Origin: Gemmatimonadota bacterium
Lineage (GTDB): Bacteria; Gemmatimonadota; Gemmatimonadetes; Longimicrobiales; RSA9
Direction: 5' to 3'
DNA: 64,000 nt
Assembly: GCA_017881445.1 (NCBI GenBank)
Contig: JADGQX010000002.1
Location: 610 to 64,609, forward strand
Shown: one piece after another, positions 1-64,000 of the stretch
How the letters are laid out: the number at the start of each line of letters is the position of its first letter
Numbering within the stretch: the stretch's first letter is position 1
Notes under the pieces: generated by a model
The model's database searches: none
The model's input: the letters and a program-made list of their open reading frames with translations, nothing else
Told to the model about the DNA's origin: nothing
Made by a program: the position numbers and the translations under genes

Positions 1-175
1 TGGACGACCAGACGTCGATGCCCTGGCCCGTTCCGAAGAGGTAGTACCTGCCGCCGGCCTGGATGGCGACGGGGTCGTGGATGCGGATGTCGACGTACTG
101 CGCTGCGGCCGGCGCGGAGCGCCCGGCCGTCGCGGCCGCCACCAGGGCGGCCGCGAGGAAGTGCCGCGCGCTCAT
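1..175 (-). CDS. GH43-family glycoside hydrolase, N-terminal fragment; the gene continues past the window start
   Basis: The reverse strand from ATG 175..173 reads MSARHFLAAALVAAATAGRSAPAAAQYVDIRIHDPVAIQAGGRYYLFGTGQGIDVWSS. This is a signal peptide followed by the HDP..YY.FGTG opening seen in GH43 arabinanases (compare 31037..32089). The start overlaps the stop of the upstream GH51 gene (ATGA at 172..175). Confidence 0.6.
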   Translation of the reverse strand, partial: MSARHFLAAALVAAATAGRSAPAAAQYVDIRIHDPVAIQAGGRYYLFGTGQGIDVWSS

Positions 176-1794
176 TGCAGCTCGAGCGCGACCACGGACA
201 TGGGGGGCAGCTCCAGGCTGAGCGTGCCGCCCGAGAGCCTGGCGCCCATAAAGGACACCGGGCGCACCAGGTTCGGCTGGTCGAAGGTGTTGTGCGCCTG
301 CATGGTGCTGGCCGTTAGCACGCGCCCGGACACCGTCTTCACCTTCGCCCCCTGCAGCTCCGTCGAGATCTTGCGCCCCTGGTTCGGGTCCATGTTGACC
401 AGGGTGACCAGGATCTTGCCGTCCTTCATGGAGGCCGAGGCGCTCACCGCCTGGATGGTGTCGGCGCCGAAGCTGGCCGTGCCGGCGTCGATGGTGAGCG
501 GCAGCAGCACCGCGCCCTGGTGCCCCTTGTACATCTCGAACACCCAGTAGGTGGGCGTCAGCAGCATCTTGTCGCCCTCGGTCAGCACCAGCGCCTGCAG
601 CACGTTCACCGTCTGCGCCAGGTTGGCCATCTTCACGCGGTCGGCGTGGCTGTTGAAGATGTTCAGGTGCACGCCGGCGATGACCGCGTCACGGATCGTG
701 TTCTGCTGGTATAGGAAGCCCGGGTTGGTGCCCGGCTCCACCTCGTGCCAGATGCCCCACTCGCCCACGACCAGCCAGATCCGCTTCATGGGGTCGTAGC
801 GGTCCATGATCGCCGAGTGCTGCCTGATCAGGTCGTCGATGCGCTGCGCGTTGCGCAGCGACGCGAACCACTCGGCCTCGCCGAAATTCGTGGCCGAGCG
901 CGAGAGCTGGGGGCCGGAGGGCGCCGCGCGCTGGGCGGGCTGGCCAGGAGCCGCCGGCGGAGCGCCCGCCGTAACCGGCGGGCGGAAGTTCGTCGTGCGC
1001 GTGTAGTAGTGGAAATCCAGCCCCAGGTTACTGGGGCCGAAGCCGCGGCGCGGACCCAGCGCCTGCAGGAAGCGCGCGGTCCAGGCCGTGTCGGCCGCGT
1101 TCGGGCCCGTGGCGATGAAGAACGGGCGCACGTCGCCGTTGGCGCGCACGTACGTGCTGTAGCGCTTGTAGTTGTCCGCGTAGAACTCCGGCGTCATGCC
1201 GCCGCCGCAGCCCCAGCTCTCGTTCCCCACCCCGAAGAAGCGCACGTTGAACGGCTCCGGGTGCCCGTTGGCTGCACGCTCCTTGGCCAGCGAGCTGGGC
1301 CCCGGCTGGTTCATATACTCCCACCAGTCCGCCATCTCCTGCGGCGAACCCGAGCCCACGTTGCCCACCACGAACGGCTCCGTGCCCAGGCGCTTCACCA
1401 GCTCGAAGTACTCGTGCGTGCCGAAGCTGTTGTCCTCCACCACGCCGCCCCAGGACGAGTTCACCATCTGGCGGCGCTTGTCGGCGGGGCCGATGCCGTC
1501 GCGCCAGTGGTAGTAGTCCGCGAAGCAGCCGCCCGGCCAGCGCAGGATCGGCACCTTCACGTTCTTGAGCGCGTCGATCACGTCGTCGCGCAGGTGCCAC
1601 TGGCCTGTCCCCGACCTGGTCCAGAAGCCGTCGTAGATCAGGCGCCCCAGGTGCTCGGAGAAGTGACCGTAGATGTAGCGGCTGATGGTGTCGTGGCCGA
1701 CCCCGACCTGCACCACCATCTTCTGCTGTGCGGCCAGGCGGGCGGGCAGCAGGAGGGCGAGGAGCACGGCCGCGCGGGTGATGCGCTGGATCAT
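172..1794 (-). CDS. GH51 alpha-L-arabinofuranosidase, secreted
   Basis: Blocks RWPGGCFADYYHWRDGIGP and FGVGNESWGCGG plus signal peptide LLALLLPARLAAQQ fit GH51. I moved the start to ATG 1794 because AGGAAG lies 7 nt upstream. The ORF-track start at 1821 is a GTG with no RBS. Confidence 0.9.
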   Translation of the reverse strand: MIQRITRAAVLLALLLPARLAAQQKMVVQVGVGHDTISRYIYGHFSEHLGRLIYDGFWTRSGTGQWHLRDDVIDALKNVKVPILRWPGGCFADYYHWRDGIGPADKRRQMVNSSWGGVVEDNSFGTHEYFELVKRLGTEPFVVGNVGSGSPQEMADWWEYMNQPGPSSLAKERAANGHPEPFNVRFFGVGNESWGCGGGMTPEFYADNYKRYSTYVRANGDVRPFFIATGPNAADTAWTARFLQALGPRRGFGPSNLGLDFHYYTRTTNFRPPVTAGAPPAAPGQPAQRAAPSGPQLSRSATNFGEAEWFASLRNAQRIDDLIRQHSAIMDRYDPMKRIWLVVGEWGIWHEVEPGTNPGFLYQQNTIRDAVIAGVHLNIFNSHADRVKMANLAQTVNVLQALVLTEGDKMLLTPTYWVFEMYKGHQGAVLLPLTIDAGTASFGADTIQAVSASASMKDGKILVTLVNMDPNQGRKISTELQGAKVKTVSGRVLTASTMQAHNTFDQPNLVRPVSFMGARLSGGTLSLELPPMSVVALELQ

Positions 1795-1959
1795 GTCGTT
1801 TCTTCCTTGGTGACCAGGCACGAAACTCGCGCGGCGTGCGCGCGCGTCGTTAGGTCGAAGGGTACAGGTGAATACTGGAGCAACACCGTGACCGCCGCGA
1901 TCGTCCCCATCGGTCCGAGCATGGTCACGAGCTCCGTTCCCCTATTGGGTTTGCGAAAG

Positions 1960-3345
1960 TCAGTTCGCGCGGCGGTACCCGCGCACGATCCTGCCATCCG
2001 ACGAGAGGCCCGCCAGCGTGGCCGCGTTGGCGGCGAGCACGAGGCGATCGGTCCGGGCGCCCGATGACCCGGCCGCATTCCACTGCACCGTGAGCGTCGG
2101 CGCCGTATAGGACCACTGCCCGGTGCGATCGCAGGCGACGGCAGCGCCATCCTCCGCCTTCAGCTCGATGTCGCGCGCCCCTTCGCTCCCGGCCCAGTAG
2201 GCCCAGTGGCCGGCCAGCGCCGGCGACGCCGGAGGAGGCCCCGTGGGCCCGCCGTCGTACGGCTCACCGGCGACCGGCCAGCCATCGGCATCCCACAGCA
2301 GCGGCCTCACCTGCAGGTGAGGGCCGCCGTTGTCAGCGGCATCGTAGAAGTGATGCACCAGGAAGTACTGCCCGTCCTTCTGCAGCACGGAGGCGTGCCC
2401 GGGCCCGAGCATCCGCCCGTAACCCGTCAGCACGGGCGTGCCGCCGCCGGCCGTCATGCTCACACCGGCCTGGTCCAGGTAGGCGCCCGTCACGCTGGCC
2501 GAGCGGCCGACCCGCACGTTATACGTGCTGTTCACGCCGTTGCAGCAGTTGTCGAATGACGCGAACAGGTAGTAGTAGCCGCCCCGCCGGACGATGTACG
2601 CGCCCTCGATCGACTTCTCGAGCGGACGCCTCGCCAGCGACCAGATCGTGGAGTCCGTCGGCGAAAGGAAGCCGGTGGCCCGGTCCAGCGCGCGCAGCTT
2701 GATGCCGCCGCCCCAGGAGCCCCAGGCCAGCCACAGCTTGCCATCGGCGTCCTCGATCACGGCCGGGTCGATTGCGTTGTAGTCGTAGCCCGCAAAGGAC
2801 TCCACCACCTTGCCCCGGTCCTGCCAGCCGTAGCCAGGCGCTGCCGGATCGAGCGTCGTGTTGGTGGTCAGGCCGATCACCGAGCGGGGGCTGCCGAACG
2901 TCGAGAGGGCGTAATAGAGCCGGTACTGCCCGTCCACATACGCCACGGCGGGAGCCCACGGTGCCTCCACGCCCGGCAGCGCGCTCCGGGCCCAGCCGGG
3001 CAGCTGGTCCGGGAACACGCGCCCGAGGAAGGTCCAGCTCATCAGGTCCCGGGATCGCCGGATCGGGATCCCGTCATTCGTGGAGAAGACGTAATAGTCG
3101 GAGCCCGCCTGCACGATCTCGGGATCGTGCACGTCACGCGTGTCCCCCGTCTGCGTCGGCTGCGGGTAGGGGGCAGCCGCATCGGCGCAGGGGTTCTCGG
3201 TCGGCGCCACGCCGGCGTCCTTGCCGGCGCAGGCGGCGGCGAGGCATGCAATGAGCAGGAGGCAGGCGGACCTCGTGGACCTCACTCCGTTTAGCGGGTC
3301 TTCTGAATTTTGCGCCGCATTCTGAACCGCGACTCCAACGTCCAA
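1960..3345 (-). CDS. GH43 endo-1,5-alpha-L-arabinanase-like lipoprotein with an extra C-terminal domain
   Basis: DVHDPEIVQAGSDYYVFST, WAPAVAYVDGQYRLYY and NAIDPAVIEDADGKLWLAWGSWGGGIKL are GH43 arabinanase blocks. The ORF-track start at 3345 is TTG. GTG 3285 would give (M)RSTRSACLLLIAC, which has a lipobox. About 100 further residues follow the propeller. Confidence 0.85.
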   Translation of the reverse strand: MDVGVAVQNAAQNSEDPLNGVRSTRSACLLLIACLAAACAGKDAGVAPTENPCADAAAPYPQPTQTGDTRDVHDPEIVQAGSDYYVFSTNDGIPIRRSRDLMSWTFLGRVFPDQLPGWARSALPGVEAPWAPAVAYVDGQYRLYYALSTFGSPRSVIGLTTNTTLDPAAPGYGWQDRGKVVESFAGYDYNAIDPAVIEDADGKLWLAWGSWGGGIKLRALDRATGFLSPTDSTIWSLARRPLEKSIEGAYIVRRGGYYYLFASFDNCCNGVNSTYNVRVGRSASVTGAYLDQAGVSMTAGGGTPVLTGYGRMLGPGHASVLQKDGQYFLVHHFYDAADNGGPHLQVRPLLWDADGWPVAGEPYDGGPTGPPPASPALAGHWAYWAGSEGARDIELKAEDGAAVACDRTGQWSYTAPTLTVQWNAAGSSGARTDRLVLAANAATLAGLSSDGRIVRGYRRAN

Positions 3346-3361
3346 ACTGGTTCAGACGCGT

Positions 3362-3390
3362 ATTATATGATGGGCTGAAAATCGCGTCAA
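3362..3390 (-). promoter_or_regulatory. sigma70-like promoter for the GH43/GH51 operon
   Basis: The reverse strand reads TTGACG (3390..3385), a 17-nt spacer, then TATAAT (3367..3362). This is near consensus and sits immediately upstream of the GH43 gene in an AT-rich patch. Confidence 0.5.
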
Positions 3391-3449
3391 GCCTTCCTTT
3401 ACAGGGCCGGCGATGGCGCCGGTACCGGGTGTGTAGCCGGGTGTCGGTG

Positions 3450-4520
3450 CTAGACGGCCGCGACGGGTTGAGCGCCGCGGGGCATGACCCTGGGCGGAGC
3501 GGTAGTCTCGCGGACCACGAGTTCGGCGTTGAGGTAGACTTTCCGGGGCGAGCCGGGGTTGGGGTCCTCGATCTCGTTGTGGAGGATCTCGGCGGCGGTC
3601 CTGCCGACCTCGAACTTGGGGACTCTCACGCTGGTGAGGCGGGAGGAGGCGGACAGGTAGTTGAGGATCTTGAGGTCGTCGTATCCGACCACGGAGATGT
3701 CGTGGGGGACTCGGAGTCCGAGCTCGTCGAGCGCGCAGCAGAGACCGAGGGCGACGAGGTCGTTGTAACAGGTGACGCCGGTCGGGCGGTCATCCGGGTG
3801 GAGGTCGCGGAAGAACTGGAGGCCGGCGCGGTAGCCGTCCTCGAGGCTGTCGCCGGCGCGGACGACCAGTGCCCTGGAGAAGATGAGTGGCGACTCGCTG
3901 TATGCGCTGCGCACGCCATCCAGGCGCTCCTGGCTGTGGAGCGAGTACTGGGGCCCGGCGAAGTGGACGATGTGGGCGTGTCCGAGCTCGATCAGGTGGC
4001 GCGCGGCGGACTTGGAACCCTCGATGTTGTCCACGTCGACCAGGTTCGCCTGGATGCCGCGGATCTCCTCGAGCAGGACGAAACTGAGGTTGCGGCGCTT
4101 CAGGTCGAAGATGTGGGAGAGGTCGGTCTCGTTGTCGAGGACGGGGGTGAGCAGGATGCCATCGACGTCCTTGAGCGTCATGACTTTGACGATGCGCTGC
4201 TCCGCCTTGAAGTCGCCCTCGCTGGCGGCGACGAGCATCACGTACCCGCGCTCCCGCAGATAGCTCTCGGCGCCGGTGATGATCTCGGCGTAGTACGGGT
4301 TCCCGATCTCGCGCAGGACGAAGCCGACGCTGCGCAGCGTCTCGGTGGAGGTCCGCCGGCGCGCGGTCGCCCGGGGGCGGTAGTTGAGCCGCCGGATCGC
4401 CTCGAGCACCTCTGCGCGGGTGCTCTCCTTGACCGTTTTTTTGTCGTTCAGGACGGCCGAAACGGTCCCCTTGGAGACGCCGGCCAGGTCCGCAACGTCC
4501 TGGAGGGTCCGTCGGCCCAC
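3450..4520 (-). CDS. LacI-family transcriptional regulator
   Basis: The N-terminal HTH reads RRTLQDVADLAGVSKGTVSAVLNDKKTVKESTRAEVLEAIRRLNYRP, followed by a sugar-binding-fold core. I chose GTG 4520 because GAGG lies just upstream. The track start at 4709 adds 63 non-homologous residues across the divergent promoter region. Confidence 0.85.
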   Translation of the reverse strand: MGRRTLQDVADLAGVSKGTVSAVLNDKKTVKESTRAEVLEAIRRLNYRPRATARRRTSTETLRSVGFVLREIGNPYYAEIITGAESYLRERGYVMLVAASEGDFKAEQRIVKVMTLKDVDGILLTPVLDNETDLSHIFDLKRRNLSFVLLEEIRGIQANLVDVDNIEGSKSAARHLIELGHAHIVHFAGPQYSLHSQERLDGVRSAYSESPLIFSRALVVRAGDSLEDGYRAGLQFFRDLHPDDRPTGVTCYNDLVALGLCCALDELGLRVPHDISVVGYDDLKILNYLSASSRLTSVRVPKFEVGRTAAEILHNEIEDPNPGSPRKVYLNAELVVRETTAPPRVMPRGAQPVAAV

Positions 4521-4572
4521 GTTCGCCTCGCGCGGAGATCCGGAGAGAAGGGCGGGGTGGTTGAACGGCAAA

Positions 4573-4602
4573 AGTATAATGCCGAATTGGTGGGTAGCGC
4601 AA
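4573..4602 (-). promoter_or_regulatory. candidate sigma70-like promoter of the LacI-family gene
   Basis: The reverse strand reads TTGCGC (4602..4597), an 18-nt spacer, then TATACT (4578..4573). It lies about 50 nt upstream of GTG 4520. Confidence 0.4.
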
Positions 4603-4612
4603 AACGTTGACT
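4599..4612. promoter_or_regulatory. weak candidate LacI-type operator half-palindrome
   Basis: GCAAAACGTTGACT is centred on CG. Only the right half fits a LacI/CcpA-type half site. It overlaps the -35 of the regulator promoter candidate. A related TGAAAACGTAAAAT occurs at 13633..13646 inside the susC promoter candidate. Confidence 0.2.
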
Positions 4613-4684
4613 CCGTTAGGCACCCCGCGTACACTCGTCGAGATTCGAAATGGTTCAGATTGGTTCGACACTCCTTGACTTTCC

Positions 4685-4707
4685 GGGCCTCGCACGGGGC
4701 GAGGCCC
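4685..4707 (+). promoter_or_regulatory. perfect 9-bp stem-loop in the galM leader / divergent control region
   Basis: GGGCCTCGC-ACGGG-GCGAGGCCC lies 29 nt upstream of the galM ATG. It sits between divergent genes, so it is not a terminator. Its function is unknown. Confidence 0.3.
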
Positions 4708-4735
4708 ACAGCCCGGTAGCAGGGAACAAGACCCG

Positions 4736-5872
4736 ATGAAGAAGAACGGGATGGTGCTCATGACGATCGTGAGCGCGGCGGCTGCCGTGAGTCACGCGTC
4801 CGCGGTCTCGGCGCAGGGTGTGGAGCGTGCGGCGTTCGGGACGGTGGCGGGTCGTCCGGTGGAGGTGTACACGCTGCGCAACGCGAAGGGCGTCGAGGCG
4901 CGGGTAACGAACTTCGGCGGCGTGATCGTGTCGTTGAAGACGCCGGACCGAGCGGGCAAGCTCGAGGACATCGTGCTGGGCTTCGACTCGGTGACGCCGT
5001 ACATCGCCGGGGCTCCGTACTTCGGGGCGATCATCGGCCGTTACGGCAACCGGATCGGCAACGCGCAGTTCACGCTGGACGGCAAGACCTACACGCTGGC
5101 GAAGAACGACGGCGCGAATCACCTGCATGGCGGGGTGAAGGGTTTCGACAAGGTGATCTGGGCGGCGGAGCCGTTCACGGGGAAGGGTGAGCGGGGGCTG
5201 GTGCTGAAGTACACGAGTGCGGACGGCGAGGAGGGGTATCCGGGGACGCTGAAGGCGACGGTCACGTACACGCTCACGGATGCGAACGAGCTGGCGGTGG
5301 AGTACGTGGCGACGACCGACAAGGCCACGCCGGTGAACCTGACCCAGCACAGCTACTTCAACCTGGCGGGTGCGGGGATTGGCGACATCCTGGGGCACAA
5401 GCTGATGATCGCGGCGTCCGGGTTCACGCCGGTGGATGCGGGTCTGATCCCGACGGGGGCGATCGCGCCGGTGAAGGGGACGCCGTTCGATTTCCGGGTT
5501 CCGACGGCGATCGGCGCGCGCATTGACGCGGACGATCCGCAGCTGAAGAACGGCAAGGGCTACGACCACAACTGGGTGCTGGACCGGAAGGGGAAGGGGC
5601 TGCAGCTGGCGGCGCGGGTGGTTGAGCCCACGAGCGGGCGCACGCTGGAGGTGCGGACGACGGAGCCGGGCCTGCAGTTCTACGCGGGCAACTTCCTGGA
5701 TGGGACGATCAAGGGCAAAGGCGGGAAGGTGTACGGTCACCGGACCGGCTTCTGCCTGGAGACGCAGCACTACCCCGATTCCCCGAACAAGGCGTCGTTC
5801 CCGTCGACGATCCTGCGCCCAGGGCAGGAGTACCGGACGCGGACCGTGTTCGCGCTCGGGGTCGCGAAGTAG
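4736..5872 (+). CDS. galM: aldose 1-epimerase (mutarotase) with a signal peptide
   Basis: Blocks FGAIIGRYGNRIGNAQFTLDGKTYTLAKNDGANHLHGG, NLTQHSYFNL and GFCLETQHYPDSPN are typical of GalM. The N-terminus MKKNGMVLMTIVSAAAAVSHASAVSAQG looks exported. Confidence 0.9.
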   Translation: MKKNGMVLMTIVSAAAAVSHASAVSAQGVERAAFGTVAGRPVEVYTLRNAKGVEARVTNFGGVIVSLKTPDRAGKLEDIVLGFDSVTPYIAGAPYFGAIIGRYGNRIGNAQFTLDGKTYTLAKNDGANHLHGGVKGFDKVIWAAEPFTGKGERGLVLKYTSADGEEGYPGTLKATVTYTLTDANELAVEYVATTDKATPVNLTQHSYFNLAGAGIGDILGHKLMIAASGFTPVDAGLIPTGAIAPVKGTPFDFRVPTAIGARIDADDPQLKNGKGYDHNWVLDRKGKGLQLAARVVEPTSGRTLEVRTTEPGLQFYAGNFLDGTIKGKGGKVYGHRTGFCLETQHYPDSPNKASFPSTILRPGQEYRTRTVFALGVAK

Positions 5873-5997
5873 GGGCATGGCAGGAAACGCCGGTGTCCGG
5901 CGCGCTGCCAGGCGCGCCGGGCGGCCGGCCGCGGTTCTTCCGAATACTTCGGCTCGCGCAGGCGCGCCTGAATCATCGCGGGTAACCGGAGACCATC

Positions 5998-7696
5998 ATG
6001 GCACGAGCATTCGCCCTGGGACTCGACTACGGGACCAACTCGGTCCGCGCGGTCGTGGTGGACTGCGCCGACGGTTCGGCGCTGGGCACGCATGTGTTCG
6101 ACTACCCGTCCGGCGAAGCGGGCGTCCTGCTCGACCCGCGCGACCCGCTCCTGGCCCGGCAGAACCCGGCCGACTATCTGGAGGGGCTGCGGCAGGCGAC
6201 GCGGGGTGCCCTGGCGGCGGCGGCCGCGGACCCGGGGTTCTCGCCGGCGCGCGTGGTCGGCATCGGAGTGGACACGACGGGTTCGACGCCGATCCCGGTG
6301 GATGCGAACGACCGGGCGCTGGCGCTGGACCCGAAGTGGGCGGACAACCGTGCGGCGCACGCATGGCTGTGGAAGGATCACACCTCGACGGCGGAAGCCG
6401 CGGCCATCACCGAGATGGCGCGGGAATACGCCCCGGAGTACCTGGCCCCTATCGGCGGGATCTACTCGTCGGAGTGGTTCTGGGCGAAGGTCTGGCACTG
6501 CCTGAAGGTGGCGCCGGACGTGTTCGACGCCGCCTACAGCTGGGTGGAGCTGGCGGACTATCATCCCGGCGGCGCTGGCGGGCGTGAGCGACACGCGCGA
6601 CGTCCCGCGCTGCGTGTGCGCGGCCGGCCACAAGGCAATGTACTCGCGGACGTGGGGCGGTCTGCCGTCCAAGGAGTTCCTGGCGCGACTCGATCCGAGG
6701 CTGGCGGAGCTGCGGGATCGGCTGTTCGAGGAGGCATATCCGTCGGACCGGCCGGCGGGGAAGCTGTCGCAGGAGTGGGCGGACGCGCTGGGGCTGCCGG
6801 CGGGCATTCCCATCGCCATGGGCGGCTTCGACGCCCACTACGGCGCCGTCGGCTCCACCGTCGAGCCGGGCACGCTCGTGAAGATCATCGGGACGTCCAC
6901 CTGTGACATCACGGTGGCTCCGTCGCAGACGCCGCTCGCGGACGTGCCGGGGATCTGCGGCACTGTGGATGGCTCGGTGATGCCAGGCTACTACGGCATC
7001 GAGGCGGGGCAGTCAGCGGTGGGCGACCTGCTGCGCTGGTGGGTGGAAGATGTCTGCGAGGGCGATGCGTCGCTGCACGTGCGGCTGTCGGAGGAGGCCG
7101 CCCGCCTGCGCCCGGGCGAGTCGGGGCTGCTGGCGCTGGACTGGAACAACGGCAACCGCACGATCCTGGTGGACACCCGTCTCACCGGACTGCTGCTGGG
7201 CCAGACGCTGCACACGACGCGGGCGGAGGTCTACCGGGCGCTCATCGAGGCGACGGCGTTCGGGGCGCGGGCGATCATCGAGCGGCTGACGGATTCCGGA
7301 GTGCCGGTCGAGCGGGTGGTATGCTGCGGAGGAATCGCGGCCAAGAACGACCTGTTCATGCAGATCTACGCCGACGTGCTGAACTGCCCGATGCTGCTGG
7401 CCGCCTCGAGCCAGACGCCCGCATTGGGCGCGGCCGTGGCCGCGGCGGTGGTCGCGGGCCCGGAAGCCGGCGGCTATGCGACGTTCGCCGAGGCGCAGGC
7501 CCGGATGACGTCGCTGAAGTCGGAGCGGTTCACGCCCAACCCGGCGGCGAGCGCGGTCTACGACGAGCTGTACGCGATGTACCGGGAGCTGCACGACGTC
7601 TTCGGCGCGGTACCGCAGGCGAAAGCGGACCTGCCCACGCTCATGAAGCGGCTGCTGTCGCTGCGGGAGCGGGTGGTGGCGGAGGCGGGTGCATGA
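5998..7696 (+). pseudogene. araB: ribulokinase (FGGY family) interrupted by an apparent 1-nt frameshift near 6559..6565
   Basis: ORFs 5998..6906 (frame 1) and 6584..7696 (frame 2) together span 1699 nt, which is 566 codons plus 1 nt. The N-terminal part has LGLDYGTNSVRAVVVD, GVDTTGSTPIPVD and IYSSEWFWAKVWH. The C-terminal part has CAAGHKAMYS, GGFDAHYGAVGS, IIGTSTCD and CCGGIAAKNDLFMQIYADV. Homology switches frame at SWVELADY | IPAALAGVSDT (GAC TAT C ATC CCG). This could be a true pseudogene or a sequencing indel. Confidence 0.8.
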
Positions 7697-8391
7697 GGTT
7701 GGAGGAGCTTCGCACGAGTGTCTGGAAGGCGAACCTGGAGCTGGGCTCGAGCGGGCTGGTCCGGGGCACGTTCGGCAACGTGTCGGGCGTGGACCGCGCG
7801 GCGAACGCGTTCGCCATCAAGCCCAGCGGCGTGCCCTACGAGGAGCTGACGCCAGAGCACATGGTGCTGGTGTCGCTGGAGACGGGGGAGGTGCTGGAGG
7901 GCGAGTTGCGGCCGTCGTCGGACACGCCCACGCACCTGGAGCTGTACCGCTCGTTCCCGGTGGGCGGAGTCGCGCACACGCACTCGGAGCACGCCACGGC
8001 GCTGGCGCAGGCCAGGGTGCCGCTGCGCTGCATGGGCACGACGCACGCCGACTACTTCTGCGGCGATGTGCCGGTGACGCGCGAGATGACGCGGGAGGAA
8101 GTCGAGAGCGCGTACGAGCGCAACACGGGCGTGGTGATCGTGGAGACGTTCACCAGCGCCGGCATCTCGCCGGAGGAAGTGGGCGCGGTGCTGGTGGCGA
8201 ACCACGGTCCGTTCACGTGGGGCAAGGACGCGCACGAGGCGGTTTCGCGCTCTGACATCCTGGAGCTGCTGGCGCGCATGGAGTGCACGGTGCGGGCAAT
8301 GGCGCCGGACGCGGCCCCACCGGCGAGATACCTCATCGACAAGCATTTCCTCCGGAAGCACGGCAGCGGCGCCTACTATGGACAGAAGTGA
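7693..8391 (+). CDS. araD: L-ribulose-5-phosphate 4-epimerase
   Basis: MRLEELRTSVWKANLELGSSGLVRGTFGNVSGVDR, PSSDTPTHLELYR and VAHTHSEHATA are class II aldolase/AraD blocks. ATG 7693 overlaps the araB stop (ATGA). The longer track ORF from 7039 is an out-of-context extension over araB. Confidence 0.9.
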   Translation: MRLEELRTSVWKANLELGSSGLVRGTFGNVSGVDRAANAFAIKPSGVPYEELTPEHMVLVSLETGEVLEGELRPSSDTPTHLELYRSFPVGGVAHTHSEHATALAQARVPLRCMGTTHADYFCGDVPVTREMTREEVESAYERNTGVVIVETFTSAGISPEEVGAVLVANHGPFTWGKDAHEAVSRSDILELLARMECTVRAMAPDAAPPARYLIDKHFLRKHGSGAYYGQK

Positions 8392-8767
8392 GGGTCCCGC
8401 GGGCGCTGCATGCGGCGGGCTGGCTGCAGGCGATCGCATCCTCGGCGCCTCGCCTGAACATCCAGGTGATGCGCCGGGTGCTCGGCTTCGAGGGGCTGAT
8501 CGAGACGTTCGTGTCCGCCGACGACGTCCGGATGGGCAAGCCGGATCCGGAGGTATTCCTGACCGCGGCGGGACGGCTGAACGTGCCGCCGGGGCGCTGC
8601 ATCGTGGTGGAGGACGCGGCCGCCGGGATCGAGGCGGCGCACCGCGCCGGCATGCGCTGCATCGGCGTTGGCGGGGGCGGGGCCGGGGCCGGGGCCGACC
8701 TGGCGGTGCGCTCGCAACCGACCTGCCACCCGGCGCGTTCGAGGAGCTGCTGCAGGAGCCGTCATAG
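8392..8767 (+). pseudogene. HAD-superfamily (beta-phosphoglucomutase-like) hydrolase remnant, N-terminally truncated and frameshifted
   Basis: Directly after the araD stop, the frame reads ALHAAGWLQAIASSAPRLNIQVMRRVLGFEGLIETFVSADDVRMGKPDPEVFLTAAGRLNVPPGRCIVVEDAAAGIEAAHRAGMRCIGVG. These are HAD motifs II-IV, but the ~100 aa carrying the DxD nucleophile motif are absent. The natural C-terminus LATDLPPGAFEELLQEPS* is in another frame (stop at 8767). Confidence 0.6.
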
Positions 8768-8870
8768 CTGTCCGCCCGTTCGCCATCGCCCGCTGCGCCG
8801 CTGCCGTCCAGGCTGCTCCGCCCAACCGCCGGGAGCGCCGCCGCGAGGCTCCCGACTGGAGGCACTGACG

Positions 8871-10982
8871 ATGATTCCCAGAACCGCAGGGCCCAGGGTG
8901 CTTCTCTTCGCCGTCACCATGTCGCTGCTGGCACTGGCCCCGCGCTGTGCGCGGGCGCAGGGGCCGGGATTCGGCGCCGAGCCGGTCCGAAGCGGCCCCA
9001 TCACCGCCACCGTGGACGCGAGCCGCATCGGCGCGCCCATCGACCGGCTGCTGTACGGCTACTTCATCGAGAACCTGGGCAACATCTTCGAGGGCGGCCT
9101 CTGGGCCGAGATGCTGGGCGACCGGAAGTTCTATGATCCGGTGACCGAGGACACGGCGGCGCCGCGCACGGGGCGCTTCCGGCTGGTCGGCCGCTGGCGC
9201 CCGCTGGCGGGCACGCGGGTGGACATGGACAGCGCGCATGCGTGGGTGGGCAGGCACTCGCCCAGCGTGGCGCTGGATCCCGGGAGCGCGCGCGGCATCC
9301 AGCAGCGGGGCCTGGGCCTGATCGAGGGCAAGGCGTACACGGGCCGCATCCTGCTGGCGGCCGATGGCCGGGCGAAGGTCGCCGTGGCGCTGGTGTGGGG
9401 CAGCGGGCCGCAGGACCGGCAGACCGTCACGATCTCTCCCGCGTCGAAGTACACGACGTATCCGTTCCGCTTCACGTCCCCCGCGACGAATCGCGATGGC
9501 CGGCTCGAGATCTCGGCCACCGGAACCGGCACGCTGCGGATCGGCGCCGTGTCGCTCATGCCGGCGGACAACGTGGAGGGCTTCCGGCCGGACATGATCG
9601 CGCTGCTGAAGTCGGTGCATCCGGCCATGCTGCGCTGGGGCGGCAACTTCTCCTCGGGCTATGACTGGCGCGACGGCATCGGCCCGCGCGACCAGCGCCC
9701 GCCGCGCTGGGACTACGCCTGGAACGTGGTCGAGCAGAACGACGTCGGCACCTTCGAGGTGCTGGCGCTCAACCGACTGCTGGGCTCGGAGCCGAACATC
9801 GGCGTGAACTCGGGGCTGGGTGACGCGCACACCGCCGCGGAATGGGTCGAGTACGTGAACGGCAACGCGAGCACGCCCATGGGGCGGCTCCGGGCGCAGC
9901 ACGGGCACCCGCAGCCGTTCGGCGTGAAGTGGTGGGGGATCGGCAACGAGATGTATGGCGACTGGCAGCTGGGCCACATGTCGATCGACCACTACGTGCT
10001 CAAGCACAATGCGTTCGCCGAAGCCATGCGGGCGGTGGACCCGTCCATCGTGCTGGTCGCGTCCGGCGCAACGCCGTTCGAGATGGGCACGACCGCGAGG
10101 CACAACCGCAAGCCGCTCCGGGACCGGCCGTACGCCTACGAGTCGCCCGAGGACTGGTCGGGGCGGCTGCTGCGCGACGCGTACCGCAACTTCGACTATC
10201 TCGCCGAGCACATCTACGCCGTGCCGGACCAGGCGTTCGATGCGGGGCTGCAGGAGTTCTGGCCGGTCCAGGACCCGGTCCAGAACCGGCTGCGCCGGAT
10301 CCCGAACCGCGTGAAGGCGGCTGGGGAGGCCTGGGAGGAGTACCAGCGCCGGATGCCGTACCTGAAGGACACCAGGATCCGGATGGTGCTGGACGAGTAC
10401 TCGAGCGGCGGCGCCGGGGCGGGGGAGATGCCGGGCGCGCTGGCCACGGCCATGACGCTGCACGAGATGATGCGAGCGAGCGAGCTCTGGGCGATGTCGG
10501 CGTACACGGCGCTGACGGGGCTGATCGCCTACGACAGGACGGGCGCCCCACCCGCCATGCGCGCCACCGGCTTCCTGTTCAAGCTGTACACGGAACACCT
10601 CGGCTCGCTGCCGCTGGCCGTGACGGGCGACTCGCCGCAGCCGGAGCTGCGCGGCACGATCGGCGTGGACAAGCCGCGGGTGTCCTCGGGCAGTGCCACT
10701 TACCCGCTCGACGTGGTCGCGACGCTGTCGCCGGACCGGAAGACGCTCACGGTAGCCGTGGCGAACCCGAGCGAATCGCAGCAGGTGCTGAACCTGAAGC
10801 TCCAGGGCATCACGCCGGCCGGCGGCCACGCCTGGACACTGAGCACGCCCGACGCCGGCGCCCGGACCATGCCGGGCGGCAAGCCGGCCGCCACCGTGGC
10901 GGAGTCGCAGGTGGCGGATGCGGCCGCGCCGCTGACGATTCCCGCCAGCAGCGTGCAGCTGTACCAGTTCCCGGTCCAGTGA
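8871..10982 (+). CDS. GH51-like alpha-L-arabinofuranosidase with an N-terminal CBM-like beta-sandwich, secreted
   Basis: GGAGG lies 7 nt before ATG 8871, and a signal peptide is present (LLFAVTMSLLALAPRCARAQG). Blocks MLRWGGNFSSGYDWRDGIGPRDQRPPR, AEWVEYVNG and WWGIGNEMYGDWQLGHM are GH51-like. It is a paralogue of 61981..64000. The 899-aa track ORF fuses it to the HAD remnant. Confidence 0.85.
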   Translation: MIPRTAGPRVLLFAVTMSLLALAPRCARAQGPGFGAEPVRSGPITATVDASRIGAPIDRLLYGYFIENLGNIFEGGLWAEMLGDRKFYDPVTEDTAAPRTGRFRLVGRWRPLAGTRVDMDSAHAWVGRHSPSVALDPGSARGIQQRGLGLIEGKAYTGRILLAADGRAKVAVALVWGSGPQDRQTVTISPASKYTTYPFRFTSPATNRDGRLEISATGTGTLRIGAVSLMPADNVEGFRPDMIALLKSVHPAMLRWGGNFSSGYDWRDGIGPRDQRPPRWDYAWNVVEQNDVGTFEVLALNRLLGSEPNIGVNSGLGDAHTAAEWVEYVNGNASTPMGRLRAQHGHPQPFGVKWWGIGNEMYGDWQLGHMSIDHYVLKHNAFAEAMRAVDPSIVLVASGATPFEMGTTARHNRKPLRDRPYAYESPEDWSGRLLRDAYRNFDYLAEHIYAVPDQAFDAGLQEFWPVQDPVQNRLRRIPNRVKAAGEAWEEYQRRMPYLKDTRIRMVLDEYSSGGAGAGEMPGALATAMTLHEMMRASELWAMSAYTALTGLIAYDRTGAPPAMRATGFLFKLYTEHLGSLPLAVTGDSPQPELRGTIGVDKPRVSSGSATYPLDVVATLSPDRKTLTVAVANPSESQQVLNLKLQGITPAGGHAWTLSTPDAGARTMPGGKPAATVAESQVADAAAPLTIPASSVQLYQFPVQ

Positions 10983-11155
10983 GTGACCGATGGTCGGCCG
11001 TTGGCGGTTGAGGCTGATGCAGGCGGGTGCCGACGTGGAGTGTGTTCGGGTGGACGTCGGGCACGCACGGGCTTGCCGTGAACCAGAACCCATCACCAGC
11101 CCGGCCGTCGACGGCTCGAGCAGGGCGGCGCCGGCGAACATCCAGTGAGGCGCGG

Positions 11156-11588
11156 ATGACGAGGCTCCGTGGTGTCGCGCTGGTGTCATTGCCGCTGGTG
11201 GCCCGGCTGCTCCTGGCCGGCAGAGCCGCCGCCCAGTCTGGCGCCTGCCCGCCCGGCTCCAGGACCCGCGAGCACCAACGTTCCCGACGCGCAGTACCCG
11301 TGCGTCGACGCCGAGCGGCGGGTGACGTTCCAGGTGCGGGCGCCGAACGCGCAATCGGTGAGCGTCAGCATCGCGGGGACTACGCCCGGCGCGCGCAAGC
11401 TGGCGAAGATCGTGGGATCGTGCTACGCGGCGTTCGCGCGAACCGGCAATCCGAACTGCGACCAGGTGCCGAAGTGGCCGCCCTACGACCGTGCCTCCCG
11501 GGCGACCATGATCTACGAACAGGAATGCCGGGTGGAGAACGACCCGACCGGGGTGCTACGGTCGTTCTGGGAGGGCGCGGATGCCTGA
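11156..11588 (+). pseudogene. chimeric esterase remnant: signal peptide and Ig-like start of a CE1-type esterase fused to the C-terminal tail of a type-B carboxylesterase
   Basis: Frame 2 from ATG 11156 gives MTRLRGVALVSLPLVARLLLAGRAAAQS. Homology then continues in another frame as VPDAQYPCVDAERRVTFQVRAPNAQSVSVSIAG (compare [17 protein letters not shown] in 35176..36504). It then jumps to LAKIVGSCYAAFARTGNPNCDQVPKWPPYDRAS (compare LADKISSYWINFVKTGNPNGAGLPNWPAYTAAN at the end of 22775..24442). No catalytic core remains. Confidence 0.45.
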
Positions 11589-11766
11589 TCCGCGCGGGCG
11601 CTTGATGGCCGCGGACGGGCAGGCGGGTCCGACCGCGCCTCCCCGTCCTCCCGTGACGGCGGTTGCCGGGCGGGCGGGCCCATCCGTACTATCGTCGACA
11701 CCCGATGGAGACTGGCGCGGGACGCCCCACCCGCGCCAGGCGACCTATCTTGCCGCAGAGGGTTCC

Positions 11767-12975
11767 ATGCGCTCGCCCATCTCGATGATCATCGCGCTTC
11801 TCGCGCTTCTCGCCACTCCGCTCGCCGCCCAGCGTCGGGTGCCCAAGGACCTCTCCGGGGCCCGCGGATTCGACTACATGGCCGCGTCGGCTAGCAACCA
11901 CACCGAGCACTTCATCCACTACGACCCGCAGGAGACGAAGCGCGACCTGGACGATGCGGCGCGCCTCCATCTGAACCAGGTGCGGGTGTTCATGCCCATG
12001 GCGGCGTGGCAGAGCGACAAGGAGGCGTTCAGGAAGAACATCCGTGACTTCATGGACGCCGCCCGGGCGCACGGCATGGGGGTCATGCCCACAATGCAAT
12101 ACGGCCGTGGCATCGCGATGAACCGGGACGCCTGGCCGCAGGCGAAGGAGTTCGTGGCGGACCTGATCGCCACCATCGGCAAGCATCCGGCGCTCGTGAT
12201 CTGGGACGTGGAAAACGAGCCGGACTGCTGCGCGCTGCCTCCGACCGAGGCCAACCGCACGCGTATGGCTCACGCGGTCTACATGGCCGGGCTGTTCCAC
12301 CAGCTCGACCCGGTCACGCCCGTGACCATCGGGGTGGCGTTCTCGGACAACATGATCGAGTTGGGCGATGCGGTGGACGTGCTCTCGTTCCACAACTACC
12401 TATCGACGCGAGCCGCCATCCGCGCGGATATCCAGAAGGCGAAGGCGTACGCGGCCCGGGTTGGTAAGCCCCTGCTCAACACGGAGATCGGTGCTCCCGG
12501 ACGGGCCAACCCCTACGACATCGCCATCGAAGAGCACATGAAGGCGGGCGTGGGCTGGTACATCTGGGAGCTGATGGTCGCTCCGAACTGGGGCAAGGTC
12601 CAGGGCGTGTTCTACCCCGACGGAACGGTGCGCGACCCGGCGGTCGCGGCGGCGCTGCTCGGCGTCTTCCGGAACCGCGATCCCAACGCCCTGCTCATCG
12701 TCCCGGACAACGAGGGTCGGGTGACCAGGGCCGTCGAGGGAAGTCGAGCGTGGCTGAAGCGTCCGGACGCCAGCTGGGAGGAGGGGCTGGACCTCGCCGA
12801 AGTCTCCGCCAACCTCCTCGAGTCCAACCAACTCGCCGCGCTGATCAAGCCCCCCACGATGCGCGTGGAGGTGCTGCGGCGCGGTAAGCCGGACATGGCG
12901 GCGTTGCGCGCGATCCTCGAGGAGTTCACCTCGGAGCTCGAGCCCTGGCGCTTGCCGCCGTCGTCTCGCCGGTAG
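11767..12975 (+). CDS. clan GH-A (GH5-like) TIM-barrel glycoside hydrolase with a C-terminal helical extension, secreted
   Basis: ATG 11767 follows AGAGGG, with signal peptide MRSPISMIIALLALLATPLAAQ. ALVIWDVENEPD is an NEP acid/base-type motif and KPLLNTEIG is a TE nucleophile-type motif. It is a paralogue of 33338..34564. The exact family is not assigned. Confidence 0.7.
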   Translation: MRSPISMIIALLALLATPLAAQRRVPKDLSGARGFDYMAASASNHTEHFIHYDPQETKRDLDDAARLHLNQVRVFMPMAAWQSDKEAFRKNIRDFMDAARAHGMGVMPTMQYGRGIAMNRDAWPQAKEFVADLIATIGKHPALVIWDVENEPDCCALPPTEANRTRMAHAVYMAGLFHQLDPVTPVTIGVAFSDNMIELGDAVDVLSFHNYLSTRAAIRADIQKAKAYAARVGKPLLNTEIGAPGRANPYDIAIEEHMKAGVGWYIWELMVAPNWGKVQGVFYPDGTVRDPAVAAALLGVFRNRDPNALLIVPDNEGRVTRAVEGSRAWLKRPDASWEEGLDLAEVSANLLESNQLAALIKPPTMRVEVLRRGKPDMAALRAILEEFTSELEPWRLPPSSRR

Positions 12976-13616
12976 AGTAGAGCGCCGCGGCCCGAAGGCG
13001 ACCCGCGGAGCATGGTCGGTCGCGATCAGGGGACGCGTCGACCCGAGACGCCTGCTTCGCCGGAATCGCGGGGATGCGCCCGCCGCGCGGGACCTTCGAT
13101 CCCGCGTCGCCACCCGGGTGGCGCGAGCGCCCCTGATGCCGTATGTCACCGTCGACGACGGAGGCCGGCCTGTTGCCGTCCAGAGGAACGGAAGCAGCGC
13201 GAGCGCACTACGGCGGCGGTGGCGATGGAGGTACATGGCCTAGGCTGCGGATGTCCGGAGAGCGGCACGTTCCGGGAGCCGAGCGATCTCCGCGGGGCCC
13301 CCGCGCCGAGTTGCTGCTACGGAGCACCAGATTACCGTAGGGGCGCGCCCCACACCGTACCCCTCCATCCTGAACGTCCGAATCGACGTCGCGGTTCGAG
13401 AGCGCCCGGGAGGGAGCGACCGGCGGCTCGGCGATCCGACCGCCTGATTCGACCGAACGTGTTGAACCCTGGCCTCGGGTAGCGAGTCTCGCGAAGACTC
13501 TTGACCCGTAGGAACCCGGTCGACAATGTTGGCGTCTGGAACTTCCCTCGGTCATAACATGTCGATCGCGCGCCCCACGCGCCCCGGACGCGCGCTCTTG
13601 TCACAAGGGGCGGCGC

Positions 13617-13646
13617 TTGCGCGTTCCATCGTTGAAAACGTAAAAT
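13617..13646 (+). promoter_or_regulatory. candidate sigma70-like promoter for susC/susD
   Basis: TTGCGC (13617..13622), an 18-nt spacer, then TAAAAT (13641..13646) lie in the AT-richest part of a ~900-bp non-coding region. This implies a leader of about 230 nt. Confidence 0.35.
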
Positions 13647-13879
13647 CGAACTGTTTCAAGCGCACGCAAGTCCCGCTAGCCCGGTTCGGACGCATTCGGG
13701 CTCGCGCGGGGGCCCCTATCCGCTGCGGGAGGATGCCTATGTCGGCAGATACCTAGGCGCAGACACCTAGGACCGGGTCGCGCGTGTAGGTCCACGCCGC
13801 CAACCCAGGCGTGTCCGGGCGCCATTTGCAGGCCAAGAAGGCCGAGGCGCTCTCACAGTAACTCGAAACCGGAACTTCC

Positions 13880-16800
13880 ATGAGACACTGCATCCGACGG
13901 TACTTGGGACAGTGGCTCGGCGCCCTGGTTTTCCTGCTGCTCGGGACCACGGCGGCCGCAGCTCAGAACGTGGTTCAAGGGCGCGTGGTGAACGCGGAGA
14001 CTAGGGCACCCCTCGTCTCGGTCGTCGTCACCGTCAAGGGGGCAAAGGGCGGCGTGCTGACGAACGAAACGGGTCACTACAGCATCCGGGCGCTGCTGAA
14101 CGACTCGCTCACCGTCCGAATCCTCGGTTACGGCACCCAGACAGTCGCTGTGAACGGCCGATCGACCGTCGACGTGCAGATGCAGGTCGAGGCGGTCGCC
14201 CTGGACGAGATCGTGGCCGTCGGCTACACGCAGCAGACGCGCAAGACCATGGCGGGCGCCGTGGGCAGCGTGAACACCAGCCAGATCACGTCCCGTGCGG
14301 TCACGCAGGTGCAGGACGTGCTCAACGCGCGCGTCGCCGGCGTGGAGGTGCGCAACAGCGGTCAGCCCGGCGTGGCCGCGACGGTCAACATCCGCGGGTC
14401 CGCGTTCACCGCGGGCAACAACCCGCTCTACGTGGTGGACGGGATGTACATGGCCGACCTGCGGAACATCAGCCCTGACGACATCGAGTCGATCCAGGTG
14501 CTCAAGGACGCGTCGGCCGCCTCGCAGTACGGCGCGCGCGCGGCGAGCGGCGTGGTCGTGATCACGACCAAAAAGGGCGCCGCGTCCGAAAACAACAAGT
14601 TCACCTTCCGCTCATCCTACGGGACCCAGCAGATTCCGCGGCTGATTCCGATGCAGAACTCCCAGCAGTGGGCGGCCCTGGAGGTGGAGAAGTACACCAA
14701 CTCCAAGTTGATTGACCCGACCAGCACCGCGGTCCCCTCCGGGTCTCAGGACGTGTTGAGTGGTAAGAACCCCAACGACACGGACTGGCAGAAGGCGGTC
14801 ACGCGGACGGGTCTGGTCCAGGACCACAATCTCTCGGTCTCCGGCGGGACGCCGACCGGCACCGCGACGTACTTCGTCAGCGGCGGCTATGCCCAGCAGA
14901 AGGGAACGCTGATCACCACGAACTTCGACCGCTTCAATCTCCGCGTGAACTCGCAGCTCCGTCGGGGCATCGTCACGCTGGGTGAGAACGTGGCGCTCGC
15001 CCGCTCGAACCGGCAGGACCCGTCCGGGCCCAACGGGGGGGCCGCGCTCGTTGATGCGGTCAACATGTTCCCGTCGATCCCGCTCATGAACGACGGCAAC
15101 TTCGGGCCGGCGGCCGCGTTGTACGGGATCGGCACCTCGCAGTACCCGAGTTTCGCCACCAACCCGGTGGGCGAGCTGGCGTTGAACAGGTTGGTGCAGA
15201 GGCAGAACCAGCTGATCGGGTCCCTCTTCGGGAACGTCGACATCGTCTCGGGGCTGCAATACCGGCTGCAGCTCGGCATCAGCTACAACGACAACTCGAC
15301 GAACACCTTCTCCAACAGCCAGATGGTCCGGCTGAACACCGGCCCCTTCCCGGCTGCGTTGACGATCAACGGCGTCAGCGATACGCAGCTCCTCGTGGAG
15401 CACCTGCTGAGCCTGAACCGGACCTTCGGCAGCATCCACGCCATCAACGGCACGATCGGCTTCACGCAGCAGGACGAGAAGTTCGACAACCTCATCGCCT
15501 CGCGTGCCAACTTCTCGAACGAGAGCCTCCAGGTCCTGAACGCCGGCACGCAGCAGATCAACAACGCCGAGAGCAAGCTCGAGTCGCGGATGAACTCGAT
15601 GCTGGCCCGCGTGGGCTACACCCTCATGGATCGGTACATCCTCGAGGGGAACTTCCGCCGTGACGGCTCCAGCCGGTTCGGACCGCTCAATCGGTGGGGC
15701 AACTTCTACTCCGGCGCGTTCGGCTGGATCGTGAGCGGCGAGTCCTTCTTCAAGTCGTTGCCGCTGATCGGCAAGGCCGACTACCTCAAGCTCCGCGGGA
15801 GCTATGGGACGCAGGGGAACCAGGACTTCGCCGACTACCAGTGGATGTCGCTGGTCACGGCCGCCAATGCCCCGGGCAATGAGGCCAGTGTCTGCTGCGC
15901 CTACATGTTCGGTGAGGGCCAGGGGACCCTGACCCCCGCGCTGGGCGTCGTCGCCCTGGGCAACCCGCTGATCAAGTGGCAGTCGAACAAGATGACGAAC
16001 GTCGGGATCGACCTCGGTCTGCTCAACAACAAGCTCTCTATCACGGCTGAGTACTACCAGTCCAAGTCGTCCGGCGTGCTGGCTCAGGTGCCACTCATCC
16101 CGAGCCTCGGCTCGCTGACCAATCCGTTCGTGAACGCCGCCGCGCTCCAGAACTCCGGCTTCGAGTTCACGGCCCAGCACACCCTGTCGAAGGGCAAACT
16201 GACCCTCACGAGCGGACTCAACCTGACGACGCTCAACAACAAGGTGCTGGCGCTGGGCGGGACGAACCAGGACATCATCGTCAACGCCTCGCGCACCTCG
16301 GTGGGCCATCCACTCGGTTCGTTCTATGTGATGCAGACCTGCGGGATCTTCCAGAACCAGGCGGAGATCACCGCGCACAAGGTGCAGCCGACCGCGCTGC
16401 CGGGAGACCTCTGCTTCGTCGACATCAACGGCGACGGCCAGATCACGCAGGACGCCGATAAGCACTTCGCGGGTAGTCCGTTCCCGAAGCTCAACGGCGG
16501 CCTGTTCGCCAATGGCAGCTACCGCTCCTTCGACTTCACGGTCGCCGCGCGCGGGGTGTTCGGGTCGAAGGCGTACGACGGCATGATGCCCGGGATCGTG
16601 AACACGAACGGTGACTCCAACGCGCCCGAATGGGTGACGACGTGGAAGTCCGCGGGCGACGGATCCAACGCCCCCAAGGCCTACTGGGGCAGCCTGGGCA
16701 ACAACAATGCCCGGGGCCCGAACGATCTTTTCCTCGAGAACAACTCCTATCTCCGGTTCCAGAACGTGGAGCTCGGCTATAAGATCCCGTCCACGCTGCT

Positions 16801-16984
16801 GGCCCACGCGGGTCTGTCCGTGGACCACGCACGGCTCTACGTCAACCTGCAGGATATCTACACAGCCACGAGCTACCTCGGGTACGATCCGCAGTTCCGG
16901 GGTGCGACACTGACGCCGGGCGAGGATCCTGGTTATTACCCGACGCCGAGGACGATCACTGTGGGCGTCGACGTCGGCTTCTGA
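13880..16984 (+). CDS. susC: SusC/RagA-type TonB-dependent outer-membrane transporter
   Basis: The gene is 1034 aa with a signal peptide. It has a CarboxypepD_reg-like start (VVQGRVVNAETRAPLVSVVVTVKG...TGHYSI). The plug region reads VGYTQQTRKTMAGAVGSV and IESIQVLKDASAASQYGARAASGVVVITTKKG. A long beta-barrel ends in ...TVGVDVGF. Confidence 0.9.
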   Translation: MRHCIRRYLGQWLGALVFLLLGTTAAAAQNVVQGRVVNAETRAPLVSVVVTVKGAKGGVLTNETGHYSIRALLNDSLTVRILGYGTQTVAVNGRSTVDVQMQVEAVALDEIVAVGYTQQTRKTMAGAVGSVNTSQITSRAVTQVQDVLNARVAGVEVRNSGQPGVAATVNIRGSAFTAGNNPLYVVDGMYMADLRNISPDDIESIQVLKDASAASQYGARAASGVVVITTKKGAASENNKFTFRSSYGTQQIPRLIPMQNSQQWAALEVEKYTNSKLIDPTSTAVPSGSQDVLSGKNPNDTDWQKAVTRTGLVQDHNLSVSGGTPTGTATYFVSGGYAQQKGTLITTNFDRFNLRVNSQLRRGIVTLGENVALARSNRQDPSGPNGGAALVDAVNMFPSIPLMNDGNFGPAAALYGIGTSQYPSFATNPVGELALNRLVQRQNQLIGSLFGNVDIVSGLQYRLQLGISYNDNSTNTFSNSQMVRLNTGPFPAALTINGVSDTQLLVEHLLSLNRTFGSIHAINGTIGFTQQDEKFDNLIASRANFSNESLQVLNAGTQQINNAESKLESRMNSMLARVGYTLMDRYILEGNFRRDGSSRFGPLNRWGNFYSGAFGWIVSGESFFKSLPLIGKADYLKLRGSYGTQGNQDFADYQWMSLVTAANAPGNEASVCCAYMFGEGQGTLTPALGVVALGNPLIKWQSNKMTNVGIDLGLLNNKLSITAEYYQSKSSGVLAQVPLIPSLGSLTNPFVNAAALQNSGFEFTAQHTLSKGKLTLTSGLNLTTLNNKVLALGGTNQDIIVNASRTSVGHPLGSFYVMQTCGIFQNQAEITAHKVQPTALPGDLCFVDINGDGQITQDADKHFAGSPFPKLNGGLFANGSYRSFDFTVAARGVFGSKAYDGMMPGIVNTNGDSNAPEWVTTWKSAGDGSNAPKAYWGSLGNNNARGPNDLFLENNSYLRFQNVELGYKIPSTLLAHAGLSVDHARLYVNLQDIYTATSYLGYDPQFRGATLTPGEDPGYYPTPRTITVGVDVGF

Positions 16985-17019
16985 GCCGAGTACAACCACC
17001 CTCAAACCGACGAAGAGCC

Positions 17020-18576
17020 ATGCGAAATCAAATAACGATATCGGCGGCCTTGCTGGGCCTCGTGGCCCTCACCGGCTGCCTGGATAACTCGCTGGACCTT
17101 ACCAACCCGAACCAGATTACGGCTGAGACCTTCTGGAAGACCAAGGCCGACGCGGTCAATGCCACCAACGGGCTCTACGCCAGCCTGTACTCCCGGGGGA
17201 TGTGGGGCCGCAACCGGTATGATTTCTGGGGTCGCAGCGACGTGATCATGAGCCGGAGCCCCGCAGGGAATATTCAGGCCGCCCTGCGCGGCGTCGTCAC
17301 GGACTACAACTATACCGGGTTCCTTGCCGGTATCTGGAACGATCCGTACCAGGGCATCTTCCGCGCGAACCAGGTGATCGCCAGAGTGCCGACGATGAGC
17401 CTCGATGCCGCCACGACGAGTCAGCTCGTGGCCGAGGCGAAGTTCATCCGCGCCCTGATGTATTTCCACCAGACCCTCATCTTCAAGAACATCCCCCTCA
17501 TCCTCGAGGAGGTCGACGCCAGTACCCAGCCGAAGTTCACTCCGCAGGCGGACGTCTATAAGCAGGTGATCAAGGACGCCTCCGAGGCCGCCGCGGCCCT
17601 GCCCTGGGTGTGGACCGGCGCCGACAAGGGCCGTGCCACGAAGGGCGCCGCCCTGGCGCAGGCAGCCGAAGCCAACATGATGCTGGGCAACTGGCAGGCG
17701 GCTGCGGACATGCTGCAGCAGATCGTTGATTCCGGGCAGTACCGCTTGCTGCCGAACTACGTGGACCTGTTCACGATCCCCGCGGGGGAGCAGAGCGCCG
17801 AGTCCCTCTTCGAGGTCGCGTTCGGTGACCAGAACAATTACGTCGGCGGCGCGTACGGGAACATCTGGCCACGGCTGATCGGACCCCAAACGGGGAACTG
17901 CTCGACGTGCGGCTCCCTCGGCTTCAGCGACCAGCAGCCGACCCAGTGGGCGTTCGACCTCTTCTTCCAGGATGGGTCCGGACCTTACCCGACCAACGAG
18001 GACCCTCGCCTGGATGTGAGCATCTTCTGGAACCGGCCGGGCGGCATGGACGTCTTCGGAACGGCGTTCGCTACGCGCTACGCGAAGACGGGTCCGGGTG
18101 GCATTCCCGGCTACTACGACCAGGACCTTAACCATACGTTCTTCTTCAAGAAGTACCAGGAGTATTGGTTGACTCAGCTGGCGAACTTCGCCAACCCGAT
18201 CAACTACAAGGTCTACCGGCTGGGCCAGATCTATATTATGCTCGCCGAGGCCCGGGTGGAGCTCAACCAGGTGCCTGCGGCCAAGGCGGCGGTCGACGTG
18301 GTGCGGGCGCGCGCCGGCGTCCCCCCGATGCCTGCGGGATTGAGTTCGGACAGCGCGCGGATGTACGTCAACCGCGAGGCCGCCCGCGAGCTCTTCGCGG
18401 AGGGCCACACCCGCCTCGCGTACCTGTTGCGGCACAACTGGCTCACGAAGGAGTACCTGGCGTCACGGAACCCCTTCCACGCCTCGCAATTCATTAATGG
18501 GCATAACGACTACATGCCCATCCCGCAGCCGGAGATGAACCTCAACCCGAACGCAGTGCAGAATCCCGGCTGGTAA
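17020..18576 (+). CDS. susD: SusD/RagB-family surface lipoprotein
   Basis: It lies immediately downstream of susC. The lipoprotein signal is AALLGLVALTGC. NPNQITAETFWKTKADAVNATNGLYASLY and the TPR-like body are typical of SusD. Confidence 0.9.
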   Translation: MRNQITISAALLGLVALTGCLDNSLDLTNPNQITAETFWKTKADAVNATNGLYASLYSRGMWGRNRYDFWGRSDVIMSRSPAGNIQAALRGVVTDYNYTGFLAGIWNDPYQGIFRANQVIARVPTMSLDAATTSQLVAEAKFIRALMYFHQTLIFKNIPLILEEVDASTQPKFTPQADVYKQVIKDASEAAAALPWVWTGADKGRATKGAALAQAAEANMMLGNWQAAADMLQQIVDSGQYRLLPNYVDLFTIPAGEQSAESLFEVAFGDQNNYVGGAYGNIWPRLIGPQTGNCSTCGSLGFSDQQPTQWAFDLFFQDGSGPYPTNEDPRLDVSIFWNRPGGMDVFGTAFATRYAKTGPGGIPGYYDQDLNHTFFFKKYQEYWLTQLANFANPINYKVYRLGQIYIMLAEARVELNQVPAAKAAVDVVRARAGVPPMPAGLSSDSARMYVNREAARELFAEGHTRLAYLLRHNWLTKEYLASRNPFHASQFINGHNDYMPIPQPEMNLNPNAVQNPGW

Positions 18577-18595
18577 TCGCGGGCCGGTAGAGGTT

Positions 18596-18647
18596 GGGCA
18601 GGACGTCGTCCTGCCCCGCAGGCCCCGGTGCGAGGTGCACCGGGGCC
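18596..18647 (+). terminator. two tandem GC-rich hairpins after susD
   Basis: GGGCAGGACG-T-CGTCCTGCCC occupies 18596..18616. GGCCCCGGTGC-GAGGT-GCACCGGGGCC occupies 18621..18647. They begin 20 nt after the susD stop. No U-tract is obvious. Confidence 0.5.
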
Positions 18648-18760
18648 TGCGCGCAGCAGGTGCGGGCGTGCAGGCCGCTGCTTGCCGGTGCCCACGCGCC
18701 GCGCCATTCTTCCAGTTGGCTTGGGGAACTCCCCTTCGCCTCTCGTCCATGGAGGCCGGC

Positions 18761-19171
18761 ATGAAGCGCTGGATGCGGATGGTGCCACCCGCGATGCTCA
18801 TCATGCTCGCGGCGTGCGCGAGCAACCGCCAGGCGGCCGCAGGTCATACGGACCTGAACGAGCTCTCCGGTGAGCAAATCGCTAACTTTCAGAACGCATG
18901 GCTGGCAGTGCGGACGATGCGCTCGCAGTGGTTTCTCGGACGGGCCCCGGGCGACCTGAACAATGCGGGCGGGAACGTGCGGGTGTTCCGCGACGGAATC
19001 GAAGTGGGCGGGGCGGATACGCTGCAGTCCATGCCTACCGAGGGGATCGCATACATCCGGTTCTACGACGGCATCCAGGCCTCGCAGCGGTGGGGTCTGG
19101 GCCACGCGAACGGGGTGATCTACGTCGCCAGCAAGGCCGGCTTGACTCCAGGCGGGAGCGGCCCGCCATAG
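18761..19171 (+). CDS. small lipoprotein resembling a stand-alone TonB-receptor plug segment
   Basis: GGAGG lies 5 nt before ATG 18761, and a lipobox is present (MLIMLAAC). The C-terminus EGIAYIRFYDGIQASQRWGLGHANGVIYVASKAG aligns by eye with the SusC plug block [34 protein letters not shown]. Confidence 0.6.
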   Translation: MKRWMRMVPPAMLIMLAACASNRQAAAGHTDLNELSGEQIANFQNAWLAVRTMRSQWFLGRAPGDLNNAGGNVRVFRDGIEVGGADTLQSMPTEGIAYIRFYDGIQASQRWGLGHANGVIYVASKAGLTPGGSGPP

Positions 19172-19551
19172 CTCGGAGCTCCTCCCGGCCCACTCGCCCG
19201 GGGAACGGCGGCCCACTATGGCCGTCCCCCGGTGTCCGTCCCACGCCGTGGCCCCCCTGCCAGCCTCTGCCCGAGGCCCGCGCAAGGTCTATCTGCAGGC
19301 CGAGCTGAAGATCCCGGAGACCACCGCCCCGCCTTGCGGGAAGCCATCATCTCCCGGGCCCGTGGCCCGCACGGGCTGAGCGCGAAGGAGCAGTTCTCTC
19401 GGCGAGGAGATTGCCCCCCCTCCCTTCGTCAGCGCACCGCGGTCTGAGCCACCGAGCAGGAACGCGCCGGCAGCTCGAACGTCATTTTGCGGGCGGGGGC
19501 AGGTGCGTTGTTCGTGGCGTCTCGCTGCGGGTTGAGGACCCGCGGTACTCG

Positions 19552-20709
19552 TCAGGGCCGACCGATCCGGCGGTGCCAGTCTTCGGCGAACAGGTCGAAG
19601 TGCAATTCCTTCATGGGGTGCTCACGAATGAAGTCCTCGTTGAGCCCCACGCCCAGACCGGGGCCGCCCGGGATCGGAAAATACCCGTCTTTGACCTCCG
19701 GGTATCCCGGTCCGGATGCCGCCTCCTTTACCCAGGAATCCACGAAGTCGTTGAAGTGCTCCTGGATCGTGAAGTTCGTCGTGCAGGCGGCCAGGTGCAA
19801 ACACGCCGCGGTGCTGAGGGGACCGCCGACGTTGTGCGGTGCGAAGGTCACGTACTGGGCGTCGGCCATGGCCGCGATCTTCTTTCCCTCCAGGAGTCCG
19901 CACGACTGCGTGATGTCCGTCTGCAGGATGTCCACACATCCCAGCTCGAGCAGATGCTTGACCTCGTAGCGCGTATGCACACGCTCGCCCGTGGCCACCG
20001 GGATGTCGATCTTGGCCGCCACCTTCGCGAGCATCTCGGCGTTGTCCGGCGGGACGGGCTCCTCGACCCACGCCGGTCGGAACGGTTTCAGCTCATGAGC
20101 CATCTCGATGGCCGTCGCGGGGCTGAATCGGCCGTGCATCTCCACCAGGATCTCCACGTCGGGCCCTACCGCGTCGCGCACGGCTTCCACGAGAGAGATC
20201 GCCAGCCTCTTCTGCTTCGGCTCCAGCTCGTAGAATCCAGCCCCGAACGGGTCCAGCTTGAGCGCGAGGTACCCGCGATCGACCACGCGCCGTGCTGCAA
20301 CGTGGAACTCCTGTGGAGTCCGCTCCACGGTGTACCACCCGTTGGCGTACGCCTTGATCCGGTCCCGCACGGCACCGCCGAGCAGGCGGTACACGGGTTG
20401 GTCGAGGGCCTTGCCCACGAGGTCCCAGCACGCGATCTCGACCAGAGCGATGCCCATGCCGGCGATGTCGGCGACACGGGCGAAGTCTCCGACGAACATG
20501 CGGTGCACGAGCTTCTCGATCTCCATGGGATCGGAGCCCAGCACGTACTTCCCCTTGGCGGCGGCGAGATACGCCAGCACCGCCTCGGTACGGTTCACAC
20601 TGCGAGCCTCGGACACGCCCACCAGTCCTTCGTCCGTTTCCAGCTTCACGAACACGAGGTTGCGCCAGGGGGTCCCGAGAACAAGCGGAGTCAGGTCAGT
20701 GATGATCAT
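19552..20709 (-). CDS. enolase-superfamily (mandelate racemase / galactonate dehydratase-like) sugar-acid dehydratase
   Basis: The 385-aa protein carries VKLETDEGLVGVSEA, IACWDLVGKALDQPVYRLLGG, LKLDPFG, VEMHGRF, WVEEPVPPDN, ATGERV and HNVGGPLSTAA, which are MR/MLE family blocks. Confidence 0.85.
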   Translation of the reverse strand: MIITDLTPLVLGTPWRNLVFVKLETDEGLVGVSEARSVNRTEAVLAYLAAAKGKYVLGSDPMEIEKLVHRMFVGDFARVADIAGMGIALVEIACWDLVGKALDQPVYRLLGGAVRDRIKAYANGWYTVERTPQEFHVAARRVVDRGYLALKLDPFGAGFYELEPKQKRLAISLVEAVRDAVGPDVEILVEMHGRFSPATAIEMAHELKPFRPAWVEEPVPPDNAEMLAKVAAKIDIPVATGERVHTRYEVKHLLELGCVDILQTDITQSCGLLEGKKIAAMADAQYVTFAPHNVGGPLSTAACLHLAACTTNFTIQEHFNDFVDSWVKEAASGPGYPEVKDGYFPIPGGPGLGVGLNEDFIREHPMKELHFDLFAEDWHRRIGRP

Positions 20710-20742
20710 CGGCTTCTCTGAAGGAGTCGGCGCCCAACGCCA

Positions 20743-21753
20743 TCACAGCTCGCGGGCGGCGAAATAGCCGCCCTCCGGCGCCTGAGCGAGTCGGTTGCGC
20801 AGTGGGAGCACGAACGCATCGGCCTCGATCTCGAACACATCCCCGGGCCGACAGCGGACGCCATCTTGAAAGCTCAATGTCGCGGTCCCGTAGAGATGGA
20901 CGTGCGCGTCACCGGGCTGGCGAAACAGATCGTACTTGAAGTGGTGGTGCTCCAGGTTGGCGAGGGTGTGTGACATGTTCTCCTCGCCGGTGAGAAACTC
21001 CTTCTCCCAGATCACCGATCCGTCCCGGCGGATGCGGCTTGTGCCACGCACGCTCGGCGGCAAGGGGCCGACCAGCATCTCCGGCCCGACGGCGCACGGT
21101 CGGAGCTTGGAGTGGGCCAGGAGCAGGTAGTTCGTCTTCTCCAGAACGTGATCCGCGAATTCGTTCGCGAGCGCGAATCCGACGCGCCACGGAGTCCCGT
21201 CCGGCGCGACGACGTAAAGACCGGCCACTTCGGGCTCCTCTCCGCCATCCAGCGCGAAGGCCGGCATCGTCAGCGGCCTCTCACTGGCCACGACCGAGCC
21301 CCCGAGGCCCTTGAAGAACCACTCCGGCTGCTCGCCCACCTCTCCCGGGGCGGGCCGCCCGCCCTGCACTCCCGAGCGGAACATCCGCATGCTGTCCGTC
21401 ATGTCTTCCGGCTTCATGGCATGCATGCGGTTGCGCGCGTCCGCGCTCCCCAGGTGGGTCAGGCCGGTGCCGCTCACGACGAGATGGGAGGGATCGGGGT
21501 GATCCAGAGGAGGCAGTAGGCGCTCCTCGGCCGCGATCTCGTGCAGCGTGACGACCTCTCCCACCGGACGGGCGGAGACGGCCTCGCCCAGGCTCGTGCC
21601 GAGCCGGATCGCCTCAGCAGCCATGGCGTAGATCGTCGCCTCTCCATCCAGGAGCTGAACGTGGTCACGATCCAGGACCCGGGCGACCCGTCGGAGCCCC
21701 CGTTCGTCCAGGAGTTGTGTCAGGCGGAGAGGGCCAGAGGTGGTTTCTAACAT
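20743..21753 (-). CDS. FAH-family (GguC/2-keto-3-deoxy-pentonate dehydratase-like) protein
   Basis: The 336-aa protein has EWFFKG and an FAH-type C-terminus, CRPGDVFEIEADAFVLPLRNRL. It sits directly upstream of the enolase-superfamily gene on the same strand. The exact activity is not assigned. Confidence 0.7.
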   Translation of the reverse strand: MLETTSGPLRLTQLLDERGLRRVARVLDRDHVQLLDGEATIYAMAAEAIRLGTSLGEAVSARPVGEVVTLHEIAAEERLLPPLDHPDPSHLVVSGTGLTHLGSADARNRMHAMKPEDMTDSMRMFRSGVQGGRPAPGEVGEQPEWFFKGLGGSVVASERPLTMPAFALDGGEEPEVAGLYVVAPDGTPWRVGFALANEFADHVLEKTNYLLLAHSKLRPCAVGPEMLVGPLPPSVRGTSRIRRDGSVIWEKEFLTGEENMSHTLANLEHHHFKYDLFRQPGDAHVHLYGTATLSFQDGVRCRPGDVFEIEADAFVLPLRNRLAQAPEGGYFAAREL

Positions 21754-22246
21754 GCGCGGACGGGTTTCGAGTCAGTGAAGAGGCAGGACCACGCACAGCA
21801 CGATGGTGGCGACATCGCGGCGATGCCACCTACGGCGAGCAGCGGTGTGTAGGTCTTGAGCGGCTCGACCTCGCTGAGGCCGCTCATGCGGGCGAAGACC
21901 CAGAAGCCGCTGTCGTTCATGCACGCTCCGACCGTGCCGCCACTGGCCACCGCGGTGGCCACGTATGCACGGTAGAAGGGAAGCGCCACCGCCCGCCGAG
22001 CAAGATGATCACCTGGGTGCTCATGAGCGACTCCTCGACCAGCGTGGCCGACGCGGCTCGCGTCGGTCGACGGCTTCGCTGGTAGACCACCAGAAGGATG
22101 AGGATCGGGTGCATGGGCATAGGTATGAAGATGACAGCGGTACAGTTTGGATCGTTGGCAGCCTCGGCGCAAGCCGAAGGCCCGTGCCGCCCCGGGTATC
22201 CGGGTCCTAGGCTGGCCTGCGTCCCCCTCGATGTCGGGTCCCTCAT
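21747..22246 (-). pseudogene. GntP-family sugar-acid permease remnant (5-prime truncated, frameshifted, internally deleted)
   Basis: The C-terminal block ATAVASGGTVGACMNDSGFWVFARMSGLSEVEPLKTYTPLLAVGGIAAMS matches the GntP tail. Upstream, TLVEESLMSTQVIILLGG and VIFIPMPMHPILILLVVYQ lie in a different frame. Only about 160 of the expected ~450 codons remain. The stop overlaps the start of the FAH-family gene. Confidence 0.6.
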
Positions 22247-22514
22247 TCATGGAGGCGTCGGCATGAGGTCGGTGGTGGTGGAGTCGAGGGCGTGGACCGT
22301 CTGCTCGAGTTCCACGGCCAGCGGTTCGTCGGCGTAGAGCCGCCGGGCCTCGAGGACGAGCAGTTGAGCGAACGAGGCGTACACGCGTCGCGTCGCCCAG
22401 GTAGCTGAAGCGGCGCCGCCGCTCCGCTCCGCGGTACTGGTCCACGCAGCGATTGAACGCCGCATCAGGGGCGTAGGCCATCAGTTGGGAAAGGACCGTG
22501 GACCCGGCGTTCAT
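22247..22514 (-). mobile_element. IS4-type DDE transposase remnant (DUF4372-like N-terminus), internally deleted and 3-prime truncated
   Basis: MNAGSTVLSQLMAYAPDAAFNRCVDQYRGAERRRRFSY resembles the MNTGKT.FAQLM....F.R.V.RY.G start of IS4-family transposases. In another frame, RRVYASFAQLLVLEARRLYADEPLAVELEQTVHALDSTTTDL matches the ..YA.FAQ.L...AR.LY....L.....VYALDSTTIDL block. No DDE core or inverted repeats were identified. Confidence 0.55.
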
Positions 22515-22774
22515 CGTCGCTCGGTCGCGCGAGGTGCGCGATGGATGCGCCCGGTTTGGCCGAGGTCAAATCGTTTTCCAGGAGAAGGCCGGCCGGGCGC
22601 TACTTAGCACTTGTTTTTGACCGTTGCACTGGTTCAATCATCAAATTCAATCGTCTTGTCGGTTTGGGCCTTGAGGGCCATATTTGACGGGCGGGCACAC
22701 CGGAAGGAGTTGACCCCGCTCGATCGAGCCTTGGAGCGCCCGCCAACCTGCTCCCTTCCCTTGCGAGGCGTCGT

Positions 22775-24442
22775 ATGAAATACGGGATGATCCTGACGGC
22801 GGGAGTCGCTGTGCTCACGGGAGTTGCAGTGCTCACAGGGGATTGCGCCGCCCAAGCGAAAGCGCCGCACCCGGGTCCGATCCAGGCGGGAGAGAAGGTC
22901 GCGGTGGTTTCGACGCAGTACGGCGCCGTTCGTGGGTACATCGATGACGGCATCTACGCCTTCAAAGGCATTCCGTACGCGAAGGCGGATCGGTTCATGC
23001 CGCCCCAGCCACCGGACCCGTGGAAGGAGGTCATGCAGACCACGCTGTACGGGCCGCAGGTGATGCAGAGGACGGCACAGGACTGGACCGGGCAGAGCGA
23101 CGCGAATTTCGGGTTCCAGTTCAGCCGCGAGCCGATGGACGAGCACGCGAGCCTGGTGCTGAACGTCTGGACGAAGGGCATCAACGACGGCCGCCAACGT
23201 CCCGTGTGGGTTTGGATCCACGGTGGCGGTTATTCGGCCGGATCGGCGAATCAGCTTCCGTTCTTCGACGGGCGGGCGTTGGCCAACAAGGGCGACATCG
23301 TCGTGGTGACGGTCAATCACCGGCTCAACGTCCTCGGCTACGTCGACCTGAGAGGCCTGGGCGGCAAGTACTCCGAATCGGTGAATCTGGGTCAGCAGGA
23401 CCTGGTGGCGGCCCTGAAGTGGGTACACGAGAACATCAAGAACTTCGGAGGCGACCCCAGCCACGTCACCATCGACGGGCAGTCGGGAGGTGGCGGCAAG
23501 GTCTCCACGCTGACAGCCATGCCTTCCGCGGCCGGCCTGTTCCAGCGGGCCATCGTTCAGAGCGGCTCCACGCTCAGGGTCGGCAACAGTGAGGACAGCA
23601 AGGCCTACGGCCTCGCGTTCGCCAGGGCGCTCGGCGTCGCTCCCGAGAACACCCAGAAGTTGAACGACTTCACGTACGACGAGCTGGTAGCGGCCAGCCG
23701 GAAGGCCTCAGAGAGCCTCAGGCAAGCCGGAGCCCCGCCCACGGGTATGGGCGGCATGGGCCCGACGGTGGACGGGAAGTACATCGTACAGAACCCCTTC
23801 GATCCGACGCCGGCCGACTTCTCGAAGAACGTCGCGATGATGATCGGTTCCAACCTGCACGAGTTCGCATATACCAACCGCCAGATCATCACGCCGCAAA
23901 CGATGGATCAGGTGAAGGCGACCCTCACGCAGCGGTACGGGGCCGAGAACGCGGAGAAGTACATCAAGGCATACCAGCAGGCATATCCCAACGACCACCA
24001 GCCTCAGCATATCCTGATGACCAACGTCCGCACCAACCCGCTCAAGCAGGCGGCCGTGAAGAGCGCCCAGGGCGGAGCGCCCGTCTACGTGTACCTGTTC
24101 GAGTGGCAGTCGCCGGTCAACGACGGCAGCCTCGGCGCGGCGCACGGCATGGAGCTTCCCTTCATGTTCAACAACATCGCCATGGCCCGCACGTTGACGG
24201 GCGGCGGTGAAGAGGCCTACGCGCTCGCCGACAAGATCAGCTCCTACTGGATCAACTTCGTGAAGACCGGCAATCCGAACGGTGCAGGCCTGCCGAACTG
24301 GCCGGCGTACACGGCCGCGAACGGATCCACCCTGAGCTTCGACAACCAGGTTCAGGTCAAGAACCATCACGATCAGGCTCTGGTCGATCTTGGCGCCTCA
24401 CTTCCCCCGGTCCAGAGGCTGCCTACTGCAGCGGCAAGGTAG
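22775..24442 (+). CDS. type-B carboxylesterase (para-nitrobenzyl-esterase-like), secreted
   Basis: Blocks are FKGIPYAKADRFMPPQP, VWVWIHGGGYSAGSA and the nucleophile elbow IDGQSGGGGKV, with a C-terminal NFVKTGNPNG. A signal peptide is present. Confidence 0.9.
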   Translation: MKYGMILTAGVAVLTGVAVLTGDCAAQAKAPHPGPIQAGEKVAVVSTQYGAVRGYIDDGIYAFKGIPYAKADRFMPPQPPDPWKEVMQTTLYGPQVMQRTAQDWTGQSDANFGFQFSREPMDEHASLVLNVWTKGINDGRQRPVWVWIHGGGYSAGSANQLPFFDGRALANKGDIVVVTVNHRLNVLGYVDLRGLGGKYSESVNLGQQDLVAALKWVHENIKNFGGDPSHVTIDGQSGGGGKVSTLTAMPSAAGLFQRAIVQSGSTLRVGNSEDSKAYGLAFARALGVAPENTQKLNDFTYDELVAASRKASESLRQAGAPPTGMGGMGPTVDGKYIVQNPFDPTPADFSKNVAMMIGSNLHEFAYTNRQIITPQTMDQVKATLTQRYGAENAEKYIKAYQQAYPNDHQPQHILMTNVRTNPLKQAAVKSAQGGAPVYVYLFEWQSPVNDGSLGAAHGMELPFMFNNIAMARTLTGGGEEAYALADKISSYWINFVKTGNPNGAGLPNWPAYTAANGSTLSFDNQVQVKNHHDQALVDLGASLPPVQRLPTAAAR

Positions 24443-24632
24443 AGGCGGCCGCCCGTGCTGCGCGGCCGCGCCACTCGTGACGGCAGCCAGGCCCCGGCCC
24501 GCGAGGGCTGGACCGTCGCGCGCGCTACCCGGGTTGAGCCGCGCGCGAAATTGTCGAGGCGAGCTGCCGCCACACCCGATAAGAACTCCGCGGCCGTGAT
24601 CGAGCCACGGAGAAACTGACCCAGGGACGAAC

Positions 24633-27600
24633 ATGAGAAAGGGAATCGGCCGGGCTGCGCTGCTCGCGTTCATGCTTGCACTGCCTGTCGTGGCGGCAGC
24701 ACAGAGCGCCAGGGGAGGCACTGCCCGGCCCCGGCCCGAGGGCCCGTGCGATATCTACGCCGCCGCGGGCACGCCGTGCGTAGCGGCCCACAGCAGCACG
24801 CGCGCGCTGCTGGCCTCCTACAACGGGCCGCTTTACAAGGTGATGCGCCAGTCGGACGGCCGGACGCTGGACGTCGGCGTGGCGCAGCCCATCGCCTCGC
24901 CGGTGCCAGATGCGGGCGGCTACGCGGATGCCGCGGCGCAGGACCGGTTCTGCGCCGGTACCTACTGCTGGATCACGACCCTCTACGACCAGTCCGGGAA
25001 AGGGAACCACCTGGTGCAGGCGCCGCGCGGCGCGTTCATCGGTTCGGCCATGGGCGGGTTCAACACTCTGCCGATCGCCGACATGGCCCCGGTCACGCTC
25101 ATGGGCAGGAAGGTTTACGGGACCTTCATCGCGCCGGGCATGGGGCTCCGCTGGAACGACCCGCGGGGCACGGCGGTCGACGACCAGGCGGAGGGGCAGT
25201 ACTGGGTGATCAACGGCCAGCACTACAACTCCGGCTGCTGCTTCGACTACGGCAACGCCGAGACGGACAGCCGCGATGATGGCGATGGCACCATGGAGAC
25301 CACCTACTACGGCAATGCCACGTTGTGGTACTACGGAACCCGCCGGGGCCCGTGGGTCATGACCGACCAGGAGAACAACCTGGTGGGTTGCGTCAACGAG
25401 TCGCCGAATGACAAGCACTGCCCGGACCTGCCGACCATCACCTGGCGCTTCGTCACCGCTACGGCCGATGGCGAGCCACACCACTGGCGCACGCTGGCCG
25501 GCGACGCGCAGCGGGGCGAGCTGCAGGTCATGTTCGACGGCCCGCGCATAAAGAACGACCGGAGCAGCTACGACCCGATGCGCAAGCAGGGGGCGATCGT
25601 ACTGGGCAACGGCGGGGACAACAACAACTACTCGCAGGGCACCTTCTATGAAGGGGCCATGACGGCGCCGGGCACCTTCCCGAGCATGGATACGTACCGG
25701 AAGATCCAGGCGAACATCGTGGCCGCGCGCTACGACGTTCCGCGGCTCGTTCTGGCGCCCGCCTCGGCAGTCGATGCACCCCCCGGGCTGCAGACGTTCT
25801 CGCCAGGCTCGTCGCGTAGCAGCACCCTCACCTTCACGAACACCACCGGGGCGCCTGCGAGCAACGTGAAGCTGAGTCTTACCGTGCCGGCCGGGTGGCG
25901 CTCGGTGGCGGCGGGCTCGACGGACACGTTCGCCAGCGTGGCGGCGGGCGGTAGCGTGAGCGTCACCTTCAAGGTGACCTCGGGGCCGACCGCCTTCAAC
26001 GGCGACCTGGTCGGCAACGCCTCCTGGACCAGCTCGGGGCGCCCGCAGTCCGAGGTGGCCGCGCAGAAGGTGCGCAACGTCAGTCCGGTCAAGCTCAACG
26101 AGTTCCGGGTCAGTGCCGGCGCTAACACCACGGACTCTTTCATCGAGCTGTACAACGCCGGCAACGCGCCCATCGACATGTCCGGCTGGACCCTGACGCA
26201 GCACCAGACGCAGTTGCCCAGCTTCTCGGCCGTGCGGATCCCGGCCGCGACGCGGCTCGCGCCGCATGGCTTCTACCTGCTCGGCCTCTCCACCTCCGGG
26301 CTGGCAGTCCCCGCCCGTCGCGGTGATGCGACCATTTACGTCCGGAGCACGAAAGGCATGTCCGTGGGCGGTGAGCTCCAGATCGGCACCGGATCGGCCC
26401 TTGAGACTCGCCGGATTGTGAGCGTCGGCACGGCAGCGGGGCTGCCTGCCGCGACGGGCGGAGGTTTCGGTTTCAATCGCGCGTACACGGCGGGTGGTCC
26501 GACGACCCTGTGGCAGCCGCTTCCGGACGGGCCGGTGATCACGATTCCCGCTGGCTCGACCAACGTGCCGGTCGCCAGTGTAGCGGGCTTCGAGGTGGGC
26601 CAGAAGATGGCCATCGGCCATGGTGCGACCTATCCGGCGGTCGGGAGCGGGATCGAGAAGTACGAGGTGGTCACGGTGACGGGAGTCGGCAAGCCGGGCA
26701 CGCAGGCCTGGCTCTCCCGGGAAGCGAGGAAGGGCGACACCAATATCAAGGTGTCGTCCACCGCCGATATCTCGGTCGGTGACAGGATCCGGCTGGATAT
26801 CGACAGCAAGGGGCACGGGATCGAGTGGGTCACCGTGACGCGCGTCGGCACGCCGTCGGTCCGCAACACCGTTTTCGGGGGTCCGTTGCGCGAGGGTGAG
26901 GATCCCGGCACGGGCCTCGATCTGGCCGAACCGCTCAAGTTCGAGCACGCGCCCAACATGCCTTTCAGCGTGCGCGGGACGGGTATCGGCTTCACGCCCG
27001 CGACGCGCTTCGCGCACTCGAGCAACGAGCCGGTGCTGCCGCTTGGCACCGGGATCACCATGGACCAGCCGCTCTCCAGGGATTACCCGATCGACGCGGT
27101 CGTGCGTGACCCCAACGTCAGCGTGGCCGGCTACCAGGGAGCGCAGGCGCCCAACCAGTGGTTCGGCGGACCCGCGCTCAGCCCAAGCGCCGGCAACATG
27201 GTTCTGCGCGATGCCCCCGGTAATGTTGTCGAAAGCCTGAACTACGGTGCCCTGGTCGAGCCCTGGGCTGCGGAGGGCTACCAGGGCACGTCCGGAGCAG
27301 GGTACCAGAGCGGCTGCAGTGTGGGCTCGCCTGGCACGCCGCCGGCGCGGCCCGGCTTCGGCGCCGCGGCTCCTCCGGCCGACGTCCCCAACCGGAGCGC
27401 CGGCCGCTTACCGGACGGCCAGGACACTGACAGCAACTGCAACAATTTCCAGCTGCAGGCAGTCGCCAACCTCGCGGCAGCTGCAGTCCCAGGCAGCGAC
27501 AACCTCAAGGTGGGCAGCGTGGACGGACTTGCCGCCGGGCAGAGGATCATGATCGGCAGCGCCGCCGACGTGGAGACGGCCGTGATTGCCGCGGTAGGCA

Positions 27601-27968
27601 CGCCTGGGGCCTCCACGCTGCGCGCCGCCACCGAGACGGGGGCGACCATCGTCCCGGTCGTCAGCATCACGGGCTTCACCACCGGCCAGACCATCACGAT
27701 CGGCAGCGGGACGAACCAGGAGACGGCGGTCGTCGCCTCCACCAGCCGCGGCAGCTTCCGCGGCCCGGGCGGCCCGGGCGGTCAGGCGGGGCCGACCATT
27801 ACCGTCACAGCGCCGCTCACCAGCGCTCACGCCGCGGATGTCCAGGTCTCAGGCAGCGGCATCACGCTCACGACGGCATTGACCCGCACGCACGCCAGCG
27901 GCGCGGTCTTGACCGACGAATTGCCGACGCCCGGCGCGCCCAACCAGTTCCAGAAGAGGATGCAGTAG
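24633..27968 (+). CDS. GH54 alpha-L-arabinofuranosidase catalytic domain with a ~750-aa atypical C-terminus (NEW3-like Ig, lamin-tail-like domain, repeated modules)
   Basis: GH54 (AbfB) blocks are present: GPCDIYAAAGTPCVAAHSSTRAL, LYDQSGKGNHL, CCFDYGNAETDSRDDGDGTMET, GPWVMTDQENNL and GAIVLGNGGDNNNYSQGTFYEGAMT. After these come TLTFTNTTGAPASNVKLSLTVPAGW, then VKLNEFRVSAGANTTDSFIELYNAGNAPIDMSGWTL, and later NRSAGRLPDGQDTDSNCNNF. Confidence 0.85.
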   Translation: MRKGIGRAALLAFMLALPVVAAAQSARGGTARPRPEGPCDIYAAAGTPCVAAHSSTRALLASYNGPLYKVMRQSDGRTLDVGVAQPIASPVPDAGGYADAAAQDRFCAGTYCWITTLYDQSGKGNHLVQAPRGAFIGSAMGGFNTLPIADMAPVTLMGRKVYGTFIAPGMGLRWNDPRGTAVDDQAEGQYWVINGQHYNSGCCFDYGNAETDSRDDGDGTMETTYYGNATLWYYGTRRGPWVMTDQENNLVGCVNESPNDKHCPDLPTITWRFVTATADGEPHHWRTLAGDAQRGELQVMFDGPRIKNDRSSYDPMRKQGAIVLGNGGDNNNYSQGTFYEGAMTAPGTFPSMDTYRKIQANIVAARYDVPRLVLAPASAVDAPPGLQTFSPGSSRSSTLTFTNTTGAPASNVKLSLTVPAGWRSVAAGSTDTFASVAAGGSVSVTFKVTSGPTAFNGDLVGNASWTSSGRPQSEVAAQKVRNVSPVKLNEFRVSAGANTTDSFIELYNAGNAPIDMSGWTLTQHQTQLPSFSAVRIPAATRLAPHGFYLLGLSTSGLAVPARRGDATIYVRSTKGMSVGGELQIGTGSALETRRIVSVGTAAGLPAATGGGFGFNRAYTAGGPTTLWQPLPDGPVITIPAGSTNVPVASVAGFEVGQKMAIGHGATYPAVGSGIEKYEVVTVTGVGKPGTQAWLSREARKGDTNIKVSSTADISVGDRIRLDIDSKGHGIEWVTVTRVGTPSVRNTVFGGPLREGEDPGTGLDLAEPLKFEHAPNMPFSVRGTGIGFTPATRFAHSSNEPVLPLGTGITMDQPLSRDYPIDAVVRDPNVSVAGYQGAQAPNQWFGGPALSPSAGNMVLRDAPGNVVESLNYGALVEPWAAEGYQGTSGAGYQSGCSVGSPGTPPARPGFGAAAPPADVPNRSAGRLPDGQDTDSNCNNFQLQAVANLAAAAVPGSDNLKVGSVDGLAAGQRIMIGSAADVETAVIAAVGTPGASTLRAATETGATIVPVVSITGFTTGQTITIGSGTNQETAVVASTSRGSFRGPGGPGGQAGPTITVTAPLTSAHAADVQVSGSGITLTTALTRTHASGAVLTDELPTPGAPNQFQKRMQ

Positions 27969-28139
27969 GCAGGGCCCTGAAAGAGGATCGGGATGGCGCC
28001 GGCCCGGTTCATACGGACCGGCCAGAACACTTTGCAACGTTGGGTGGATGACAACCTGCGTGCTGCCGTCGGCCTGGGAGACCCGATCGCCGGTGGTCAG
28101 CACGCGCAAACTGGCGGGCTGCCCCGCCGAGAGGACGGC

Positions 28140-29765
28140 ATGAACCCTCCACGTTTCAGTTGGCTGTCGATCAGCGCCTGCGTGGCGCTGGGACTGGCGG
28201 GTGCGCTTCCCGCCGCAGCACAGGGGCCGGGGTTTGCGCCAGCCGCGGTCGGCACGAAGATCGCCGATGGCGAGGCTTACGCCACGGTCGTGGTGCTGAA
28301 GCACCAGAGCAACGCCGCCGACAACGGCCGCATGCTGCTGGCCTACGAGGCCAATAACTTCGACGGCATCCCGATCTGGGAATCGACGGACCAGGGCTCC
28401 AGCTGGCATTTCGTCACCAACGCGAAGGACCCGATGGTGACGGACCGGCCACGCTGCGAGATGCACTGGCAGCCGCATCTCACCGAGATGCCTCGCACGC
28501 AGCACGGCATTGCCGCCGGCACGGTGCTGCTTTCGGCCAGCACGCTGTGCCAGCAGCCGCCCCCCGGGCGCGGCAATGAGCGGATGTTCCTGCGGCTGTT
28601 CACGTCCGGCGACTTCGGCCGCAGCTGGAATTACGTCAGCACCTACGCCGAGGCGCCCGGCGCCGAACCCGTCTGGGAGCCGCAGCTGCTCATCCTGGAC
28701 GACGGCACCTTCGTGGAGTTCTACTCCGACGAAATGCATAAGCGCGAGGGCTACAACCAGCTGCTCGGCCACAAGGTGTCGAAGGATGGCGGCAAGACCT
28801 GGGGTCCGCTGGTGTTCGATGCCGCGAATCCCGGAGGGGTCGAGCGGCCAGGAATGGTGATCATCGACCGGCTGCCCGACGGCCGGTACGTATACAATTA
28901 CGAGGACGTCGAAGGCCCCGTTCACATGCAGGTGCACCTGAAGTTCAGCAAGGACGGGCTGCACTGGGGCGACCCGGAGGACCGCGGCACACCCGTACAG
29001 ACGCCGAGTGGACGGTACCCGGAGAGCACCCCGAACGTGTTCTGGTTCCCGGTTGGCGGGCCGAAGGGGATCATCGCGGTGACGTCGCGCAGCCTGAACG
29101 GGCCGGGCCGCGACGACAACGGCAATACGATCTTCTGGAACAACAACCTCGGCGTGGGGCCGTGGTGGGAAGCGCCCACCCCCGTGCAGAAGCTCGGTAA
29201 CAGCCGCGCGGGCTGGACGCAGGCGCTGGTGCGCCGGCCCGACGGCCAGTTCCTGCACGTAACGTCGAGCGCTTCGGCCGATCCCGCGCGCACGCGCAAC
29301 AGCACCGCCAACGAGATCCTGTTCAAGGTGGGCCCGATCAACTTCAACCGTTACGAGGCGGAAAGCGCTGGGCAGAAGGGCTCGGCCATCATGCGCGACG
29401 GCTCGATGTCGAACGGTGCAAAGTCGCGCCTGGGCGCCAAAGACGTGGGCAAGCTGAGCTTCCCGGTGCACGTGGCGTCCGCGGGCAGGTATGAACTGAC
29501 CGTGGAGTTCACGGGCATCGGCTTCGATGCTACGCCCCGCCTGTCCGTGAACGGCACCCTGGTGGCGGGCTCGGTGACCACGGCGCCCGTGAACCCGGCC
29601 CGGACTGCGCGGCGAGCCGTCGACCTTGGGACGCGCGGCGCCGGCGAGCGAAAGCTGCTGCGCGTGACCGCACAGCTCCGGGCCGGCGACAACGCCATCG
29701 AAGTACTGGGCGGCGAGTACGCGCTCGACGTGGATTACCTCGAGGTCACGCCGGCCGGGTCCTGA
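28140..29765 (+). CDS. BNR/sialidase-fold beta-propeller protein (GH93-like exo-arabinanase candidate) with a C-terminal CBM6/35-like domain
   Basis: ATG 28140 follows GAGAGG, with signal peptide ACVALGLAGALPAAAQG. Four Asp-box-like motifs are present: STDQGSSW, SGDFGRSW, SKDGGKTW and SKDGLHW. The C-terminus NRYEAESAGQKGSAIM...RYELTVEF...DNAIEV...LDVDYLEV looks like a carbohydrate-binding module. Confidence 0.65.
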   Translation: MNPPRFSWLSISACVALGLAGALPAAAQGPGFAPAAVGTKIADGEAYATVVVLKHQSNAADNGRMLLAYEANNFDGIPIWESTDQGSSWHFVTNAKDPMVTDRPRCEMHWQPHLTEMPRTQHGIAAGTVLLSASTLCQQPPPGRGNERMFLRLFTSGDFGRSWNYVSTYAEAPGAEPVWEPQLLILDDGTFVEFYSDEMHKREGYNQLLGHKVSKDGGKTWGPLVFDAANPGGVERPGMVIIDRLPDGRYVYNYEDVEGPVHMQVHLKFSKDGLHWGDPEDRGTPVQTPSGRYPESTPNVFWFPVGGPKGIIAVTSRSLNGPGRDDNGNTIFWNNNLGVGPWWEAPTPVQKLGNSRAGWTQALVRRPDGQFLHVTSSASADPARTRNSTANEILFKVGPINFNRYEAESAGQKGSAIMRDGSMSNGAKSRLGAKDVGKLSFPVHVASAGRYELTVEFTGIGFDATPRLSVNGTLVAGSVTTAPVNPARTARRAVDLGTRGAGERKLLRVTAQLRAGDNAIEVLGGEYALDVDYLEVTPAGS

Positions 29766-29871
29766 GCCGCCTGGCCGCAGTCGGGGCACCCGCCAGCCGG
29801 GTGCCCCGACCCCCGACCGGGCCCGCCTTCGCGGCCGCGCCCTCCACAGTCAGAGCAACAGGAGACATGCG

Positions 29872-30747
29872 ATGCGACGCATATGGGTACGCGCGACCGC
29901 CGCGCTGACGGTCCTCCTCGCGGTCACTGTCTGGCACCCGCGGGCCGCCAGCTCACAGTCGATCCCCGGAGCCAACAAGGCGATCCAGGTATTCAGCGAC
30001 GTACCTTACCGTTCCGGTGAAAGCAAGGCCTTCCGCCTGGACCTGGCGCTGCCGCCTCGCGCGGGCAACCAGCTCCGGCCCGCCATCGTGATCGTGCACG
30101 GCGGCGGCTGGGCGGCGGGTTCGAAAACCGACGCGGTGTACCAGGGGTTGCTGCTCGACTACGCCCGCCAGGGCTACGTCACCACTTCCGTCGAGTACCG
30201 GCTGACCCGCGAAGCGCCGTTCCCGACCGCGGTGGCGGACGTTAAGTGCGCGGTGAAGTGGGTGCGCGCCCATGCGAAGCAGCTGGGCGTGGACCCGGAC
30301 CGGATCGGGGCCTACGGCCATTCCGCGGGTGCGCACCTGGTCATGATGGCCGCGCTCGTGCCCGAATCCGCCGGCCTGGACGGCAACGACTGCGACTGGA
30401 AGGGCGTCTCGGGCAATGTCAACGTGGTCGCTGCGGGCTCCACGCCCACCGAGGGCGGCGCCCGGCAGCCCGCGGAGCGGCAGAAGCCGGAGTTCTGGCC
30501 GATCGGCTACATCCGCAAGGATGTGCCGCCCATGCTGGTGATCCAGGGCACCGCGGATCCCATCGTCCGCGCGGAGCTCACCGATTCGTTCATCGAAAAG
30601 ATCAAGGCGGCCGGTGCGCCGGACGTCACCTACATCCGGGTGGAGGGTGGCGCTCACGCCGTCGCTTACTCCGACAGCCTGAGAATCACCCGTCCGGCCA
30701 TGGACAGTTTCTTTGCTCGTACCCTGAAGCCGGGGCTCCCGAAGTAG
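29872..30747 (+). CDS. alpha/beta-hydrolase esterase (Abhydrolase_3/BD-FAE-like), secreted
   Basis: GGAGA lies 6 nt before the ATG. Motifs are AIVIVHGGGWAAGSK, the nucleophile elbow GAYGHSAGAHL, and QGTADPIV. Confidence 0.8.
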   Translation: MRRIWVRATAALTVLLAVTVWHPRAASSQSIPGANKAIQVFSDVPYRSGESKAFRLDLALPPRAGNQLRPAIVIVHGGGWAAGSKTDAVYQGLLLDYARQGYVTTSVEYRLTREAPFPTAVADVKCAVKWVRAHAKQLGVDPDRIGAYGHSAGAHLVMMAALVPESAGLDGNDCDWKGVSGNVNVVAAGSTPTEGGARQPAERQKPEFWPIGYIRKDVPPMLVIQGTADPIVRAELTDSFIEKIKAAGAPDVTYIRVEGGAHAVAYSDSLRITRPAMDSFFARTLKPGLPK

Positions 30748-31036
30748 CGAAATGCGGGCCTTCTGACTGGCGCTGGTGATGCTCTGCGATGCCCGCGCCG
30801 CAGCGGCGCAGGTGGTGAACTCGAAGGTGATCGACAAAGGGGGGCAGCGGCGCCGTACCACGCGATCGGCGGCCACGGAAGCGTCGCTGTCTACCAGCCG
30901 CGGGATCTAGCGGCTGCGGCCCGCGCGGAGGGCGCGCTGCTCGACGCCTGTTTCGCGTGGCGCCGGACCCCGGAAGGAGCTGCGTGGGCCAAATGAACGA
31001 CCGCGCCAGCAGGGCGCATAGCGCGCCTCTCACCCG

Positions 31037-32089
31037 ATGCCACTGAGGACGACTATGATGCCGAGCCGAAAACTCGCATGGTGCTGCGCGGTGCTGGCGA
31101 TCACCATCTCTTCTGCTGGACGGGCCGCCGGCCAGCAGCCGCAGCAGCCACCGTTCAACCCCACGAGCCCGAATGTCCATGACCCCGTCATGGCCAAGGA
31201 GGGGGACACCTACTACGTGTTCGGTACCGGACGAGGGATTCCCACCCTTCACTCCAAGGACCTGATCACGTGGGAGCAGGGCCCGCCCGTCTTCGCAGAC
31301 GTGCCGGAATGGACGAAGCAGGCGCTGCCCGGATTCAACGGTGACATCTGGGCGCCCGACATCATCTACTACCAGGGCCGCTATCACCTCTTCTACGCCT
31401 GCAATGCCCTGCCCGGCAAGCCCCACGCGGCCATCGGCCACGCGTCCAACCCCACACTCGACCCGAAGAGCCGGAACTTCAAGTGGACCGACCACGGCAA
31501 GATCGTGCAGTCGGTCATGGGCCGGGACACCTGGCAGGCCATTGACCCCAACGCCGTGCTCGACGAGAGCGGCCATCCCTGGCTCGCCTTCGGCTCGTTC
31601 TGGGATGGCATCAAGCTGGTGCGGCTGAGAGACGACATGATGGGCCTGACCTGGCCGGAGGAATGGCACAGCCTGGCCCGTCGCCCCAGCGCCCAGCGGC
31701 CCTACGAGTATTCCCTGCGCGACAGCCAGATCGAGGCGGCCTTTATCTTCAAGCGCGGTCCCTACTACTACCTGTTCGTCTCCTTCGACCTCTGCTGCCG
31801 CGGCGTGAACGGCGATTACAAGATCGCCGTCGGCCGCTCCACCGACCTGACCGGCCCGTATTTCGATCGCCAGGGCGTAGACATGCTGGATGGGGGCGGC
31901 ACGATCGTCGCCAAAGGGGACGGCGCCCGCTGGGCCGCGGTCGGCCATAACGGGGTCTACCGGATGGACGGAAAGGACTACATGGTAACGCACGCCTACT
32001 CCATTCCCGACAAGGGAGCCTCGAAGCTGGTGGTCAAGGAGCTGACGTGGGACGGGGATGGCTGGCCGGTGGTAGACCTGCTGAAGTGA
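31037..32089 (+). CDS. GH43 endo-1,5-alpha-L-arabinanase, secreted
   Basis: VHDPVMAKEGDTYYVFGTG, IWAPDIIYYQGRYHLFY, AIDPNAVLDESGHPWLAFGSFWDGIKL and IEAAFIFKRGPYYYLFVSFDLCC are classical GH43 arabinanase blocks. Confidence 0.9.
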   Translation: MPLRTTMMPSRKLAWCCAVLAITISSAGRAAGQQPQQPPFNPTSPNVHDPVMAKEGDTYYVFGTGRGIPTLHSKDLITWEQGPPVFADVPEWTKQALPGFNGDIWAPDIIYYQGRYHLFYACNALPGKPHAAIGHASNPTLDPKSRNFKWTDHGKIVQSVMGRDTWQAIDPNAVLDESGHPWLAFGSFWDGIKLVRLRDDMMGLTWPEEWHSLARRPSAQRPYEYSLRDSQIEAAFIFKRGPYYYLFVSFDLCCRGVNGDYKIAVGRSTDLTGPYFDRQGVDMLDGGGTIVAKGDGARWAAVGHNGVYRMDGKDYMVTHAYSIPDKGASKLVVKELTWDGDGWPVVDLLK

Positions 32090-32174
32090 TCGGGCGCGGT
32101 CCACCCTGCGCTCGATCCGGCGGCACCGGCGAGGCGCCGGGGTGACGCCCACCACGAAGACGAAGGAGACCACG

Positions 32175-33248
32175 GTGCTGCAGATCCGATCGGGCAGCTT
32201 GGCGGTTGTCCCGCTACTGCTGGCGCTGGCGGTGCCCGCCACGGCACAGCAGCCCAAGGGCGCGGTGAGCAGCAGCATAGCCGCCCGGCGACCGGTGTTC
32301 GGTGGGGCGTGCAAGCTCTGTCCGTGGGGGGCGCTGGGGGAGGTGGTGCGCCAGGCCATGCAGCCTTATGGCTACGAGGTACGGATCTGCCACAACTGCA
32401 GTGGTAGCAATGCCCCGCTGATCGTGGCGGACCGGCGTGAGCCGCCCCCGTACCGCCCGGACCCGAACGTGTCCGAGCTGCTCGCCCCCCAAAACGAGCC
32501 CGGGCTCGGCTCCATCGACTTCGGAGCCACCGCCGTGCAGTTCATAGTGGGGGCCTACCGCGGCACGGGCCCGTACGCGCGGGAACAGCCCCGCAAGAAC
32601 CTGCGGTTGATCGCGAACATCCAGTCGCCGAACTACCTGGTCGTTGCGGCCCGCGCCGAGACCGGCATCACGGACCTCTCACAGGTGCGCGCGAAGCGCT
32701 GGCCGGTCAAGGTCTTGTCGGGCGGCAGCGGCGTCGGGCTGAACGATTCGATCCTGGCGTACTTCGGAATTCCTCGGGACAGCATCCTGGCATCGGGCGG
32801 CCGGATCGGTGCGGACCGCGCCGACCGCCAGGACTTCGACATCATCATCCATTCCTGCCAGGGCCTCACCAGCGCGCCGGAGTTCGATGTGTGGACGGAC
32901 GTGAGCCAGCGCTTCCGCCTGAACTACATCCAGTTGCCCGACGAGCTGCTCGCGAAGATCGCGGCCGATGACTACTACGACCAGGCGCTCATCCCCGTGG
33001 GGCTCATGCCGGGCATCGAGCGCCCGATCAAGGCCGTGGTCCGCACTGGAACGGTGGTCTACACCACGGCGGCCGTGCCCGACGAGTTCGCGTACGCCGT
33101 CGCCAAGGCGCTCGACGAGCAGCAACAGATGCTGCAGTGGAGCCAGCTGAACTTCTCGTACAACAGCCACAACGTCTGGAAGGCATTCGAGGTGCCGCTG
33201 CATCCCGGCGCCGAGCGCTACTACCGGGAGCGCGGTTACCTCAAATGA
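32175..33248 (+). CDS. TAXI-family (TRAP-associated, NMT1_3-like) periplasmic solute-binding protein, orphan
   Basis: AGGAG lies 6 nt before GTG 32175, with signal peptide LAVVPLLLALAVPATAQQ. The C-terminal signature PLHPGAERYYRERGYLK is typical of TAXI receptors. No TRAP membrane component lies in the window. Confidence 0.65.
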   Translation: MLQIRSGSLAVVPLLLALAVPATAQQPKGAVSSSIAARRPVFGGACKLCPWGALGEVVRQAMQPYGYEVRICHNCSGSNAPLIVADRREPPPYRPDPNVSELLAPQNEPGLGSIDFGATAVQFIVGAYRGTGPYAREQPRKNLRLIANIQSPNYLVVAARAETGITDLSQVRAKRWPVKVLSGGSGVGLNDSILAYFGIPRDSILASGGRIGADRADRQDFDIIIHSCQGLTSAPEFDVWTDVSQRFRLNYIQLPDELLAKIAADDYYDQALIPVGLMPGIERPIKAVVRTGTVVYTTAAVPDEFAYAVAKALDEQQQMLQWSQLNFSYNSHNVWKAFEVPLHPGAERYYRERGYLK

Positions 33249-33337
33249 CGACTGTGCATGTATCCACGTGGGCAGGGCACCGAAAGATCACGGCGGCGCG
33301 ACCGCCGACACGTACCATCCACCACGGTGAGAGACCG

Positions 33338-34564
33338 ATGAAGACTCCTGTGATCCTGCTGTTCGGCCTGGCCCTCGCCTGCGTCGCGGGCCCGGCGCGA
33401 GCTGAGGTACCGCTCAAAGACTACAGTTTCGTCCGGGGCGTCAACTACGGGATGACCGCAGACACGGTGCAGCTGGTGCGAGAGCTCGGTTACGCCAAAC
33501 GCATCAATCTCAACAGCACCCGCATCTGGCTCAGCTACCAGGCGTACGAGCGCGATCCGCAGGGGTACATCAATCGGCTTCGGACCTACATCCGGATCAG
33601 TCATCGGCTGGGCTTCACCACCATGCCGATCCTCTGGAACGGCAACGGCCTCGATCCGGCAACGCTGAAGCCCGATTTCCGCCCGAAAGGGGATGTGTAT
33701 GTAAAAGCGATCGTCGAGGCCATCAAGGACGAGCCCGGCCTGCTCATGTGGGATATCATGAACGAGCCCCTGTGGAACGACTACGTCAACGAGGCACCGG
33801 CCGACGCCAAGACCCAGAGGATCGCCGAGATCACCGGGTTCACTCGCTACTACGTCACCTACGTCAAGAAGCTGGATCCGAAGAATGCCGTCACCGTCGG
33901 ACACGTCGTCGCCGAGCACCTGAAGGGGGAAGCCGATCTGGTGGACGTGCTCACCTTCCACGACTACACCGGACTGCGCTCGACCATAGAGGCAGCCTAC
34001 GACACGGCCAAGGCGTATGCGACCAAGTACAACAAGCCGATGATGAACACGGAGACGGGTTGCATCGCCCGCGCCAATCCGTACGACCTCGTGCTGCAGA
34101 TCGCGGAAGAGCGCCATACCGGTTGGTACGTGTTCAACCTGATCGTCTCGGGGTACTGGGGCGAGATTCACGGCATCTTCTATCCTGACGGCACCATCCG
34201 GGATCCGGCCATCGTGGCGGCGGTCATGGGCTTCTATCGCAACCGGAACCTGGAGACGATCATCAGGCCCGTGCCCAACCGTGAAGGGCACGCGACCGAG
34301 GCGATCAATGCGATCCAGGCAGCCCTGAACGACAACCCGAGCACCTTCCGCTACACCCGCAACTCGCTCGACAAGATCCTGGACGCGGCGGAGATGGCGG
34401 CGAACCTGCTCGAGTCCGCCGAGATGGTGCCGATGAACGTGCCGCCGACCGCGCGGATCAAGTTCTGGCGCAGCCAGGCGCCTGAGAAGCGGGATCGCGA
34501 TGCAATCCGGGCGTTCGCGTACGAGCTGGGGCAGACGCTCAAGAAGAACACCCTGCAGTACTGA
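33338..34564 (+). CDS. clan GH-A (GH5-like) glycoside hydrolase, paralogue of 11767..12975
   Basis: ATG 33338 gives signal peptide MKTPVILLFGLALACVAGPARA. Motifs are LLMWDIMNEPL and KPMMNTETG. It shares the block IHGIFYPDGTIRDPAIVAAVMGFYRNR and a helical C-terminal ~110 aa with the paralogue. Confidence 0.7.
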   Translation: MKTPVILLFGLALACVAGPARAEVPLKDYSFVRGVNYGMTADTVQLVRELGYAKRINLNSTRIWLSYQAYERDPQGYINRLRTYIRISHRLGFTTMPILWNGNGLDPATLKPDFRPKGDVYVKAIVEAIKDEPGLLMWDIMNEPLWNDYVNEAPADAKTQRIAEITGFTRYYVTYVKKLDPKNAVTVGHVVAEHLKGEADLVDVLTFHDYTGLRSTIEAAYDTAKAYATKYNKPMMNTETGCIARANPYDLVLQIAEERHTGWYVFNLIVSGYWGEIHGIFYPDGTIRDPAIVAAVMGFYRNRNLETIIRPVPNREGHATEAINAIQAALNDNPSTFRYTRNSLDKILDAAEMAANLLESAEMVPMNVPPTARIKFWRSQAPEKRDRDAIRAFAYELGQTLKKNTLQY

Positions 34565-34647
34565 GGTGGAGAGTATCGTGCCCGGTCCGGTAGGAAAGGC
34601 GAATCGAGTTCGCACGACCTGCCGTGGCCGGGTAGAAGCTGAAGTAG

Positions 34648-36504
<1,857 letters not shown>

Positions 36505-36610
36505 GGATTCAGGGGCGGGCCGTCGGTCCGGGCGCCAGTCGGGGGCCGACGGCCTCGCTCCACGCATTCACTCACTTGGGGACAACACCACTCGCAGGAG
36601 GGGATTCCTC

Positions 36611-38953
36611 ATGAAGGGGTACATCAGCCGGTACGCCGTACGCTTGTTCCCGGCGCTGCTCGCCTGTGCCGCAGGCGCTGCTCCCGTTCGGGCCCAGAAC
36701 AGCCCCGTGCAGCTGGGGCAACTCGCGAATCAGGGCCGGGTTACGTTCACCCGCGGCGCAGCCGGCTGGGGCATCCGCATCGATGAGCCCGGGCGCGCGT
36801 CCATGTACCAGGCCCGCCCGCTCCAGCTCCGCACGGCCACCGATTCGGCGCCCGGCCCGGAGCTGGCCGCCGGATACGGCTCCGTCAGCAAGGACGGGAA
36901 CGCCGTGGTGGGCCGCGGCCAGCTGGCACCGGTGTCAGGCGTCACCATCCAGTTCGTGGACCGCTGGAGCATTGCCGGCCCGGTACTCAACTTCGAGCGC
37001 GCGGTCTCGGTGCACGGCTCCGCCGCAGGCGGGTTCAACTCGGTCATTGCCCTTTCCACCGTCAAGGGCTTTACCTTCTCCGAGCTGGACCTGTTCTTCC
37101 CGGGCATGCTTTACAGCGGCGAGCCCGAGCACATCGACCTGCGCGGGGCGGCGGGCCTGACCAACTTCATGGCCGGCCGCATCCAGGACCGCGAGGACAA
37201 CTTCACCATGCCGATCTTCGGCTTCTCCTTCCGGGATGGCCGCTCGATCGCGGTGCTCGACCCCTCGCCGGACGGCAGCACCGTCATGGCGGACACGCGA
37301 GCTGCTCCACAACGCTTTGCCCGAGATGTTCAGCAAGCGCCCCGGCCCGCGGCCGTCATCGAGGCGCGGATGCGTCTGGGCGGGATGGGCGCGTTTCAGA
37401 ACGCGGACGGGGGCGTGGACGTCGCCTACTGGTACCCGGGCAGCATTCCTTCCGCACCGAGGTACCACCCCTATCGCGACGGCCTCACCCAGAGCTATCG
37501 CCTGAAGTACCGCTTCGGCGAGGGCGAGACCTTCCATGACTTCTACCGGAACGCCTGGCGCTGGGGCTGGAACTTGTATGCGCCGAAGCCGGACTACTAC
37601 GATCTGGCGGTGATCCAACGCACGCTGGCGGACCACCTCACTTCGCTGATCGAGACCCGCCCGGAGTGGTCGGGCCTGCCCTTCATGCGCTCGACCATAG
37701 ACGGCAAGGTCAGGGTCGAGTCATCTCCGGTCGGCTGCCATACGGCGCCGCAGTACTGCAACGAGAAGCCGGGCGAGTACCGCTGGTCGCGCGCCATCAT
37801 GGGGTTCGTGGGCAAGAACCTGGAGTCCGCGTCCGAGATCCTGTACGACTCGTACGCGGACTCGAGCGCGCGCGGCGAGGATCACCGCCAGAAGGCGACC
37901 CGGGTGATCGACAGCTTCGTGAAGAAGGTCAAGGTGGATCCGCCCAACGGCTCCGGCTTCAACGTGGAGACCGGCGAGCCGTCCGTGACGAATCCCGAGG
38001 GCAATCACGTCACCTGTTGCAGCGGCCGGGTCTACCTGCGCGAATTCGCCGAAGACATGCGCTGGGTGCTGTGGGCCTACGAGTGGGAGAAAGCACGGGG
38101 CCGCGTGCACGCCGACTGGCTCGACTGGATGACGCGCTTCGGCAACTGGGCGCTGACGCAGCAGGCACCCGATGGCTCGTTCCCGCGCTCCTGGTATCCG
38201 GTGACCGGCGTGGTGCGAGACTCGTCCACCACCTCCGGCTACTTCGTGATGAACTTCTTCACCAAGCTGAGCCAGGTGACCGGGGATCCGAAGTACCTGG
38301 AATCCGCGAAGCGGGCGGGCGATTACGTGTGGCTCAACTTCAACCGCAACGACCACTACATTGGCGGCCCCATCGACCAGGTCAACGGCTTGAACAAGGA
38401 AGCGGCCACGCTGTGTCTGGAGGGCTACCTCGCGCTGTACGAGGCGACGCACGACCAGAAGTGGCTGCGCCACGCCCAGGGCGCTGCCGACTTCGCCGAG
38501 ACGTGGGTCTATGACTGGAACATACCCATGCCCGCGGACGAGAGCGCGGACTCCCTGACCTGGAAGCCGGGCGTGCCCACGCTCGGCGTGAACCGCGTCA
38601 CCGCCGGAGGCGGCGCGGACCAGTGGATGGCGGCCGACGTGGACGAGTACGCCAGGCTCTCGAAGCACACGGGTGACCGGCACTACATGGACGTCGCCCG
38701 CGTGCTGCTGTACGGCACCAAGGCCATGCTCGCGCTGCCCGGCCGCACCTACGACATGCTGGGCCCGGGCTGGCAGCAGGAGCACTGGAGCATGAGCCTC
38801 AACCGCGGGCACGCGAATCACCGCAACGAGTTCCCGTGGGTGCCGGCCAACCACATGAACGGATTGCTCAGCCTGAAGATCTTCGACCCGTCGTTATACG
38901 AGGAGCTGGCTCGCAAGCCGGTCGCGAGCCAGCCGGCCAGCGGGCGGCACTGA
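36611..38953 (+). CDS. unassigned secreted protein family, member A1 (predicted N-terminal beta-rich region plus C-terminal helical-repeat region)
   Basis: The gene is 780 aa with signal MKGYISRYAVRLFPALLACAAGAAPVRAQ. It shares blocks with 42719, 49419 and 53559: MGFVGKNLESA, DGSFPRSW, IGGPIDQVNGLNKEAATLCLEGYLALYEATHDQKWL, ADFAETW, NIPMPAD, PGWQQEHW and WVPANH. I recognise no named family. Confidence 0.85.
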   Translation: MKGYISRYAVRLFPALLACAAGAAPVRAQNSPVQLGQLANQGRVTFTRGAAGWGIRIDEPGRASMYQARPLQLRTATDSAPGPELAAGYGSVSKDGNAVVGRGQLAPVSGVTIQFVDRWSIAGPVLNFERAVSVHGSAAGGFNSVIALSTVKGFTFSELDLFFPGMLYSGEPEHIDLRGAAGLTNFMAGRIQDREDNFTMPIFGFSFRDGRSIAVLDPSPDGSTVMADTRAAPQRFARDVQQAPRPAAVIEARMRLGGMGAFQNADGGVDVAYWYPGSIPSAPRYHPYRDGLTQSYRLKYRFGEGETFHDFYRNAWRWGWNLYAPKPDYYDLAVIQRTLADHLTSLIETRPEWSGLPFMRSTIDGKVRVESSPVGCHTAPQYCNEKPGEYRWSRAIMGFVGKNLESASEILYDSYADSSARGEDHRQKATRVIDSFVKKVKVDPPNGSGFNVETGEPSVTNPEGNHVTCCSGRVYLREFAEDMRWVLWAYEWEKARGRVHADWLDWMTRFGNWALTQQAPDGSFPRSWYPVTGVVRDSSTTSGYFVMNFFTKLSQVTGDPKYLESAKRAGDYVWLNFNRNDHYIGGPIDQVNGLNKEAATLCLEGYLALYEATHDQKWLRHAQGAADFAETWVYDWNIPMPADESADSLTWKPGVPTLGVNRVTAGGGADQWMAADVDEYARLSKHTGDRHYMDVARVLLYGTKAMLALPGRTYDMLGPGWQQEHWSMSLNRGHANHRNEFPWVPANHMNGLLSLKIFDPSLYEELARKPVASQPASGRH

Positions 38954-38967
38954 GAGGTGGAAGGATG

Positions 38968-38993
38968 GGGGAGCGGCCGAGGCCGCTCCCCCA
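38968..38993 (+). terminator. GC-rich palindromic hairpin (element copy 1)
   Basis: GGGGGAGCGGCC-GA-GGCCGCTCCCCC starts 15 nt after the stop at 38953. Confidence 0.55.
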
Positions 38994-39043
38994 TTGCCCC
39001 TTCGGATTGAGCACGGCACGACACTGACGAATCGGTCTACTGA

Positions 39044-40504
39044 ATGAGGAATCGGCCAATGAATACAGCAGCGTTTCATTACCGTAATCCTGATCAATCA
39101 TCTCAGAAACTATCCGTTCTCGAGAAGATCGGCTTCGGCAGCGGCGACGCAGCGGTGAACGTCGTGTGGTCGGCATTGGCGATCATCATCACCTTCTTCT
39201 ACACCGACGTGTACAGATTGAGGGTTGAGCACATCGCGATGCTGGGGCTCCTTCCCCGGTTGATCGATGCATTCGCCGATGTCCTGATGGGCATGTTCAC
39301 GGACAGCCACAGCTCACGCTGGGGCCGATATCGGCCGTACTTTCTGTTCCTGTCCGTTCCATTCGGCATCGCGGTCATGCTCGTGTTCACCACGCCGGAT
39401 CTCTCCTACAACGGCAAGCTGATCTGGGCCTACGCGACCTACATTCTGATGATGCTGGTCTTCACCGCCATCGTCATTCCCTACATCTCCCTGCCTGGCG
39501 TACTGACGGCCGACTCGAAAGAGCGTCTGTCAGCCAACGGGTACCGCCTGTTCTTCGCTAAGGGCGCCTCATTGGTGGTTAACATCTTCGTGCCGATGTT
39601 TGCAGCGAGCTACGCGGCAAAGTGGGGCGCTGCGCAGCTCCCGAAGGGCTACCAGATCGCGATGGCGACGATGGCTGTGATGGCCACGCTGCTGTTCATC
39701 TTCTGTTTCTTCACGACGACCGAACGTGTAACCCTCAAGAGCGATCGAAAGCCGATTGGGGAGCAACTGAGCTTGCTCTTCCGCAACTCTCAGTGGCTCA
39801 TCCTGGCCGGCGTGTGCATTCTCAGCACGCTTGGCTATGTACTTCGCGGATCCGTCGGCTTCTACTACGCCAAGTACTTCCTCCGTGGTGACGCCGCGCT
39901 CCTGTCCGCCTTCATCACCGTCGGTATCATCGGCAACATCCTTTCCATGGTCGCTTCCACGTGGATCACGAAGAAGTACTGCAAGATACAGCTCTTTCGC
40001 TGGTGCCAGATCGTCACCTTCGGATTGAGCGTCCTCATGTTCCTGGTCGTAAAACCGGGGCTTGATGACAGGGTCATGGCCTTCGTTCTGTACTTCATCA
40101 TCAACTTCGTTGTGGACCTCCAGGGGCCAGTGTTCTGGTCCATCATCTCGGAAGCCGTGGACTACGGGCAGGTAAAGAGCGGCAAGCGCGTGACGGGCCT
40201 GGCTTTCGGTGGCATCTCCTGGTGTCAGAAGATGGGCATGAGCCTCGCCGCCGGCATGGCGGGATGGATTCTCACCTACTACAGCTATGTGGCGGACAAA
40301 GCATACAATCCGGCAGTCCCGCAGGATATGTTCACGCTGCGCGGCATCGCACTGATGCTCACGATCATTCCGGGCATCTTCCACCTGGCCACTGGTCTCC
40401 TGATGTATGGATACTTCATCACGGACAAGTACTACGCAGAGAACATCAAGGACAGACTGGCCGTCCTGCAGGGAGCGGAGACGCCGCTGGAGCCCGTCGT
40501 CTAG
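39044..40504 (+). CDS. GPH-family (MelB/XynP-like) glycoside-pentoside-hexuronide:cation symporter
   Basis: LSVLEKIGFGSGDAAVNVVWSALAIIITFFYTDV and FTDSHSSRWGRYRPYFLF (an RxGRRRP-like motif) are present, with about 12 hydrophobic spans. GC is visibly lower than in flanking genes. Confidence 0.85.
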   Translation: MRNRPMNTAAFHYRNPDQSSQKLSVLEKIGFGSGDAAVNVVWSALAIIITFFYTDVYRLRVEHIAMLGLLPRLIDAFADVLMGMFTDSHSSRWGRYRPYFLFLSVPFGIAVMLVFTTPDLSYNGKLIWAYATYILMMLVFTAIVIPYISLPGVLTADSKERLSANGYRLFFAKGASLVVNIFVPMFAASYAAKWGAAQLPKGYQIAMATMAVMATLLFIFCFFTTTERVTLKSDRKPIGEQLSLLFRNSQWLILAGVCILSTLGYVLRGSVGFYYAKYFLRGDAALLSAFITVGIIGNILSMVASTWITKKYCKIQLFRWCQIVTFGLSVLMFLVVKPGLDDRVMAFVLYFIINFVVDLQGPVFWSIISEAVDYGQVKSGKRVTGLAFGGISWCQKMGMSLAAGMAGWILTYYSYVADKAYNPAVPQDMFTLRGIALMLTIIPGIFHLATGLLMYGYFITDKYYAENIKDRLAVLQGAETPLEPVV

Positions 40505-40538
40505 CAACGGTTTCAGCCCAGTACTTTTGAGGCTTATC

Positions 40539-42473
40539 ATGGAAAAAGCGCAACCCGCGCTCAGACTGAGCATCGCCGCCGACAAACCGGGCGCGCGGAT
40601 CAGCCCGGCCATGTGGGGGATCTTCTTCGAGGACATCAATTTCGGAGCGGACGGCGGACTCTGCGCGGAGCTGGTGAAGAACCGGTCGTTTGAATTCCCG
40701 GAGCCATTGATGGGCTGGTCGAAGATCAGCCCGAGCCATGCCCGCGGCCAGCTGTCCATTCAGCATGACGGCCCGTTTGCCCCGGCGAATCCGAACTACC
40801 TGCGCATCGAGTCGCGGGCGACAGCGCCGTTTGGCGTCGCCAACGAAGGCTTCCGCGGCATGGGTGTACGGCAGGGCGAGGCGTATCACTTCTCGGCGCA
40901 CATCCGCAACGTCTCCGGGTCACCGTCAGTGCGCGTTGCCCTGTATTCCGCGCAGGGCCACCTGCTGGATTCGGTCCAACTGCAGGGATTCTCTTCGGAC
41001 TGGAAGAAGTGCACGGCTGTTCTGAATCCTCAGAGCACCGATGCCAAGGCCAGGTTGTATGTTCTGGTGGACGGTGAAGGCGTTGTGGACGTCGACCTGG
41101 TGTCGCTGTTTCCGGAGCATACCTGGAGGAATCGAATCGGCGGGCTCCGCGCCGACATGGTGCAGCTTCTCGCCGATCTGAAGCCCGGCTTCCTCCGTTT
41201 CCCCGGCGGCTGCATCGTCGAAGGCAGCGTGCTCGACTACCGTTACCAGTGGAAGAATACCGTTGGCCCGGTAGAGGATCGGAAGCTCGTCATCAACCGC
41301 TGGAATTACGAGTTCCTGCATCGGCCGGCGCCCGACTATTACCAGTCCTTTGCGCTGGGCTTCTTCGAGTTTTTCCAGCTCTGTGAAGACATCGGCGCGC
41401 AGCCGCTGCCGATTGTCAACTGCGGCATGGCATGCCAGTTCAACTCCTGTGAGCTGGTCCCCCTGGACCAGCTGGGGTCCTACGTCCAGGACGCCTTGGA
41501 TCTGATCGAATTCGCCGATGGTCCGGCGGACAGCACCTGGGGCAAGCTCCGGGCGCAGATGGGCCATCCCGAGCCGTTCAACATGAACATGATCGGCGTG
41601 GGCAATGAGCAGTGGGGGCCGCAGTATGTCGAGCGATACAACGTCTTCGCCGCCGCCATCAAGGCGAAGCATCCTGAGATGAAGCTCGTTGCGGCCACGG
41701 GCTCGGATGCCACCATTTTCCCCAACGGAAAGGCGGAGATTGAATACCTCTGGTCCGAGTGGCGGGCCCTCGAGCCGGAAATCGTGGACGAGCACTTCTA
41801 CCGGTATCCGGAGTGGTTCGCGGAGAATGCGAACCTGTACGATTCGTACGACCGCAACGGCCCCAGATTGCTGGTGGGCGAATACGCCGCTCAGAGCGTA
41901 GGGGTGGCCAGCCCGGACAACAGGAACAACTGGAAGACCGCCCTGTCAGAGGCGGCCTTCATGACGGGACTGGAGCGCAACGCCGATCTGGTAGTCATGA
42001 GCTGCTACGCGCCCCTGTTTGGCCACAAAGAAGCCTGGCAGTGGACGCCCAACCTGATCTGGTGCGACAACCTCTGCGTTTACGGTACCCCGAATTACTA
42101 CGTGCAGAAGGCATTCAGCACCAATCGCGGCGATGTGATTCTGCCCGTCCACCTGAGCGGTGGAGAAGCCGATTCGCAGCCCTCGTGCTTCGCCTCTGCC
42201 ACGCGCGATGAAGCAGCTGGAGAAATCATCGTGAAGGTGGTGAATACCGGGGCTGAGCGAATCACCGCCGGGCTTACGATCAACGGTGCAAGTCAGCTCA
42301 AGTCGACGGGGTTGGCCATGACCCTCAGCGGAGAGCTGGCGGCTGAAAACTCACTTGAGGAGCCCAGGAAGATTGCGCCGGTTTCTGCAACGGTCGCCGG
42401 CGTGAAACCGGAGTTCACGTACACCTTCGAGCCCTACTCCTTGACGGTGCTCAGGCTGGGCGAAAGAGCCTAG
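40539..42473 (+). CDS. GH51 alpha-L-arabinofuranosidase without a signal peptide (cytoplasmic)
   Basis: Blocks are ISPAMWGIFFEDINFGADGGLCAELVKNRSFE, FLRFPGGCIVEG, IGVGNEQWG, and LVGEYAA with the C-terminal beta-sandwich. The start MEKAQPALRL has no signal. The gene lies directly downstream of the GPH symporter. Confidence 0.9.
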   Translation: MEKAQPALRLSIAADKPGARISPAMWGIFFEDINFGADGGLCAELVKNRSFEFPEPLMGWSKISPSHARGQLSIQHDGPFAPANPNYLRIESRATAPFGVANEGFRGMGVRQGEAYHFSAHIRNVSGSPSVRVALYSAQGHLLDSVQLQGFSSDWKKCTAVLNPQSTDAKARLYVLVDGEGVVDVDLVSLFPEHTWRNRIGGLRADMVQLLADLKPGFLRFPGGCIVEGSVLDYRYQWKNTVGPVEDRKLVINRWNYEFLHRPAPDYYQSFALGFFEFFQLCEDIGAQPLPIVNCGMACQFNSCELVPLDQLGSYVQDALDLIEFADGPADSTWGKLRAQMGHPEPFNMNMIGVGNEQWGPQYVERYNVFAAAIKAKHPEMKLVAATGSDATIFPNGKAEIEYLWSEWRALEPEIVDEHFYRYPEWFAENANLYDSYDRNGPRLLVGEYAAQSVGVASPDNRNNWKTALSEAAFMTGLERNADLVVMSCYAPLFGHKEAWQWTPNLIWCDNLCVYGTPNYYVQKAFSTNRGDVILPVHLSGGEADSQPSCFASATRDEAAGEIIVKVVNTGAERITAGLTINGASQLKSTGLAMTLSGELAAENSLEEPRKIAPVSATVAGVKPEFTYTFEPYSLTVLRLGERA

Positions 42474-42509
42474 GATCTGGCGGCTCGCTGGCAATGGCGT
42501 CTCGGCAGT

Positions 42510-42536
42510 GGGGGAGCGGTCCTCGACCGCTCCCCC
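42510..42536 (+). terminator. GC-rich palindromic hairpin (element copy 2, inverted orientation)
   Basis: GGGGGAGCGGTC-CTC-GACCGCTCCCCC starts 37 nt after the GH51 stop. Its flanks (CACCCTTCAGCTCTCAATGG) are the reverse complement of the flank TGAGAGGTGGAAGGATG seen in copies 1 and 3. Confidence 0.55.
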
Positions 42537-42718
42537 ACCCTTCAGCTCTCAATGGCGAGCGGATGATCGCGGTGATGCAGTTCGCACTTTCTGGCGCGCT
42601 TTCGGATCAGCCGTGGCTTTCGAAGTGGACCTGCCGTAAGCACATTCAGTCTGGCGCTACCGCTGGCGGAACAAGACCGACCTGGGACGTGCAGCAACAC
42701 AGACAAGGGGGATTCCTC

Positions 42719-45028
42719 ATGAAGGGGTACATCAGCCGGTACGCCGTACGCTTGCTCCCGGCGCTGCTCGCCTGTGCCGCAGGCGCTGCTCCCGCACGGG
42801 CTCAGAACAGCCCCGTGCAGCTGGGGCAACTCGCGAATCAGGGCCGGGTTACGTTCACCCGCGGCGCAGCCGGCTGGGGCATCCGCATCGATGAGCCCGG
42901 CCGCGCGTCCATGTACCAGGCCCGCCCGCTCCAGCTCCGCACGGCCACCGATTCGGTAGCCCGCCCGGAGCTGGCCGCCGGATACAGCTCCGTCAGCAAG
43001 GTCGGGAACGCGGTGGTAGGCCGCGGCCAGCTGGCACCGGTGTCCGGCGTCACCGTCCAGTTCGTGGACCGCTGGAGCATTGCCGGGCCCGTCCTCAATT
43101 TCGAGCGCGCGGTCTCGGTGCACGGCTCCGCGGCAGGCGGTTTCAATTCGGTCATTGCCCTGTCCACCGTCGAACGCTTCACCTTCTCCGAGCTGGACCT
43201 GTTCTTCCCGGGCATGATCTACAGCGGTGAGCCCGAGCACATCGCGCTGCGCGCGCCGGCGGGGCTGACCAACTTCATGGCCGGGCACATCGAGGAGCGC
43301 GAGGACGGCTTCACCATGCCGATCTTCGGCTTCTCGTTCCGCGACGGCCGCTCGATCGCGGTGCTGGATCCAGCGCCCGACGGCAGCACGGTCGTGGCGG
43401 ACACGCGGGCGACCCGCGGCGCGACCGTGATCGAGGAGCGGATGCATCTAGGCGGGATGGGCGCCTTCCAGAACGCGGATGGGGGCGTGGACGTCGCCTA
43501 TTGGTACCCGGGCAGCATTCCTTCCGCACTGAGGTACCACCCCTATCGCGACGGTCTTACCCAGAGCTATCGCCTGAAGTACCGCTTCGGTGCGGGCGAG
43601 ACCTTCCACGACTTCTTCCGGAACGCCTGGCGCTGGGGCTGGAACATCTATGCGCCGAAGCCGGACTACTACGATCTCGCGGTGATCCAGCGCACGCTGG
43701 CGGACCACCTCACTTCGCTGATCGAGACCCGCCCGGAGTGGTCGGCGCTGCCGTTCATGCGCTCGACCATAGACGGCAAGGTCAGGGTCGAGTCCTCTCC
43801 GGTCGGCTGCCATACGCCGGTGCAGTACTGCAACGAAAAGCCGGGCGAGTACCGCTGGTCGCGCGCCATCATGGGGTTCGTGGGCAAGAACCTGGAGTCC
43901 GCATCCGAGATCCTGTACGACTCGTACGCGGACTCGAGCGCGCGCGGCGAGGAGCACCGCCAGAAGGCCACCCGGGTGATCGACAGCTTCGTGAAGAAGG
44001 TCAAAGTGGATCCGCCCAACGGCTCGGGCTTCAACGTCGAGACGGGCGAGCCATCCGTGACCAATCCCGAGGGCAATCACATCACCTGTTGCAGCGGCCG
44101 GGTCTACCTGCGCGAGTTCGCCGAAGACATGCGCTGGGTGCTGTGGGCGTACGAGTGGGAGAAGGCGAGAGGCCGGGTGCACGCGGACTGGCTCGACTGG
44201 ATGACCCGCTTCGGCAACTGGGCGCTGACGCAGCAGGGAGCCGATGGCTCGTTCCCGCGCTCCTGGTACCCGGTGACCGGCGTGGTGCGGGATTCGTCCA
44301 CCACCTCCGGCTACTTCGTGATCAACTTCTTCACGAAGCTGAGTCAGGTCACCGGTGACCCGAAGTACCTGGAATCCGCCAAGCGGGCGGGCGATTACGT
44401 GTGGCTCAACTTCCAGCGCAACGACCACTTCATTGGCGGGCCGATCGACAACGCGAACGGTATGGACAAGGAAGCGTCCACGCTATCGCTCGAGGGCTAC
44501 CTCGCGCTGTACGAGGCGACGCACGACCAGAAGTGGCTGCGCCACGCCCAGGGCGCTGCGGACTTCGCCGAGACGTGGGTGTACGACTGGAACGTGCCCA
44601 TGCCCGCGGACGAGAGCCCCGACTCCCTGACCTGGAAGCCAGGCGTGCCCACGCTGGGCGTGAACCGCATCGGCGCCGGGGGTGCGGGAGTGGACCAGTG
44701 GATGGCGGCCGACGTGGACGAGTACGCCAGGCTATCGAAGCACACGGGTGACCGGCACTATATGGACGTCGCCCGCGTGCTGCTGTACGGCACCAAGGCC
44801 ATGCTCGCGTTGCCCGGCCGCACCTATGACATGCTGGGGCCCGGATGGCAGCAGGAGCACTGGAGCATGAGCCTCAACCGCGGGCACGCGAATCACCGCA
44901 ACGAGTTCCCGTGGATACCGGCCAACCACATGAACGGGTTGCTCAGCCTGAAGATCTTTGACCCGTCGTTGTACGAGGAGCTGGCTCGCAAGCCGGTCGC
45001 GAGTCAGCCGGCCAGCGGGCGGCACTGA
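42719..45028 (+). CDS. unassigned secreted protein family, member A2 (recent duplicate of A1)
   Basis: The gene is 769 aa and collinear with A1, with mostly identical residues. It lacks the 11-aa segment AAPQRFARDVQQAPRPA found in A1 (TRATRGATVIEERMHLGG versus TRAAPQRFARDVQQAPRPAAVIEARMRLGG). Confidence 0.85.
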   Translation: MKGYISRYAVRLLPALLACAAGAAPARAQNSPVQLGQLANQGRVTFTRGAAGWGIRIDEPGRASMYQARPLQLRTATDSVARPELAAGYSSVSKVGNAVVGRGQLAPVSGVTVQFVDRWSIAGPVLNFERAVSVHGSAAGGFNSVIALSTVERFTFSELDLFFPGMIYSGEPEHIALRAPAGLTNFMAGHIEEREDGFTMPIFGFSFRDGRSIAVLDPAPDGSTVVADTRATRGATVIEERMHLGGMGAFQNADGGVDVAYWYPGSIPSALRYHPYRDGLTQSYRLKYRFGAGETFHDFFRNAWRWGWNIYAPKPDYYDLAVIQRTLADHLTSLIETRPEWSALPFMRSTIDGKVRVESSPVGCHTPVQYCNEKPGEYRWSRAIMGFVGKNLESASEILYDSYADSSARGEEHRQKATRVIDSFVKKVKVDPPNGSGFNVETGEPSVTNPEGNHITCCSGRVYLREFAEDMRWVLWAYEWEKARGRVHADWLDWMTRFGNWALTQQGADGSFPRSWYPVTGVVRDSSTTSGYFVINFFTKLSQVTGDPKYLESAKRAGDYVWLNFQRNDHFIGGPIDNANGMDKEASTLSLEGYLALYEATHDQKWLRHAQGAADFAETWVYDWNVPMPADESPDSLTWKPGVPTLGVNRIGAGGAGVDQWMAADVDEYARLSKHTGDRHYMDVARVLLYGTKAMLALPGRTYDMLGPGWQQEHWSMSLNRGHANHRNEFPWIPANHMNGLLSLKIFDPSLYEELARKPVASQPASGRH

Positions 45029-45041
45029 GAGGTGGAAGGTT

Positions 45042-45067
45042 GGGGGGGCGGTCGAGGCCGCTCCCCC
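45042..45067. terminator. GC-rich hairpin (element copy 3, one mismatch), between convergent genes
   Basis: GGGGGGCGGTCGAGGCCGCTCCCCC starts 14 nt after the stop at 45028. The opposite-strand gene ends at 45176. Confidence 0.45.
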
Positions 45068-45175
45068 GCTGCCGTGACGCCATTGCCAGCCAGACCTGCA
45101 CCGATGGCGGAGCGCCGACCCTGCCGTCCGGGAAGGCCGGGAAGCTCGTGCTTTGCTGCTCAACCCTCAATGTTC

Positions 45176-46252
45176 TCACTTACTACCCGATGGAATTGTG
45201 TAGTATTCGATCGTGTCCCTCCAGGTGAGCTCTTCACCCGGCTGGATATCGACGGCGATATAAGGCTCTACCGCCAGCACCGTCCGAATCGACCACAACA
45301 TGGACCTGATCAGCGGACGATCGCCGACGATCCTGACCCCGGTTCCTGTCTTCTTGTTCTCGATGATGACTTCGTGGTCCCTGGCGCTGTCACCAAAGCC
45401 CTGGTACAGCACTATCGCTTCGTCCTGTCCCGCCAGCGGCCTCCGGTAGACGACCTCATTCCCTCGGACTTCGGCCATCTCCGCCTTGGGCAGCCGGGTC
45501 GCTTTGATCTCGAAAGGCACCCTGAAGGTGAAGTCCGGCCCTGGCGGCTGCTTGTCCATCATCATGAAGTGATGGTTGTACACGTTGCTGTTGATGGCGC
45601 GTTTACCGGTGTTCTTCATGCTGTGCTCGATCACCAGCACCGGTTTCCCTTTCTCCAGCCGCACCACCTTGTGGTACACGTAAGCCCAGCCGAGATCCGG
45701 CGCGGACAGCTCCTGCGTGAATTCGACCGAATCCTTCCGCTTCCTGACCGTCCACTTGCCCGGGTCCAGAACGTCGTAGGGCACAAAGCGGTTGTACCTC
45801 CCATCACCCCTTCGCAGCACGCCCACTCCGAGTTTGATGAAAGTGCCACCCGGCTGGGCCTCGTCCCATCCCAGAGGCGTCTCGAACTCGTTCACGGGTC
45901 CGGCTAGCGCGCTGCAGGGTCCGGACACAATTTCCGATCCCCGGAAGACCCAGTTCACGACCTTGGGGTCCACCCGGTCGTACCACACTCCATAGAATTC
46001 GTGGCCCTTGTAGACCAGGCTGTAGACAGCGCCGGACCAGTCGAAGCGGGTGGAGCGATAATACCCGTTGCGCGCATCCGGCAGATACAGCTTCGCCGTT
46101 ATCTGTCCGTTCGAAATCTCCGTCTGCGGAAAGTCCGCTGCGGGTCGTGGCGTCGGGCCGAAGGACAGGCTGAACAGCATGCTGCCGGGCAAGGCTGCCG
46201 CCACGATGGAGCGCAGGACTTGCCCGATCCAGAAGGTAGTTATCAAGGTCAT
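45176..46252 (-). CDS. hypothetical exported protein, unknown function
   Basis: The 358-aa ORF has normal amino-acid composition and a hydrophobic N-terminus (IGQVLRSIVAAALPGSMLF). Its GC is lower than the surroundings. AGGA lies 11 nt before the ATG. I recognise no motif. The beta-rich sequence is vaguely mutarotase-like, but that is only an impression. Confidence 0.55.
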   Translation of the reverse strand: MTLITTFWIGQVLRSIVAAALPGSMLFSLSFGPTPRPAADFPQTEISNGQITAKLYLPDARNGYYRSTRFDWSGAVYSLVYKGHEFYGVWYDRVDPKVVNWVFRGSEIVSGPCSALAGPVNEFETPLGWDEAQPGGTFIKLGVGVLRRGDGRYNRFVPYDVLDPGKWTVRKRKDSVEFTQELSAPDLGWAYVYHKVVRLEKGKPVLVIEHSMKNTGKRAINSNVYNHHFMMMDKQPPGPDFTFRVPFEIKATRLPKAEMAEVRGNEVVYRRPLAGQDEAIVLYQGFGDSARDHEVIIENKKTGTGVRIVGDRPLIRSMLWSIRTVLAVEPYIAVDIQPGEELTWRDTIEYYTIPSGSK

Positions 46253-46417
46253 GTCGAAATCGTCCTCAGGAACCAGAATCGAATGAAGTTATGTAGAGGA
46301 CATCAGATTGCCGGCGGTAGTCGCCACTTCAACCCCCAGAACCCGGCCGGGCAGCCACCTGCGCTGCGCCGACCGGGCCGTCTAGCATTGACTACACCCA
46401 TCGCGACGTGCGTCGCT

Positions 46418-49072
46418 TCAGTGTGTCCCCTTCGCCTCCGGTGCGAGCATATCGTTCACGGCCATCGTCAGGAAGATGTAGGCTCCACTGAACGCGATCT
46501 CGTACTCGTTCTCACCCCACAGGAAGGGCCAGTCGTCCAGGTTCTCCGGGAAGTCCGGCTTGAGAACCAGCACGCCGGGCACGATGCCGCCGGCAATGAA
46601 CGTGAAGTCCGCGCGGTTGTTGCCGTAGGCCACGTGCTTGGGGCGAGCTCCGACCCCGGACACGAATGAATAGTTGTGGTACGGGTGCGTCCCGAAGAGG
46701 TAGTCCAGGCCGCGAGTGACCAGCTCGGTGCCGAAGAGATCGGGGTACGCCTTGTGGAGGTAGTAATTGGTCGTCGCCCAGTTGACCACGCCATTGTCAC
46801 CGCCCCAGCTGCCTGTGCCACCGACCGGCACGCCGTAGGGATTCTGCTTGTTCAGACTGTCGACGGAAGCCCGGTACCGCTCGGCATAGGGGCGCAGCTT
46901 TCGAGCGTAGGCGGCATCCATGAACGGAACCGCCTGCGCCGCGAGCGTGAGGTTCTGGTCTCCGAACCCGACGAAGCCGCCGACCCGGTTCACGGGCCGG
47001 TCCAGGGCCGCCCAGATCAGGCCGTTGAACTGGTCGAGGTACTCCTGCTTCCGGGTGGCGAGCCACAGCTGCAGCGCCGCCGAGGCCGCGCTGCCGCCGT
47101 CGAATCCACGAGGCCGGACCTGCGTGGGGGGCGGGGGCGGAGCGGCCCGTGCCGTCGCATACGCCTTCTCCGCGAGAGAGAGGCATTCGACCGCCAGGGA
47201 ATCGTTGAAGCCGCGCAACGACCGGCTGGCCGCGGCCAGCCCGTCGACCCCGAGATAGCTGCTGCTGGGCGGCGAGGGCATGTAGACCCAGCGGTCGTCG
47301 TTCGTGCCGCTCCGGCCGTCCCGGACCTCGTAGGGCTTCAGTGACGGGTCGTAGATCAGGTTGTCCGTCTGGGTCGAGGCGTCACCCAGGTGCGTGTACG
47401 TGTGCATCTGGGCGTCCACCACGCCGCGCGACAACCCACCGATCGTGCGGAACTGTGCCGCGACCTGCAGCGCGCCGTGCTCAAGCTGCTCCAGCACGTC
47501 GGGTCGACCGTCCGGCTGGTGGATGGCCACGTAGCGGAGCTTCTGGTCGACCAGAGTCTGGTCGTGCTGCGGGTGGAAGGTCTCCCAGATGTTGGCGAGC
47601 TCCGCGACCATGAGGCCGTGGTGGCCTCCCTGCATGTCGAAGTCGCCGGCGTCGAACCAGCCACCCACCGCCAGTCCGGGGATCCGCTCGCCCGGCTTGT
47701 ACGGCGTATTCGTCGTGTCGCTCGTCCGGTAGCCGTCGAAGTGCTGCTCGTGCAGCGGCGCCTGCCGCGCATCATCGAGATGGGCCGCGCCGTGCCAGAC
47801 GCGATAGGCCTCGTTCACGAACATGTGGTCCATCGAGACCGGAATGTACACGTCGAGGGTCGGGTGCCAGACGCGCTCGTAGACGTCGTCCGCGATCGGG
47901 AAGGCGCCCGTCTGCTGCGTGCCGTACCGGATCAAGTAGATGCCGGGATCCTTCACCGCCGAGAAGTCCGCCACCACGTAGTTGTAGCGCAGGTACTTGC
48001 CCCAGGGCTGGATCTTCACCTTCAGCTTCTCCACCTGGCGCCCGTCGGACCCGACCTCGATCAGCGACGCCGTCGGCAGCGGCTTATCGTTCGGATCCAG
48101 CTCGATGACCGCGCGCTTCGGCTGCGAGGGGAGGTAGCCGACCTGGGAGAAGCCGATGTTGGGGGGGCGCGTCCAATTGGGGACCGTGTGCGGCTCGACG
48201 TGCCATTCGGCCACCTTGCCGGTCGTTCCGGTGGCGAGCAACGAGCGCACCACGTACCAGCCATTCTGGGCGAGGTTACGTCCGTCGAACACCTGCAGAT
48301 CACGCAGTGACGAGTGCATCGTGACGGACCGCGCCGGGTCTTCCGGGGCCATCAGCAGGGTTTTCCCGGCGGCAAAGGGGAGCGCCTCGATGTAGTCCGG
48401 GTGCCCATGGAGGTCGAAGGTCGAAAACCCCGATAACCCCGAAGGGTACATCGGGATCTTCCGCGCTTCCGGAACCGACTCGGTCGGCCCAGTCGGATAC
48501 CGCGGGAAGATCCCGGGCTTTCCGTCCACCACATACGTGTGCTCCCAGAACTCCGTAGGCCGGAACTCCATGTTGAGCGCGGCGTGACCCTCGAGCGCCG
48601 CAGGCACCGGCTTGTCCACGAAAACGGCGACGTTGAAGCCGGCGCCCTCCGGCTTCACCACCATGCGCGAGTTGAAGTCGTAGGCCTCGTAGCGGAGCGT
48701 CACCTCGATGGTGTTGGTCGCCTTGTCGACCTTCCGGTCGAGGAGCAGCGGGAGCAGGTCCCACTGCTCGGGCGTGGGACTCAGGCGCACGGCGCCGCCC
48801 GTCGCGGTGCGCACCCCGCTCTGGATGAGCATCATGCCGGCCAGGTGGTCATCGAAAAACACGCCGGTGTACGTGTTCTCGAAGACGAGAACGTTGACCC
48901 CCCGCTTTGCGAAGTATCCCTGGTCGTTGAGGGTCAGCTGCTGGTCCTGCGCCGATCCGCTTGCCGGCAACAGACCGAGCGCAAGGACGAGAGTCGAGAC
49001 CAGCCGGAGCGTCCACGCCGGCGCGCAAGCGGCCCGGCGAGGAAGTGCGTCCGTGTCTGTGTGCTGCCGCAT
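46418..49072 (-). CDS. GH9-family glycoside hydrolase with an Ig-like domain and a ~330-aa unrecognised N-terminal region, secreted
   Basis: GH9 blocks are present: GLAVGGWFDAGDFDMQGGHHG, an alpha/alpha-barrel body, and C-terminal DDWPFLWGENEYEIAFSGAY. I chose ATG 49072 (MRQHTD...LVLALGLLPASGSAQ) rather than the track start at 49330. Confidence 0.8.
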   Translation of the reverse strand: MRQHTDTDALPRRAACAPAWTLRLVSTLVLALGLLPASGSAQDQQLTLNDQGYFAKRGVNVLVFENTYTGVFFDDHLAGMMLIQSGVRTATGGAVRLSPTPEQWDLLPLLLDRKVDKATNTIEVTLRYEAYDFNSRMVVKPEGAGFNVAVFVDKPVPAALEGHAALNMEFRPTEFWEHTYVVDGKPGIFPRYPTGPTESVPEARKIPMYPSGLSGFSTFDLHGHPDYIEALPFAAGKTLLMAPEDPARSVTMHSSLRDLQVFDGRNLAQNGWYVVRSLLATGTTGKVAEWHVEPHTVPNWTRPPNIGFSQVGYLPSQPKRAVIELDPNDKPLPTASLIEVGSDGRQVEKLKVKIQPWGKYLRYNYVVADFSAVKDPGIYLIRYGTQQTGAFPIADDVYERVWHPTLDVYIPVSMDHMFVNEAYRVWHGAAHLDDARQAPLHEQHFDGYRTSDTTNTPYKPGERIPGLAVGGWFDAGDFDMQGGHHGLMVAELANIWETFHPQHDQTLVDQKLRYVAIHQPDGRPDVLEQLEHGALQVAAQFRTIGGLSRGVVDAQMHTYTHLGDASTQTDNLIYDPSLKPYEVRDGRSGTNDDRWVYMPSPPSSSYLGVDGLAAASRSLRGFNDSLAVECLSLAEKAYATARAAPPPPPTQVRPRGFDGGSAASAALQLWLATRKQEYLDQFNGLIWAALDRPVNRVGGFVGFGDQNLTLAAQAVPFMDAAYARKLRPYAERYRASVDSLNKQNPYGVPVGGTGSWGGDNGVVNWATTNYYLHKAYPDLFGTELVTRGLDYLFGTHPYHNYSFVSGVGARPKHVAYGNNRADFTFIAGGIVPGVLVLKPDFPENLDDWPFLWGENEYEIAFSGAYIFLTMAVNDMLAPEAKGTH

Positions 49073-49418
49073 GTTCCGCTCCGGTTGGGGGGAGGGTCGG
49101 AGAAATGATGTGTGCAACCGGGCTGACAAGGTCATAACCCGCGCGCTTGCAGGGACCGACAGCGTGGGGCGCCCCAGGGCCACGCTTTTCCGGACACTTC
49201 GGCCCGTTGCTCCCGGGCCCTTCGTGCTCACGGTTTCGGCCGCATGGTTTCCTGCCGCGAGCGGCTGAATGACCGGGCGAATCTGAAGCGCAGGGGCACA
49301 GCACAGCAGTACAAGATTGGTTGTCCCCAAAACCGGGTCAAGTGTTATTGAAATGGTACGCGGGTTGGTTTAGGTTGGGGCATCCTCGAAAATTGCCGTT
49401 CCGGCCGAAGGAGGCAAC

Positions 49419-51848
49419 ATGCCGGAGAGCCATCCGGTGTCGAAAGCTCCGTGGATCTGCTCGCTCGCCGTGCTGTCCGTGCTGACGCAGCTATCCTGCG
49501 CCCATGGCCCTCCCGGTGCGGTCGGCCCCAATCGCGTTGGGGCGAACCCCGCCGGAGTGGTGCAAGGCACCGCGGCTCCCACCCTCAGGGCCGTTCGCAA
49601 CAGCTCGGGTGAGTGGGGGATCGAACTGGCCGGCGTGGAAACGGCAAGACTGATGCAGGCCCAGCCGGCGCAGCTCGAGCTTTATTCGCCGGACGGGCAG
49701 ATCCGGCAGTTCGCGGCGGGCTACGATGCCGTGCAGCAGGCCGCGGGAGAAGTCGCGGGGAAGGCCGTGATCGACGCGGGAGGCGGTGCGAGCATCACCG
49801 TAGCCGACCATTGGGCCCTCGAGGACGGTGTGGTCACCCTCGACCGTACCGTTGCCGTAACCGGCACGCGGCCGGGCGCAGGATTCTCTTCCGCCATTCG
49901 CCTGTATACGGTGCCCGAGCTCACCTGGCCCGACGTCAGCTTCCTGGCCCCTGGCCTGCTCTACGGCGATCCCACCTACAACGGGCCGCGCTCGCCCGGC
50001 GGAACCCTGTACGATGCGGACCGGCAGTTCACCATCCGTGAGGACTTTCTGCCGGCGCCGCTGTTCGGTGTGGCCCTGCGTAATGGCGAAACGTTCACGC
50101 TGCTGGACATGGCGCCGCAGGGACACAGCACCCTGGGAGAGACCCGCACCGGCCTGAATCCCGGAGTGCTGATCGATGAGCGACTCTCTTTCGGCGGACT
50201 GGGCGCCAGGGAAGCGGCTAACGGCGGCGTCGAAATCGGTTTCTGGCTGCCGGGTAGTACACGGGTGTTGCCGCGGCCCCAGTTCGGCGGGCCCGGTGGC
50301 GGGGCACCAGCTGGCGGGCGCCCGGCCGGGGCGCCTCCTGCCGGCCCACCCGCCGCTGGCGCACCCCGAGCAGGCGCGGCCGCTGCCGGCGGGGCGCAGG
50401 CCTCAGAGCCTACGCAATTCGAGTGGTCGCGCCGATACAACCCGGTGCAGGCAGGCTTTCGGCAGCATTACCGGATCGGTTTCCGCTTTGCTGCCGGTGA
50501 GTCCTTCCCGGATCTGACGCGCGACGCGTATCGCTGGGCCTGGGCGGTTCTGAAGCCGCAGCTGAACTGGCACGACATGGAGGTGGTGCGGCGCAGTCTG
50601 ACGGACCAGCTCTCGAGCCAGGTCTACACCATCGACGGTCGTACCGGCCTGCCGTTCATCGTCTACACCCATTCCGGCGAAGTCTGGCGCCGCGACGGCG
50701 ATCCGGACTTCTACTGGCGGGCCACCATGGGCTTCGTCGGCAAGAACATCGAGGCGGCCGACCAGTTGCTGCGTGAAGCGGAGCGCGATCACGGCCCGCG
50801 CGGGCAGAAGCTGCGGCAGCAGGGCTTGGACGTGATCAGCACCTTCATTCGACTGGTGCCGATGAACCCGCCCACCAGCACGGGCTTTAATCTCCGGAAC
50901 GGCGGTCCGTCCATGACCAACCCGCCCGTCTGGTACGTGCGGGAGGCGACGGAGGACATGCGGATGCTGATGGAAGCCTACCGGCGCGAGCGGGCGGCGG
51001 GTCGCGAGCATCCCGAGTGGATCAGGTGGTGCCAGGACTTTGCCGATTGGCTGATCAAGCTGCAGCGTGCGGACGGCTCCTTCCCACGCTCCTTCATGAT
51101 CAACACCAGCGAGATCCGGGAGGAATCAGGCACCACCAGTTACAACGTGGTGCCGCTCTTCGTGATGCTCAGCCAGGATCGGCACGATGACCGGTACTTC
51201 GATGCTGCGGTCCGGGCGGCCGAGTACGTGTGGCGCAGCTTCGGCACGCGCGGTGTGTTCATCGGCGGAGCGATCGACAATCCCAATATCACGGACAAGG
51301 AGGCCGGTCTGCTGTCCATGGAGGCCTTCCTCTTCCTGTACGAACGGACGAAGCAGCCGAAGTGGCTGCACCGGGCACAGGTGGCGGGTGACTTTGCCGA
51401 GAGCTGGATGTGGCTCTGGAACAACCCGATGCCCGATGATGCCAACGACGATTCGCTGATGTGGAAGCGGAGCGTGCCGACCGTCGGGGTGCAGGGCATC
51501 ACTGCGCAAGTGGCCGGGCACGTAGACCAGTACCTGGACTGGTCGGTGCCGGCCTACGCGAAGCTATACCGCTACACCGGCGACGGGCACTACCGCGAGC
51601 TGGCCCGGATCCTCTTGCACAACACCAAGGGGATGATGGCCATGCCCGGCCGCCTGCACGGCATGATCGCGCCCGGGTGGCAGACGGAGAACTGGCGCAT
51701 GGGCGCGGCCCGCGAGGGGCGAGGCTTCGGCACGCCGGAGAAGTGGATGCCCTGGGTGACCACCAATCACCTGTACAGCATCACCGGCCTGGAGCAGTTC
51801 GATCCGGAGCTGTTCGCGGAACTGAGTGCCCGACCCCGGGGCAACTGA
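49419..51848 (+). CDS. unassigned secreted protein family, member B
   Basis: GGAGG lies 5 nt before the ATG, and the gene is 809 aa. Blocks are MGFVGKNIEAA, DGSFPRSF, IGGAIDNPNITDKEAGLLSMEAFLFLYERTKQPKWL, GDFAESW, NNPMPDD, VDQYLDW, PGWQTENW and WVTTNH. A Gly/Pro/Ala low-complexity insert lies at 50281..50410. Confidence 0.85.
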   Translation: MPESHPVSKAPWICSLAVLSVLTQLSCAHGPPGAVGPNRVGANPAGVVQGTAAPTLRAVRNSSGEWGIELAGVETARLMQAQPAQLELYSPDGQIRQFAAGYDAVQQAAGEVAGKAVIDAGGGASITVADHWALEDGVVTLDRTVAVTGTRPGAGFSSAIRLYTVPELTWPDVSFLAPGLLYGDPTYNGPRSPGGTLYDADRQFTIREDFLPAPLFGVALRNGETFTLLDMAPQGHSTLGETRTGLNPGVLIDERLSFGGLGAREAANGGVEIGFWLPGSTRVLPRPQFGGPGGGAPAGGRPAGAPPAGPPAAGAPRAGAAAAGGAQASEPTQFEWSRRYNPVQAGFRQHYRIGFRFAAGESFPDLTRDAYRWAWAVLKPQLNWHDMEVVRRSLTDQLSSQVYTIDGRTGLPFIVYTHSGEVWRRDGDPDFYWRATMGFVGKNIEAADQLLREAERDHGPRGQKLRQQGLDVISTFIRLVPMNPPTSTGFNLRNGGPSMTNPPVWYVREATEDMRMLMEAYRRERAAGREHPEWIRWCQDFADWLIKLQRADGSFPRSFMINTSEIREESGTTSYNVVPLFVMLSQDRHDDRYFDAAVRAAEYVWRSFGTRGVFIGGAIDNPNITDKEAGLLSMEAFLFLYERTKQPKWLHRAQVAGDFAESWMWLWNNPMPDDANDDSLMWKRSVPTVGVQGITAQVAGHVDQYLDWSVPAYAKLYRYTGDGHYRELARILLHNTKGMMAMPGRLHGMIAPGWQTENWRMGAAREGRGFGTPEKWMPWVTTNHLYSITGLEQFDPELFAELSARPRGN

Positions 51849-51901
51849 GCGGCTTCGATTCCCTTTGCCAACGACTACCCGTTCCGCTGATGGAGGCTTG
51901 C

Positions 51902-53512
51902 ATGAAGACATACCGTTCCCTGCTCGGCTGCCTGCTCGCGGTCAGCGCCGCCGCCGGTGGCACCGTGTCCCCGCTCTCAGCACAGCAGTCGCCGAGCGAG
52001 ACTCACCGTATCGAACAGGTGCGCCTCGAGCGGATCCCCACGGCCGACCTCGGCAACGGCTACTACAGGAACCCTGTCCTGGTGGGGTTCGGCTCGGACA
52101 ACAGCGTGGTCCGCGTCGGCAGCGACTTCTACATGATCGCGGGCGGCGGTGAGTTCATCTGGCACTCGCGGGACCTGGTGAACTGGCGCCCGCTCACCCG
52201 CGCACTGACGACTCCCGGTCGCACGTGGGCGTCGGACATCAGCTTCCATGACGGGCGGTACTACATCTACACCACCTTCAATGACCCGTCCAAGCTCAGG
52301 CCCGAGCACCGCGGGCTGACCGGTGCGCAGGTGAGCATCCTGGGCACCACCTCAAAGAGCACCGGCGAACCTTCGTTCGACAACGTGGTCCTCAGCGCCG
52401 ACCGGCCGGAGGGGCCGTGGAGCAAGCCCACAAGCATAGGTGTGTTCGGGCTGTTCGACCCGGGCACCATCGTCACTCCGGAAGGGCGCCGGTTCCTGTT
52501 CTTCAACCGCGGCATGATGATCGAGATGACGCGTGATGGGACGAGCACGATTGGAGATGTGAAGCGGGTTTACGAGGGCTGGCAGTATCCCGCCAACTGG
52601 GTGCTGGAGTGCCACTGCCTGGAGGCGCCCAAGCCGCTCTTCCACAACGGTTGGTACTACATGAGCAGCGCCGAAGGCGGCACGGGCGGACCCGCGACCG
52701 CGCACATGGGGGTGATCGCGCGCGCGAAGTCGCTGGCCGGTCCCTGGGAGAACTCTCCGTATAACCCGATCGTTCGCTCCCAGAGCCGCGACGAGAAGTG
52801 GTGGCGACAGGGCCACGGCACTCTCATTGACGACGTCGCCGGCAACTGGTGGTTCATGTACACCGGCTACGCCAGCGATGCCGCGTACATGGGCAAGCAA
52901 AGCATGCTGCTGCCCATCGAGTGGACCGCCGATGGCTGGCCGCGCGTGCCCGCCGGCGTCAATGCCACCGACGTGCTGCGGAAGCCGGCCGGCGAGAACG
53001 TCGGCCACGGTATGCCGCTTTCCGACGACTTCAGCTCGAACACCATGGGCATACAGTGGATGTCGGCCGCGGATGCGAACCCGGCCGAGCTGTTCACCGT
53101 GGGTGGCGGACAACTGCGCATGAAGGCGGCCGGCACTTCACCGGCGAATGCCACCAGGCTGAACCTCGCCGCGGTGAACAAGGCCTACGAGGTCGATGTG
53201 GATGTGGAGATCGGGGACCATTCCGAGGGCGGGATCATGATCGGCCCGGTCAATGCCGGGCTTCGCAAGGGTGAGGCGTTCGGCTACTGGCCCTCGGTTC
53301 CGAATGCCCTGCCCTGGGAGAAGAACCGGATCAGCGTCAGGATCCGCAACGATCGCGGCGACATCTCGTTCTTCTGGAGCAGTGACGGGACCACCTGGCA
53401 GCATTTCCCGAATGGCGGAGCGGTCAATACGCCCACGCGCAGCCTTTCGCTTTACGCAGCGGGCGAAGGCGAAGTCGTATTCCGGAACTTCCGGTACCGC
53501 GGCCTGGACTGA
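51902..53512 (+). CDS. GH43 beta-xylosidase/alpha-L-arabinofuranosidase type with a C-terminal GH43_C2 (ConA-like) domain, secreted
   Basis: GGAGG precedes ATG 51902. Blocks are GNGYYRNPVLVG, IWHSRDLVNW, LEAPKPLFHNGWYYMSSAEGGTGG, SPYNPIV and MLLPIEWTADGWP. It is a paralogue of 60288..61868. Confidence 0.85.
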   Translation: MKTYRSLLGCLLAVSAAAGGTVSPLSAQQSPSETHRIEQVRLERIPTADLGNGYYRNPVLVGFGSDNSVVRVGSDFYMIAGGGEFIWHSRDLVNWRPLTRALTTPGRTWASDISFHDGRYYIYTTFNDPSKLRPEHRGLTGAQVSILGTTSKSTGEPSFDNVVLSADRPEGPWSKPTSIGVFGLFDPGTIVTPEGRRFLFFNRGMMIEMTRDGTSTIGDVKRVYEGWQYPANWVLECHCLEAPKPLFHNGWYYMSSAEGGTGGPATAHMGVIARAKSLAGPWENSPYNPIVRSQSRDEKWWRQGHGTLIDDVAGNWWFMYTGYASDAAYMGKQSMLLPIEWTADGWPRVPAGVNATDVLRKPAGENVGHGMPLSDDFSSNTMGIQWMSAADANPAELFTVGGGQLRMKAAGTSPANATRLNLAAVNKAYEVDVDVEIGDHSEGGIMIGPVNAGLRKGEAFGYWPSVPNALPWEKNRISVRIRNDRGDISFFWSSDGTTWQHFPNGGAVNTPTRSLSLYAAGEGEVVFRNFRYRGLD

Positions 53513-53558
53513 CGGTTCACGGACGACACTGGCCATCTGCATTCGAGAGAAATGAGCC

Positions 53559-55811
53559 ATGGGTAAGACCAGAATGCAGCTTCGTCGCGCGCTACCGGTA
53601 GCCGCGATCGTGCTGTGCGCGGCTGCCGGGCCGGTGCCGTCCAGGGCGCCCGAGGAGATTCTCGTCGGACAACTCGACCGCGGCGGCCGGGTGCTGCTGG
53701 TCGGCTCCGATGCCGAGGGTTGGGGCATCCGGGTCGAAGCGCCGGGGATCGCGTCGGTCACGCAGCGCGAGCCCGTGCGCGCGAAGGCCTACCGGAGCGA
53801 AACGGACGTGACCGATCTCACCGCCCGGTATCGTTCGATCCGCCGGTCCGGCGACGGCTACCTCTGCGTCGGCGAGCTGTCTCCGGTGGACGGGGTGGTG
53901 CTGCGGTTCGAGGACACCTGGTCCGTTGCCGGTACGGCGCTCAACCTGTCCCGCACGGTGCGGGTGGCGGGGGCCTCGCACGGCGGCTTCTTCTCGGCTG
54001 TGACCTTCGCCACCGACGCGCCGCTGCTGTTTCCCGACGTGGACCACTTCGCGCCGGGGATGATCTACGGCGGCCCGCAGTACCTGACCGACAACGCGCC
54101 CGCTGGGATGCCGTCGTTCCGGGCCGGCACGTTCCAGGTGCGCGAAGACGGCTTTCCCCTCCCCGTGTATGGCCTGCACTTCAAGGATGGAACGTCGGTG
54201 GCGGTCCTGGATCGGCGGCCCGATGGGGGCACGACGGCGGCCGACTCCCGCGACGTGCGGGGCATCACGATGATCGACGAGCGTTTCCGGTTCGGGGCCC
54301 TGGGCGCGCACGAGACCGCGGACCAGAGAATCGAACTGGGCTACTGGTTTCCGGGGTCGATGGAGCCGCCCCCGCTCCTCTCCGCCGCTTCCCTGCGCAA
54401 TCAGCCGAGCGGCCGGCGGTTCCACCCCTTCCGGGACGGTCTCACCCAGCACTACGAGCTGGCGTTCCGGTTCGGCCGCGACGAATCGTTCCACGATTTC
54501 TACCGGAACAGCTGGCGTTGGGGATGGAACACCCTGAGCCCCGAGCTCCAGCATTACGACATGGCCATGATGCAGCGGATCCTGGCCGACCAGTTGACCA
54601 GCACCATACGCACGGTCGGGGGCCGCACCGGACTGCCGTTCTGGTACTACTCGACCACGGGTGAGCTCGGCGACCAGCTCTGGTTCATGAACGCCATCAT
54701 GGGCTTCGTCGGAAAGAACATCGAGGGCGCCGCGCTGCTGCTACAGGAGGCCGAGGGAGACAACAGCCCGCGGGGCCGGAGGCAGCGGCAGCTCGCGTTG
54801 AACATCCTGGACACGTTCGTGCGCGAGGTGAAGGTGTCGCCTCCCAGCGGCGAGGGGTTCAACCTGGACACGGGCGAACCGGCGGTCACGCGAGCGGACC
54901 TGTTCCTGGCCGTCCACCTGCGCGCGCTCACGGATGACATGCGGTGGGCGGTCAAGGCATACCAGCGGGAGCTGGCCCACGGGCGCGCGCACCCGAACTG
55001 GCTCCTTTGGTGCCGCCAGTTCGGCGAATGGCTGCTCGGCCAGCAGCGGCCCGACGGCAGCTTCCCACGTTCCTGGCAGCTCGGGACCGGGCAGGTGTTC
55101 AACGAGTCCAGCACGTCGAGCTACAACGCGATGGCCTTCCTGGTGACGCTGAAGCAAGTGACCGGGCAGGAGCGGTTTCTCACCGCGGCTGAGCGGGCGG
55201 GCGAGTACTCCTGGATGACCTATCATTCCCACGACGCGTTCGTCGGCGGGACGCTGGACAATCCGAACATCCTCGACAAGGAAGCTGCCACGCTGTCGCT
55301 GGAGGGCTACCTGGCGCTGTACGAGGACACGCACGATCCGCGCTGGCTGCGCCGGGCGAGGGTAGCGGCGGACTTCGCCGAAACCTGGATCTACGCCTGG
55401 AACCTGCCCATGCCGGTGGACGAGGACGATGCGGTCCTCCGGTGGAAGCGCGGAGCCAATACCATCGGGGTCAGCAAGATCAACAGCACGGGGTTCTCCG
55501 TGGACCAGTGGATGGCCGGCGACGCCGACGAGTACGCCCGGCTCTACGATCACACCAAAGACCCGCACTACCTGACCATTGCTCGCATCCTGATGCACAA
55601 CACCAAGAGCATGGTGGCCATCCCGGGGCGCATCTACGACCTGCACGGTCCTGGCTGGCAGCAGGAGGGCTGGAGTATGGTGCGACAGCGGGGGGTCGCC
55701 GGGCAGATCGGCTGGCTGCCGTGGGTCACCGTAAACCACCTCACCGGGATCCTCGCGCTCGAGGAGTACAGCATGGATCTGTATCGGCAGGTGGCGGACG
55801 GACGGAACTAG
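53559..55811 (+). CDS. unassigned secreted protein family, member C
   Basis: The gene is 750 aa. Blocks are MGFVGKNIEGA, DGSFPRSW, VGGTLDNPNILDKEAATLSLEGYLALYEDTHDPRWL, ADFAETW, NLPMPVDED, VDQWMAGD, PGWQQEGW and WVTVNH. It is the last gene of the B-GH43-C operon. Confidence 0.85.
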   Translation: MGKTRMQLRRALPVAAIVLCAAAGPVPSRAPEEILVGQLDRGGRVLLVGSDAEGWGIRVEAPGIASVTQREPVRAKAYRSETDVTDLTARYRSIRRSGDGYLCVGELSPVDGVVLRFEDTWSVAGTALNLSRTVRVAGASHGGFFSAVTFATDAPLLFPDVDHFAPGMIYGGPQYLTDNAPAGMPSFRAGTFQVREDGFPLPVYGLHFKDGTSVAVLDRRPDGGTTAADSRDVRGITMIDERFRFGALGAHETADQRIELGYWFPGSMEPPPLLSAASLRNQPSGRRFHPFRDGLTQHYELAFRFGRDESFHDFYRNSWRWGWNTLSPELQHYDMAMMQRILADQLTSTIRTVGGRTGLPFWYYSTTGELGDQLWFMNAIMGFVGKNIEGAALLLQEAEGDNSPRGRRQRQLALNILDTFVREVKVSPPSGEGFNLDTGEPAVTRADLFLAVHLRALTDDMRWAVKAYQRELAHGRAHPNWLLWCRQFGEWLLGQQRPDGSFPRSWQLGTGQVFNESSTSSYNAMAFLVTLKQVTGQERFLTAAERAGEYSWMTYHSHDAFVGGTLDNPNILDKEAATLSLEGYLALYEDTHDPRWLRRARVAADFAETWIYAWNLPMPVDEDDAVLRWKRGANTIGVSKINSTGFSVDQWMAGDADEYARLYDHTKDPHYLTIARILMHNTKSMVAIPGRIYDLHGPGWQQEGWSMVRQRGVAGQIGWLPWVTVNHLTGILALEEYSMDLYRQVADGRN

Positions 55812-55829
55812 AGTCGCTGGCAACAGCAA

Positions 55830-55860
55830 GGGCGCCCGCCGCCACAGGCGGCGGGCGCCC
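55830..55860. terminator. perfect 14-bp-stem hairpin between convergent genes
   Basis: GGGCGCCCGCCGCC-ACA-GGCGGCGGGCGCCC starts 19 nt after the stop at 55811. The opposite-strand gene ends at 55949. Confidence 0.6.
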
Positions 55861-55948
55861 CCGTCGACCTCGATGTCAGATGGGCACGGGCCGTGGGGAG
55901 CTCGCTTCCCCCTCGAGGCCTCGCGAGAGGACGTTCAAACGCTGCGAT

Positions 55949-56692
55949 CTACTTCACGAAAACCAGATCGCCGAATTGAGCCGGTGCATGGGGATGAGGC
56001 CAGTTTAGCTTGGAGTCGGCCCAGACGCTCAGGCGCCGGTTCGGTTCCACGCCATCCCAGCGGTTCAGGTTGGCGGTAAAGACGGTTCCAGCCTGCGGTG
56101 GCTTGGCCATATCCGAGAAGTTCTCCCAAGGTATGGCCATTTCGACGGTCCAGCCGCGGTCCTTATCCTCGCGCTGATTGAGAGTACCGTCAATCTGGAT
56201 GGCGATTTTGACGCCCTCCATCTGAAATCGTTTGATGTAGTACTGGGCATCGGCACTGTACGCGCAGAAGTAGTCCATCATCGCGCCGCGCACGTTGACC
56301 TCAATGCCGTAGTACCCGGCGATCTGGGAGGGCCGGACATTCAGGAATAACTCCACGGTATCGTCGCGGTAGACCCAGGCGTCCCGTTCCGTGAACTGCG
56401 CGACGATGTCCGTGTCCTCGACTTCGTAAGCGACATAGAGGTTGGTATCGTCCCAGAGCAGCCGGGCGTGCGTCTTCTGCTTTGCCCCGGTCTGTTGCTC
56501 CCACGGGAAGATGAACTCGAAGGCCGGGCTCGCCTGCGACCACTCGTTTGCGTTGACATGGCCGTCGATGGTGATCGGCGACGTCGCCCTCCGGACCTCG
56601 TAGCGCGGCCTCTGCGACTCCGTCTGACAGAGCGCACTCCGGGGGCCGAACAGCAGTACTACGCCAACCGTAATTCGGACTATCTGTTTCAT
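55949..56692 (-). CDS. CBM9-like (carbohydrate-binding family 9 / DOMON-like) secreted protein
   Basis: The 247-aa protein has a signal peptide. ITIDGHVNANEWSQASP, ARLLWDDTNLYVAYEVEDTDI, YRDDTVELFL and WTVEMAIPW fit the CBM9-like domain pattern. It starts 15 nt downstream of the 56708 gene on the same strand. Confidence 0.7.
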   Translation of the reverse strand: MKQIVRITVGVVLLFGPRSALCQTESQRPRYEVRRATSPITIDGHVNANEWSQASPAFEFIFPWEQQTGAKQKTHARLLWDDTNLYVAYEVEDTDIVAQFTERDAWVYRDDTVELFLNVRPSQIAGYYGIEVNVRGAMMDYFCAYSADAQYYIKRFQMEGVKIAIQIDGTLNQREDKDRGWTVEMAIPWENFSDMAKPPQAGTVFTANLNRWDGVEPNRRLSVWADSKLNWPHPHAPAQFGDLVFVK

Positions 56693-56707
56693 AATCGGCT
56701 GCAGTCC

Positions 56708-58840
56708 TCACCCCTCGAAATCTTTCCAGTCGGGCCAGTTCATCAGCGTGGTGAACCGGTGGGCAGCGGGCCAGGCGACCAGCCATTCGCGGGCATCTCC
56801 ATAGAGCCGCTTCCCATCCGCCGTGACCAGCCTGAGGCTGTAAGCTTCCGATTGGCTGCCAAGGGGACGTTTGACACCGTGGACAACCATGGTTCCATCC
56901 GAGATTCCATGGGTACCCTGGTTCCAGCACTGGATCGCGCGGTCCCGCCAGATGTCCTTTCCTGTCATCTTGGCCAGACGCAGCCACGCCCATGCCCACA
57001 AAGATCCCCAGGGATCCTGGCCCTGAGCCATCACGGTAATGCCGGTGCCTCCGAACCAGTCGTAGTTCATCTTCAGCAGGGGGCTGTCGGGATGCATTGG
57101 CGGCGCGTAGTGCCATTGCCAGCTCGCCAGGTAATAGGCGGCCAGCTCGAGGGCTTTCAGATACTCCTTCGAGCCGGTCAGCTCGTACAGGTCCATGGCC
57201 GCGAACAGCATTGGCACACCGGCCTCGCGGTCGATCGTATCGCCATCGATCGCCCCGCTGGTGCAGATGAAGTGGTCGAGATCGCGCTCCAGGTAAGCCT
57301 TGAACGCCCGCTTCGCCGCCTCCAGGTATTTCGCCTCGCGCGTGATCCTGTATGCCTTCAGCATGGGCATGAGCATGAACGCGCCGGTGGTGAAACCCGG
57401 CTGGAGGCACTCGCCCTCGAGCGACCACGCCTTGCCGAAGGTGCCATCGGGCAGAGCGTGCGTGACGAAGAAATCGCAGGCATCCAGGGGCATCTTCCGC
57501 CAGAGCGGCTTTTGTATGCCGATCTTCTCGGCCAGCTCAGAGGCCACCAGGTAGTTATAGGCGCCGAAGCCGAGATTCACGCAGTCCAGAAAATGCTCGT
57601 CCGGCTTGGCCTCCCTTCCCAGATAGGTTGCATTGTGGGACCCCCACGGAGAGATACCCAGCTTGATGCCCCACTCCGTGAGGAACAGGCCACTGGGCAG
57701 GCGTCCGTTCTCTGCCCAGAAATCCAATGACCGTTCGCCTTTGGTGAGCGAGTCCTGGTTCTTGTTCCAGATGTAGTCCTGGAGCATGACCACGCCCCAC
57801 TCGGCGTTCTGGTTGCACCATCCAATGTCAAAGGAGCCGAAAGCAGAGAACACCGGGAACTTCTGAAACCCATCCGGGCCCGGGGTCGCGTCGAACTTGG
57901 CCGCGCTCATCCCGAAGCAGAACCCGGTGAACTTCACCTTCGCGTCATCGTTGTCGTACCACAGCGACTCCTTGGCAAACCGGGTTCCGAGCTCCCAGAG
58001 ACGCTTGGGAGGGAAGGACGGCTTCACATCGTGGCGATTCAGGCGCCAGGCGTGGTCCATCCCGGCGCTGAAGGACCGCCGCTTCTGCGTGGCGGGCGCG
58101 AGGACGACGTACGCCGTCACCGAAAACTCCTCGCCCGCGGCTACGGCAAGCTCTTCCTTGAGGGCGGCGGCGCCGGTCCGGAGGTTGTCTCGTTCTGGCC
58201 AGAGCAGGCGGTGCGCGAGCTTGCGGTCCCGCTCCTCGAGCGAGAAAGCGCAGAACAGGGACTTACGCTCCACGGACGTGAAGACGAAGATGGACCAATC
58301 CCCGCCTTCCGAGTAGTTGCCCGCCGGGATGTTGGAACGAAACGCGGAGTAAACCCACGGCTTCCCCTCCGACGACAGACCCTTGGGGGCCCTGCGTCCG
58401 TATTCGGGATTGCCGTTATAGCTGATGCCGGGAATCAGCGTGAATTCCGGGGAATAGCCCGACTCGATCTCCATGCACAGGTCGGCCTGGACGGTCCCGC
58501 TGGTGCGATTCTTCCAGCTTCGCTTCCATTCGTAGAAACCGGCCTGCAGTTGTTGAATCTGCTCGCGCACCTCCCACGGACCACTCCGAAATGTCCGAAT
58601 GGCTTTCGTGGGGCTCACAGCGGCGAAGTTGACGTTATCCACGGCGCTTTCGCCGCCCTGCGCGACCGCGGGAATGTGAGCTATCGTCGTAGAGCCGCTG
58701 ACAAATCGCAAATCCGTGCCGACCTTTTCGATGCGAATGCCGGAAGCGGCAGCAAGTGCCAGCGGGTCCAGCAAGGCCGCCATGGCGGCGGAGATCACTA
58801 CCTCCCCGAATTCCCGTCTGGTCATCTGGGTCATGGTCAT
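56708..58840 (-). CDS. distant fifth member of the unassigned family, Tat-signal protein
   Basis: The N-terminus MTMTQMTRREFGEVVISAAMAALL has a twin-arginine motif. LPDGTFGKAW, GAIDGDTIDREAGVPMLFAAMDLYELTGSKEYLKALELAAYYLASWQWHY and GSQSEAY parallel DGSFPRSW, GGPID..N..KEAATL.LEGYLALYE.T....WL..A...ADFAETW and PGWQQEHW in the four paralogues. The start could be any of three ATGs between 58840 and 58825. Confidence 0.75.
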   Translation of the reverse strand: MTMTQMTRREFGEVVISAAMAALLDPLALAAASGIRIEKVGTDLRFVSGSTTIAHIPAVAQGGESAVDNVNFAAVSPTKAIRTFRSGPWEVREQIQQLQAGFYEWKRSWKNRTSGTVQADLCMEIESGYSPEFTLIPGISYNGNPEYGRRAPKGLSSEGKPWVYSAFRSNIPAGNYSEGGDWSIFVFTSVERKSLFCAFSLEERDRKLAHRLLWPERDNLRTGAAALKEELAVAAGEEFSVTAYVVLAPATQKRRSFSAGMDHAWRLNRHDVKPSFPPKRLWELGTRFAKESLWYDNDDAKVKFTGFCFGMSAAKFDATPGPDGFQKFPVFSAFGSFDIGWCNQNAEWGVVMLQDYIWNKNQDSLTKGERSLDFWAENGRLPSGLFLTEWGIKLGISPWGSHNATYLGREAKPDEHFLDCVNLGFGAYNYLVASELAEKIGIQKPLWRKMPLDACDFFVTHALPDGTFGKAWSLEGECLQPGFTTGAFMLMPMLKAYRITREAKYLEAAKRAFKAYLERDLDHFICTSGAIDGDTIDREAGVPMLFAAMDLYELTGSKEYLKALELAAYYLASWQWHYAPPMHPDSPLLKMNYDWFGGTGITVMAQGQDPWGSLWAWAWLRLAKMTGKDIWRDRAIQCWNQGTHGISDGTMVVHGVKRPLGSQSEAYSLRLVTADGKRLYGDAREWLVAWPAAHRFTTLMNWPDWKDFEG

Positions 58841-58894
58841 CTCAAGTGAAGTGACGCGTGCATTATCCCCAGGAGAGCCGGGGCGCACCTGCCC

Positions 58895-58992
58895 TCAAGC
58901 CCCGAAGTCCTTCCAGTTGAGCCAGTTCATCAGCGTCGTGAGCCGGCGGGCAGCGGGCCAGGCCCGCTGCCAGTCTCCACGATCGCCCACGG
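58895..58992 (-). pseudogene. 31-codon 3-prime relic of another 56708-like gene
   Basis: The reverse strand reads VGDRGDWQRAWPAARRLTTLMNWLNWKDFGA*. The C-terminus of the 56708 gene reads YGDAREWLVAWPAAHRFTTLMNWPDWKDFEG*, about 20 of 31 identical. DNA similarity is also visible (CCAGTTCATCAGCGT.GTGA.CCGG.GGGCAGCGGGCCAGG). The relic abuts the stop of the GH43 gene at 58993. Confidence 0.6.
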
Positions 58993-60144
58993 CTACGGGT
59001 TGTATCGCGGTCCGAGAATCAGTTTGTCGCCGGAATCATCGATTTCATAGAGTTGCGGCTTGCGTGGTCCGTCGCCTTCGACATGGTGAATGATCAGCAG
59101 CCGCTTCCCTTCGAAGGTCGTGAACATCATGCCGTGTCCGGAATTGTCACCCTTGAACGCTTCCGTTTCCTGAACCCACGGCCCTTCAATGGACCCGGAT
59201 TGCGAGTACGCCACACCCTGCGCGTAGCGATGAGCGCCCCAGCTCGACCACAACATACCCAGTTTGCCGGTCTTGGTCCGGAAAAGCTCGGGGCCGTCAG
59301 TCACCCACCCAGGAATCCTCAGGCCGTAGGTCATTTCTCCGTTTCCGACCATCTCGAGCGCCCACGGCGCTTCGCTTGCGCGGAACATGACGGTGGGCTT
59401 TTCAGCAAGTCTGCTCAGATCAGGCGCCAGGTTCGCGTATTCCATCGTGCCATCGATCGTCTGCAGCCACTCATGAGCGAAAACAAAATACGCAACACCA
59501 TTTTCATTCCATATGGTCCCATCAATTGTGCGCCAGTTGTGTGGCAGATAATCGAAGGCCAGATCGGAAGTCATAGGCTTATATGGGCCATCGACTTTGG
59601 CCGACACCAAAATGGTGGTTTGATGACGGGTGATGTTGTACCTGCGAGGTACGACATCAACGAGCTGTTTCGCGTCGGCGAAGGTGGCCGCGTAATAGTA
59701 CTTCCCGTTCACATGATGAATTTCGGCGGCGGATACACCGGTGATTCCCTGCATCCAGGTGCCGGACACATCATATGCCCCATACGGGCCGGTCCAGCTT
59801 CTCAGGTCCTTGCTCTTGTAGATGCTGCCGCCGCTGCTCGTCAGGTAATAGCTCCTGGTGGCCTCGTCCGGATAGATGAACGGGTCGCTCAGGCTCAGCT
59901 CATCAAGCGTTGTAGTGACGATCTCACGTGCATCGGTCACGCTGGCGCTGGGTCGACGAGGTCTCGGAGCGTTCGCCGTGGGCGCGTTGGCTGAAGGCAT
60001 CCCGAATCCTCTGGAACCGGCGGGAGCGGGAATGGTGACTGTCGGCACGAGTGCGTCAGGGGGCGCGGCGGCCTTGGAGTGTGCCTGACAGGCCGTCAGC
60101 ACCGCGAGTGATGAGGCGACCCACAAACCCGAAGTTCTTGTCAT
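58993..60144 (-). CDS. GH43-family (clan GH-F) lipoprotein, arabinofuranosidase-like
   Basis: The lipobox is LAVLTAC. DPFIYPDEATRSYYLTSS, AAEIHHVNGKYYYAATF, TIDGTIWNENGVAYFVFAHEW and VTDGPELFRTKTGKLGMLWSSW are five-bladed-propeller GH43 blocks. A hand count on one line gives about 48% GC. Confidence 0.75.
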   Translation of the reverse strand: MTRTSGLWVASSLAVLTACQAHSKAAAPPDALVPTVTIPAPAGSRGFGMPSANAPTANAPRPRRPSASVTDAREIVTTTLDELSLSDPFIYPDEATRSYYLTSSGGSIYKSKDLRSWTGPYGAYDVSGTWMQGITGVSAAEIHHVNGKYYYAATFADAKQLVDVVPRRYNITRHQTTILVSAKVDGPYKPMTSDLAFDYLPHNWRTIDGTIWNENGVAYFVFAHEWLQTIDGTMEYANLAPDLSRLAEKPTVMFRASEAPWALEMVGNGEMTYGLRIPGWVTDGPELFRTKTGKLGMLWSSWGAHRYAQGVAYSQSGSIEGPWVQETEAFKGDNSGHGMMFTTFEGKRLLIIHHVEGDGPRKPQLYEIDDSGDKLILGPRYNP

Positions 60145-60287
60145 AACGCCTCGCTGCAGGTTGTTACTTCAAATTCGGAATCGACGCGGCGCAGAATGGA
60201 GAGTAGTCGGCGCCGGCTGGCGAAGGTCTACAACAACGGGCGCCTGCGGCCGCAGGCCGCAGGCGCCCTTCATTCCCGGCCCACCCG

Positions 60288-61868
60288 CTAGGGCAGCCCT
60301 CGGAGCTGGAAGTTCTTCACGAAGACCTCTCCGGGTCCGCAAGCGAAGATTCCCGGCCGAACGCCCTCCCACGAACCGAGCGTGTTCCGAGTCATCCCGG
60401 AGACATCGGCCGTGGCCGGCACCTTCTTCCAGTCCTGGCCGTCCGAGCTGAAGAACATCCTCACGAGATCATCCTTGAACTGCATCTTCATGAAGATGTG
60501 ATTGCCCTGGTACGGTGTCGGGTAGTTGATGTCGCCCGTATAAGCCATGTAGGGCCGGACCGCCCCGTCCTTCAGTCCCTGGGCCGTATACGCGTTCCGG
60601 CTGTAGTACACCGTTGTACCGCCGGTGACGCCGGGGGGCACGGTCATCTCGACGGTGTATTCATAGGCGGTATGGGTCACCGGCATGACCATGGGAGCAC
60701 AATCCTTGACGGATTCTCCGGTCCCGCGGAGATAGAGGCCGCCGTCGGCGAAGCGGTATCGTCCTTCCGCCGACTCGGCCGGGAAACCCCACTTGAGATC
60801 GAGCGCGGGACCCTTGAAGTCGTCCGACTCCGTGAAGCCGTGCTTCACGGCCTCGCCTGCGGGCTTGCGGATGGGCTGATCCAGTCGGGTGCCGGGAGGG
60901 ATCCGGAACCACCCGTCCTTGGTCCATTCGATCGGTGCCAGGAAGATCTGGCGCCCGATGTTCTCGCGGCCTTTCAGAAAGGCGTGGTAAAACATGTACC
61001 ACTTGCCGTCCGGGGTGTCGATCAGCCGGCCATTGCCCTGTGACCAGATCGGCTCGTCGGCGCTGTAGGTATGGACGATCGGATTGTAGGGGGAGTTCTC
61101 CCAGGGTCCTTCCATGGAACGTGCGCGTGCGGCCACGACCATGTGGCTGGTCGGCGGCCCCGTCGTTCCGCCCTGAGCGCCCGTCAGGTAGTAGTATCCG
61201 TCCTTGTAGAAGACATTCCAGCCTTCGTGGCACGGGCATTCGATGTCCCATTCCGGCGGGATGGGCCAGCCGTGGTAGATCTTCGTGGGCCCGTTCAGAA
61301 TGCTCTTACCGTCTTTTGCCAGCTCAAAGAGATTGACTTCCTGGAATCCGGCGACCGCCCAGCGCCGTCCGTCCGGGCCCGATCCCACGGTCAGATCCCA
61401 GGTCGTCCCACCCATGGAAACGGGCTCGCTCCAGGGGCCCTGGGGGGCTTTCGCAGTCCTGACCGTGATGCCGCCCCGGCCGCCGGTGTAGAAGTACAGC
61501 GAGTCGCCATACTGAGAGAGATCGCCGCCGCCGCCCCGCTCCGGGAACATGTGGCCGACGGGCTCCCAGTTCACCAGGTCGCGCGAATGCCAGATCAGGT
61601 GGCCGGGCGCGACGGTGTAGAAATGTACGAGGTAGTAATCCTGGCCGATGCGGACAGCACCGATGTCCGCGATATCGCCCGCCATGATGATCGGGTTTCG
61701 ATAATAGCCATTCCCCAGATCTCCGTACCGCTGCGCAGCGGCCGGAGCTGCCGAGGGGCCTCCGGCCGGCGGCGGCGAGTGACCGGGGGCGCAGCCGGAG
61801 GCGAAGGCAACCAGGAAAGAGAATACCGCGGGTATGGCGGTCCTTTTGATCACGAAAACCCTCCCCAT
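60288..61868 (-). CDS. GH43 with a C-terminal GH43_C2 domain, lipoprotein
   Basis: Blocks are GNGYYRNPIIMAG, IWHSRDLVNWEPVG, HEGWNVFYKDGYYYLTGAQGGTTG, SPYNPIV and FLAPIEWTKDGWF. The lipobox is LVAFASGC. An alternative start is GTG 61853, preceded by GGGAGGG. Confidence 0.85.
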   Translation of the reverse strand: MGRVFVIKRTAIPAVFSFLVAFASGCAPGHSPPPAGGPSAAPAAAQRYGDLGNGYYRNPIIMAGDIADIGAVRIGQDYYLVHFYTVAPGHLIWHSRDLVNWEPVGHMFPERGGGGDLSQYGDSLYFYTGGRGGITVRTAKAPQGPWSEPVSMGGTTWDLTVGSGPDGRRWAVAGFQEVNLFELAKDGKSILNGPTKIYHGWPIPPEWDIECPCHEGWNVFYKDGYYYLTGAQGGTTGPPTSHMVVAARARSMEGPWENSPYNPIVHTYSADEPIWSQGNGRLIDTPDGKWYMFYHAFLKGRENIGRQIFLAPIEWTKDGWFRIPPGTRLDQPIRKPAGEAVKHGFTESDDFKGPALDLKWGFPAESAEGRYRFADGGLYLRGTGESVKDCAPMVMPVTHTAYEYTVEMTVPPGVTGGTTVYYSRNAYTAQGLKDGAVRPYMAYTGDINYPTPYQGNHIFMKMQFKDDLVRMFFSSDGQDWKKVPATADVSGMTRNTLGSWEGVRPGIFACGPGEVFVKNFQLRGLP

Positions 61869-61980
61869 CTCATGATGTAAGCGTACATGCGAGCTGCCTT
61901 TGCAGCACCGGGTCCCGCGGGGCCGAGCCTCGGCTCGGCCCCGGTCGACCAGAAAAGCGTCGCATGACACCAAGGCCTGG

Positions 61981-64000
61981 TCACCGAATCTGGAACTCGT
62001 AGAGGTTGATGCTGAACGGTGCGACGGTGATCGGCCGGTTCGCGTTCGAGAGCGTCGATTCGGTCAACGTGACCTCCGGCGGCTTGCCCGCCACGTTGCC
62101 TGCTTGAATGGTCGGGCCGGAAACGGTCCAGGTCCGCCCGCTGTTCGGCAGCTTGGCGCCGCCGACCTGGAGCTGGAGCTTCTGGGCGCTGGCGCTCGGA
62201 TTGACGACCGAGATCGTGAGCCGCTGACGGTCTTTGGAAAGGGCGGCCATCACGTCCAGTGGATACGTCGGGCTGCCGGACGGGGTGTGGGGAATGTCGA
62301 TACCCACGGTTCCATGGAGCTGCGGCTGGGGCGAGTTTCCGCCGATGTCGAGGATCGGCAGGGTCCCGAACCTGTCGCCCAGCATCTTGAACACGAGGCC
62401 GTTCGACCGCAGAACCGGCGGGTCCCAGCGGTTGTAGTCGATGGCACAGGGTGCGCACGTGTGATCCGACCTCTTGAAGACGTCCGTATGCCGGAACATC
62501 TCGTTGAGTGTCATCCCCACTGTAAGGCCTGCCGCCAGATCGCCCCCGCCGCCGGTGCTCCATTCGTCCATGACCATCCGGATGCCACTGTCCTTGAGCC
62601 AGGGCATACGCTGGAGATAGCCCTTCCACTCCTCCGCCGCAGCGTGGGCGCGGGTGGGAATCCTGCGCAACCGGTCCTGGATGGGCGCGACCGAATCCCG
62701 GACCCACTTGCCGGAGGCGGAATCGAAGTACTGAGCGTTCGCCCCGTAGGGCCCGTAGATGTGCTCGGAGATGTAATTCATGTTACGCCCGGTGTATCTC
62801 AGCAGGTTCCCGGACCAGTCGAACGGGCCGTCGTACTTATAGGGAGGCGAGACCACACGGGGGCGGTCCCTCGAGTCCGCCTGCATCTGATAGATGTCGG
62901 CGCCGGCCGCCACCAGGATGATCGACGGATCGACCGCGCGCATCGCCTCGGCGAACTGGTTGTCCTTGATCACGAAGTGGTCAATCGACATATGCCCGAT
63001 CTGCCACTCGCCGTACATTTCGTTGCCGATCCCCCACCACTTGACGGCGAACGGCTCGGGGTGGCCGTGATCGGCACGCAGCTTCCCCATCGGGGTGTTC
63101 AGCGAGCCATTGACGTACTCGACCCACTGTGCGGCTGAATGCTCATCGCCAAGTCCGGCGTTGACCCCGATGTAGGGCTCGCTGCCGATCAGCCGGTTCA
63201 GGTCGAGGATCTCGAAGGTGCCGACGTCGTTGGGCTCGAGTCCGTGCCACGCGAAGTCGTAGCGCGGGGGGCGCTTGTCCGGATTCCCGATCCCGTCCCG
63301 CCACTCGTAGTTCGCCGAAAAATTGCCGGCCCAGCGCGTCGTCGAGATATGCATCTCGCGGAAGAGCTGGATGTACCCAGGCCGCCAGCCGTCGATATTG
63401 TCCGCCTGCATGAGTGAGACGGCCCCGACGAGGAAGGAATCGTTGCCCGTACCGGTGATCTCGAACGTCGCTCGAGGGTTGTCCGCCCGAGCCGTGAAGG
63501 TCAGCGGGAAGGTGCGAAACTCCTGCGACAGGTTCTCCTGGATGCGGACCACCTGACGGTCATCGGGACCCGGGCCCCAGGTCAGGGTGATCGCCACCTT
63601 GGCCGCAGGATCCCCGGCGAGGACGACGCGGCCCACGTAGCTCTGGCCCTGGTGCACGGGTAGGCCCACCTGCCGAATGCCCCGCGGGTCAGCGCCGGCG
63701 AGCAGGATACGCGGGGAATGCTTGCCCACGTAAGCGCGAGCGCTGTCCATGACTACGCTGCTCCGGGGCCCCACCGGCGTCCATTGGTTCACCCATCTGC
63801 GGCGGTTGGGTGGGTCCTGGATTGTGTCGTTGTCCACGGGATAGTAGAACTTCCGGTCGCCGATCAACTCGGCCCACGCGTTGCCTTCCCACCAATTCCC
63901 GAGGTTCTCGATGAAGTGACCCCACATGAGGCGCTCGATCGGCTCGCCCGTCTTCGTCACGTCGATGGTGGCCCGCAAGACCTTCGAAGCGTCCTGCGCC
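61981..64000 (-). CDS. GH51-like alpha-L-arabinofuranosidase with an N-terminal CBM-like domain; 5-prime end lies outside the window
   Basis: It is collinear with 8871..10982: ERLMWGHFIENLGNWWEG, TTRWAGNFSANYEWRDGIGNPDKRPPR and WWGIGNEMYGEWQIGHM. The frame stays open to position 64000 (..AQDASKVLRATIDV), so the signal peptide and start are upstream of the window. Confidence 0.85.
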   Translation of the reverse strand, partial: AQDASKVLRATIDVTKTGEPIERLMWGHFIENLGNWWEGNAWAELIGDRKFYYPVDNDTIQDPPNRRRWVNQWTPVGPRSSVVMDSARAYVGKHSPRILLAGADPRGIRQVGLPVHQGQSYVGRVVLAGDPAAKVAITLTWGPGPDDRQVVRIQENLSQEFRTFPLTFTARADNPRATFEITGTGNDSFLVGAVSLMQADNIDGWRPGYIQLFREMHISTTRWAGNFSANYEWRDGIGNPDKRPPRYDFAWHGLEPNDVGTFEILDLNRLIGSEPYIGVNAGLGDEHSAAQWVEYVNGSLNTPMGKLRADHGHPEPFAVKWWGIGNEMYGEWQIGHMSIDHFVIKDNQFAEAMRAVDPSIILVAAGADIYQMQADSRDRPRVVSPPYKYDGPFDWSGNLLRYTGRNMNYISEHIYGPYGANAQYFDSASGKWVRDSVAPIQDRLRRIPTRAHAAAEEWKGYLQRMPWLKDSGIRMVMDEWSTGGGGDLAAGLTVGMTLNEMFRHTDVFKRSDHTCAPCAIDYNRWDPPVLRSNGLVFKMLGDRFGTLPILDIGGNSPQPQLHGTVGIDIPHTPSGSPTYPLDVMAALSKDRQRLTISVVNPSASAQKLQLQVGGAKLPNSGRTWTVSGPTIQAGNVAGKPPEVTLTESTLSNANRPITVAPFSINLYEFQIR

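Follow-up and report, generated by a model that had tools for sequence, protein, structure and literature searches.

AkAbfB from Aspergillus, a fungal GH54 enzyme carrying a CBM42, is the nearest solved structure (1wd3/6sxt, E~1e-101) to the catalytic domain of the protein described here. We found no characterised bacterial GH54 in literature searches, and the "GH54" that appears in PUL papers is most likely GH5_4 instead. Bacterial GH54s that possess a lamin-tail domain (LTD) and NPCBM_assoc have, however, already been listed in an in-silico survey (PMC8155123).

Further related systems are found in phages and contractile tails. In tailspikes, six-stranded insertion barrels make the substrate groove deeper (PMC5701251), and the rider domain of the K1 lyase binds capsule sugar, contributing to two sugar-binding sites, and stabilises the trimer (PMC8822698). 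The phage rider (K1 lyase, 7w1c/PF24149; LKA1 gp49, 4ru4; AP22 gp54, 4y9v; phi92 gp150, 6e0v) is related to the P22 coat-protein I-domain. In contractile-tail sheath proteins such as T4 gp18 and diffocin CD1363, successive domain insertions form a "Russian doll" (PMC6088184).

The window analysed in this study is a stretch of 64,000 nucleotides of DNA from a Gemmatimonadota bacterium. The ORF of 1111 aa at 24633..27968 on the plus strand, on which all features given below also lie, was confirmed as real. Residues 1-23 (24633..24701; MRKGIGRAALLAFMLALPVVAAA|Q) were predicted by eye to form a Sec signal peptide: inspection of the sequence revealed a basic N-terminus, a hydrophobic core and an AAA|Q site, and the lipobox Cys was absent. 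This segment was poorly conserved among homologues (28% identity), as is expected of signal peptides. The genes flanking the ORF encode SusC, SusD, COesterase, a BD-FAE esterase, GH43 and a GH5-like protein, and more GH43 genes as well as GH51-like, MFS_2 and GH9 genes are located elsewhere in the window. When the neighbouring genes were counted over 80 loci, COesterase was found in 6, GH43 in 5 and BD-FAE in 3. That is, the conservation of the neighbourhood is limited, and after these counts we downgraded synteny as strong functional evidence. The protein is probably a secreted, exo-acting alpha-L-arabinofuranosidase of a SusC/SusD-type hemicellulose-utilisation locus.

The initial annotation, which was made from the sequence by itself, had assigned the N-terminal part of the protein to GH54, and the GH54 profile does score this domain. 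PF09206 (ArabFuran-catal) of Pfam matched aa 38-367 (24744..25733) with 385.3 bits (cutoff 25; E=2.6e-115), covering positions 1-314 of the 315 of the profile. The catalytic domain is homologous to that of AkAbfB from end to end, and its mean identity to 66 full-length homologues was 79%. Cys202-Cys203, Asp245, Glu247 and Asp329 align with C176-C177, D219, E221 and D297 of AkAbfB, and all of these residues are conserved. We take E221 of AkAbfB to be the nucleophile, D297 the acid/base and C176-C177 a vicinal disulfide, the equivalents of which would be Glu247, Asp329 and Cys202-Cys203, respectively. Arabinofuranosidase activity of the GH54 domain is thus predicted from the profile match and the conserved catalytic residues.

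The two enzymes differ in what accompanies this domain. The fungal enzyme has CBM42, whereas the bacterial protein of the SusC/SusD locus has NEW3, LTD and arrays of barrels that appear to be nested. The absence of CBM42, which had been claimed at the outset, was borne out: the CBM42/AbfB profile of Pfam matched neither the whole protein at E<=1 nor its C-terminal segments at E<=10. Ordinary annotated domains were looked for in the C-terminal region with Pfam and NCBIfam and were not found beyond NEW3 and a partial LTD, and the C-terminal segments searched with both gave no matches. The predicted NEW3-like Ig domain is indeed present at aa 390-458 (25800..26006), where PF10633 (NEW3 / NPCBM_assoc) scored 49 bits (cutoff 24.4; E=7.2e-13). 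The identity of this domain among the 66 homologues was 62%.

The N-terminal two thirds of the LTD are located at aa 483-556 (26079..26300). PF00932 matched aa 483-553 with 39.8 bits (cutoff 34.3), covering only positions 5-70 of the 109 of the profile. In the AF2 model this part has 6-7 strands, and Foldseek matched it to lamin Ig folds over ~60-73 columns. The profile match breaks after about two thirds, and a repeat-bearing segment of ~290 aa comes next. The initial annotation had proposed that the LTD is split and that its end lies ~330 aa later, at about 27190-27450. The interruption of the N-terminal match and the presence of the later sequence both hold; that the LTD resumes there is plausible, and the later sequence is a candidate for the missing strands. 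The segment behind the array, aa 827-945 (27111..27467), contains a conserved stretch, AGYQG..APNQWFGGPAL, together with the strands that may form the C-terminal part of the LTD (GNMVLRDAPGNVVESLNYG ... NRSAGRLPDGQDTDSNCNNFQLQ); AF2 predicted 4-5 strands in it, and a low-confidence loop at aa 873-917. When the insert was deleted in silico, the Pfam match to LTD grew to positions 6-108 of 109, with 44.9-47.2 bits. However, a control consisting of the N-terminal half of LTD and one of the repeat modules (the A module described below) reached positions 6-107 with 46.2 bits, equal to the putative C-terminal half. Since an unrelated module extended the match just as far, we withdrew the splice test as proof of LTD completion.

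The repeats are constructed as follows. A unit of ~70 aa, predicted to form a beta-barrel, consists of an A half (three strands and a short helix; pattern G..I.V....GF..GQ.I.I..G...E...I..VG) and a B half that stands further downstream (pattern I.L..PL..H..G..V). The protein has five copies of each, in the order AAABBB in the LTD region and then AABB at the C-terminus. The five repeated modules reported earlier are therefore real: profile self-alignment gave probabilities of 90-98.8%, and an HMM built from the modules quoted at that time (modA) found every A copy with E=1e-16 to 1e-18 (7.9e-16 for the last one). They are not stand-alone modules of ~35 aa, as had been supposed, and instead represent the A half of the barrel; the five B hairpins (aa 759-826 and 1053-1096; modB HMM, E~1e-7 to 1e-8 each) had been missed. 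Self-BLASTP of the C-terminal half revealed no repeats, and profile methods were needed.

In array 1, the A half of the outermost barrel, A_a, is located at aa 557-602 (26301..26438; modA E=5.9e-17), and its HHalign probability with the other A copies was 90-97%. It is followed at 26439..26537 by a variable loop (aa 603-620) and the connector GGPTTLWQPLPDGPV (aa 621-635). The loop showed 9% identity among homologues, is missing in two relatives (P0129 and P0246) and coincides with model residues 130-141, where the pLDDT of AF2 was <50; the connector is highly conserved (84%). The A half of the middle barrel, A_b (aa 636-689, 26538..26699; modA E=7.6e-18), has an internal extension of 10 aa and 76% identity, and that of the innermost barrel, A_c (aa 695-742, 26715..26858; modA E=3.5e-18), has 77% identity. 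Behind the loop of the innermost A|B junction (aa 743-758, 26859..26906) come B_c, B_b and B_a at 26907..27110 (aa 759-781, 782-803 and 805-826; modB E=1.6e-7, 1.6e-8 and 9.2e-8; identity 80%, 81% and 67%, respectively). Array 2 consists of the outer A1' and the inner A2' (aa 947-992 and 996-1037, 27471..27743; modA E=1.6e-16 and 7.9e-16), followed at 27789..27920 by B1' and B2' (aa 1053-1073 and 1074-1096; modB E~9e-8 each), which would close the inner and the outer barrel, respectively. The insert at aa 639-847 aligned with the tail at aa 952-1110 with a probability of 98.7% in the profile self-alignment. Close to the C-terminus lies the motif PTPGAPNQ (aa 1098-1105, 27924..27947), in which none of P, T, P, G and N varies across 85 sequences, and HHalign paired it with the APNQWF motif that comes after array 1.

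How the A and B halves pair was considered from the relatives. We collected 126 contiguous A-B units from this and other matched proteins, with a mean length of ~73 aa; one Glu and one His are invariant in all of them, and in tandem units the linker between A and B is 2-4 aa. The shallowest strings are AB, and deeper ones reach A4B4 and about A7B6. Of 43 strings with equal counts of A and B, 40 were balanced, compared with 12.8 expected by shuffling; this statistic is biased, since the database had been searched with an AABB query. Pairwise alignments with the window protein showed that P0129 and P0246 each have a single insertion of 60-65 aa, made of A and B, exactly at the A_c|B_c junction, where relatives thus carry an extra A-B unit. 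Moreover, 63 of 76 genome loci have AAABBB-AABB, and in 8 the first array is four deep, with the extra A and B adjoining at the centre. The free-standing A-B units, the equal counts and the extra central unit of the relatives together indicate that barrels are nested within barrels. We infer the exact three-dimensional pairing of A and B, including the reverse closing order B_c, B_b, B_a, so that array 1 would be bracketed as A_a(A_b(A_c-B_c)B_b)B_a. That is, each next barrel would be inserted between A and B, and the chain would exit via all A halves and return via all B halves. Three six-stranded barrels of ~70 residues would be formed in the LTD array and two more at the C-terminus.

Although the module had not been recognised, and indeed no Pfam model covers the A-B barrel, it does have relatives in fold. 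The AF2 models of the C-terminal regions had pLDDT values of 80.5 and 85.7, the latter for the tail. In Foldseek, they matched the barrel-bearing tailspikes 4y9v, 4ru4, 7w1c, 6e0v and 9k4a with a probability of ~1, with weak E-values against the PDB (0.009-0.3). Fold matches in BFVD, which included cyanophage tail-sheath proteins, reached E=7e-5, and single barrels matched over 81-95 columns at 1.3-4 A. The modelled A-B barrel thus resembles the rider or insertion barrel of phage tailspikes. The rider is a small six-stranded barrel of two three-stranded sheets and a short helix, inserted in a host domain of a protein that degrades polysaccharide, and the A-B unit would be built and placed alike. 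In contrast, similarity in sequence is marginal. PF24149 matched neither the window protein at E<=1 nor its C-terminal segments at E<=10; against its cutoff of 27 bits, contiguous A-B units gave E=0.069 at best and homologues E~0.5, and P0129 was the only homologue above it (28.0 bits, positions 3-48 of 89). The profile of the A-B unit found among PDB sequences only a marginal match to a phage tail tube (E=0.05). The rider is also single in phages, whereas in cellular glycosidases the barrel would be nested in itself, 2-3 deep here and up to ~7 deep elsewhere. The sheath proteins share with the present protein the successive insertion of domains into one another, but their domains are unlike each other, whereas the nesting proposed here is homotypic and variable in depth.

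The module homologous to A_c draws weak matches to PF24149 (K1-lyase_Rider) and PF01052 in relatives. The PF01052 (FliN/SpoA) matches of homologues, at <=32 bits, lie on the A module and span positions 8-38 of 73; we rejected a relationship because they are partial, and regard them as motif-level false positives. PF01052 did not match the window protein. The A-B domain is sometimes mislabelled FliN/SpoA or YuzE.

Two other readings of the structure have to be weighed. The LTD may be unsplit, a truncated N-terminal remnant followed by an unrelated domain at aa 827-945. In agreement with this, the appended A module lifts the LTD score as much as the putative C-terminal half, which by itself gave no LTD match in Pfam, and profile comparisons were uninformative: the spliced-LTD profile found only chance matches to photosystem D1 in the PDB, and HHalign with the Ig domain of human lamin A (an approximate query sequence) aligned only the FIELYN..W core, with a probability of 3%. 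However, two thirds of a beta-sandwich are unlikely to fold by themselves, a nested array brings the chain back to its start, and aa 850-872 and 918-945 are conserved and predicted to form strands; we take these two segments to resemble motifs of bacterial LTD C-termini. We therefore consider an unsplit LTD unlikely, and find it plausible that the LTD is completed behind the insert, where aa ~850-872 would provide profile positions ~70-109; a surface loop of its beta-sandwich would then host array 1. Still more improbable, in our judgement, is a structure lacking nested barrels, in which A and B pair in parallel order (interleaved or strand-swapped) or form separate continuous beta-structures. 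The order A..A B..B by itself would fit such a structure, and the collinear HHalign matches fit either model, but contiguous free-standing A-B units with linkers of 2-4 aa do occur in tandem arrays. Changes in depth always add one A and one B, next to each other in the middle of the array, whereas interleaving would re-assign every pair. In addition, single-domain phage structures could be superposed on a stretch of ~85 contiguous residues in the tail at 1.3-3 A; a superposition of this kind, over ~81-95 contiguous columns at 1.3-4 A, fits only if the contiguous A2' and B1' form one compact domain. In our literature searches on nested barrel repeats nothing was found.

The architecture had been regarded as unusual, but it is not: at least 574 species genomes, which belong to about ten phyla, contain it, the best relatives being MAGs of Gemmatimonadota, Planctomycetota and Longimicrobiaceae. 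The window protein belongs to the widespread "Bacterium I"-type GH54 family, and shares with that group the Pfam-visible architecture and the phyla (Acidobacteria, Verrucomicrobia and others); the survey covered Pfam domains only, and ~450 aa of Pfam-invisible barrel arrays were left undescribed (PMC8155123). Arrays up to ~7 deep occur in enzymes of the GH27, GH3, GH2, GH20, GH35 and GH78 types, and the A-B module is also present in S15/PepX-type hydrolases. An array nested in this way would have neighbouring ends, and could therefore be accommodated by loops in unrelated host domains.

The arrays might act as a new carbohydrate-binding module that replaces CBM42 and tethers the enzyme to arabinoxylan or arabinan. 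They are almost exclusive to secreted glycosidases (GH54 and the types listed above), the related K1-lyase rider contributes to sugar binding, and the inner barrels show high conservation, which includes His, Asn and aromatic residues of the B hairpins. However, the same module is carried by enzymes with very different substrates and by the S15/PepX-type hydrolases, which argues against one specific ligand, and the invariant Glu and His of every copy look structural; we regard this reading as possible at best. To the same tentative degree, the arrays might be passive spacers or stability elements, such as a rigid stalk or a folding nucleus like the P22 I-domain. For both the I-domain and the K1-lyase rider, a stabilising effect on folding or assembly has been reported, copy number differs widely between hosts, and conservation is lower in the barrels of the tail (52-60% identity). 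On the other hand, the inner barrels of array 1 (76-81% among 66 homologues) are as conserved as the catalytic domain and more so than NEW3, over about ten phyla, which is unusual for a spacer. Our best guess is that the arrays protrude as a rigid appendage, and that their conserved distal barrels may make contact with polysaccharide, or with the catalytic domain, and lend stability to the enzyme, as the rider domain does for the phage K1 lyase. With similar reserve, we speculate that the barrels form an uncatalogued, self-nesting and insertable family which by recursion at the beta3-beta4 loop could build rigid, hairpin-like stalks of one to at least seven barrels, set in loops that belong to either the catalytic or the accessory domains of numerous bacterial exo-glycosidases. 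The conserved distal barrels might contact glycans in a CBM-like manner or shape specificity, and the family may be linked in evolution to the decoration barrels of phage tailspikes and tail sheaths.

Taken together, we think it likely that the protein is a secreted GH54 of a SusC/SusD locus in which NEW3 is followed by an LTD hosting three nested barrels and by a C-terminal array of two. The enzyme is an ordinary, uncharacterised bacterial GH54, and the interest sits in its appendage: a domain not modelled in Pfam accounts for ~40% of the chain here, and stretches of hundreds of residues in enzymes of the GH27, GH3, GH2, GH20, GH35 and GH78 types consist of it as well. Should the nested arrays prove to bind or position polysaccharide, CAZy annotation and enzyme engineering would gain a new class of accessory module. 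Recursive insertion that is homotypic and variable in depth would, in addition, give studies of protein evolution and design a clean example from nature.

The open reading frame at 24633..27968 on the forward strand was confirmed, and its product consists of 1111 aa. The initial annotation had described GH54 catalytic blocks at the N-terminus, a NEW3-like Ig domain behind them and no CBM42. The Pfam search bore out these points: ArabFuran-catal was matched at aa 38-367 (E=2.6e-115) and NEW3/NPCBM_assoc at aa 390-458 (E=7e-13), and CBM42 gave no match in this protein. The nearest solved structures were the entries of AkAbfB, the Aspergillus arabinofuranosidase with CBM42 (E~1e-101). In the alignment, E247, D329 and C202-C203 are kept at the AkAbfB positions which we take to be the nucleophile, the acid/base and the vicinal cysteines. 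By eye, the first residues resemble a Sec signal peptide.

When aa 480-1111 was used as the query, 2227 proteins were obtained. The best 120 of them were 58-72% identical across the whole C-terminal part, had identical Pfam domains, and bore names such as "arabinofuranosidase catalytic domain-containing" or "lamin tail domain-containing". At least 574 carriers emerged when species-representative genomes were scanned; they are distributed over Bacteroidota, Acidobacteriota, Gemmatimonadota, Planctomycetota, Verrucomicrobiota, Ignavibacteria-type MAGs, KSB1, Balneolaceae and one Limnocylindrales MAG; cultured carriers include Maribellus mangrovi and Flagellimonas sp. The combination of ArabFuran-catal, LTD (lamin tail domain) and NPCBM_assoc was already recorded among bacterial GH54s by an in-silico survey (PMC8155123). 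The enzyme adds a member to a known family, and its architecture is widespread and already listed. No characterised bacterial GH54 was found in the searchable literature.

The gene is part of a SusC/SusD-type hemicellulose locus, with a TonB-dependent receptor (13880-16984), a SusD-like gene (17020-18576), a carboxylesterase (COesterase, 22775-24442), a BD-FAE esterase (29872-30747), a GH43 (31037-32089) and a GH5-like gene (33137-34564). Farther off lie a second GH43, a GH51-like arabinofuranosidase, an MFS_2 sugar transporter, an additional esterase and a GH9. Genes for plant-cell-wall degradation are dense in the window (1963-3345 on the minus strand, 13880-18576, 22775-24442, 29872-32089, 33137-36504, 39044-42473, and 46421-49330 on the minus strand), which holds the SusC/SusD pair, two GH43, the GH51-like, GH5-like, GH9 and MFS_2 genes and three esterases (COesterase, BD-FAE, PF00756). 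The ORF directly downstream of the GH54 gene (27993-29765, plus strand, 590 aa) showed weak BNR/sialidase-like and CBM35-like matches, all below the Pfam cutoffs, and the otherwise similar Flagellimonas gene cluster has no counterpart of it; the product may be an uncharacterised glycosidase carrying a CBM. Four large plus-strand ORFs (36173-38953, 42494-45028, 49419-51848 and 11581-12975; 926, 844, 809 and 464 aa) had no Pfam match at E<=1e-5, and a fifth (19411-20721, plus strand, 436 aa) had none at E<=1e-3. These five ORFs of a CAZyme-rich region are candidates either for unannotated carbohydrate-active proteins or for overlapping-frame artefacts of high-GC DNA (the GC content of this genome is ~66%). 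The ORF at 8283-10982 (plus strand, 899 aa) has a HAD-hydrolase match at its N-terminus and, in addition, a weak ASD1 (arabinofuranosidase) fragment; it may be two genes that the mechanical ORF call joined, or a genuine fusion.

The presence of SusC/SusD at so high a GC content points to a host outside Bacteroidota; the best GH54 relatives were found in Gemmatimonadota and Planctomycetota MAGs. Among 80 related loci the neighbours recur only now and then (COesterase in 6, GH43 in 5, BD-FAE in 3). Genes for carboxylesterase, GH54, BD-FAE esterase and GH43 form a small cassette that is repeated, in rearranged form, across distant phyla, at loci of a Draconibacterium MAG (L072), Flagellimonas sp. 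GZD32 (L073) and a Bacteroidetes MAG (L011); in GZD32 the order COesterase, GH54, BD-FAE, GH43 is comparable. The recurrence of this cassette in distant phyla and the 71-82% identity of the GH54 catalytic domain across phyla both suggest horizontal spread.

Self-BLAST detected no repeats in the protein. Self-comparison of the family profile aligned the insert at aa 639-847 to the tail at aa 952-1110 with a probability of 98.7%, and linked five modules of ~45 aa (A) to one another. Five further hairpins of ~22 aa (B) have the form I.L..PL..H..G..V. With HMMs built from the copies, the first array was resolved into A at aa 557-602, 636-689 and 695-742 (A_a, A_b, A_c) and B at aa 759-779, 782-803 and 805-826 (B_c, B_b, B_a); the second array, past the LTD-like segment, contains A at aa 947-992 and 996-1037 (A1', A2') and B at aa 1053-1073 and 1074-1092 (B1', B2'). 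The at least five copies of a ~35-aa module described earlier stand as five interrelated modules, with their size corrected to ~45 aa and the five B hairpins added. With 84% identity, the connector GGPTTLWQPLPDGPV (26493-26537, aa 621-635), which joins A_a to A_b, ranks with the best-conserved parts of the protein; it has a counterpart neither in the C-terminal array nor in other host proteins.

According to the initial annotation, the repeats apparently interrupt the LTD. The N-terminal two thirds of this domain are secure: the Pfam match at aa 483-553 stops at profile position 70, covering positions 5-70 of 109. When aa 557-849 were removed in silico, the match reached positions 6-108 at 44.9-47.2 bits, compared with 41.8 for the N-half alone. 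This gain is not specific, since 46.2 bits were reached with an appended A module (match up to position 107) and 43.2 bits with the C-half reversed. Comparing profiles with PDB sequences and with lamin gave no information. A putative split LTD that resumes after the insert is nevertheless the simplest interpretation, because the chain is brought back to where it left and the insert is followed by conserved stretches predicted as strands. Behind both arrays stands an APNQ(W)F motif (27150-27164, aa 840-844; 27936-27950, aa 1102-1106): HHalign paired AQAPNQWFGGP past array 1 with the C-terminal PTPGAPNQF, whose PTPG..N pattern does not vary among 85 homologues. The motif may be the closing strand of an array, or the last LTD strand moved to the C-terminus.

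A phmmer search with the tail against 1.84 billion representatives gave 373 proteins, many of which carry contiguous A-B units of ~68-75 aa with linkers of 2-4 aa and one invariant Glu and one invariant His. At aa 816 (27078-27080), in B_a, the outermost hairpin of the first array, our protein has Tyr (PLSRDY), where at least 90% of homologues have the His that is invariant in contiguous units. The strings observed include ABAB, AABB, AAABBB, AAAABBBB, about A7B6, and mixed forms such as ABABAAABBB; 40 of 43 equal-count strings were balanced in the manner of brackets, where shuffling predicts 12.8, a comparison biased by the AABB query. AAABBB-AABB occurs in 63 of 76 genome-encoded family members. 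A four-deep first array occurs in 8 of the 76, with the additional A and B side by side at the centre. Two homologues, P0129 (52% identical) and P0246 (44%), are set apart from our protein by one contiguous segment of 60-65 aa exactly at the A_c/B_c boundary, and in P0129 this segment is a complete A+B unit. When phage single-domain structures are superposed on the tail model, they cover ~81-95 contiguous residues at 1.3-4 Å, which fits only the contiguous A2'+B1' pair. The central insertions, the central four-deep arrays and this contiguous superposition speak for a recursive nesting of the form A_a(A_b(A_c-B_c)B_b)B_a and A1'(A2'-B1')B2', in which the three-dimensional pairing is inferred. 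Tail sheaths provide a known case of heterotypic "Russian doll" nesting (PMC6088184); for homotypic nesting of variable depth, as proposed here, no description was found in the literature.

The AF2 models of aa 480-1111 (pLDDT 80.5, pTM 0.75) and aa 945-1111 (pLDDT 85.7) are reasonably confident, and in them every module is predicted as strand-strand-short helix-strand. Foldseek against PDB matched phage tailspikes and depolymerases (4y9v, 4ru4, 7w1c, 6e0v, 9k4a, 7vul) and also F1/V-ATPase N-terminal barrels, with probability ~1 and weak E-values; BFVD gave 8 matches at E<=1e-3, among them proteins of the tail sheath and of tail assembly. The matching element of LKA1 gp49 is described as an insertion barrel of six strands, which makes the substrate groove deeper (PMC5701251), and that of K1 lyase as a P22 I-domain-like, trimer-stabilising "rider" domain that forms part of both sugar-binding sites (PMC8822698). 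No Pfam model covers the A-B unit, and PF24149 (Rider) stayed below threshold save in one homologue. PF01052 (FliN/SpoA) was rejected as a relative of the A module: its gathering score is exceeded by A modules of seven homologues (P0010, P0012, P0024, P0060, P0131, P0138, P0149), and the matches are partial, reaching across under half of its profile, and look spurious. Another homologue, P0116, is labelled "YuzE". The FliN/SpoA and YuzE labels look like a systematic annotation artefact for the A-B domain in public databases.

In conclusion, the repeats at the C-terminus represent a new form, not yet modelled, of a known kind of barrel, probably arranged by self-nesting. Their hosts include GH27-type alpha-galactosidases, GH3, GH2, GH78/Rha78A-type, GH20, GH35, S15/PepX-type hydrolases and a Sde182-like protein, and the host Pfam match is often divided into two stretches by the array, which indicates that arrays are placed inside host domains; adjacent ends of an array would explain how it can be so inserted. 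Mean identity to our protein among 66 full-length homologues was 79% for the catalytic domain, 76-81% for the inner barrels of array 1 (A_b, A_c, B_c, B_b), 62% for NEW3 and 52-60% for the tail barrels. This regional pattern argues against a passive spacer. It favours a putative specific role of the arrays, which may be contact with the substrate, contact with the catalytic domain, or stabilisation, in analogy to the rider domain.

Follow-up and report, generated by a model that had tools for sequence, protein, structure and literature searches.

In the 64,000-nt stretch of DNA analyzed here (the window), two long direct repeats lie on either side of a pair of genes with lower GC content. An earlier note had read this layout as a recent segmental duplication around an imported, composite, transposon-like or recombination-generated module. 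The question is whether the repeats are as young as they look, and whether the genes between them bear marks of mobility. The reading we favor, to which we give a probability of roughly 70%, is that the repeated genes, A and B, are an old paralog pair for a putative secreted enzyme that has been homogenized by gene conversion.

The direct repeats themselves were borne out by alignment: positions 36583-38998 match 42692-45073 at 91.3% identity in a blastn alignment of 2419 columns that contains 171 mismatches and 4 gap openings. By pairwise alignment the repeat starts at 36598 and 42706, 13 nt 5′ of the ATG and including a GGGG ribosome-binding motif, and ends at about 38993 and 45068, just past a 14-bp GC hairpin. 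These edges agree with the limits proposed earlier, from about 12 nt upstream of the ATG through the hairpin.

36598..38993, forward strand: repeat copy 1, comprising ribosome-binding site, gene A and hairpin (pairwise alignment)
36611..38953, forward strand: gene A, 780 aa, 'long-loop' (L) isoform
37300..37335, forward strand: 36-nt (12-codon) segment of A, missing from B, encoding a predicted disordered surface loop, A residues 232-243 (alignments; pLDDT <50)
38965..38994, forward strand: 14-bp GC-rich hairpin after gene A with no U-tract, a putative terminator or mRNA-stabilizing stem (inverted repeat)
42706..45068, forward strand: repeat copy 2, comprising ribosome-binding site, gene B and hairpin (pairwise alignment)
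42719..45028, forward strand: gene B, 769 aa, paralog of A, 'short-loop' (S) isoform
about 44684-44686: 3-nt insertion in B (alignment)
45042..45067, forward strand: GC-rich hairpin after gene B

The two coding sequences are 92.9% identical at the nucleotide level and 93.4% at the amino-acid level (91.8% by tblastn), with dS 0.215 and dN 0.035, so that the description of the copies as near-identical DNA was too strong; both genes are under purifying selection (dN/dS 0.16). What had been counted as one 33-nt indel is a 36-nt gap in B together with a separate 3-nt insertion in B, for a net difference of 33 nt. The length difference does fall in a variable loop, as had been suggested (pLDDT <50 for these residues in the A model), and the long and short forms of this loop are both shared with relatives. 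Contigs of the same strain from independent assemblies are 100% identical to 38935-41228 (L079) and 38724-40726 (L080), and two others, L076 and L072, match the region downstream of B at 99.4-99.8% identity; because of these matches we regard both right-hand junctions as confirmed.

Between the copies, as the earlier note had it, the interval holds only a symporter and a GH51 gene without a signal peptide, and its picture of direct repeats flanking an uptake-plus-intracellular-hydrolysis unit was correct.

39044..40504, forward strand: GPH (glycoside-pentoside-hexuronide):cation symporter, MFS_2 family, likely start 39059 (PF13347, TIGR00792)
40545..42473, forward strand: predicted GH51-type alpha-L-arabinofuranosidase (ASD1_dom, Alpha-L-AF_C)
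42484..42557, reverse strand: inverted copy of the B stop codon, hairpin and about 23 nt of B downstream flank, directly after the GH51 stop

The symporter scores 304.8 bits against TIGR00792 (cut-off 231.35) and matches PF13347 over profile positions 1-427 of 427 (E = 7e-104); the start at 39059 is the one called for an identical 481-aa product in other assemblies. The GH51 matches ASD1_dom (PF22848; 197.8 bits, E = 2.7e-58) and Alpha-L-AF_C (PF06964; 116.2 bits, E = 2.2e-33), both above the gathering score. By inspection its N-terminus has no hydrophobic signal region, and the enzyme is therefore presumably cytoplasmic.

The age of this arrangement can be judged from a related lineage. One contig, L027, carries the esterase, the A ortholog A1 and the 5′ part of the symporter, and another, L028, carries the 3′ part of the symporter, GH51 and the B ortholog B1. 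The two contigs belong to one metagenome, and their origin in a single genome is taken from an exact 17-nt overlap. Together they give the order esterase, A1, symporter, GH51, B1, which is that of the window, and the upstream spacers are orthologous by position, A with A1 and B with B1. On the evidence of this shared order and these position-specific flanks, the A/B duplication and the four-gene order arose before at least one related lineage split off. The proposal of a recent duplication thus fails on its own terms, with dS of 0.215 between the copies and the same arrangement in a relative whose flanking single-copy genes differ from those of the window by dS 0.20-0.51. In a small sample, the relatives L027, L028 and L032 and the same-strain contigs L079 and L080, the junctions are the same and no polymorphism for cassette presence or absence was seen. 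The suggested search for cassette-less alleles did turn up tandem pairs without the cassette (L025, L029), but these lie in unrelated neighborhoods and so are not alleles of the window locus. No close genome turned up among the representative genomes; the only near match, over about 190 nt, was the Gemmatimonadetes MAG MnB_13, which is a weak hint of host taxonomy. Two of its contigs break off within the gene, and their flanks bear no relation to the window, which makes their synteny uninformative.

We then compare the copies with their orthologs. A and B are nearer to each other than either is to its positional ortholog (nucleotide identity: A-B 92.9%, A-A1 86.7%, B-B1 86.5%, A1-B1 84.4%; dS: A-B 0.215, A-A1 0.41, B-B1 0.45), and because this holds despite shared synteny it argues for concerted evolution. 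Quartet-informative sites divide into 63 that group the copies by genome (A,B|A1,B1), 24 that group them by position (A,A1|B,B1) and 16 of the third pattern. The position-grouping sites are clustered along the gene (runs-test permutation, P = 0.0005; P = 0.001 with an independent pair in L025) and mark out two islands.

37100..37350, forward strand: isoform-specific island 1, where sites group A with its positional orthologs and not with B (quartet sites, runs test, segment tree)
38340..38610, forward strand: isoform-specific island 2, with motifs IDQVNGLN versus IDNANGMD and NRVT versus NRIG

Trees of the island segments join A with A1 (68% bootstrap, against 1% for A+B), and the rest of the gene joins A with B (100%) and A1 with B1 (85%). 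These segment trees are partly circular, because the limits of the islands were set after those informative sites had been viewed; the statistic free of this bias is the runs test. The N- and C-terminal tails are genome-specific, with A equal to B and A1 equal to B1 in its tail. The A-B mismatches taken alone show no significant clustering (the longest stretch of identity is 98 nt, P = 0.10 if spacing is uniform), and by our own arithmetic synonymous A-B differences do not vary significantly among 100-codon bins (chi-square about 11, 7 df). The mosaic sites and the paralog likeness are the signature of gene conversion, and they support the earlier suggestion that recombination between the repeats can occur.

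The sites that group by position are mostly nonsynonymous (21 of 24; 23 of 29 in a second quartet), whereas synonymous informative sites back the grouping by genome (25 versus 3; 39 versus 6 in the second quartet). Synonymous distance inside the islands still favors A+B (dS 0.33 for A-B versus 0.48 for A-A1), and the evidence for an old L/S split is for this reason carried by amino-acid sites and the indel rather than by neutral sites. The pattern suggests, from sequence comparison, two isoforms, L and S, held distinct against conversion by selection. Since the lineages split, intragenomic recombination has repeatedly copied sequence between A and B. On our favored reading, selection would have opposed homogenization at those amino-acid positions and the 12-residue loop that stay isoform-specific across genomes, and the repeat edges would mark the limits of homology usable for conversion rather than fresh duplication breakpoints. 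A further step, which we put forward tentatively and hold to be doubtful as it stands, is that L and S are functionally specialized isoforms of an unclassified family, with some 20-25 residues and the 12-residue loop under selection and the rest homogenized by conversion; if true, the pattern would amount to a map, drawn by nature, of the positions that determine specificity in a new enzyme family.

Homologous recombination with related strains, by allelic replacement or segment transfer, might instead account for most of the A-B likeness and its mosaic form. Distance to the relative does vary strongly along the locus (dS 0.088 for the symporter 5′ part, including 235 identical nt, 0.505 for GH51 and 0.20-0.29 for the upstream genes), which points to inter-lineage exchange at the locus or to a chimeric contig, and the isoform-specific motifs also occur in genomes of other gene order. 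Imported alleles, however, would leave the likeness of A to B at synonymous sites and in the tails unexplained, since this needs copying between paralogs, and the tree outside the islands groups the copies by genome at the bootstrap values given above. We consider exchange between strains an unlikely main cause.

Less probable again, at a slim chance, is the account from which we started, in which a symporter and GH51 of lower GC were acquired laterally and are flanked by direct repeats from a recent segmental duplication. Its attraction lies in the sharp edges of the repeats and in composition. No other 3.7-kb stretch of the window has so low a GC content as the interval (59.6%, with 500-nt windows of 0.556-0.628 and a median 60-nt line of 0.60, against 67% in the copies and 66.1% in the whole window), so the earlier estimate of about 40-55% GC was off in its figure and right in its direction. 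Both cassette genes have a low synonymous-usage likelihood and a GC3 of 0.80. This value, however, lies only about one SD under the mean for the window (0.852, sd 0.053) and is equaled or undercut in 9 of 33 window genes (GC3 <= 0.80), and most of the GC deficit of the symporter comes from the first and second codon positions, the pattern expected for a membrane protein. Import of a lower-GC unit is only weakly supported.

The cassette-less tandem pairs elsewhere could also be read in favor of a recent import, were it not for their unrelated neighborhoods, as could the small inverted copy of the B terminator at the right edge of the cassette. That copy has 91% identity over 57 nt, folds at -49.6 kcal/mol and is missing from the relative L028; the hairpin after gene A folds at -40.5 kcal/mol (z = -5.2). 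The GC hairpin occurs at just three sites in the window (after A, inverted after GH51, and after B), and we rejected it as a dispersed REP- or MITE-like element on that count. A scan for canonical promoters and terminators yielded nothing beyond shuffled expectation, and no canonical terminator was called.

Marks of a mobile element are likewise absent where we looked: no gene scanned from 33 to 49 kb belongs to a transposase or integrase family, the locus has no tRNA or target-site duplication, and the cassette edges show no terminal inverted repeats or target-site duplications. No direct repeat links one cassette edge to the other, and the GC hairpin is the sole edge-associated repeat; one exact 14-nt repeat pair joins 38999 to 40017, within the symporter. 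The locus resembles a composite transposon in having two long direct repeats around a gene module, which homologous recombination could delete or amplify. It differs in that A and B are enzyme genes under purifying selection rather than IS elements and in that the arrangement is vertically conserved, and the composite, transposon-like description is unsupported. Recent import is already largely refuted by the conserved synteny, as far as these contigs reveal it, with the relative diverged by dS 0.2-0.5.

Independent duplication in each lineage followed by parallel divergence to L-like and S-like forms is highly improbable: neutral sites do group the copies by genome and tandem duplications of the family recur in distant genomes (L038, L043), but the gene order and position-specific flanks shared with L027/L028 require a common duplication, and a parallel origin is unlikely for more than 20 identical replacements together with a 12-residue loop deletion held in common.

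In concerted evolution, within-species paralogs are more alike than between-species orthologs (PMC6053082). The A/B pair fits this description in its 92.9% identity against 86.5-86.7% for orthologs despite synteny, and in its mosaic signal along the gene. The classic bacterial concerted-evolution pair is tufA/tufB. Unlike that type, A and B lie 6.1 kb apart with two unrelated genes between them, encode a putative secreted enzyme rather than a housekeeping protein, and keep some amino acids and a loop isoform-specific across genomes. Duplication itself is a textbook process and an ordinary event. What the locus illustrates is how a repeat of high identity and sharp edges, seen in one genome, can be an old paralog pair that gene conversion keeps alike, and how identity alone misdates such a repeat. 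Other layouts have to be set against our favored account of the arrangement: besides the cassette-less tandem pairs of L025 and L029, the P0008 contig carries a GH51-S pair without the symporter.

Of greater use as a lead is the repeated gene. It belongs to a widespread, putatively secreted family that has no assignment in Pfam, NCBIfam or PDB and is consistently found amid genes for arabinofuranosidases. Also encoded in the window are SusC/SusD, GH43 (seven genes), GH51, GH54, esterases, a LacI regulator, an aldose epimerase and an AraD1 family protein, and the arabinose-glycan utilization locus contains five paralogs of the A/B family, three of them beyond A and B.

49419..51848, forward strand: further paralog, 35% aa identity (tblastn)
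53559..55811, forward strand: further paralog, 46% aa identity (tblastn)
55949-56707: CBM9-like gene adjoining the next paralog
56708..58888, reverse strand: distant paralog, 29% identity over the C-terminal barrel (tblastn)

With its SusC/SusD pair, GH43/GH51/GH54 enzymes, esterases, LacI and pentose catabolism, the window is like a SusC/SusD polysaccharide utilization locus, and is unlike a typical one in its 66% GC host and in the five paralogs of an unclassified enzyme family. A and B would flank a two-gene transcription unit within this locus. They may act outside the cytoplasm, trimming glycans that contain arabinose; the symporter would then import the resulting oligosaccharides, and GH51 would free L-arabinose to feed catabolic genes encoded in other parts of the window.

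We infer that A and B are putative secreted carbohydrate-active enzymes of an unclassified family. Against Pfam gene A has only sub-threshold matches, to GH76, GH47 and GH127; it matches no NCBIfam model and no PDB sequence, and exact-sequence look-ups of A, B and GH51 returned no match. A candidate lipoprotein signal (LLAC) in A and B was rejected because the Cys is not conserved in the ortholog P0001 (by inspection), which makes an ordinary signal peptide likelier. The AF2 model of A (pLDDT 83.9) has a predicted architecture of an N-terminal beta-sandwich followed by an (alpha/alpha)6 barrel. Its best structural match is the PL27 L-rhamnose-alpha-1,4-D-glucuronate lyase BACCELL_00875 (PDB 5no8; Foldseek E = 1.4e-10), with which it shares the two-domain architecture and a setting in arabinogalactan- or arabinose-type glycan loci; at a TM-score of 0.41-0.46 and 11% identity the modeled likeness is at fold level only, and neither phmmer nor a family-profile hmmsearch retrieved a PL27 chain among PDB sequences at E <= 10.

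GH127 beta-L-arabinofuranosidases (PF07944) are the other point of comparison. Weak matches to part of the (alpha/alpha)6 domain were found in 20 of 23 A/B family members, and the genomic context is likewise one of arabinofuranoside degradation. The scores of A and B (18.5 and 17.3 bits), however, fall short of the 24.9 cut-off and cover about 100 of 376 profile positions, and we rejected the Cys-Cys motif of close homologs as a GH127-like zinc/nucleophile site, as it is not conserved across the wider A/B family.

The A and B residues that resist homogenization are candidate specificity determinants and give enzymologists a short list. The family comprises about 480 clusters at 50% identity (E <= 1e-30); elsewhere its members, in several phyla, adjoin genes for GH54, GH43, GH51 and esterases, and some carry a fused CBM9, ricin or ConA-like module.

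Alignment confirmed that the two copies are direct repeats with sharp edges: over 2419 alignment columns, blastn matched 36583-38998 to 42692-45073 with 91.3% identity, 171 mismatches and four gap openings. In a global alignment, the left edge falls at 36598/42706, 13 nt 5' of the ATG, so that the GGGG ribosome-binding motif lies inside the repeat, and the right edge at about 38993/45068, directly 3' of a 14-bp GC-rich hairpin; outside both edges the flanks of the copies are unrelated. The symporter and signal-less GH51 described between the copies are present and together are referred to as the cassette.

36611-38953, gene A, 780 aa, sole gene of copy 1
39044-40504, GPH/MFS_2 symporter, between A and B
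40545-42473, GH51 arabinofuranosidase, between A and B, N-terminus not signal-peptide-like
42719-45028, gene B, 769 aa, sole gene of copy 2

Both copies have a GC content of 67%. To call the copies near-identical was an overstatement: the coding sequences share 92.9% nucleotide and 93.4% amino-acid identity (91.8% by tblastn), with dS 0.215, dN 0.035 and dN/dS 0.16 (Nei-Gojobori), the last indicating purifying selection on both genes. The single 33-nt indel of the earlier note is correct as a net difference but comprises two events, a 36-nt gap (A 37300-37335) and a separate 3-nt insertion in B; the gap does fall in a variable loop (A residues 232-243), which has pLDDT <50 in the structure model and varies in length among homologues. 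The right-hand junctions of both copies were recovered in independent assemblies, with contigs L079 and L080 100% identical to 38935-41228 and 38724-40726, respectively, and L076 and L072 99.4-99.8% identical throughout the region 3' of B. Several of these contigs end within the repeat, breaks that are expected of a collapsed duplicate.

Among close homologues of A and B taken from metagenomes, two contigs of one sample (JGI 3300037878) date the duplication. L027 carries BNR/CBM35, BD-FAE, GH43, a GH5-like gene, an esterase, A1 (P0001) and the 5' part of the symporter, and L028 carries the 3' part of the symporter, GH51 and B1 (P0002); the two share an exact 17-nt overlap inside the symporter and, once joined, reproduce the window arrangement, so that the four-gene order is conserved. 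The upstream spacers are orthologous, A with A1 and B with B1, which establishes positional orthology. Between the window and this lineage, single-copy dS is 0.20-0.29 in the upstream genes, reaching 0.31 in the 3' part of the symporter and 0.51 in GH51. From the shared order, the orthologous spacers and these single-copy values, the duplication predates the split from L027/L028, which does not support the recent event first proposed.

One tract, 38995-40050 (the A-symporter spacer and the 5' two-thirds of the symporter), differs from L027/L028 by only about 2.7%, compared with 10-18% in its flanks, and 235 nt within it (39141-39375) are identical. Within the symporter, dS rises from 0.088 (5' part) to 0.307 (3' part), and GH51 has 0.505; on its left the tract begins where the A/B repeat ends. 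These values suggest either recent recombination between lineages or a chimeric metagenome contig.

The interval between the copies is indeed the GC minimum among 3.7-kb stretches of the window, at 59.6% relative to 66.1%, but not the 40-55% reported earlier (500-nt windows, 0.556-0.628; median of 60-nt lines, 0.60). At the codon position reflecting mutational background the compositional signal is weak: GC3 is 0.80 in both the symporter and GH51, the mean across the window being 0.852 (sd 0.053), and values ≤0.80 occur in 9 of 33 genes. The GC deficit of the symporter lies mainly at codon positions 1 and 2 (0.52 and 0.40), owing to membrane-protein composition. No tRNA, transposase or integrase was found in the window, nor direct repeats bounding the cassette. 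With an arrangement older than the lineage split, substantial A-B dS, GC3 low only in the range of about 1 SD and no mobility machinery, the picture of a recent, imported, transposon-like module is not borne out.

Despite this age, A resembles B (92.9%, dS 0.215) more than either resembles its own orthologue (A-A1, 86.7%, dS 0.41; B-B1, 86.5%, dS 0.45), and A1-B1 stand at 84.4%, dS 0.47. N-terminal signal peptides and C-terminal tails are genome-specific, A matching B, and A1 matching B1 in the tail. A and B have thus exchanged sequence after the lineages split, and the pattern, paralogues closer than orthologues, matches concerted evolution as defined previously (PMC6053082); on sequence comparison, A and B are a fresh instance of this well-known process.

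The exchange has left a mosaic. With A, B, A1 and B1 taken as a quartet, informative sites numbered 63 for grouping by genome (A,B|A1,B1), 24 for grouping by position (A,A1|B,B1) and 16 for the third pattern. By runs-test permutation, position-grouping sites were clustered (P 0.0005), near 37100-37350 and 38340-38610, as they also were when P0003 and P0005, an independent pair on a 292-kb contig, were used (P 0.001); because these islands were delimited post hoc, the runs test is the unbiased statistic. Neighbor-joining trees of the islands gave A+A1 68% bootstrap support, A+A1+P0003 61% and A+B 1%, whereas the rest of the gene gave A+B 100% and A1+B1 85%. In the two quartets, position-grouping sites were nonsynonymous in 21 of 24 and 23 of 29 cases, synonymous informative sites favored genome grouping by 25 to 3 and 39 to 6, and dS inside the islands was lower for A-B (0.33) than for A-A1 (0.48). 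What distinguishes the isoforms is thus a set of amino-acid motifs together with the 12-residue loop. The long-loop L form (A type) has RIQDRED, CHTAPQYC, IDQVNGLN and NRVT, the short-loop S form (B type) has HIEERED, CHTPVQYC, IDNANGMD and NRI[GN], and both sets are common to several genomes. We infer that conversion is pervasive and that selection keeps the isoform-specific residues; the sharp repeat edges would mark the limits of homology open to conversion.

Recombination between A and B could physically delete or amplify the cassette, since their identical runs reach 98 nt; of the first interpretation only this potential is supported, and the few contigs available showed no variant of this kind. 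Other ARRANGEMENTS in relatives include L025/L026 (ENA ERZ25039483 contig_4275), where an S-type copy is followed directly by an L-type copy with no cassette between them and a neighborhood unrelated to the window. L029 likewise has a tandem pair, the P0008 contig reads TerC, GH51 and S-type copy without a symporter, and tandem pairs also occur among distant family members (L038, L043). The cassette-less pairs are not deletion derivatives of the window locus, because simple A-B recombination leaves one chimeric copy and not an intact pair. In L025 (7000-7530), a frameshift cuts the upstream copy P0005 off from its signal-peptide region, hence the call at 704 aa; an error in sequencing or an incipient pseudogene would explain it. 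On the P0008 contig, too, the S-type copy is split (465 + 294 aa). L021 and L022 (Gemmatimonadetes bacterium MnB_13) both start within the final ~190 nt of a homologue, where nucleotide identity to A and B is 87-89%, and continue into downstream flanks that differ, suggesting that this genome, too, has two or more similar copies at which assembly broke.

GC hairpins follow A, GH51 and B, and these three would separate three transcription units. Adjoining the GH51 stop on its 3' side, 42484-42557 is an inverted copy of 45020-45093 (91% over 57 nt) comprising the B stop codon, the hairpin and ~23 nt of downstream flank; inverted repeats therefore bracket B. It is absent from L028, where the GH51-B1 spacer is 107 nt versus 245 nt in the window, and is a candidate bidirectional terminator or inversion substrate.

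A better lead than the duplication is the enzyme family itself, an uncharacterised beta-sandwich plus (alpha/alpha)6 family whose isoform residues resist conversion. Five paralogues lie in the locus, A and B plus three found by tblastn:

49419-51848, paralogue, 35% aa identity
53559-55811, paralogue, 46% aa identity
56708-58888, minus strand, paralogue, 29% over the barrel

The minus-strand paralogue is directly followed by a stand-alone CBM9-like gene (55949-56707), and in P0033, a homologue elsewhere, CBM9 is fused. Pfam gave A and B only sub-threshold matches (GH76, GH47, GH127, GlcNAc 2-epimerase), with weak PF07944 (GH127) matches in 20 of 23 family members, and NCBIfam and PDB sequence searches returned nothing meaningful. 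The top structural neighbor was the PL27 lyase BACCELL_00875 (5no8; E 1.4e-10), followed by GH94, GH52, GH63, GH116 and GH76. The two-domain architecture described for this lyase (PMC8377490) is the same, but TM is low (0.41-0.46) and identity is 11%. The family is large: a profile search recovered 1171 cluster representatives at E <= 1e-10, of which 481 pass E <= 1e-30. CBM9, ricin-B or ConA-like modules are fused to some members; GH54, GH43, GH51-like, GH9-like and esterase genes adjoin members in Acidobacteriota, Bacteroidota, Ignavibacteriales and a Steroidobacteraceae (Gammaproteobacteria) MAG. Signal peptides are predicted for A and B by inspection and by pLDDT <50 at residues 1-29. The two enzymes would act outside the cytoplasm on arabinose-containing glycans, the GPH symporter would take in oligosaccharides, and cytoplasmic GH51 would free arabinose for the catabolic genes of the window.

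As a whole, the window forms a large locus for utilising arabinose glycans, with a SusC/SusD pair (13880-18576), seven GH43 genes, GH51 and GH51-like genes, one GH54, one GH9-like gene, several esterases, one CBM9 protein, a LacI regulator, an aldose 1-epimerase, an FGGY kinase, an AraD1/GguC-family protein and an enolase-superfamily enzyme. Its two clear GH51 genes differ in GC3, 0.95 at 172-1821 (-) versus 0.80 at 40545-42473 (+), and GC3 tends to be lower (0.68-0.80) in right-half genes (45-62 kb) than in the left half, hinting at a composite history of the whole locus. A 255-aa ORF at 21747-22514 (-), with a C-terminal fragment match to GntP permease and a weak sub-threshold DUF4372 match, may be a gene remnant. 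Segments 32197-33255 and 34612-35151, corresponding to an NMT1_3-like gene (32142-33248) and the N-terminal part of an esterase gene (34651-36504), are absent from the otherwise collinear relatives L027 and L032 and are therefore lineage-specific insertions or deletions.

Follow-up and report, generated by a model that had tools for sequence, protein, structure and literature searches.

This locus raises the question of whether a set of related, secreted proteins, encoded among genes for arabinofuranosidases and esterases, represents a new family of carbohydrate-active enzymes. The window, i.e., the whole stretch of DNA analyzed, comprises 64,000 nucleotides of a Gemmatimonadota contig (JADGQX010000002.1, assembly GCA_017881445.1).

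Five related genes and the origin of the copies

A sequence-only reading of the window had reported four homologous genes on the plus strand and one diverged gene on the minus strand. All five open reading frames were present with stop-free translations of 780 (P1, 36611..38953, plus strand), 769 (P2, 42719..45028, plus), 809 (P3, 49419..51848, plus), 750 (P4, 53559..55811, plus) and 710 (P5, 56708..58840, minus) amino acids, and their homology was borne out by alignment and profile comparison. P1 begins with a signal peptide that contains a lipobox-like LLAC (translation), and P2 is a recent duplicate of P1. P3 belongs to a different subfamily and carries a Pro/Gly/Ala-rich insert in the beta-sandwich domain; P4, which is 100% identical to database protein P0001, was the protein used for the AlphaFold2 model; and P5, of the diverged subfamily B, contains three subfamily-invariant cysteines. 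Sec-type signals were read directly from the sequences of P1 to P4, while the Tat signal proposed for P5 was present as a twin-arginine motif (TRREF) that is conserved in its subfamily, with R8 and R9 at least 90% conserved.

A MAFFT alignment (A1) yielded identities to P1 of 93% for P2, 39% for P3, 48% for P4 and 24% for P5, with 73 invariant columns. Each of the motif blocks picked out in the sequence-only reading was recovered (MGFVGKN.E.A, DGSFPRS[WF], GG..D..N..KEA, DFAE[TS]W, N.PMP.D, DQ[WY], PGWQ[QT]E.W and WV..NH), the sole departure from that list being ADQW rather than VDQW in P1. BLASTP aligned P5 with P4 over just a 154-amino-acid stretch (25% identity, E 6e-9). A profile-profile comparison of P5-type and main-branch sequences (hhalign, A9 versus A3), with P5 left out of both profiles, gave a probability of 98.9% (E 3.5e-17) over 404 columns and covered the whole barrel, indicating that P5 is a true but distant homologue. 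The relic of a sixth, P5-type copy was also real: 83 nt on the minus strand (58893..58975) match the 3′ end of P5 (56706-56788) at 82% identity and translate as DWQRAWPAARRLTTLMNWLNWKDFGA against EWLVAWPAAHRFTTLMNWPDWKDFEG at the P5 C terminus, each followed by a stop.

The set had been described as a massive paralogous expansion. One recent duplication was detected, involving 36600-38998 and 42708-45073 (93% nucleotide identity; repeat families D1-D4) and giving rise to P1 and P2, for which a dN/dS of 0.16 indicated that both genes have been maintained. A five-fold local expansion did not stand, and a simple local expansion of a gene family was rejected because closer orthologues were found elsewhere than paralogues in the window: outside orthologues of each window type were 62 to 90% identical, as against 25 to 46% for the window paralogues. 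For P1, the best orthologue outside the window (P0016) was 84% identical; for P3, the best orthologue (P0058) was 62% identical, compared to 35 to 39% for the window paralogues. These comparisons of sequences indicate that the window set consists of four old subfamilies (P1/P2, P3, P4 and P5) located side by side plus the one recent duplication.

Gene neighborhood in the window and in other species

The types of gene named as neighbors in the sequence-only reading (a PF00756 esterase, an MFS_2 symporter, GH51, GH9, three GH43 and a CBM9_1-like gene) were all confirmed. Immediately upstream of P1 is a gene for a PF00756 (CE1-type) esterase (34651..36504, plus; Pfam). P1 and P2 are separated by an MFS_2 sugar symporter of the glycoside-pentoside-hexuronide type (39044..40504, plus; PF13347, E 7e-104) and a GH51 alpha-L-arabinofuranosidase with a CBM4_9-like domain (40407..42473, plus; PF22848 and PF06964). 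A GH9 gene with a CelD_N domain (46418..49330, minus; PF00759 and PF02927) precedes P3, and a GH43 gene (51461..53512, plus; PF04616, E 7e-69) lies between P3 and P4; the GH43 domain begins at residue 202 of this reading frame, and the gene itself probably begins only after the P3 stop. The CBM9_1-like gene (55949..56692, minus; PF06452, E 6e-18) shares its strand with P5 and begins 15 nt past the P5 stop, while two GH43 genes and a GH51-like gene (58993..63978, minus) are located upstream of P5. An open reading frame downstream of P2 (45032-45907) was considered as a CBM9-like or fusion-partner gene and rejected, as it neither matched Pfam nor resembled the N-terminal extension of P0022; it is probably not a gene.

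Further from the family genes, a SusC-like TonB-dependent transporter (Plug, TonB_dep_Rec and CarboxypepD_reg) and a SusD-like protein (SusD_RagB) are encoded at 13880..18576 (plus), a pair that marks the window as a polysaccharide utilization locus. Genes for a COesterase-type carboxylesterase, a GH54 arabinofuranosidase, a BNR/CBM35-like protein and a BD-FAE esterase occupy 22775..30747 (plus), the esterase genes of this stretch lying at 22775-24442 and 29872-30747. In total, the window holds at least four GH51 or GH51-like genes, five GH43 genes, GH54, four esterases, a LacI regulator and an araD-like aldolase.

Among 258 neighbors of family members in 77 other species, the commonest were PF00756 esterases (n = 15), COesterases (n = 13), BD-FAE (n = 13) and SASA (at least 9), followed by GH43 (at least 8), GH54 (n = 5), GH3 (n = 5), GH51 (at least 4) and GH127 (n = 4). 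A PF00756 homologue was present no more than two genes from a family member in 12 of the 77 species, and COesterase homologues were neighbors of the family in 12 of the 77. Other neighbors across species included sulfatases (n = 7), GH2, GH36, GH30 and GH95. As genomic contexts vary, the assignment of a substrate is soft. Rather than arabinan in particular, this context suggests esterified, arabinose-bearing glycans as a broad class.

Database searches, predicted fold and comparison with known families

The sequence-only reading could match these proteins to no known family. Scans of P1 to P5 against Pfam-A (2025) and NCBIfam (June 2026) produced no match reaching threshold, only subthreshold six-hairpin fragments, and searches of PDB sequences (2026) with a single sequence and with a 58-sequence profile produced no full-length match. 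The best PDB sequence-profile match was a 70-amino-acid stretch of GH76 (E 3.6e-7), and short likenesses to six-hairpin repeats were observed for GH76, GH47, GH127 and GH88. A homology search with an alignment as the query detected one further unnamed protein (P0301) and no new annotation. Database members are named "hypothetical protein" or merely for an appended ricin domain, and a literature search for reports of new families, incomplete in its coverage, found no description of the family or of a characterized member.

At 50% identity, the family sorted into 695 clusters when the threshold was E ≤ 1e-30 and into 2,874 when it was E ≤ 1e-3, and more than 518 loci were present in species-representative genomes. 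Carriers are distributed over at least eight phyla (Acidobacteriota, Planctomycetota, Verrucomicrobiota, Bacteroidota, Gemmatimonadota, Ignavibacteria, Chloroflexota and Actinomycetota); cultured carriers are few, Acidisarcina polymorpha and Glycomyces tenuis being the only ones seen. In long members, the family domain is the only module that is not a carbohydrate-binding or anchoring module. Fusion partners include CBM9_1, which precedes the family domain in at least 12 members elsewhere, F5/8-C, RicinB, Laminin_G_3, SLH and a T9SS tail, and one protein (P0233) combines six F5/8-C stretches with SLH. The family domain thus has the features generally looked for in the catalytic module of a CAZyme, being the sole candidate module beside CBMs, secreted and found in polysaccharide loci.

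The AlphaFold2 model of P4 (pLDDT 93.9, pTM 0.93) has a beta-sandwich at residues 33 to 306 and an (alpha/alpha)6-like barrel at residues 311 to 746, the latter made up of 14 helices in hairpin pairs as in the six-hairpin glycosidase-like fold. In each of the five proteins, the N-terminal beta-sandwich is predicted to pack against a barrel of the (alpha/alpha)6 type. A beta-rich N-terminal part followed by a six-hairpin barrel had been guessed from the sequence, and this model agrees with the guess; a barrel-only model built from 12 sequences had a pLDDT of 78. Structural comparison with Foldseek gave only remote matches, none of them close. For the whole protein, the best match was PL27 (5NO8; E 2e-11, TM 0.39 to 0.43, 10% identity), and for the barrel, the best were GH76 and AGE epimerases (TMq 0.53 to 0.57, 10 to 14% identity) among 144 matches at E ≤ 1e-3, all the top ones being (alpha/alpha)6 proteins. 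The significant neighbors (PL27, GH94, GH15, GH116, GH52, GH65, GH63, GH76, GH88 and AGE epimerases) are all carbohydrate enzymes of like layout or barrel. As the likeness of the barrel is generic (TM of ∼0.55 at 10 to 14% identity), homology gives no basis for assigning catalytic residues. Neither the HMM searches nor the structural comparison yielded the confident match to a described family that would have counted against the sequence-only proposal.

Membership in the GH76 alpha-1,6-mannanases, the best barrel neighbors (BT3792, 4C1S, and Aman6, 4BOK; TMq 0.56, TMt 0.65 to 0.68) and the only PDB sequence-profile match below 1e-6, was rejected. PF03663 scored 25.4 bits with P2, 24.0 with P1 and 11.5 with P3 against a cutoff of 25.9, did not match P4 or P5, and covered only positions 160 to 257 of a 366-position model in P1 and P2. 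The matched sequence amounts to ∼70 to 90 residues, corresponding to a single helix hairpin whose motifs, Y-L-x-x-A and L-Y-x-x-T, are generic; the TMq was 0.48 to 0.56 at 10 to 14% identity, and GH76 lacks the N-terminal beta-sandwich, which in the family has ∼275 residues.

The GH127/GH146 beta-L-arabinofuranosidases (PF07944) share a six-hairpin catalytic barrel and arabinose-related loci with the family, and GH127 genes are among its neighbors in four loci. However, the GH127 barrel comes first with beta-domains after it, whereas the beta-sandwich comes first in the family. Faint PF07944 matches recurred on family members, P1 to P5 scoring 14.5 to 20.6 bits against a cutoff of 24.9; only P0233, a distant multidomain member, exceeded the cutoff (27.7 bits), with no single stretch being significant. 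GH127 uses a zinc-bound cysteine nucleophile in a Cys/Glu zinc site. No invariant or ≥90% conserved cysteine was found in alignments A2 or A9, and the three invariant cysteines of subfamily B are at other positions. Membership in GH127/GH146 was, therefore, rejected on the subcutoff PF07944 scores and the lack of an invariant main-branch cysteine.

GH15, GH65, GH94, GH116, GH52 and GH63 also combine a beta-sandwich with an (alpha/alpha)6 barrel (Foldseek E ∼4e-10 to 3e-6) but differ in TM (∼0.2 to 0.3), identity (8 to 12%), the lack of sequence similarity and their action on glucans and xylosides. GH139 resembles the family as a poorly annotated (alpha/alpha)6 family of plant-glycan loci in soil Verrucomicrobia and Bacteroidota and differs in having at most two copies per genome. 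Its 2-O-methyl-alpha-L-fucosidase (BT0984; 9HYQ/9HMB) has a GH95-like build of three domains, the C-terminal one being a beta-sandwich (PMC12282258). Membership in GH139 was rejected, as the P4 model has two domains without a C-terminal beta-sandwich and 9HYQ/9HMB were unmatched by the family profile.

Probable activity and competing explanations

The sequence-only reading had put forward four acidic residues as catalytic candidates. Three of these (P4 numbering), E575 of KEA, D649 of VDQ and E703 of QQE, were invariant, together with D567, W481 and W722, in 58 sequences including subfamily B. The fourth, E582 of LEGY, fell just short of invariance in the main branch, and P5 has phenylalanine in its place. 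D567 was not on the original list. In the main branch, R455, R504, K574, H670 and R711 were also invariant. A putative active site within the modeled barrel would comprise the carboxylates D567, E575, D649 and E703, with the aromatics W481, W610, W614 and W722 and several invariant basic residues. By analogy with other six-hairpin glycosidases, two of the four carboxylates most likely serve as general acid and general base.

On balance, we favor the view that these proteins are secreted, unannotated carbohydrate-active enzymes and that the modeled barrel houses a glycoside hydrolase active site. The most likely function is that of an unclassified glycoside hydrolase acting on esterified, arabinose-bearing side chains of hemicellulose or pectin. 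In a Gemmatimonadota-like bacterium, such an enzyme would operate in the periplasm or at the cell surface, and its substrates would be oligosaccharides derived from plant polymers that are esterified and decorated with arabinose, such as feruloylated or acetylated arabinoxylan or pectic arabinan. Its partners would be the CE1-type, COesterase-type and BD-FAE esterases and the GH43, GH51 and GH54 arabinofuranosidases, with released sugars passing through the MFS_2 symporter into arabinose catabolism, and the four old subfamilies (P1/P2, P3, P4 and P5) would most likely differ in linkage specificity.

Lyase activity is less likely than hydrolysis. A lyase would break the bond beside a uronic acid through beta-elimination, e.g., in side chains of glucuronoarabinoxylan or arabinogalactan-protein, with invariant Arg, Lys and His residues neutralizing the carboxylate and acting as base or acid, as in PL27; a uronate-directed lyase or hydrolase is conceivable because PL27 was the best whole-protein match and many basic residues (R455, R504, K574, H670 and R711 among them) are invariant. 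The PL27 L-rhamnose-alpha-1,4-D-glucuronate lyase (BACCELL_00875, 5NO8) is, like the family proteins, secreted; it is active on plant glycan side chains and built with a beta-sandwich at the N terminus and an (alpha/alpha)6 barrel after it. This layout is, however, common to many GH families, so that the match in architecture does not discriminate; on the barrel alone, PL27 fell to 42nd (TMq 0.31), behind GH76, GH88 and AGE enzymes. No sequence similarity to the PL27 proteins BACCELL_00875, BT0263 or BACFIN_07013 emerged, 5NO8 not being among the matches at E ≤ 10 when the profile was run against the full set of PDB sequences. With 10% identity, no sequence-profile match and this barrel score, membership in PL27 was rejected, and the context here is one of arabinofuranosidases and esterases rather than of arabinogalactan-protein enzymes. 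Weak profile or Pfam matches to PL10 (1GXM, E 4.5e-4), PL2 (PF06917, precomputed, subfamily B) and Pec_lyase, and GH67 and GH2 genes as occasional neighbors of the family, lend the lyase some support. Against this, no GH88/GH105 unsaturated-uronyl hydrolase or uronate catabolism gene was found among the scanned window genes, and a set of four invariant carboxylates would sooner be expected of a hydrolase, making a lyase mechanism unlikely.

Still less probable is an inactive or noncleaving protein that was recruited to polysaccharide loci to bind glycans, to serve as a scaffold, or to epimerize or isomerize polymers in the manner of AGE or glucuronyl C5-epimerase. The barrel neighbors do include AGE-family epimerases and isomerases at a TMq of 0.53 to 0.57, and there was a weak profile match to D-glucuronyl C5-epimerase (E 0.0016). 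AGE enzymes, however, are cytoplasmic and act on free sugars, whereas the family is secreted and fused to CBMs and surface anchors, a hallmark of depolymerizing CAZymes; the persistence of invariant charged residues across very deep sequence divergence argues for catalysis, and both of the recent duplicates, P1 and P2, are under purifying selection. A further alternative, compatible with the glycoside hydrolase reading, concerns novelty: the family may already bear a CAZy number without having a Pfam or NCBIfam model or a solved structure. CAZy founds families on single characterized proteins and is quicker to do so than Pfam. An existing CAZy number was judged improbable given the empty searches of Pfam-A 2025, NCBIfam June 2026 and PDB sequences 2026, the uninformative names of database members, the very few cultured carriers, the outcome of the incomplete literature search and the exclusion of GH139, the obvious structure-poor candidate.

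A more specific, tentative proposal goes beyond the glycoside hydrolase reading and is rather doubtful as a whole. It holds that this is a new GH (or lyase) family with an activity absent from known families, the linkage attacked being one that the esterified, arabinose-bearing side chains of arabinoxylan or arabinan expose only with or after the action of a feruloyl or acetyl esterase; that there are four distinct specificities; and that the Tat-exported subfamily B has a cysteine- or metal-containing center in place of main-branch hydrophobic residues.

A family of ∼700 to 2,900 clusters that is invisible to Pfam, NCBIfam and PDB recurs beside feruloyl/acetyl esterases and arabinofuranosidases. 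The four subfamilies side by side in the window provide a ready-made panel for expression and screening of specificity. If these proteins are enzymes, annotation currently overlooks a step that is common when microbes in soils and sediments degrade decorated hemicellulose or pectin; metagenomic inventories of carbon turnover would miss it, and cocktails for biomass saccharification would gain a candidate accessory activity.

The five proteins and their history

All five open reading frames named in the sequence-only reading were found with uninterrupted translations: P1 (36611-38953), P2 (42719-45028), P3 (49419-51848) and P4 (53559-55811) on the + strand and P5 (56708-58840) on the − strand. 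P1 to P4 were alignable over their full length, with identities to P1 of 93% (P2), 39% (P3) and 48% (P4) in A1, a MAFFT alignment of the five proteins, and each motif listed in that reading was present. Sec-type signal peptides can be read from all four sequences, those of P1 and P2 with a lipobox-like LLAC. P3 contains a Pro/Gly/Ala-rich low-complexity insert of ~50 residues, PRPQFGGPGGGAPAGGRPAGAPPAGPPAAGAPRAGAAAAGG..., at residues about 288 to 338 (50280-50430) within the beta-sandwich domain; no other paralogue has it.

P5 was 24% identical to P1 in a global alignment, and its BLASTP match to P4 was limited to 154 residues (E = 6e-9). Separate profiles of 52 main-branch (P1-P4-type) sequences without P5 (A9) and of 22 P5-type sequences (A3) were compared with hhalign and matched with 98.9% probability (E = 3.5e-17) over 404 columns, the entire C-terminal domain, demonstrating that P5, proposed as a diverged fifth member, is a genuine distant homologue. 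The proposed relic of a sixth copy is also real, as 58893-58975 is an 82% nucleotide match to the P5 3′ end and its translation mirrors the P5 C terminus. In A3, which represents subfamily B, C342, C478 and C526 (P5 numbering) are invariant and C455 nearly so; three of these cysteines occupy main-branch positions V384, V513 and F561, adjoining conserved motifs. Taken with the conserved twin-arginine signal (RR motif) of the subfamily, these cysteines tentatively suggest a variant that holds a cofactor or metal and is exported folded.

The nearest relatives outside the window were 84 to 87% identical for P1/P2, 62% for P3, 90% for P4 and 76% for P5, and the window paralogues were 25 to 46% identical to one another. 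Since each type is nearer to outside relatives than to its window paralogues, these identities indicate that the locus assembles four old subfamilies. The massive paralogous expansion suggested previously was, therefore, not borne out; the only recent duplication is that of P1/P2 (36600-38998 versus 42708-45073, 93% nucleotide identity), for which a dN of 0.035, a dS of 0.215 and a dN/dS of 0.16 point to purifying selection on both copies. A 74-nt inverted repeat (42484-42557 and 45020-45093, 76% complementary) flanks P2 almost exactly; it is possibly a vestige of how the duplication arose, or else a coincidence of GC-rich sequence. Two or three tandem copies were detected in eight loci of other species (L001, L058, L071, L041, L035, L038, L049 and L031), including three in L001 (Gemmatimonadetes MAG VEPF01000192.1); hence, the sharing of one locus by several members is recurrent and not window specific.

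Database matches, predicted fold and conserved residues

A scan of P1 to P5 against Pfam-A and NCBIfam yielded no match over curated cutoffs. Matches below cutoff were restricted to short six-hairpin fragments of the GH76, GH47, GH127, GH88, GlcNAc 2-epimerase and C5-epimerase families, the best GH76 score, 25.4 bits, falling short of the 25.9-bit cutoff. A 58-sequence profile was also run on the full set of PDB chain sequences (2026 copy); its top match was a 70-residue GH76 hairpin (E = 3.6e-7), followed by weaker matches to PL10, AGE isomerases, LanC and terpene cyclases via a Q-x-x-D-G-S/T-F repeat motif.

An AlphaFold2 model of P4 built on the 58-sequence alignment (pLDDT 93.9, pTM 0.93) exhibited a beta-sandwich (33-306) and 14 helices as hairpin pairs (311-746), bearing out as a prediction the earlier call of a beta-rich N-terminal part and a six-hairpin barrel. 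In a Foldseek search of the PDB with the whole model, rank 1 was the PL27 L-rhamnose-alpha-1,4-D-glucuronate lyase (5NO8; E = 2e-11, TM 0.39 to 0.43, 10% identity), followed by GH94, GH15, GH116, GH52, GH65 and GH63 (TM 0.2 to 0.3), beta-sandwich plus (alpha/alpha)6 enzymes with the layout of the P4 model. With a barrel-only model (pLDDT 78), the leading matches were instead GH76 (TMq 0.56; TMt as high as 0.68), AGE-type epimerases/isomerases (0.53 to 0.57) and GH88 (0.54) at 10 to 14% identity, and the PL27 barrel was at rank 42 (TMq 0.31). As modeled, the family has its architecture in common with PL27 and with enzymes of clans L, O and Q, and its generic barrel geometry in common with GH76, GH88 and AGE proteins; it is close to none of them.

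P166, Y170, P202, P265, G382, W481, G500, D567, E575, G637, D649, E703 and W722 (P4 numbering) were invariant among the 58 sequences, P5 included (A2), and R195, R455, R504, K574, H670 and R711 were additionally invariant in the main branch. Three of the four acidic residues previously proposed as catalytic (E575, D649 and E703) are thus confirmed as invariant, but E582 is not, being Phe in P5; D567 is a further invariant acidic residue. The main branch has no conserved cysteine, evidence against a mechanism of the GH127 type. Confidence in the barrel-only model dropped at residues 331-345 and 380-409 (P4 637-651 and 686-715), segments bearing D649 and Q701/E703. Contact with the beta-sandwich presumably orders these loops, so that the active site may be situated where the two domains meet, as in GH15, GH65 and GH94.

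Genomic context

The entire window is a polysaccharide utilisation locus centred on arabinose. It encodes GH51 (172-1821, −), GH43 (1960-3345, −), a LacI regulator (3450-4709, −), an araD-like class II aldolase (7039-8391), SusC/SusD (13880-18576), a COesterase (22775-24442), GH54 (24633-27968), BD-FAE (29872-30747), a PF00756 esterase (34651-36504), an MFS_2 symporter (39044-40504), GH51 (40407-42473), GH43 (51461-53512; 58993-60144, −; 60288-61973, −) and a GH51-like protein (61981-63978, −). A CBM9_1 gene (55949-56692, −) begins 15 nt past the P5 stop.

The SusC/SusD-like pair represents a Bacteroidota-style locus outside Bacteroidota, in a 65% GC genome (61 to 71% in the window) whose nearest relatives are Gemmatimonadota MAGs. 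GH9, ordinarily a cellulase or glucanase family, is present with a CelD_N Ig-like domain (46418-49330, −) amid this otherwise arabinose/esterase-centred locus. About 1.4 kb separates the P2 stop from the GH9 stop (45029-46417) and is apparently non-coding or contains an unrecognised gene, no Pfam match being detected for 45032-45907 (+), 45176-46252 (−) or 46001-46669 (+). A 590-aa protein (27993-29765, +), matching BNR_2 (E = 6e-4) and CBM35 (E = 8e-5) only weakly, could be a divergent beta-propeller glycosidase with a CBM, possibly GH93-like (exo-arabinanase). The frame at 8283-10982 (+) matches a HAD hydrolase at its N terminus and, weakly, GH51-like ASD1 from residue 520; the mechanical ORF call has probably joined two neighbouring genes here, unless the fusion is real. 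Pfam matched none of the long ORFs at 4655-5878 (−), 5770-6819 (−), 19411-20721 (+), 20743-21753 (−) and 30686-32359 (−), even at E = 1 or 1e-3; these may in part be additional components of the locus that lack annotation and in part opposite-strand artefacts of a GC-rich genome.

In other species, ORFs were called in 80 loci, and up to two non-family ORFs per side of each member (258 proteins, 77 loci) were scanned against Pfam. The neighbours included PF00756 esterase (15), COesterase (13), BD-FAE (13), SASA (at least 9), GH43 (at least 8), Sulfatase (7), GH54 (5), GH3 (5), GH51 (at least 4), GH127 (4), GH97 (3), GH67 (2) and Tannase/feruloyl esterase (2). The CE1-type esterase and the COesterase of the window each had homologues next to a family member in 12 of the 77 species. 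Single loci conformed to this pattern: an Opitutus locus combined GH43, an esterase, an alpha/beta-hydrolase and SASA, a Glycomyces locus GH43-ricin and LacI, and other single loci GH2, GH36, GH30 or GH95. These contexts point repeatedly to esterified plant glycans decorated with arabinose, a link looser than that to arabinan as proposed, and non-exclusive.

Probable activity and standing of the family

Every in silico test that was run supported the interpretation of P1 to P5 as a putative new CAZyme family whose catalytic domain is of the six-hairpin type. Membership of GH127, GH76 and PL27 was tested and rejected. GH139, formerly structure-less and a plausible home, was not matched in the profile search of the PDB; it has a three-domain GH95-like fold (9HYQ and 9HMB) and at most two copies per genome (2025 paper; PMC12282258, PMC10154630), whereas the P4 model is a beta-sandwich plus helical hairpin barrel. 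Literature searches for new-family reports retrieved no description of the P1-P5 family and those on PL27 added nothing; it seems improbable that it already bears a CAZy number.

The mechanism that we consider most likely, and probable overall, is glycoside hydrolysis, in which two of the invariant carboxylates would act in a candidate pocket between barrel and beta-sandwich on side chains that bear arabinose, and esterases and arabinofuranosidases would act alongside. Lyase chemistry, as in the top whole-model match to PL27, is unlikely, the PL27 barrel having ranked 42nd. A non-cleaving role appears very unlikely. Modules appended to long members are of binding or anchoring types only, including six F5/8-type-C stretches and SLH in the multidomain homologue P0233 and RicinB, Laminin_G_3 or a T9SS sorting tail in others, and CBM9_1 is fused N-terminally in 12 or more homologues. 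These fusions, the separate CBM9_1 gene beside P5 and the secretion signals speak for a catalytic CAZyme module.

Homology searches detected 115 proteins for P4 and 28 for P5, all named "hypothetical protein" or after an appended ricin domain only. An exhaustive representative search yielded 2,874 clusters at E ≤ 1e-3, 1,634 at ≤ 1e-10 and 695 at ≤ 1e-30, and a species-genome scan more than 518 loci, of which the best 80 belong to Gemmatimonadota (the closest, 86%), Acidobacteriota, Planctomycetota, Verrucomicrobiota, Bacteroidota, Ignavibacteria and Anaerolineales. To these, protein searches added members in Actinomycetota (Glycomyces and Mycetocola), and subfamily B was extended to a Peptostreptococcaceae MAG. 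The search results make a Gemmatimonadota genome the most likely source of the window. New GH families with a six-hairpin fold turn up regularly; what is new here is the sequence family, the fold and functional class being already well known. That sequence family is large, spans a wide phylogenetic range and lacks any annotation in Pfam-A, NCBIfam, PDB sequences and homologue names.
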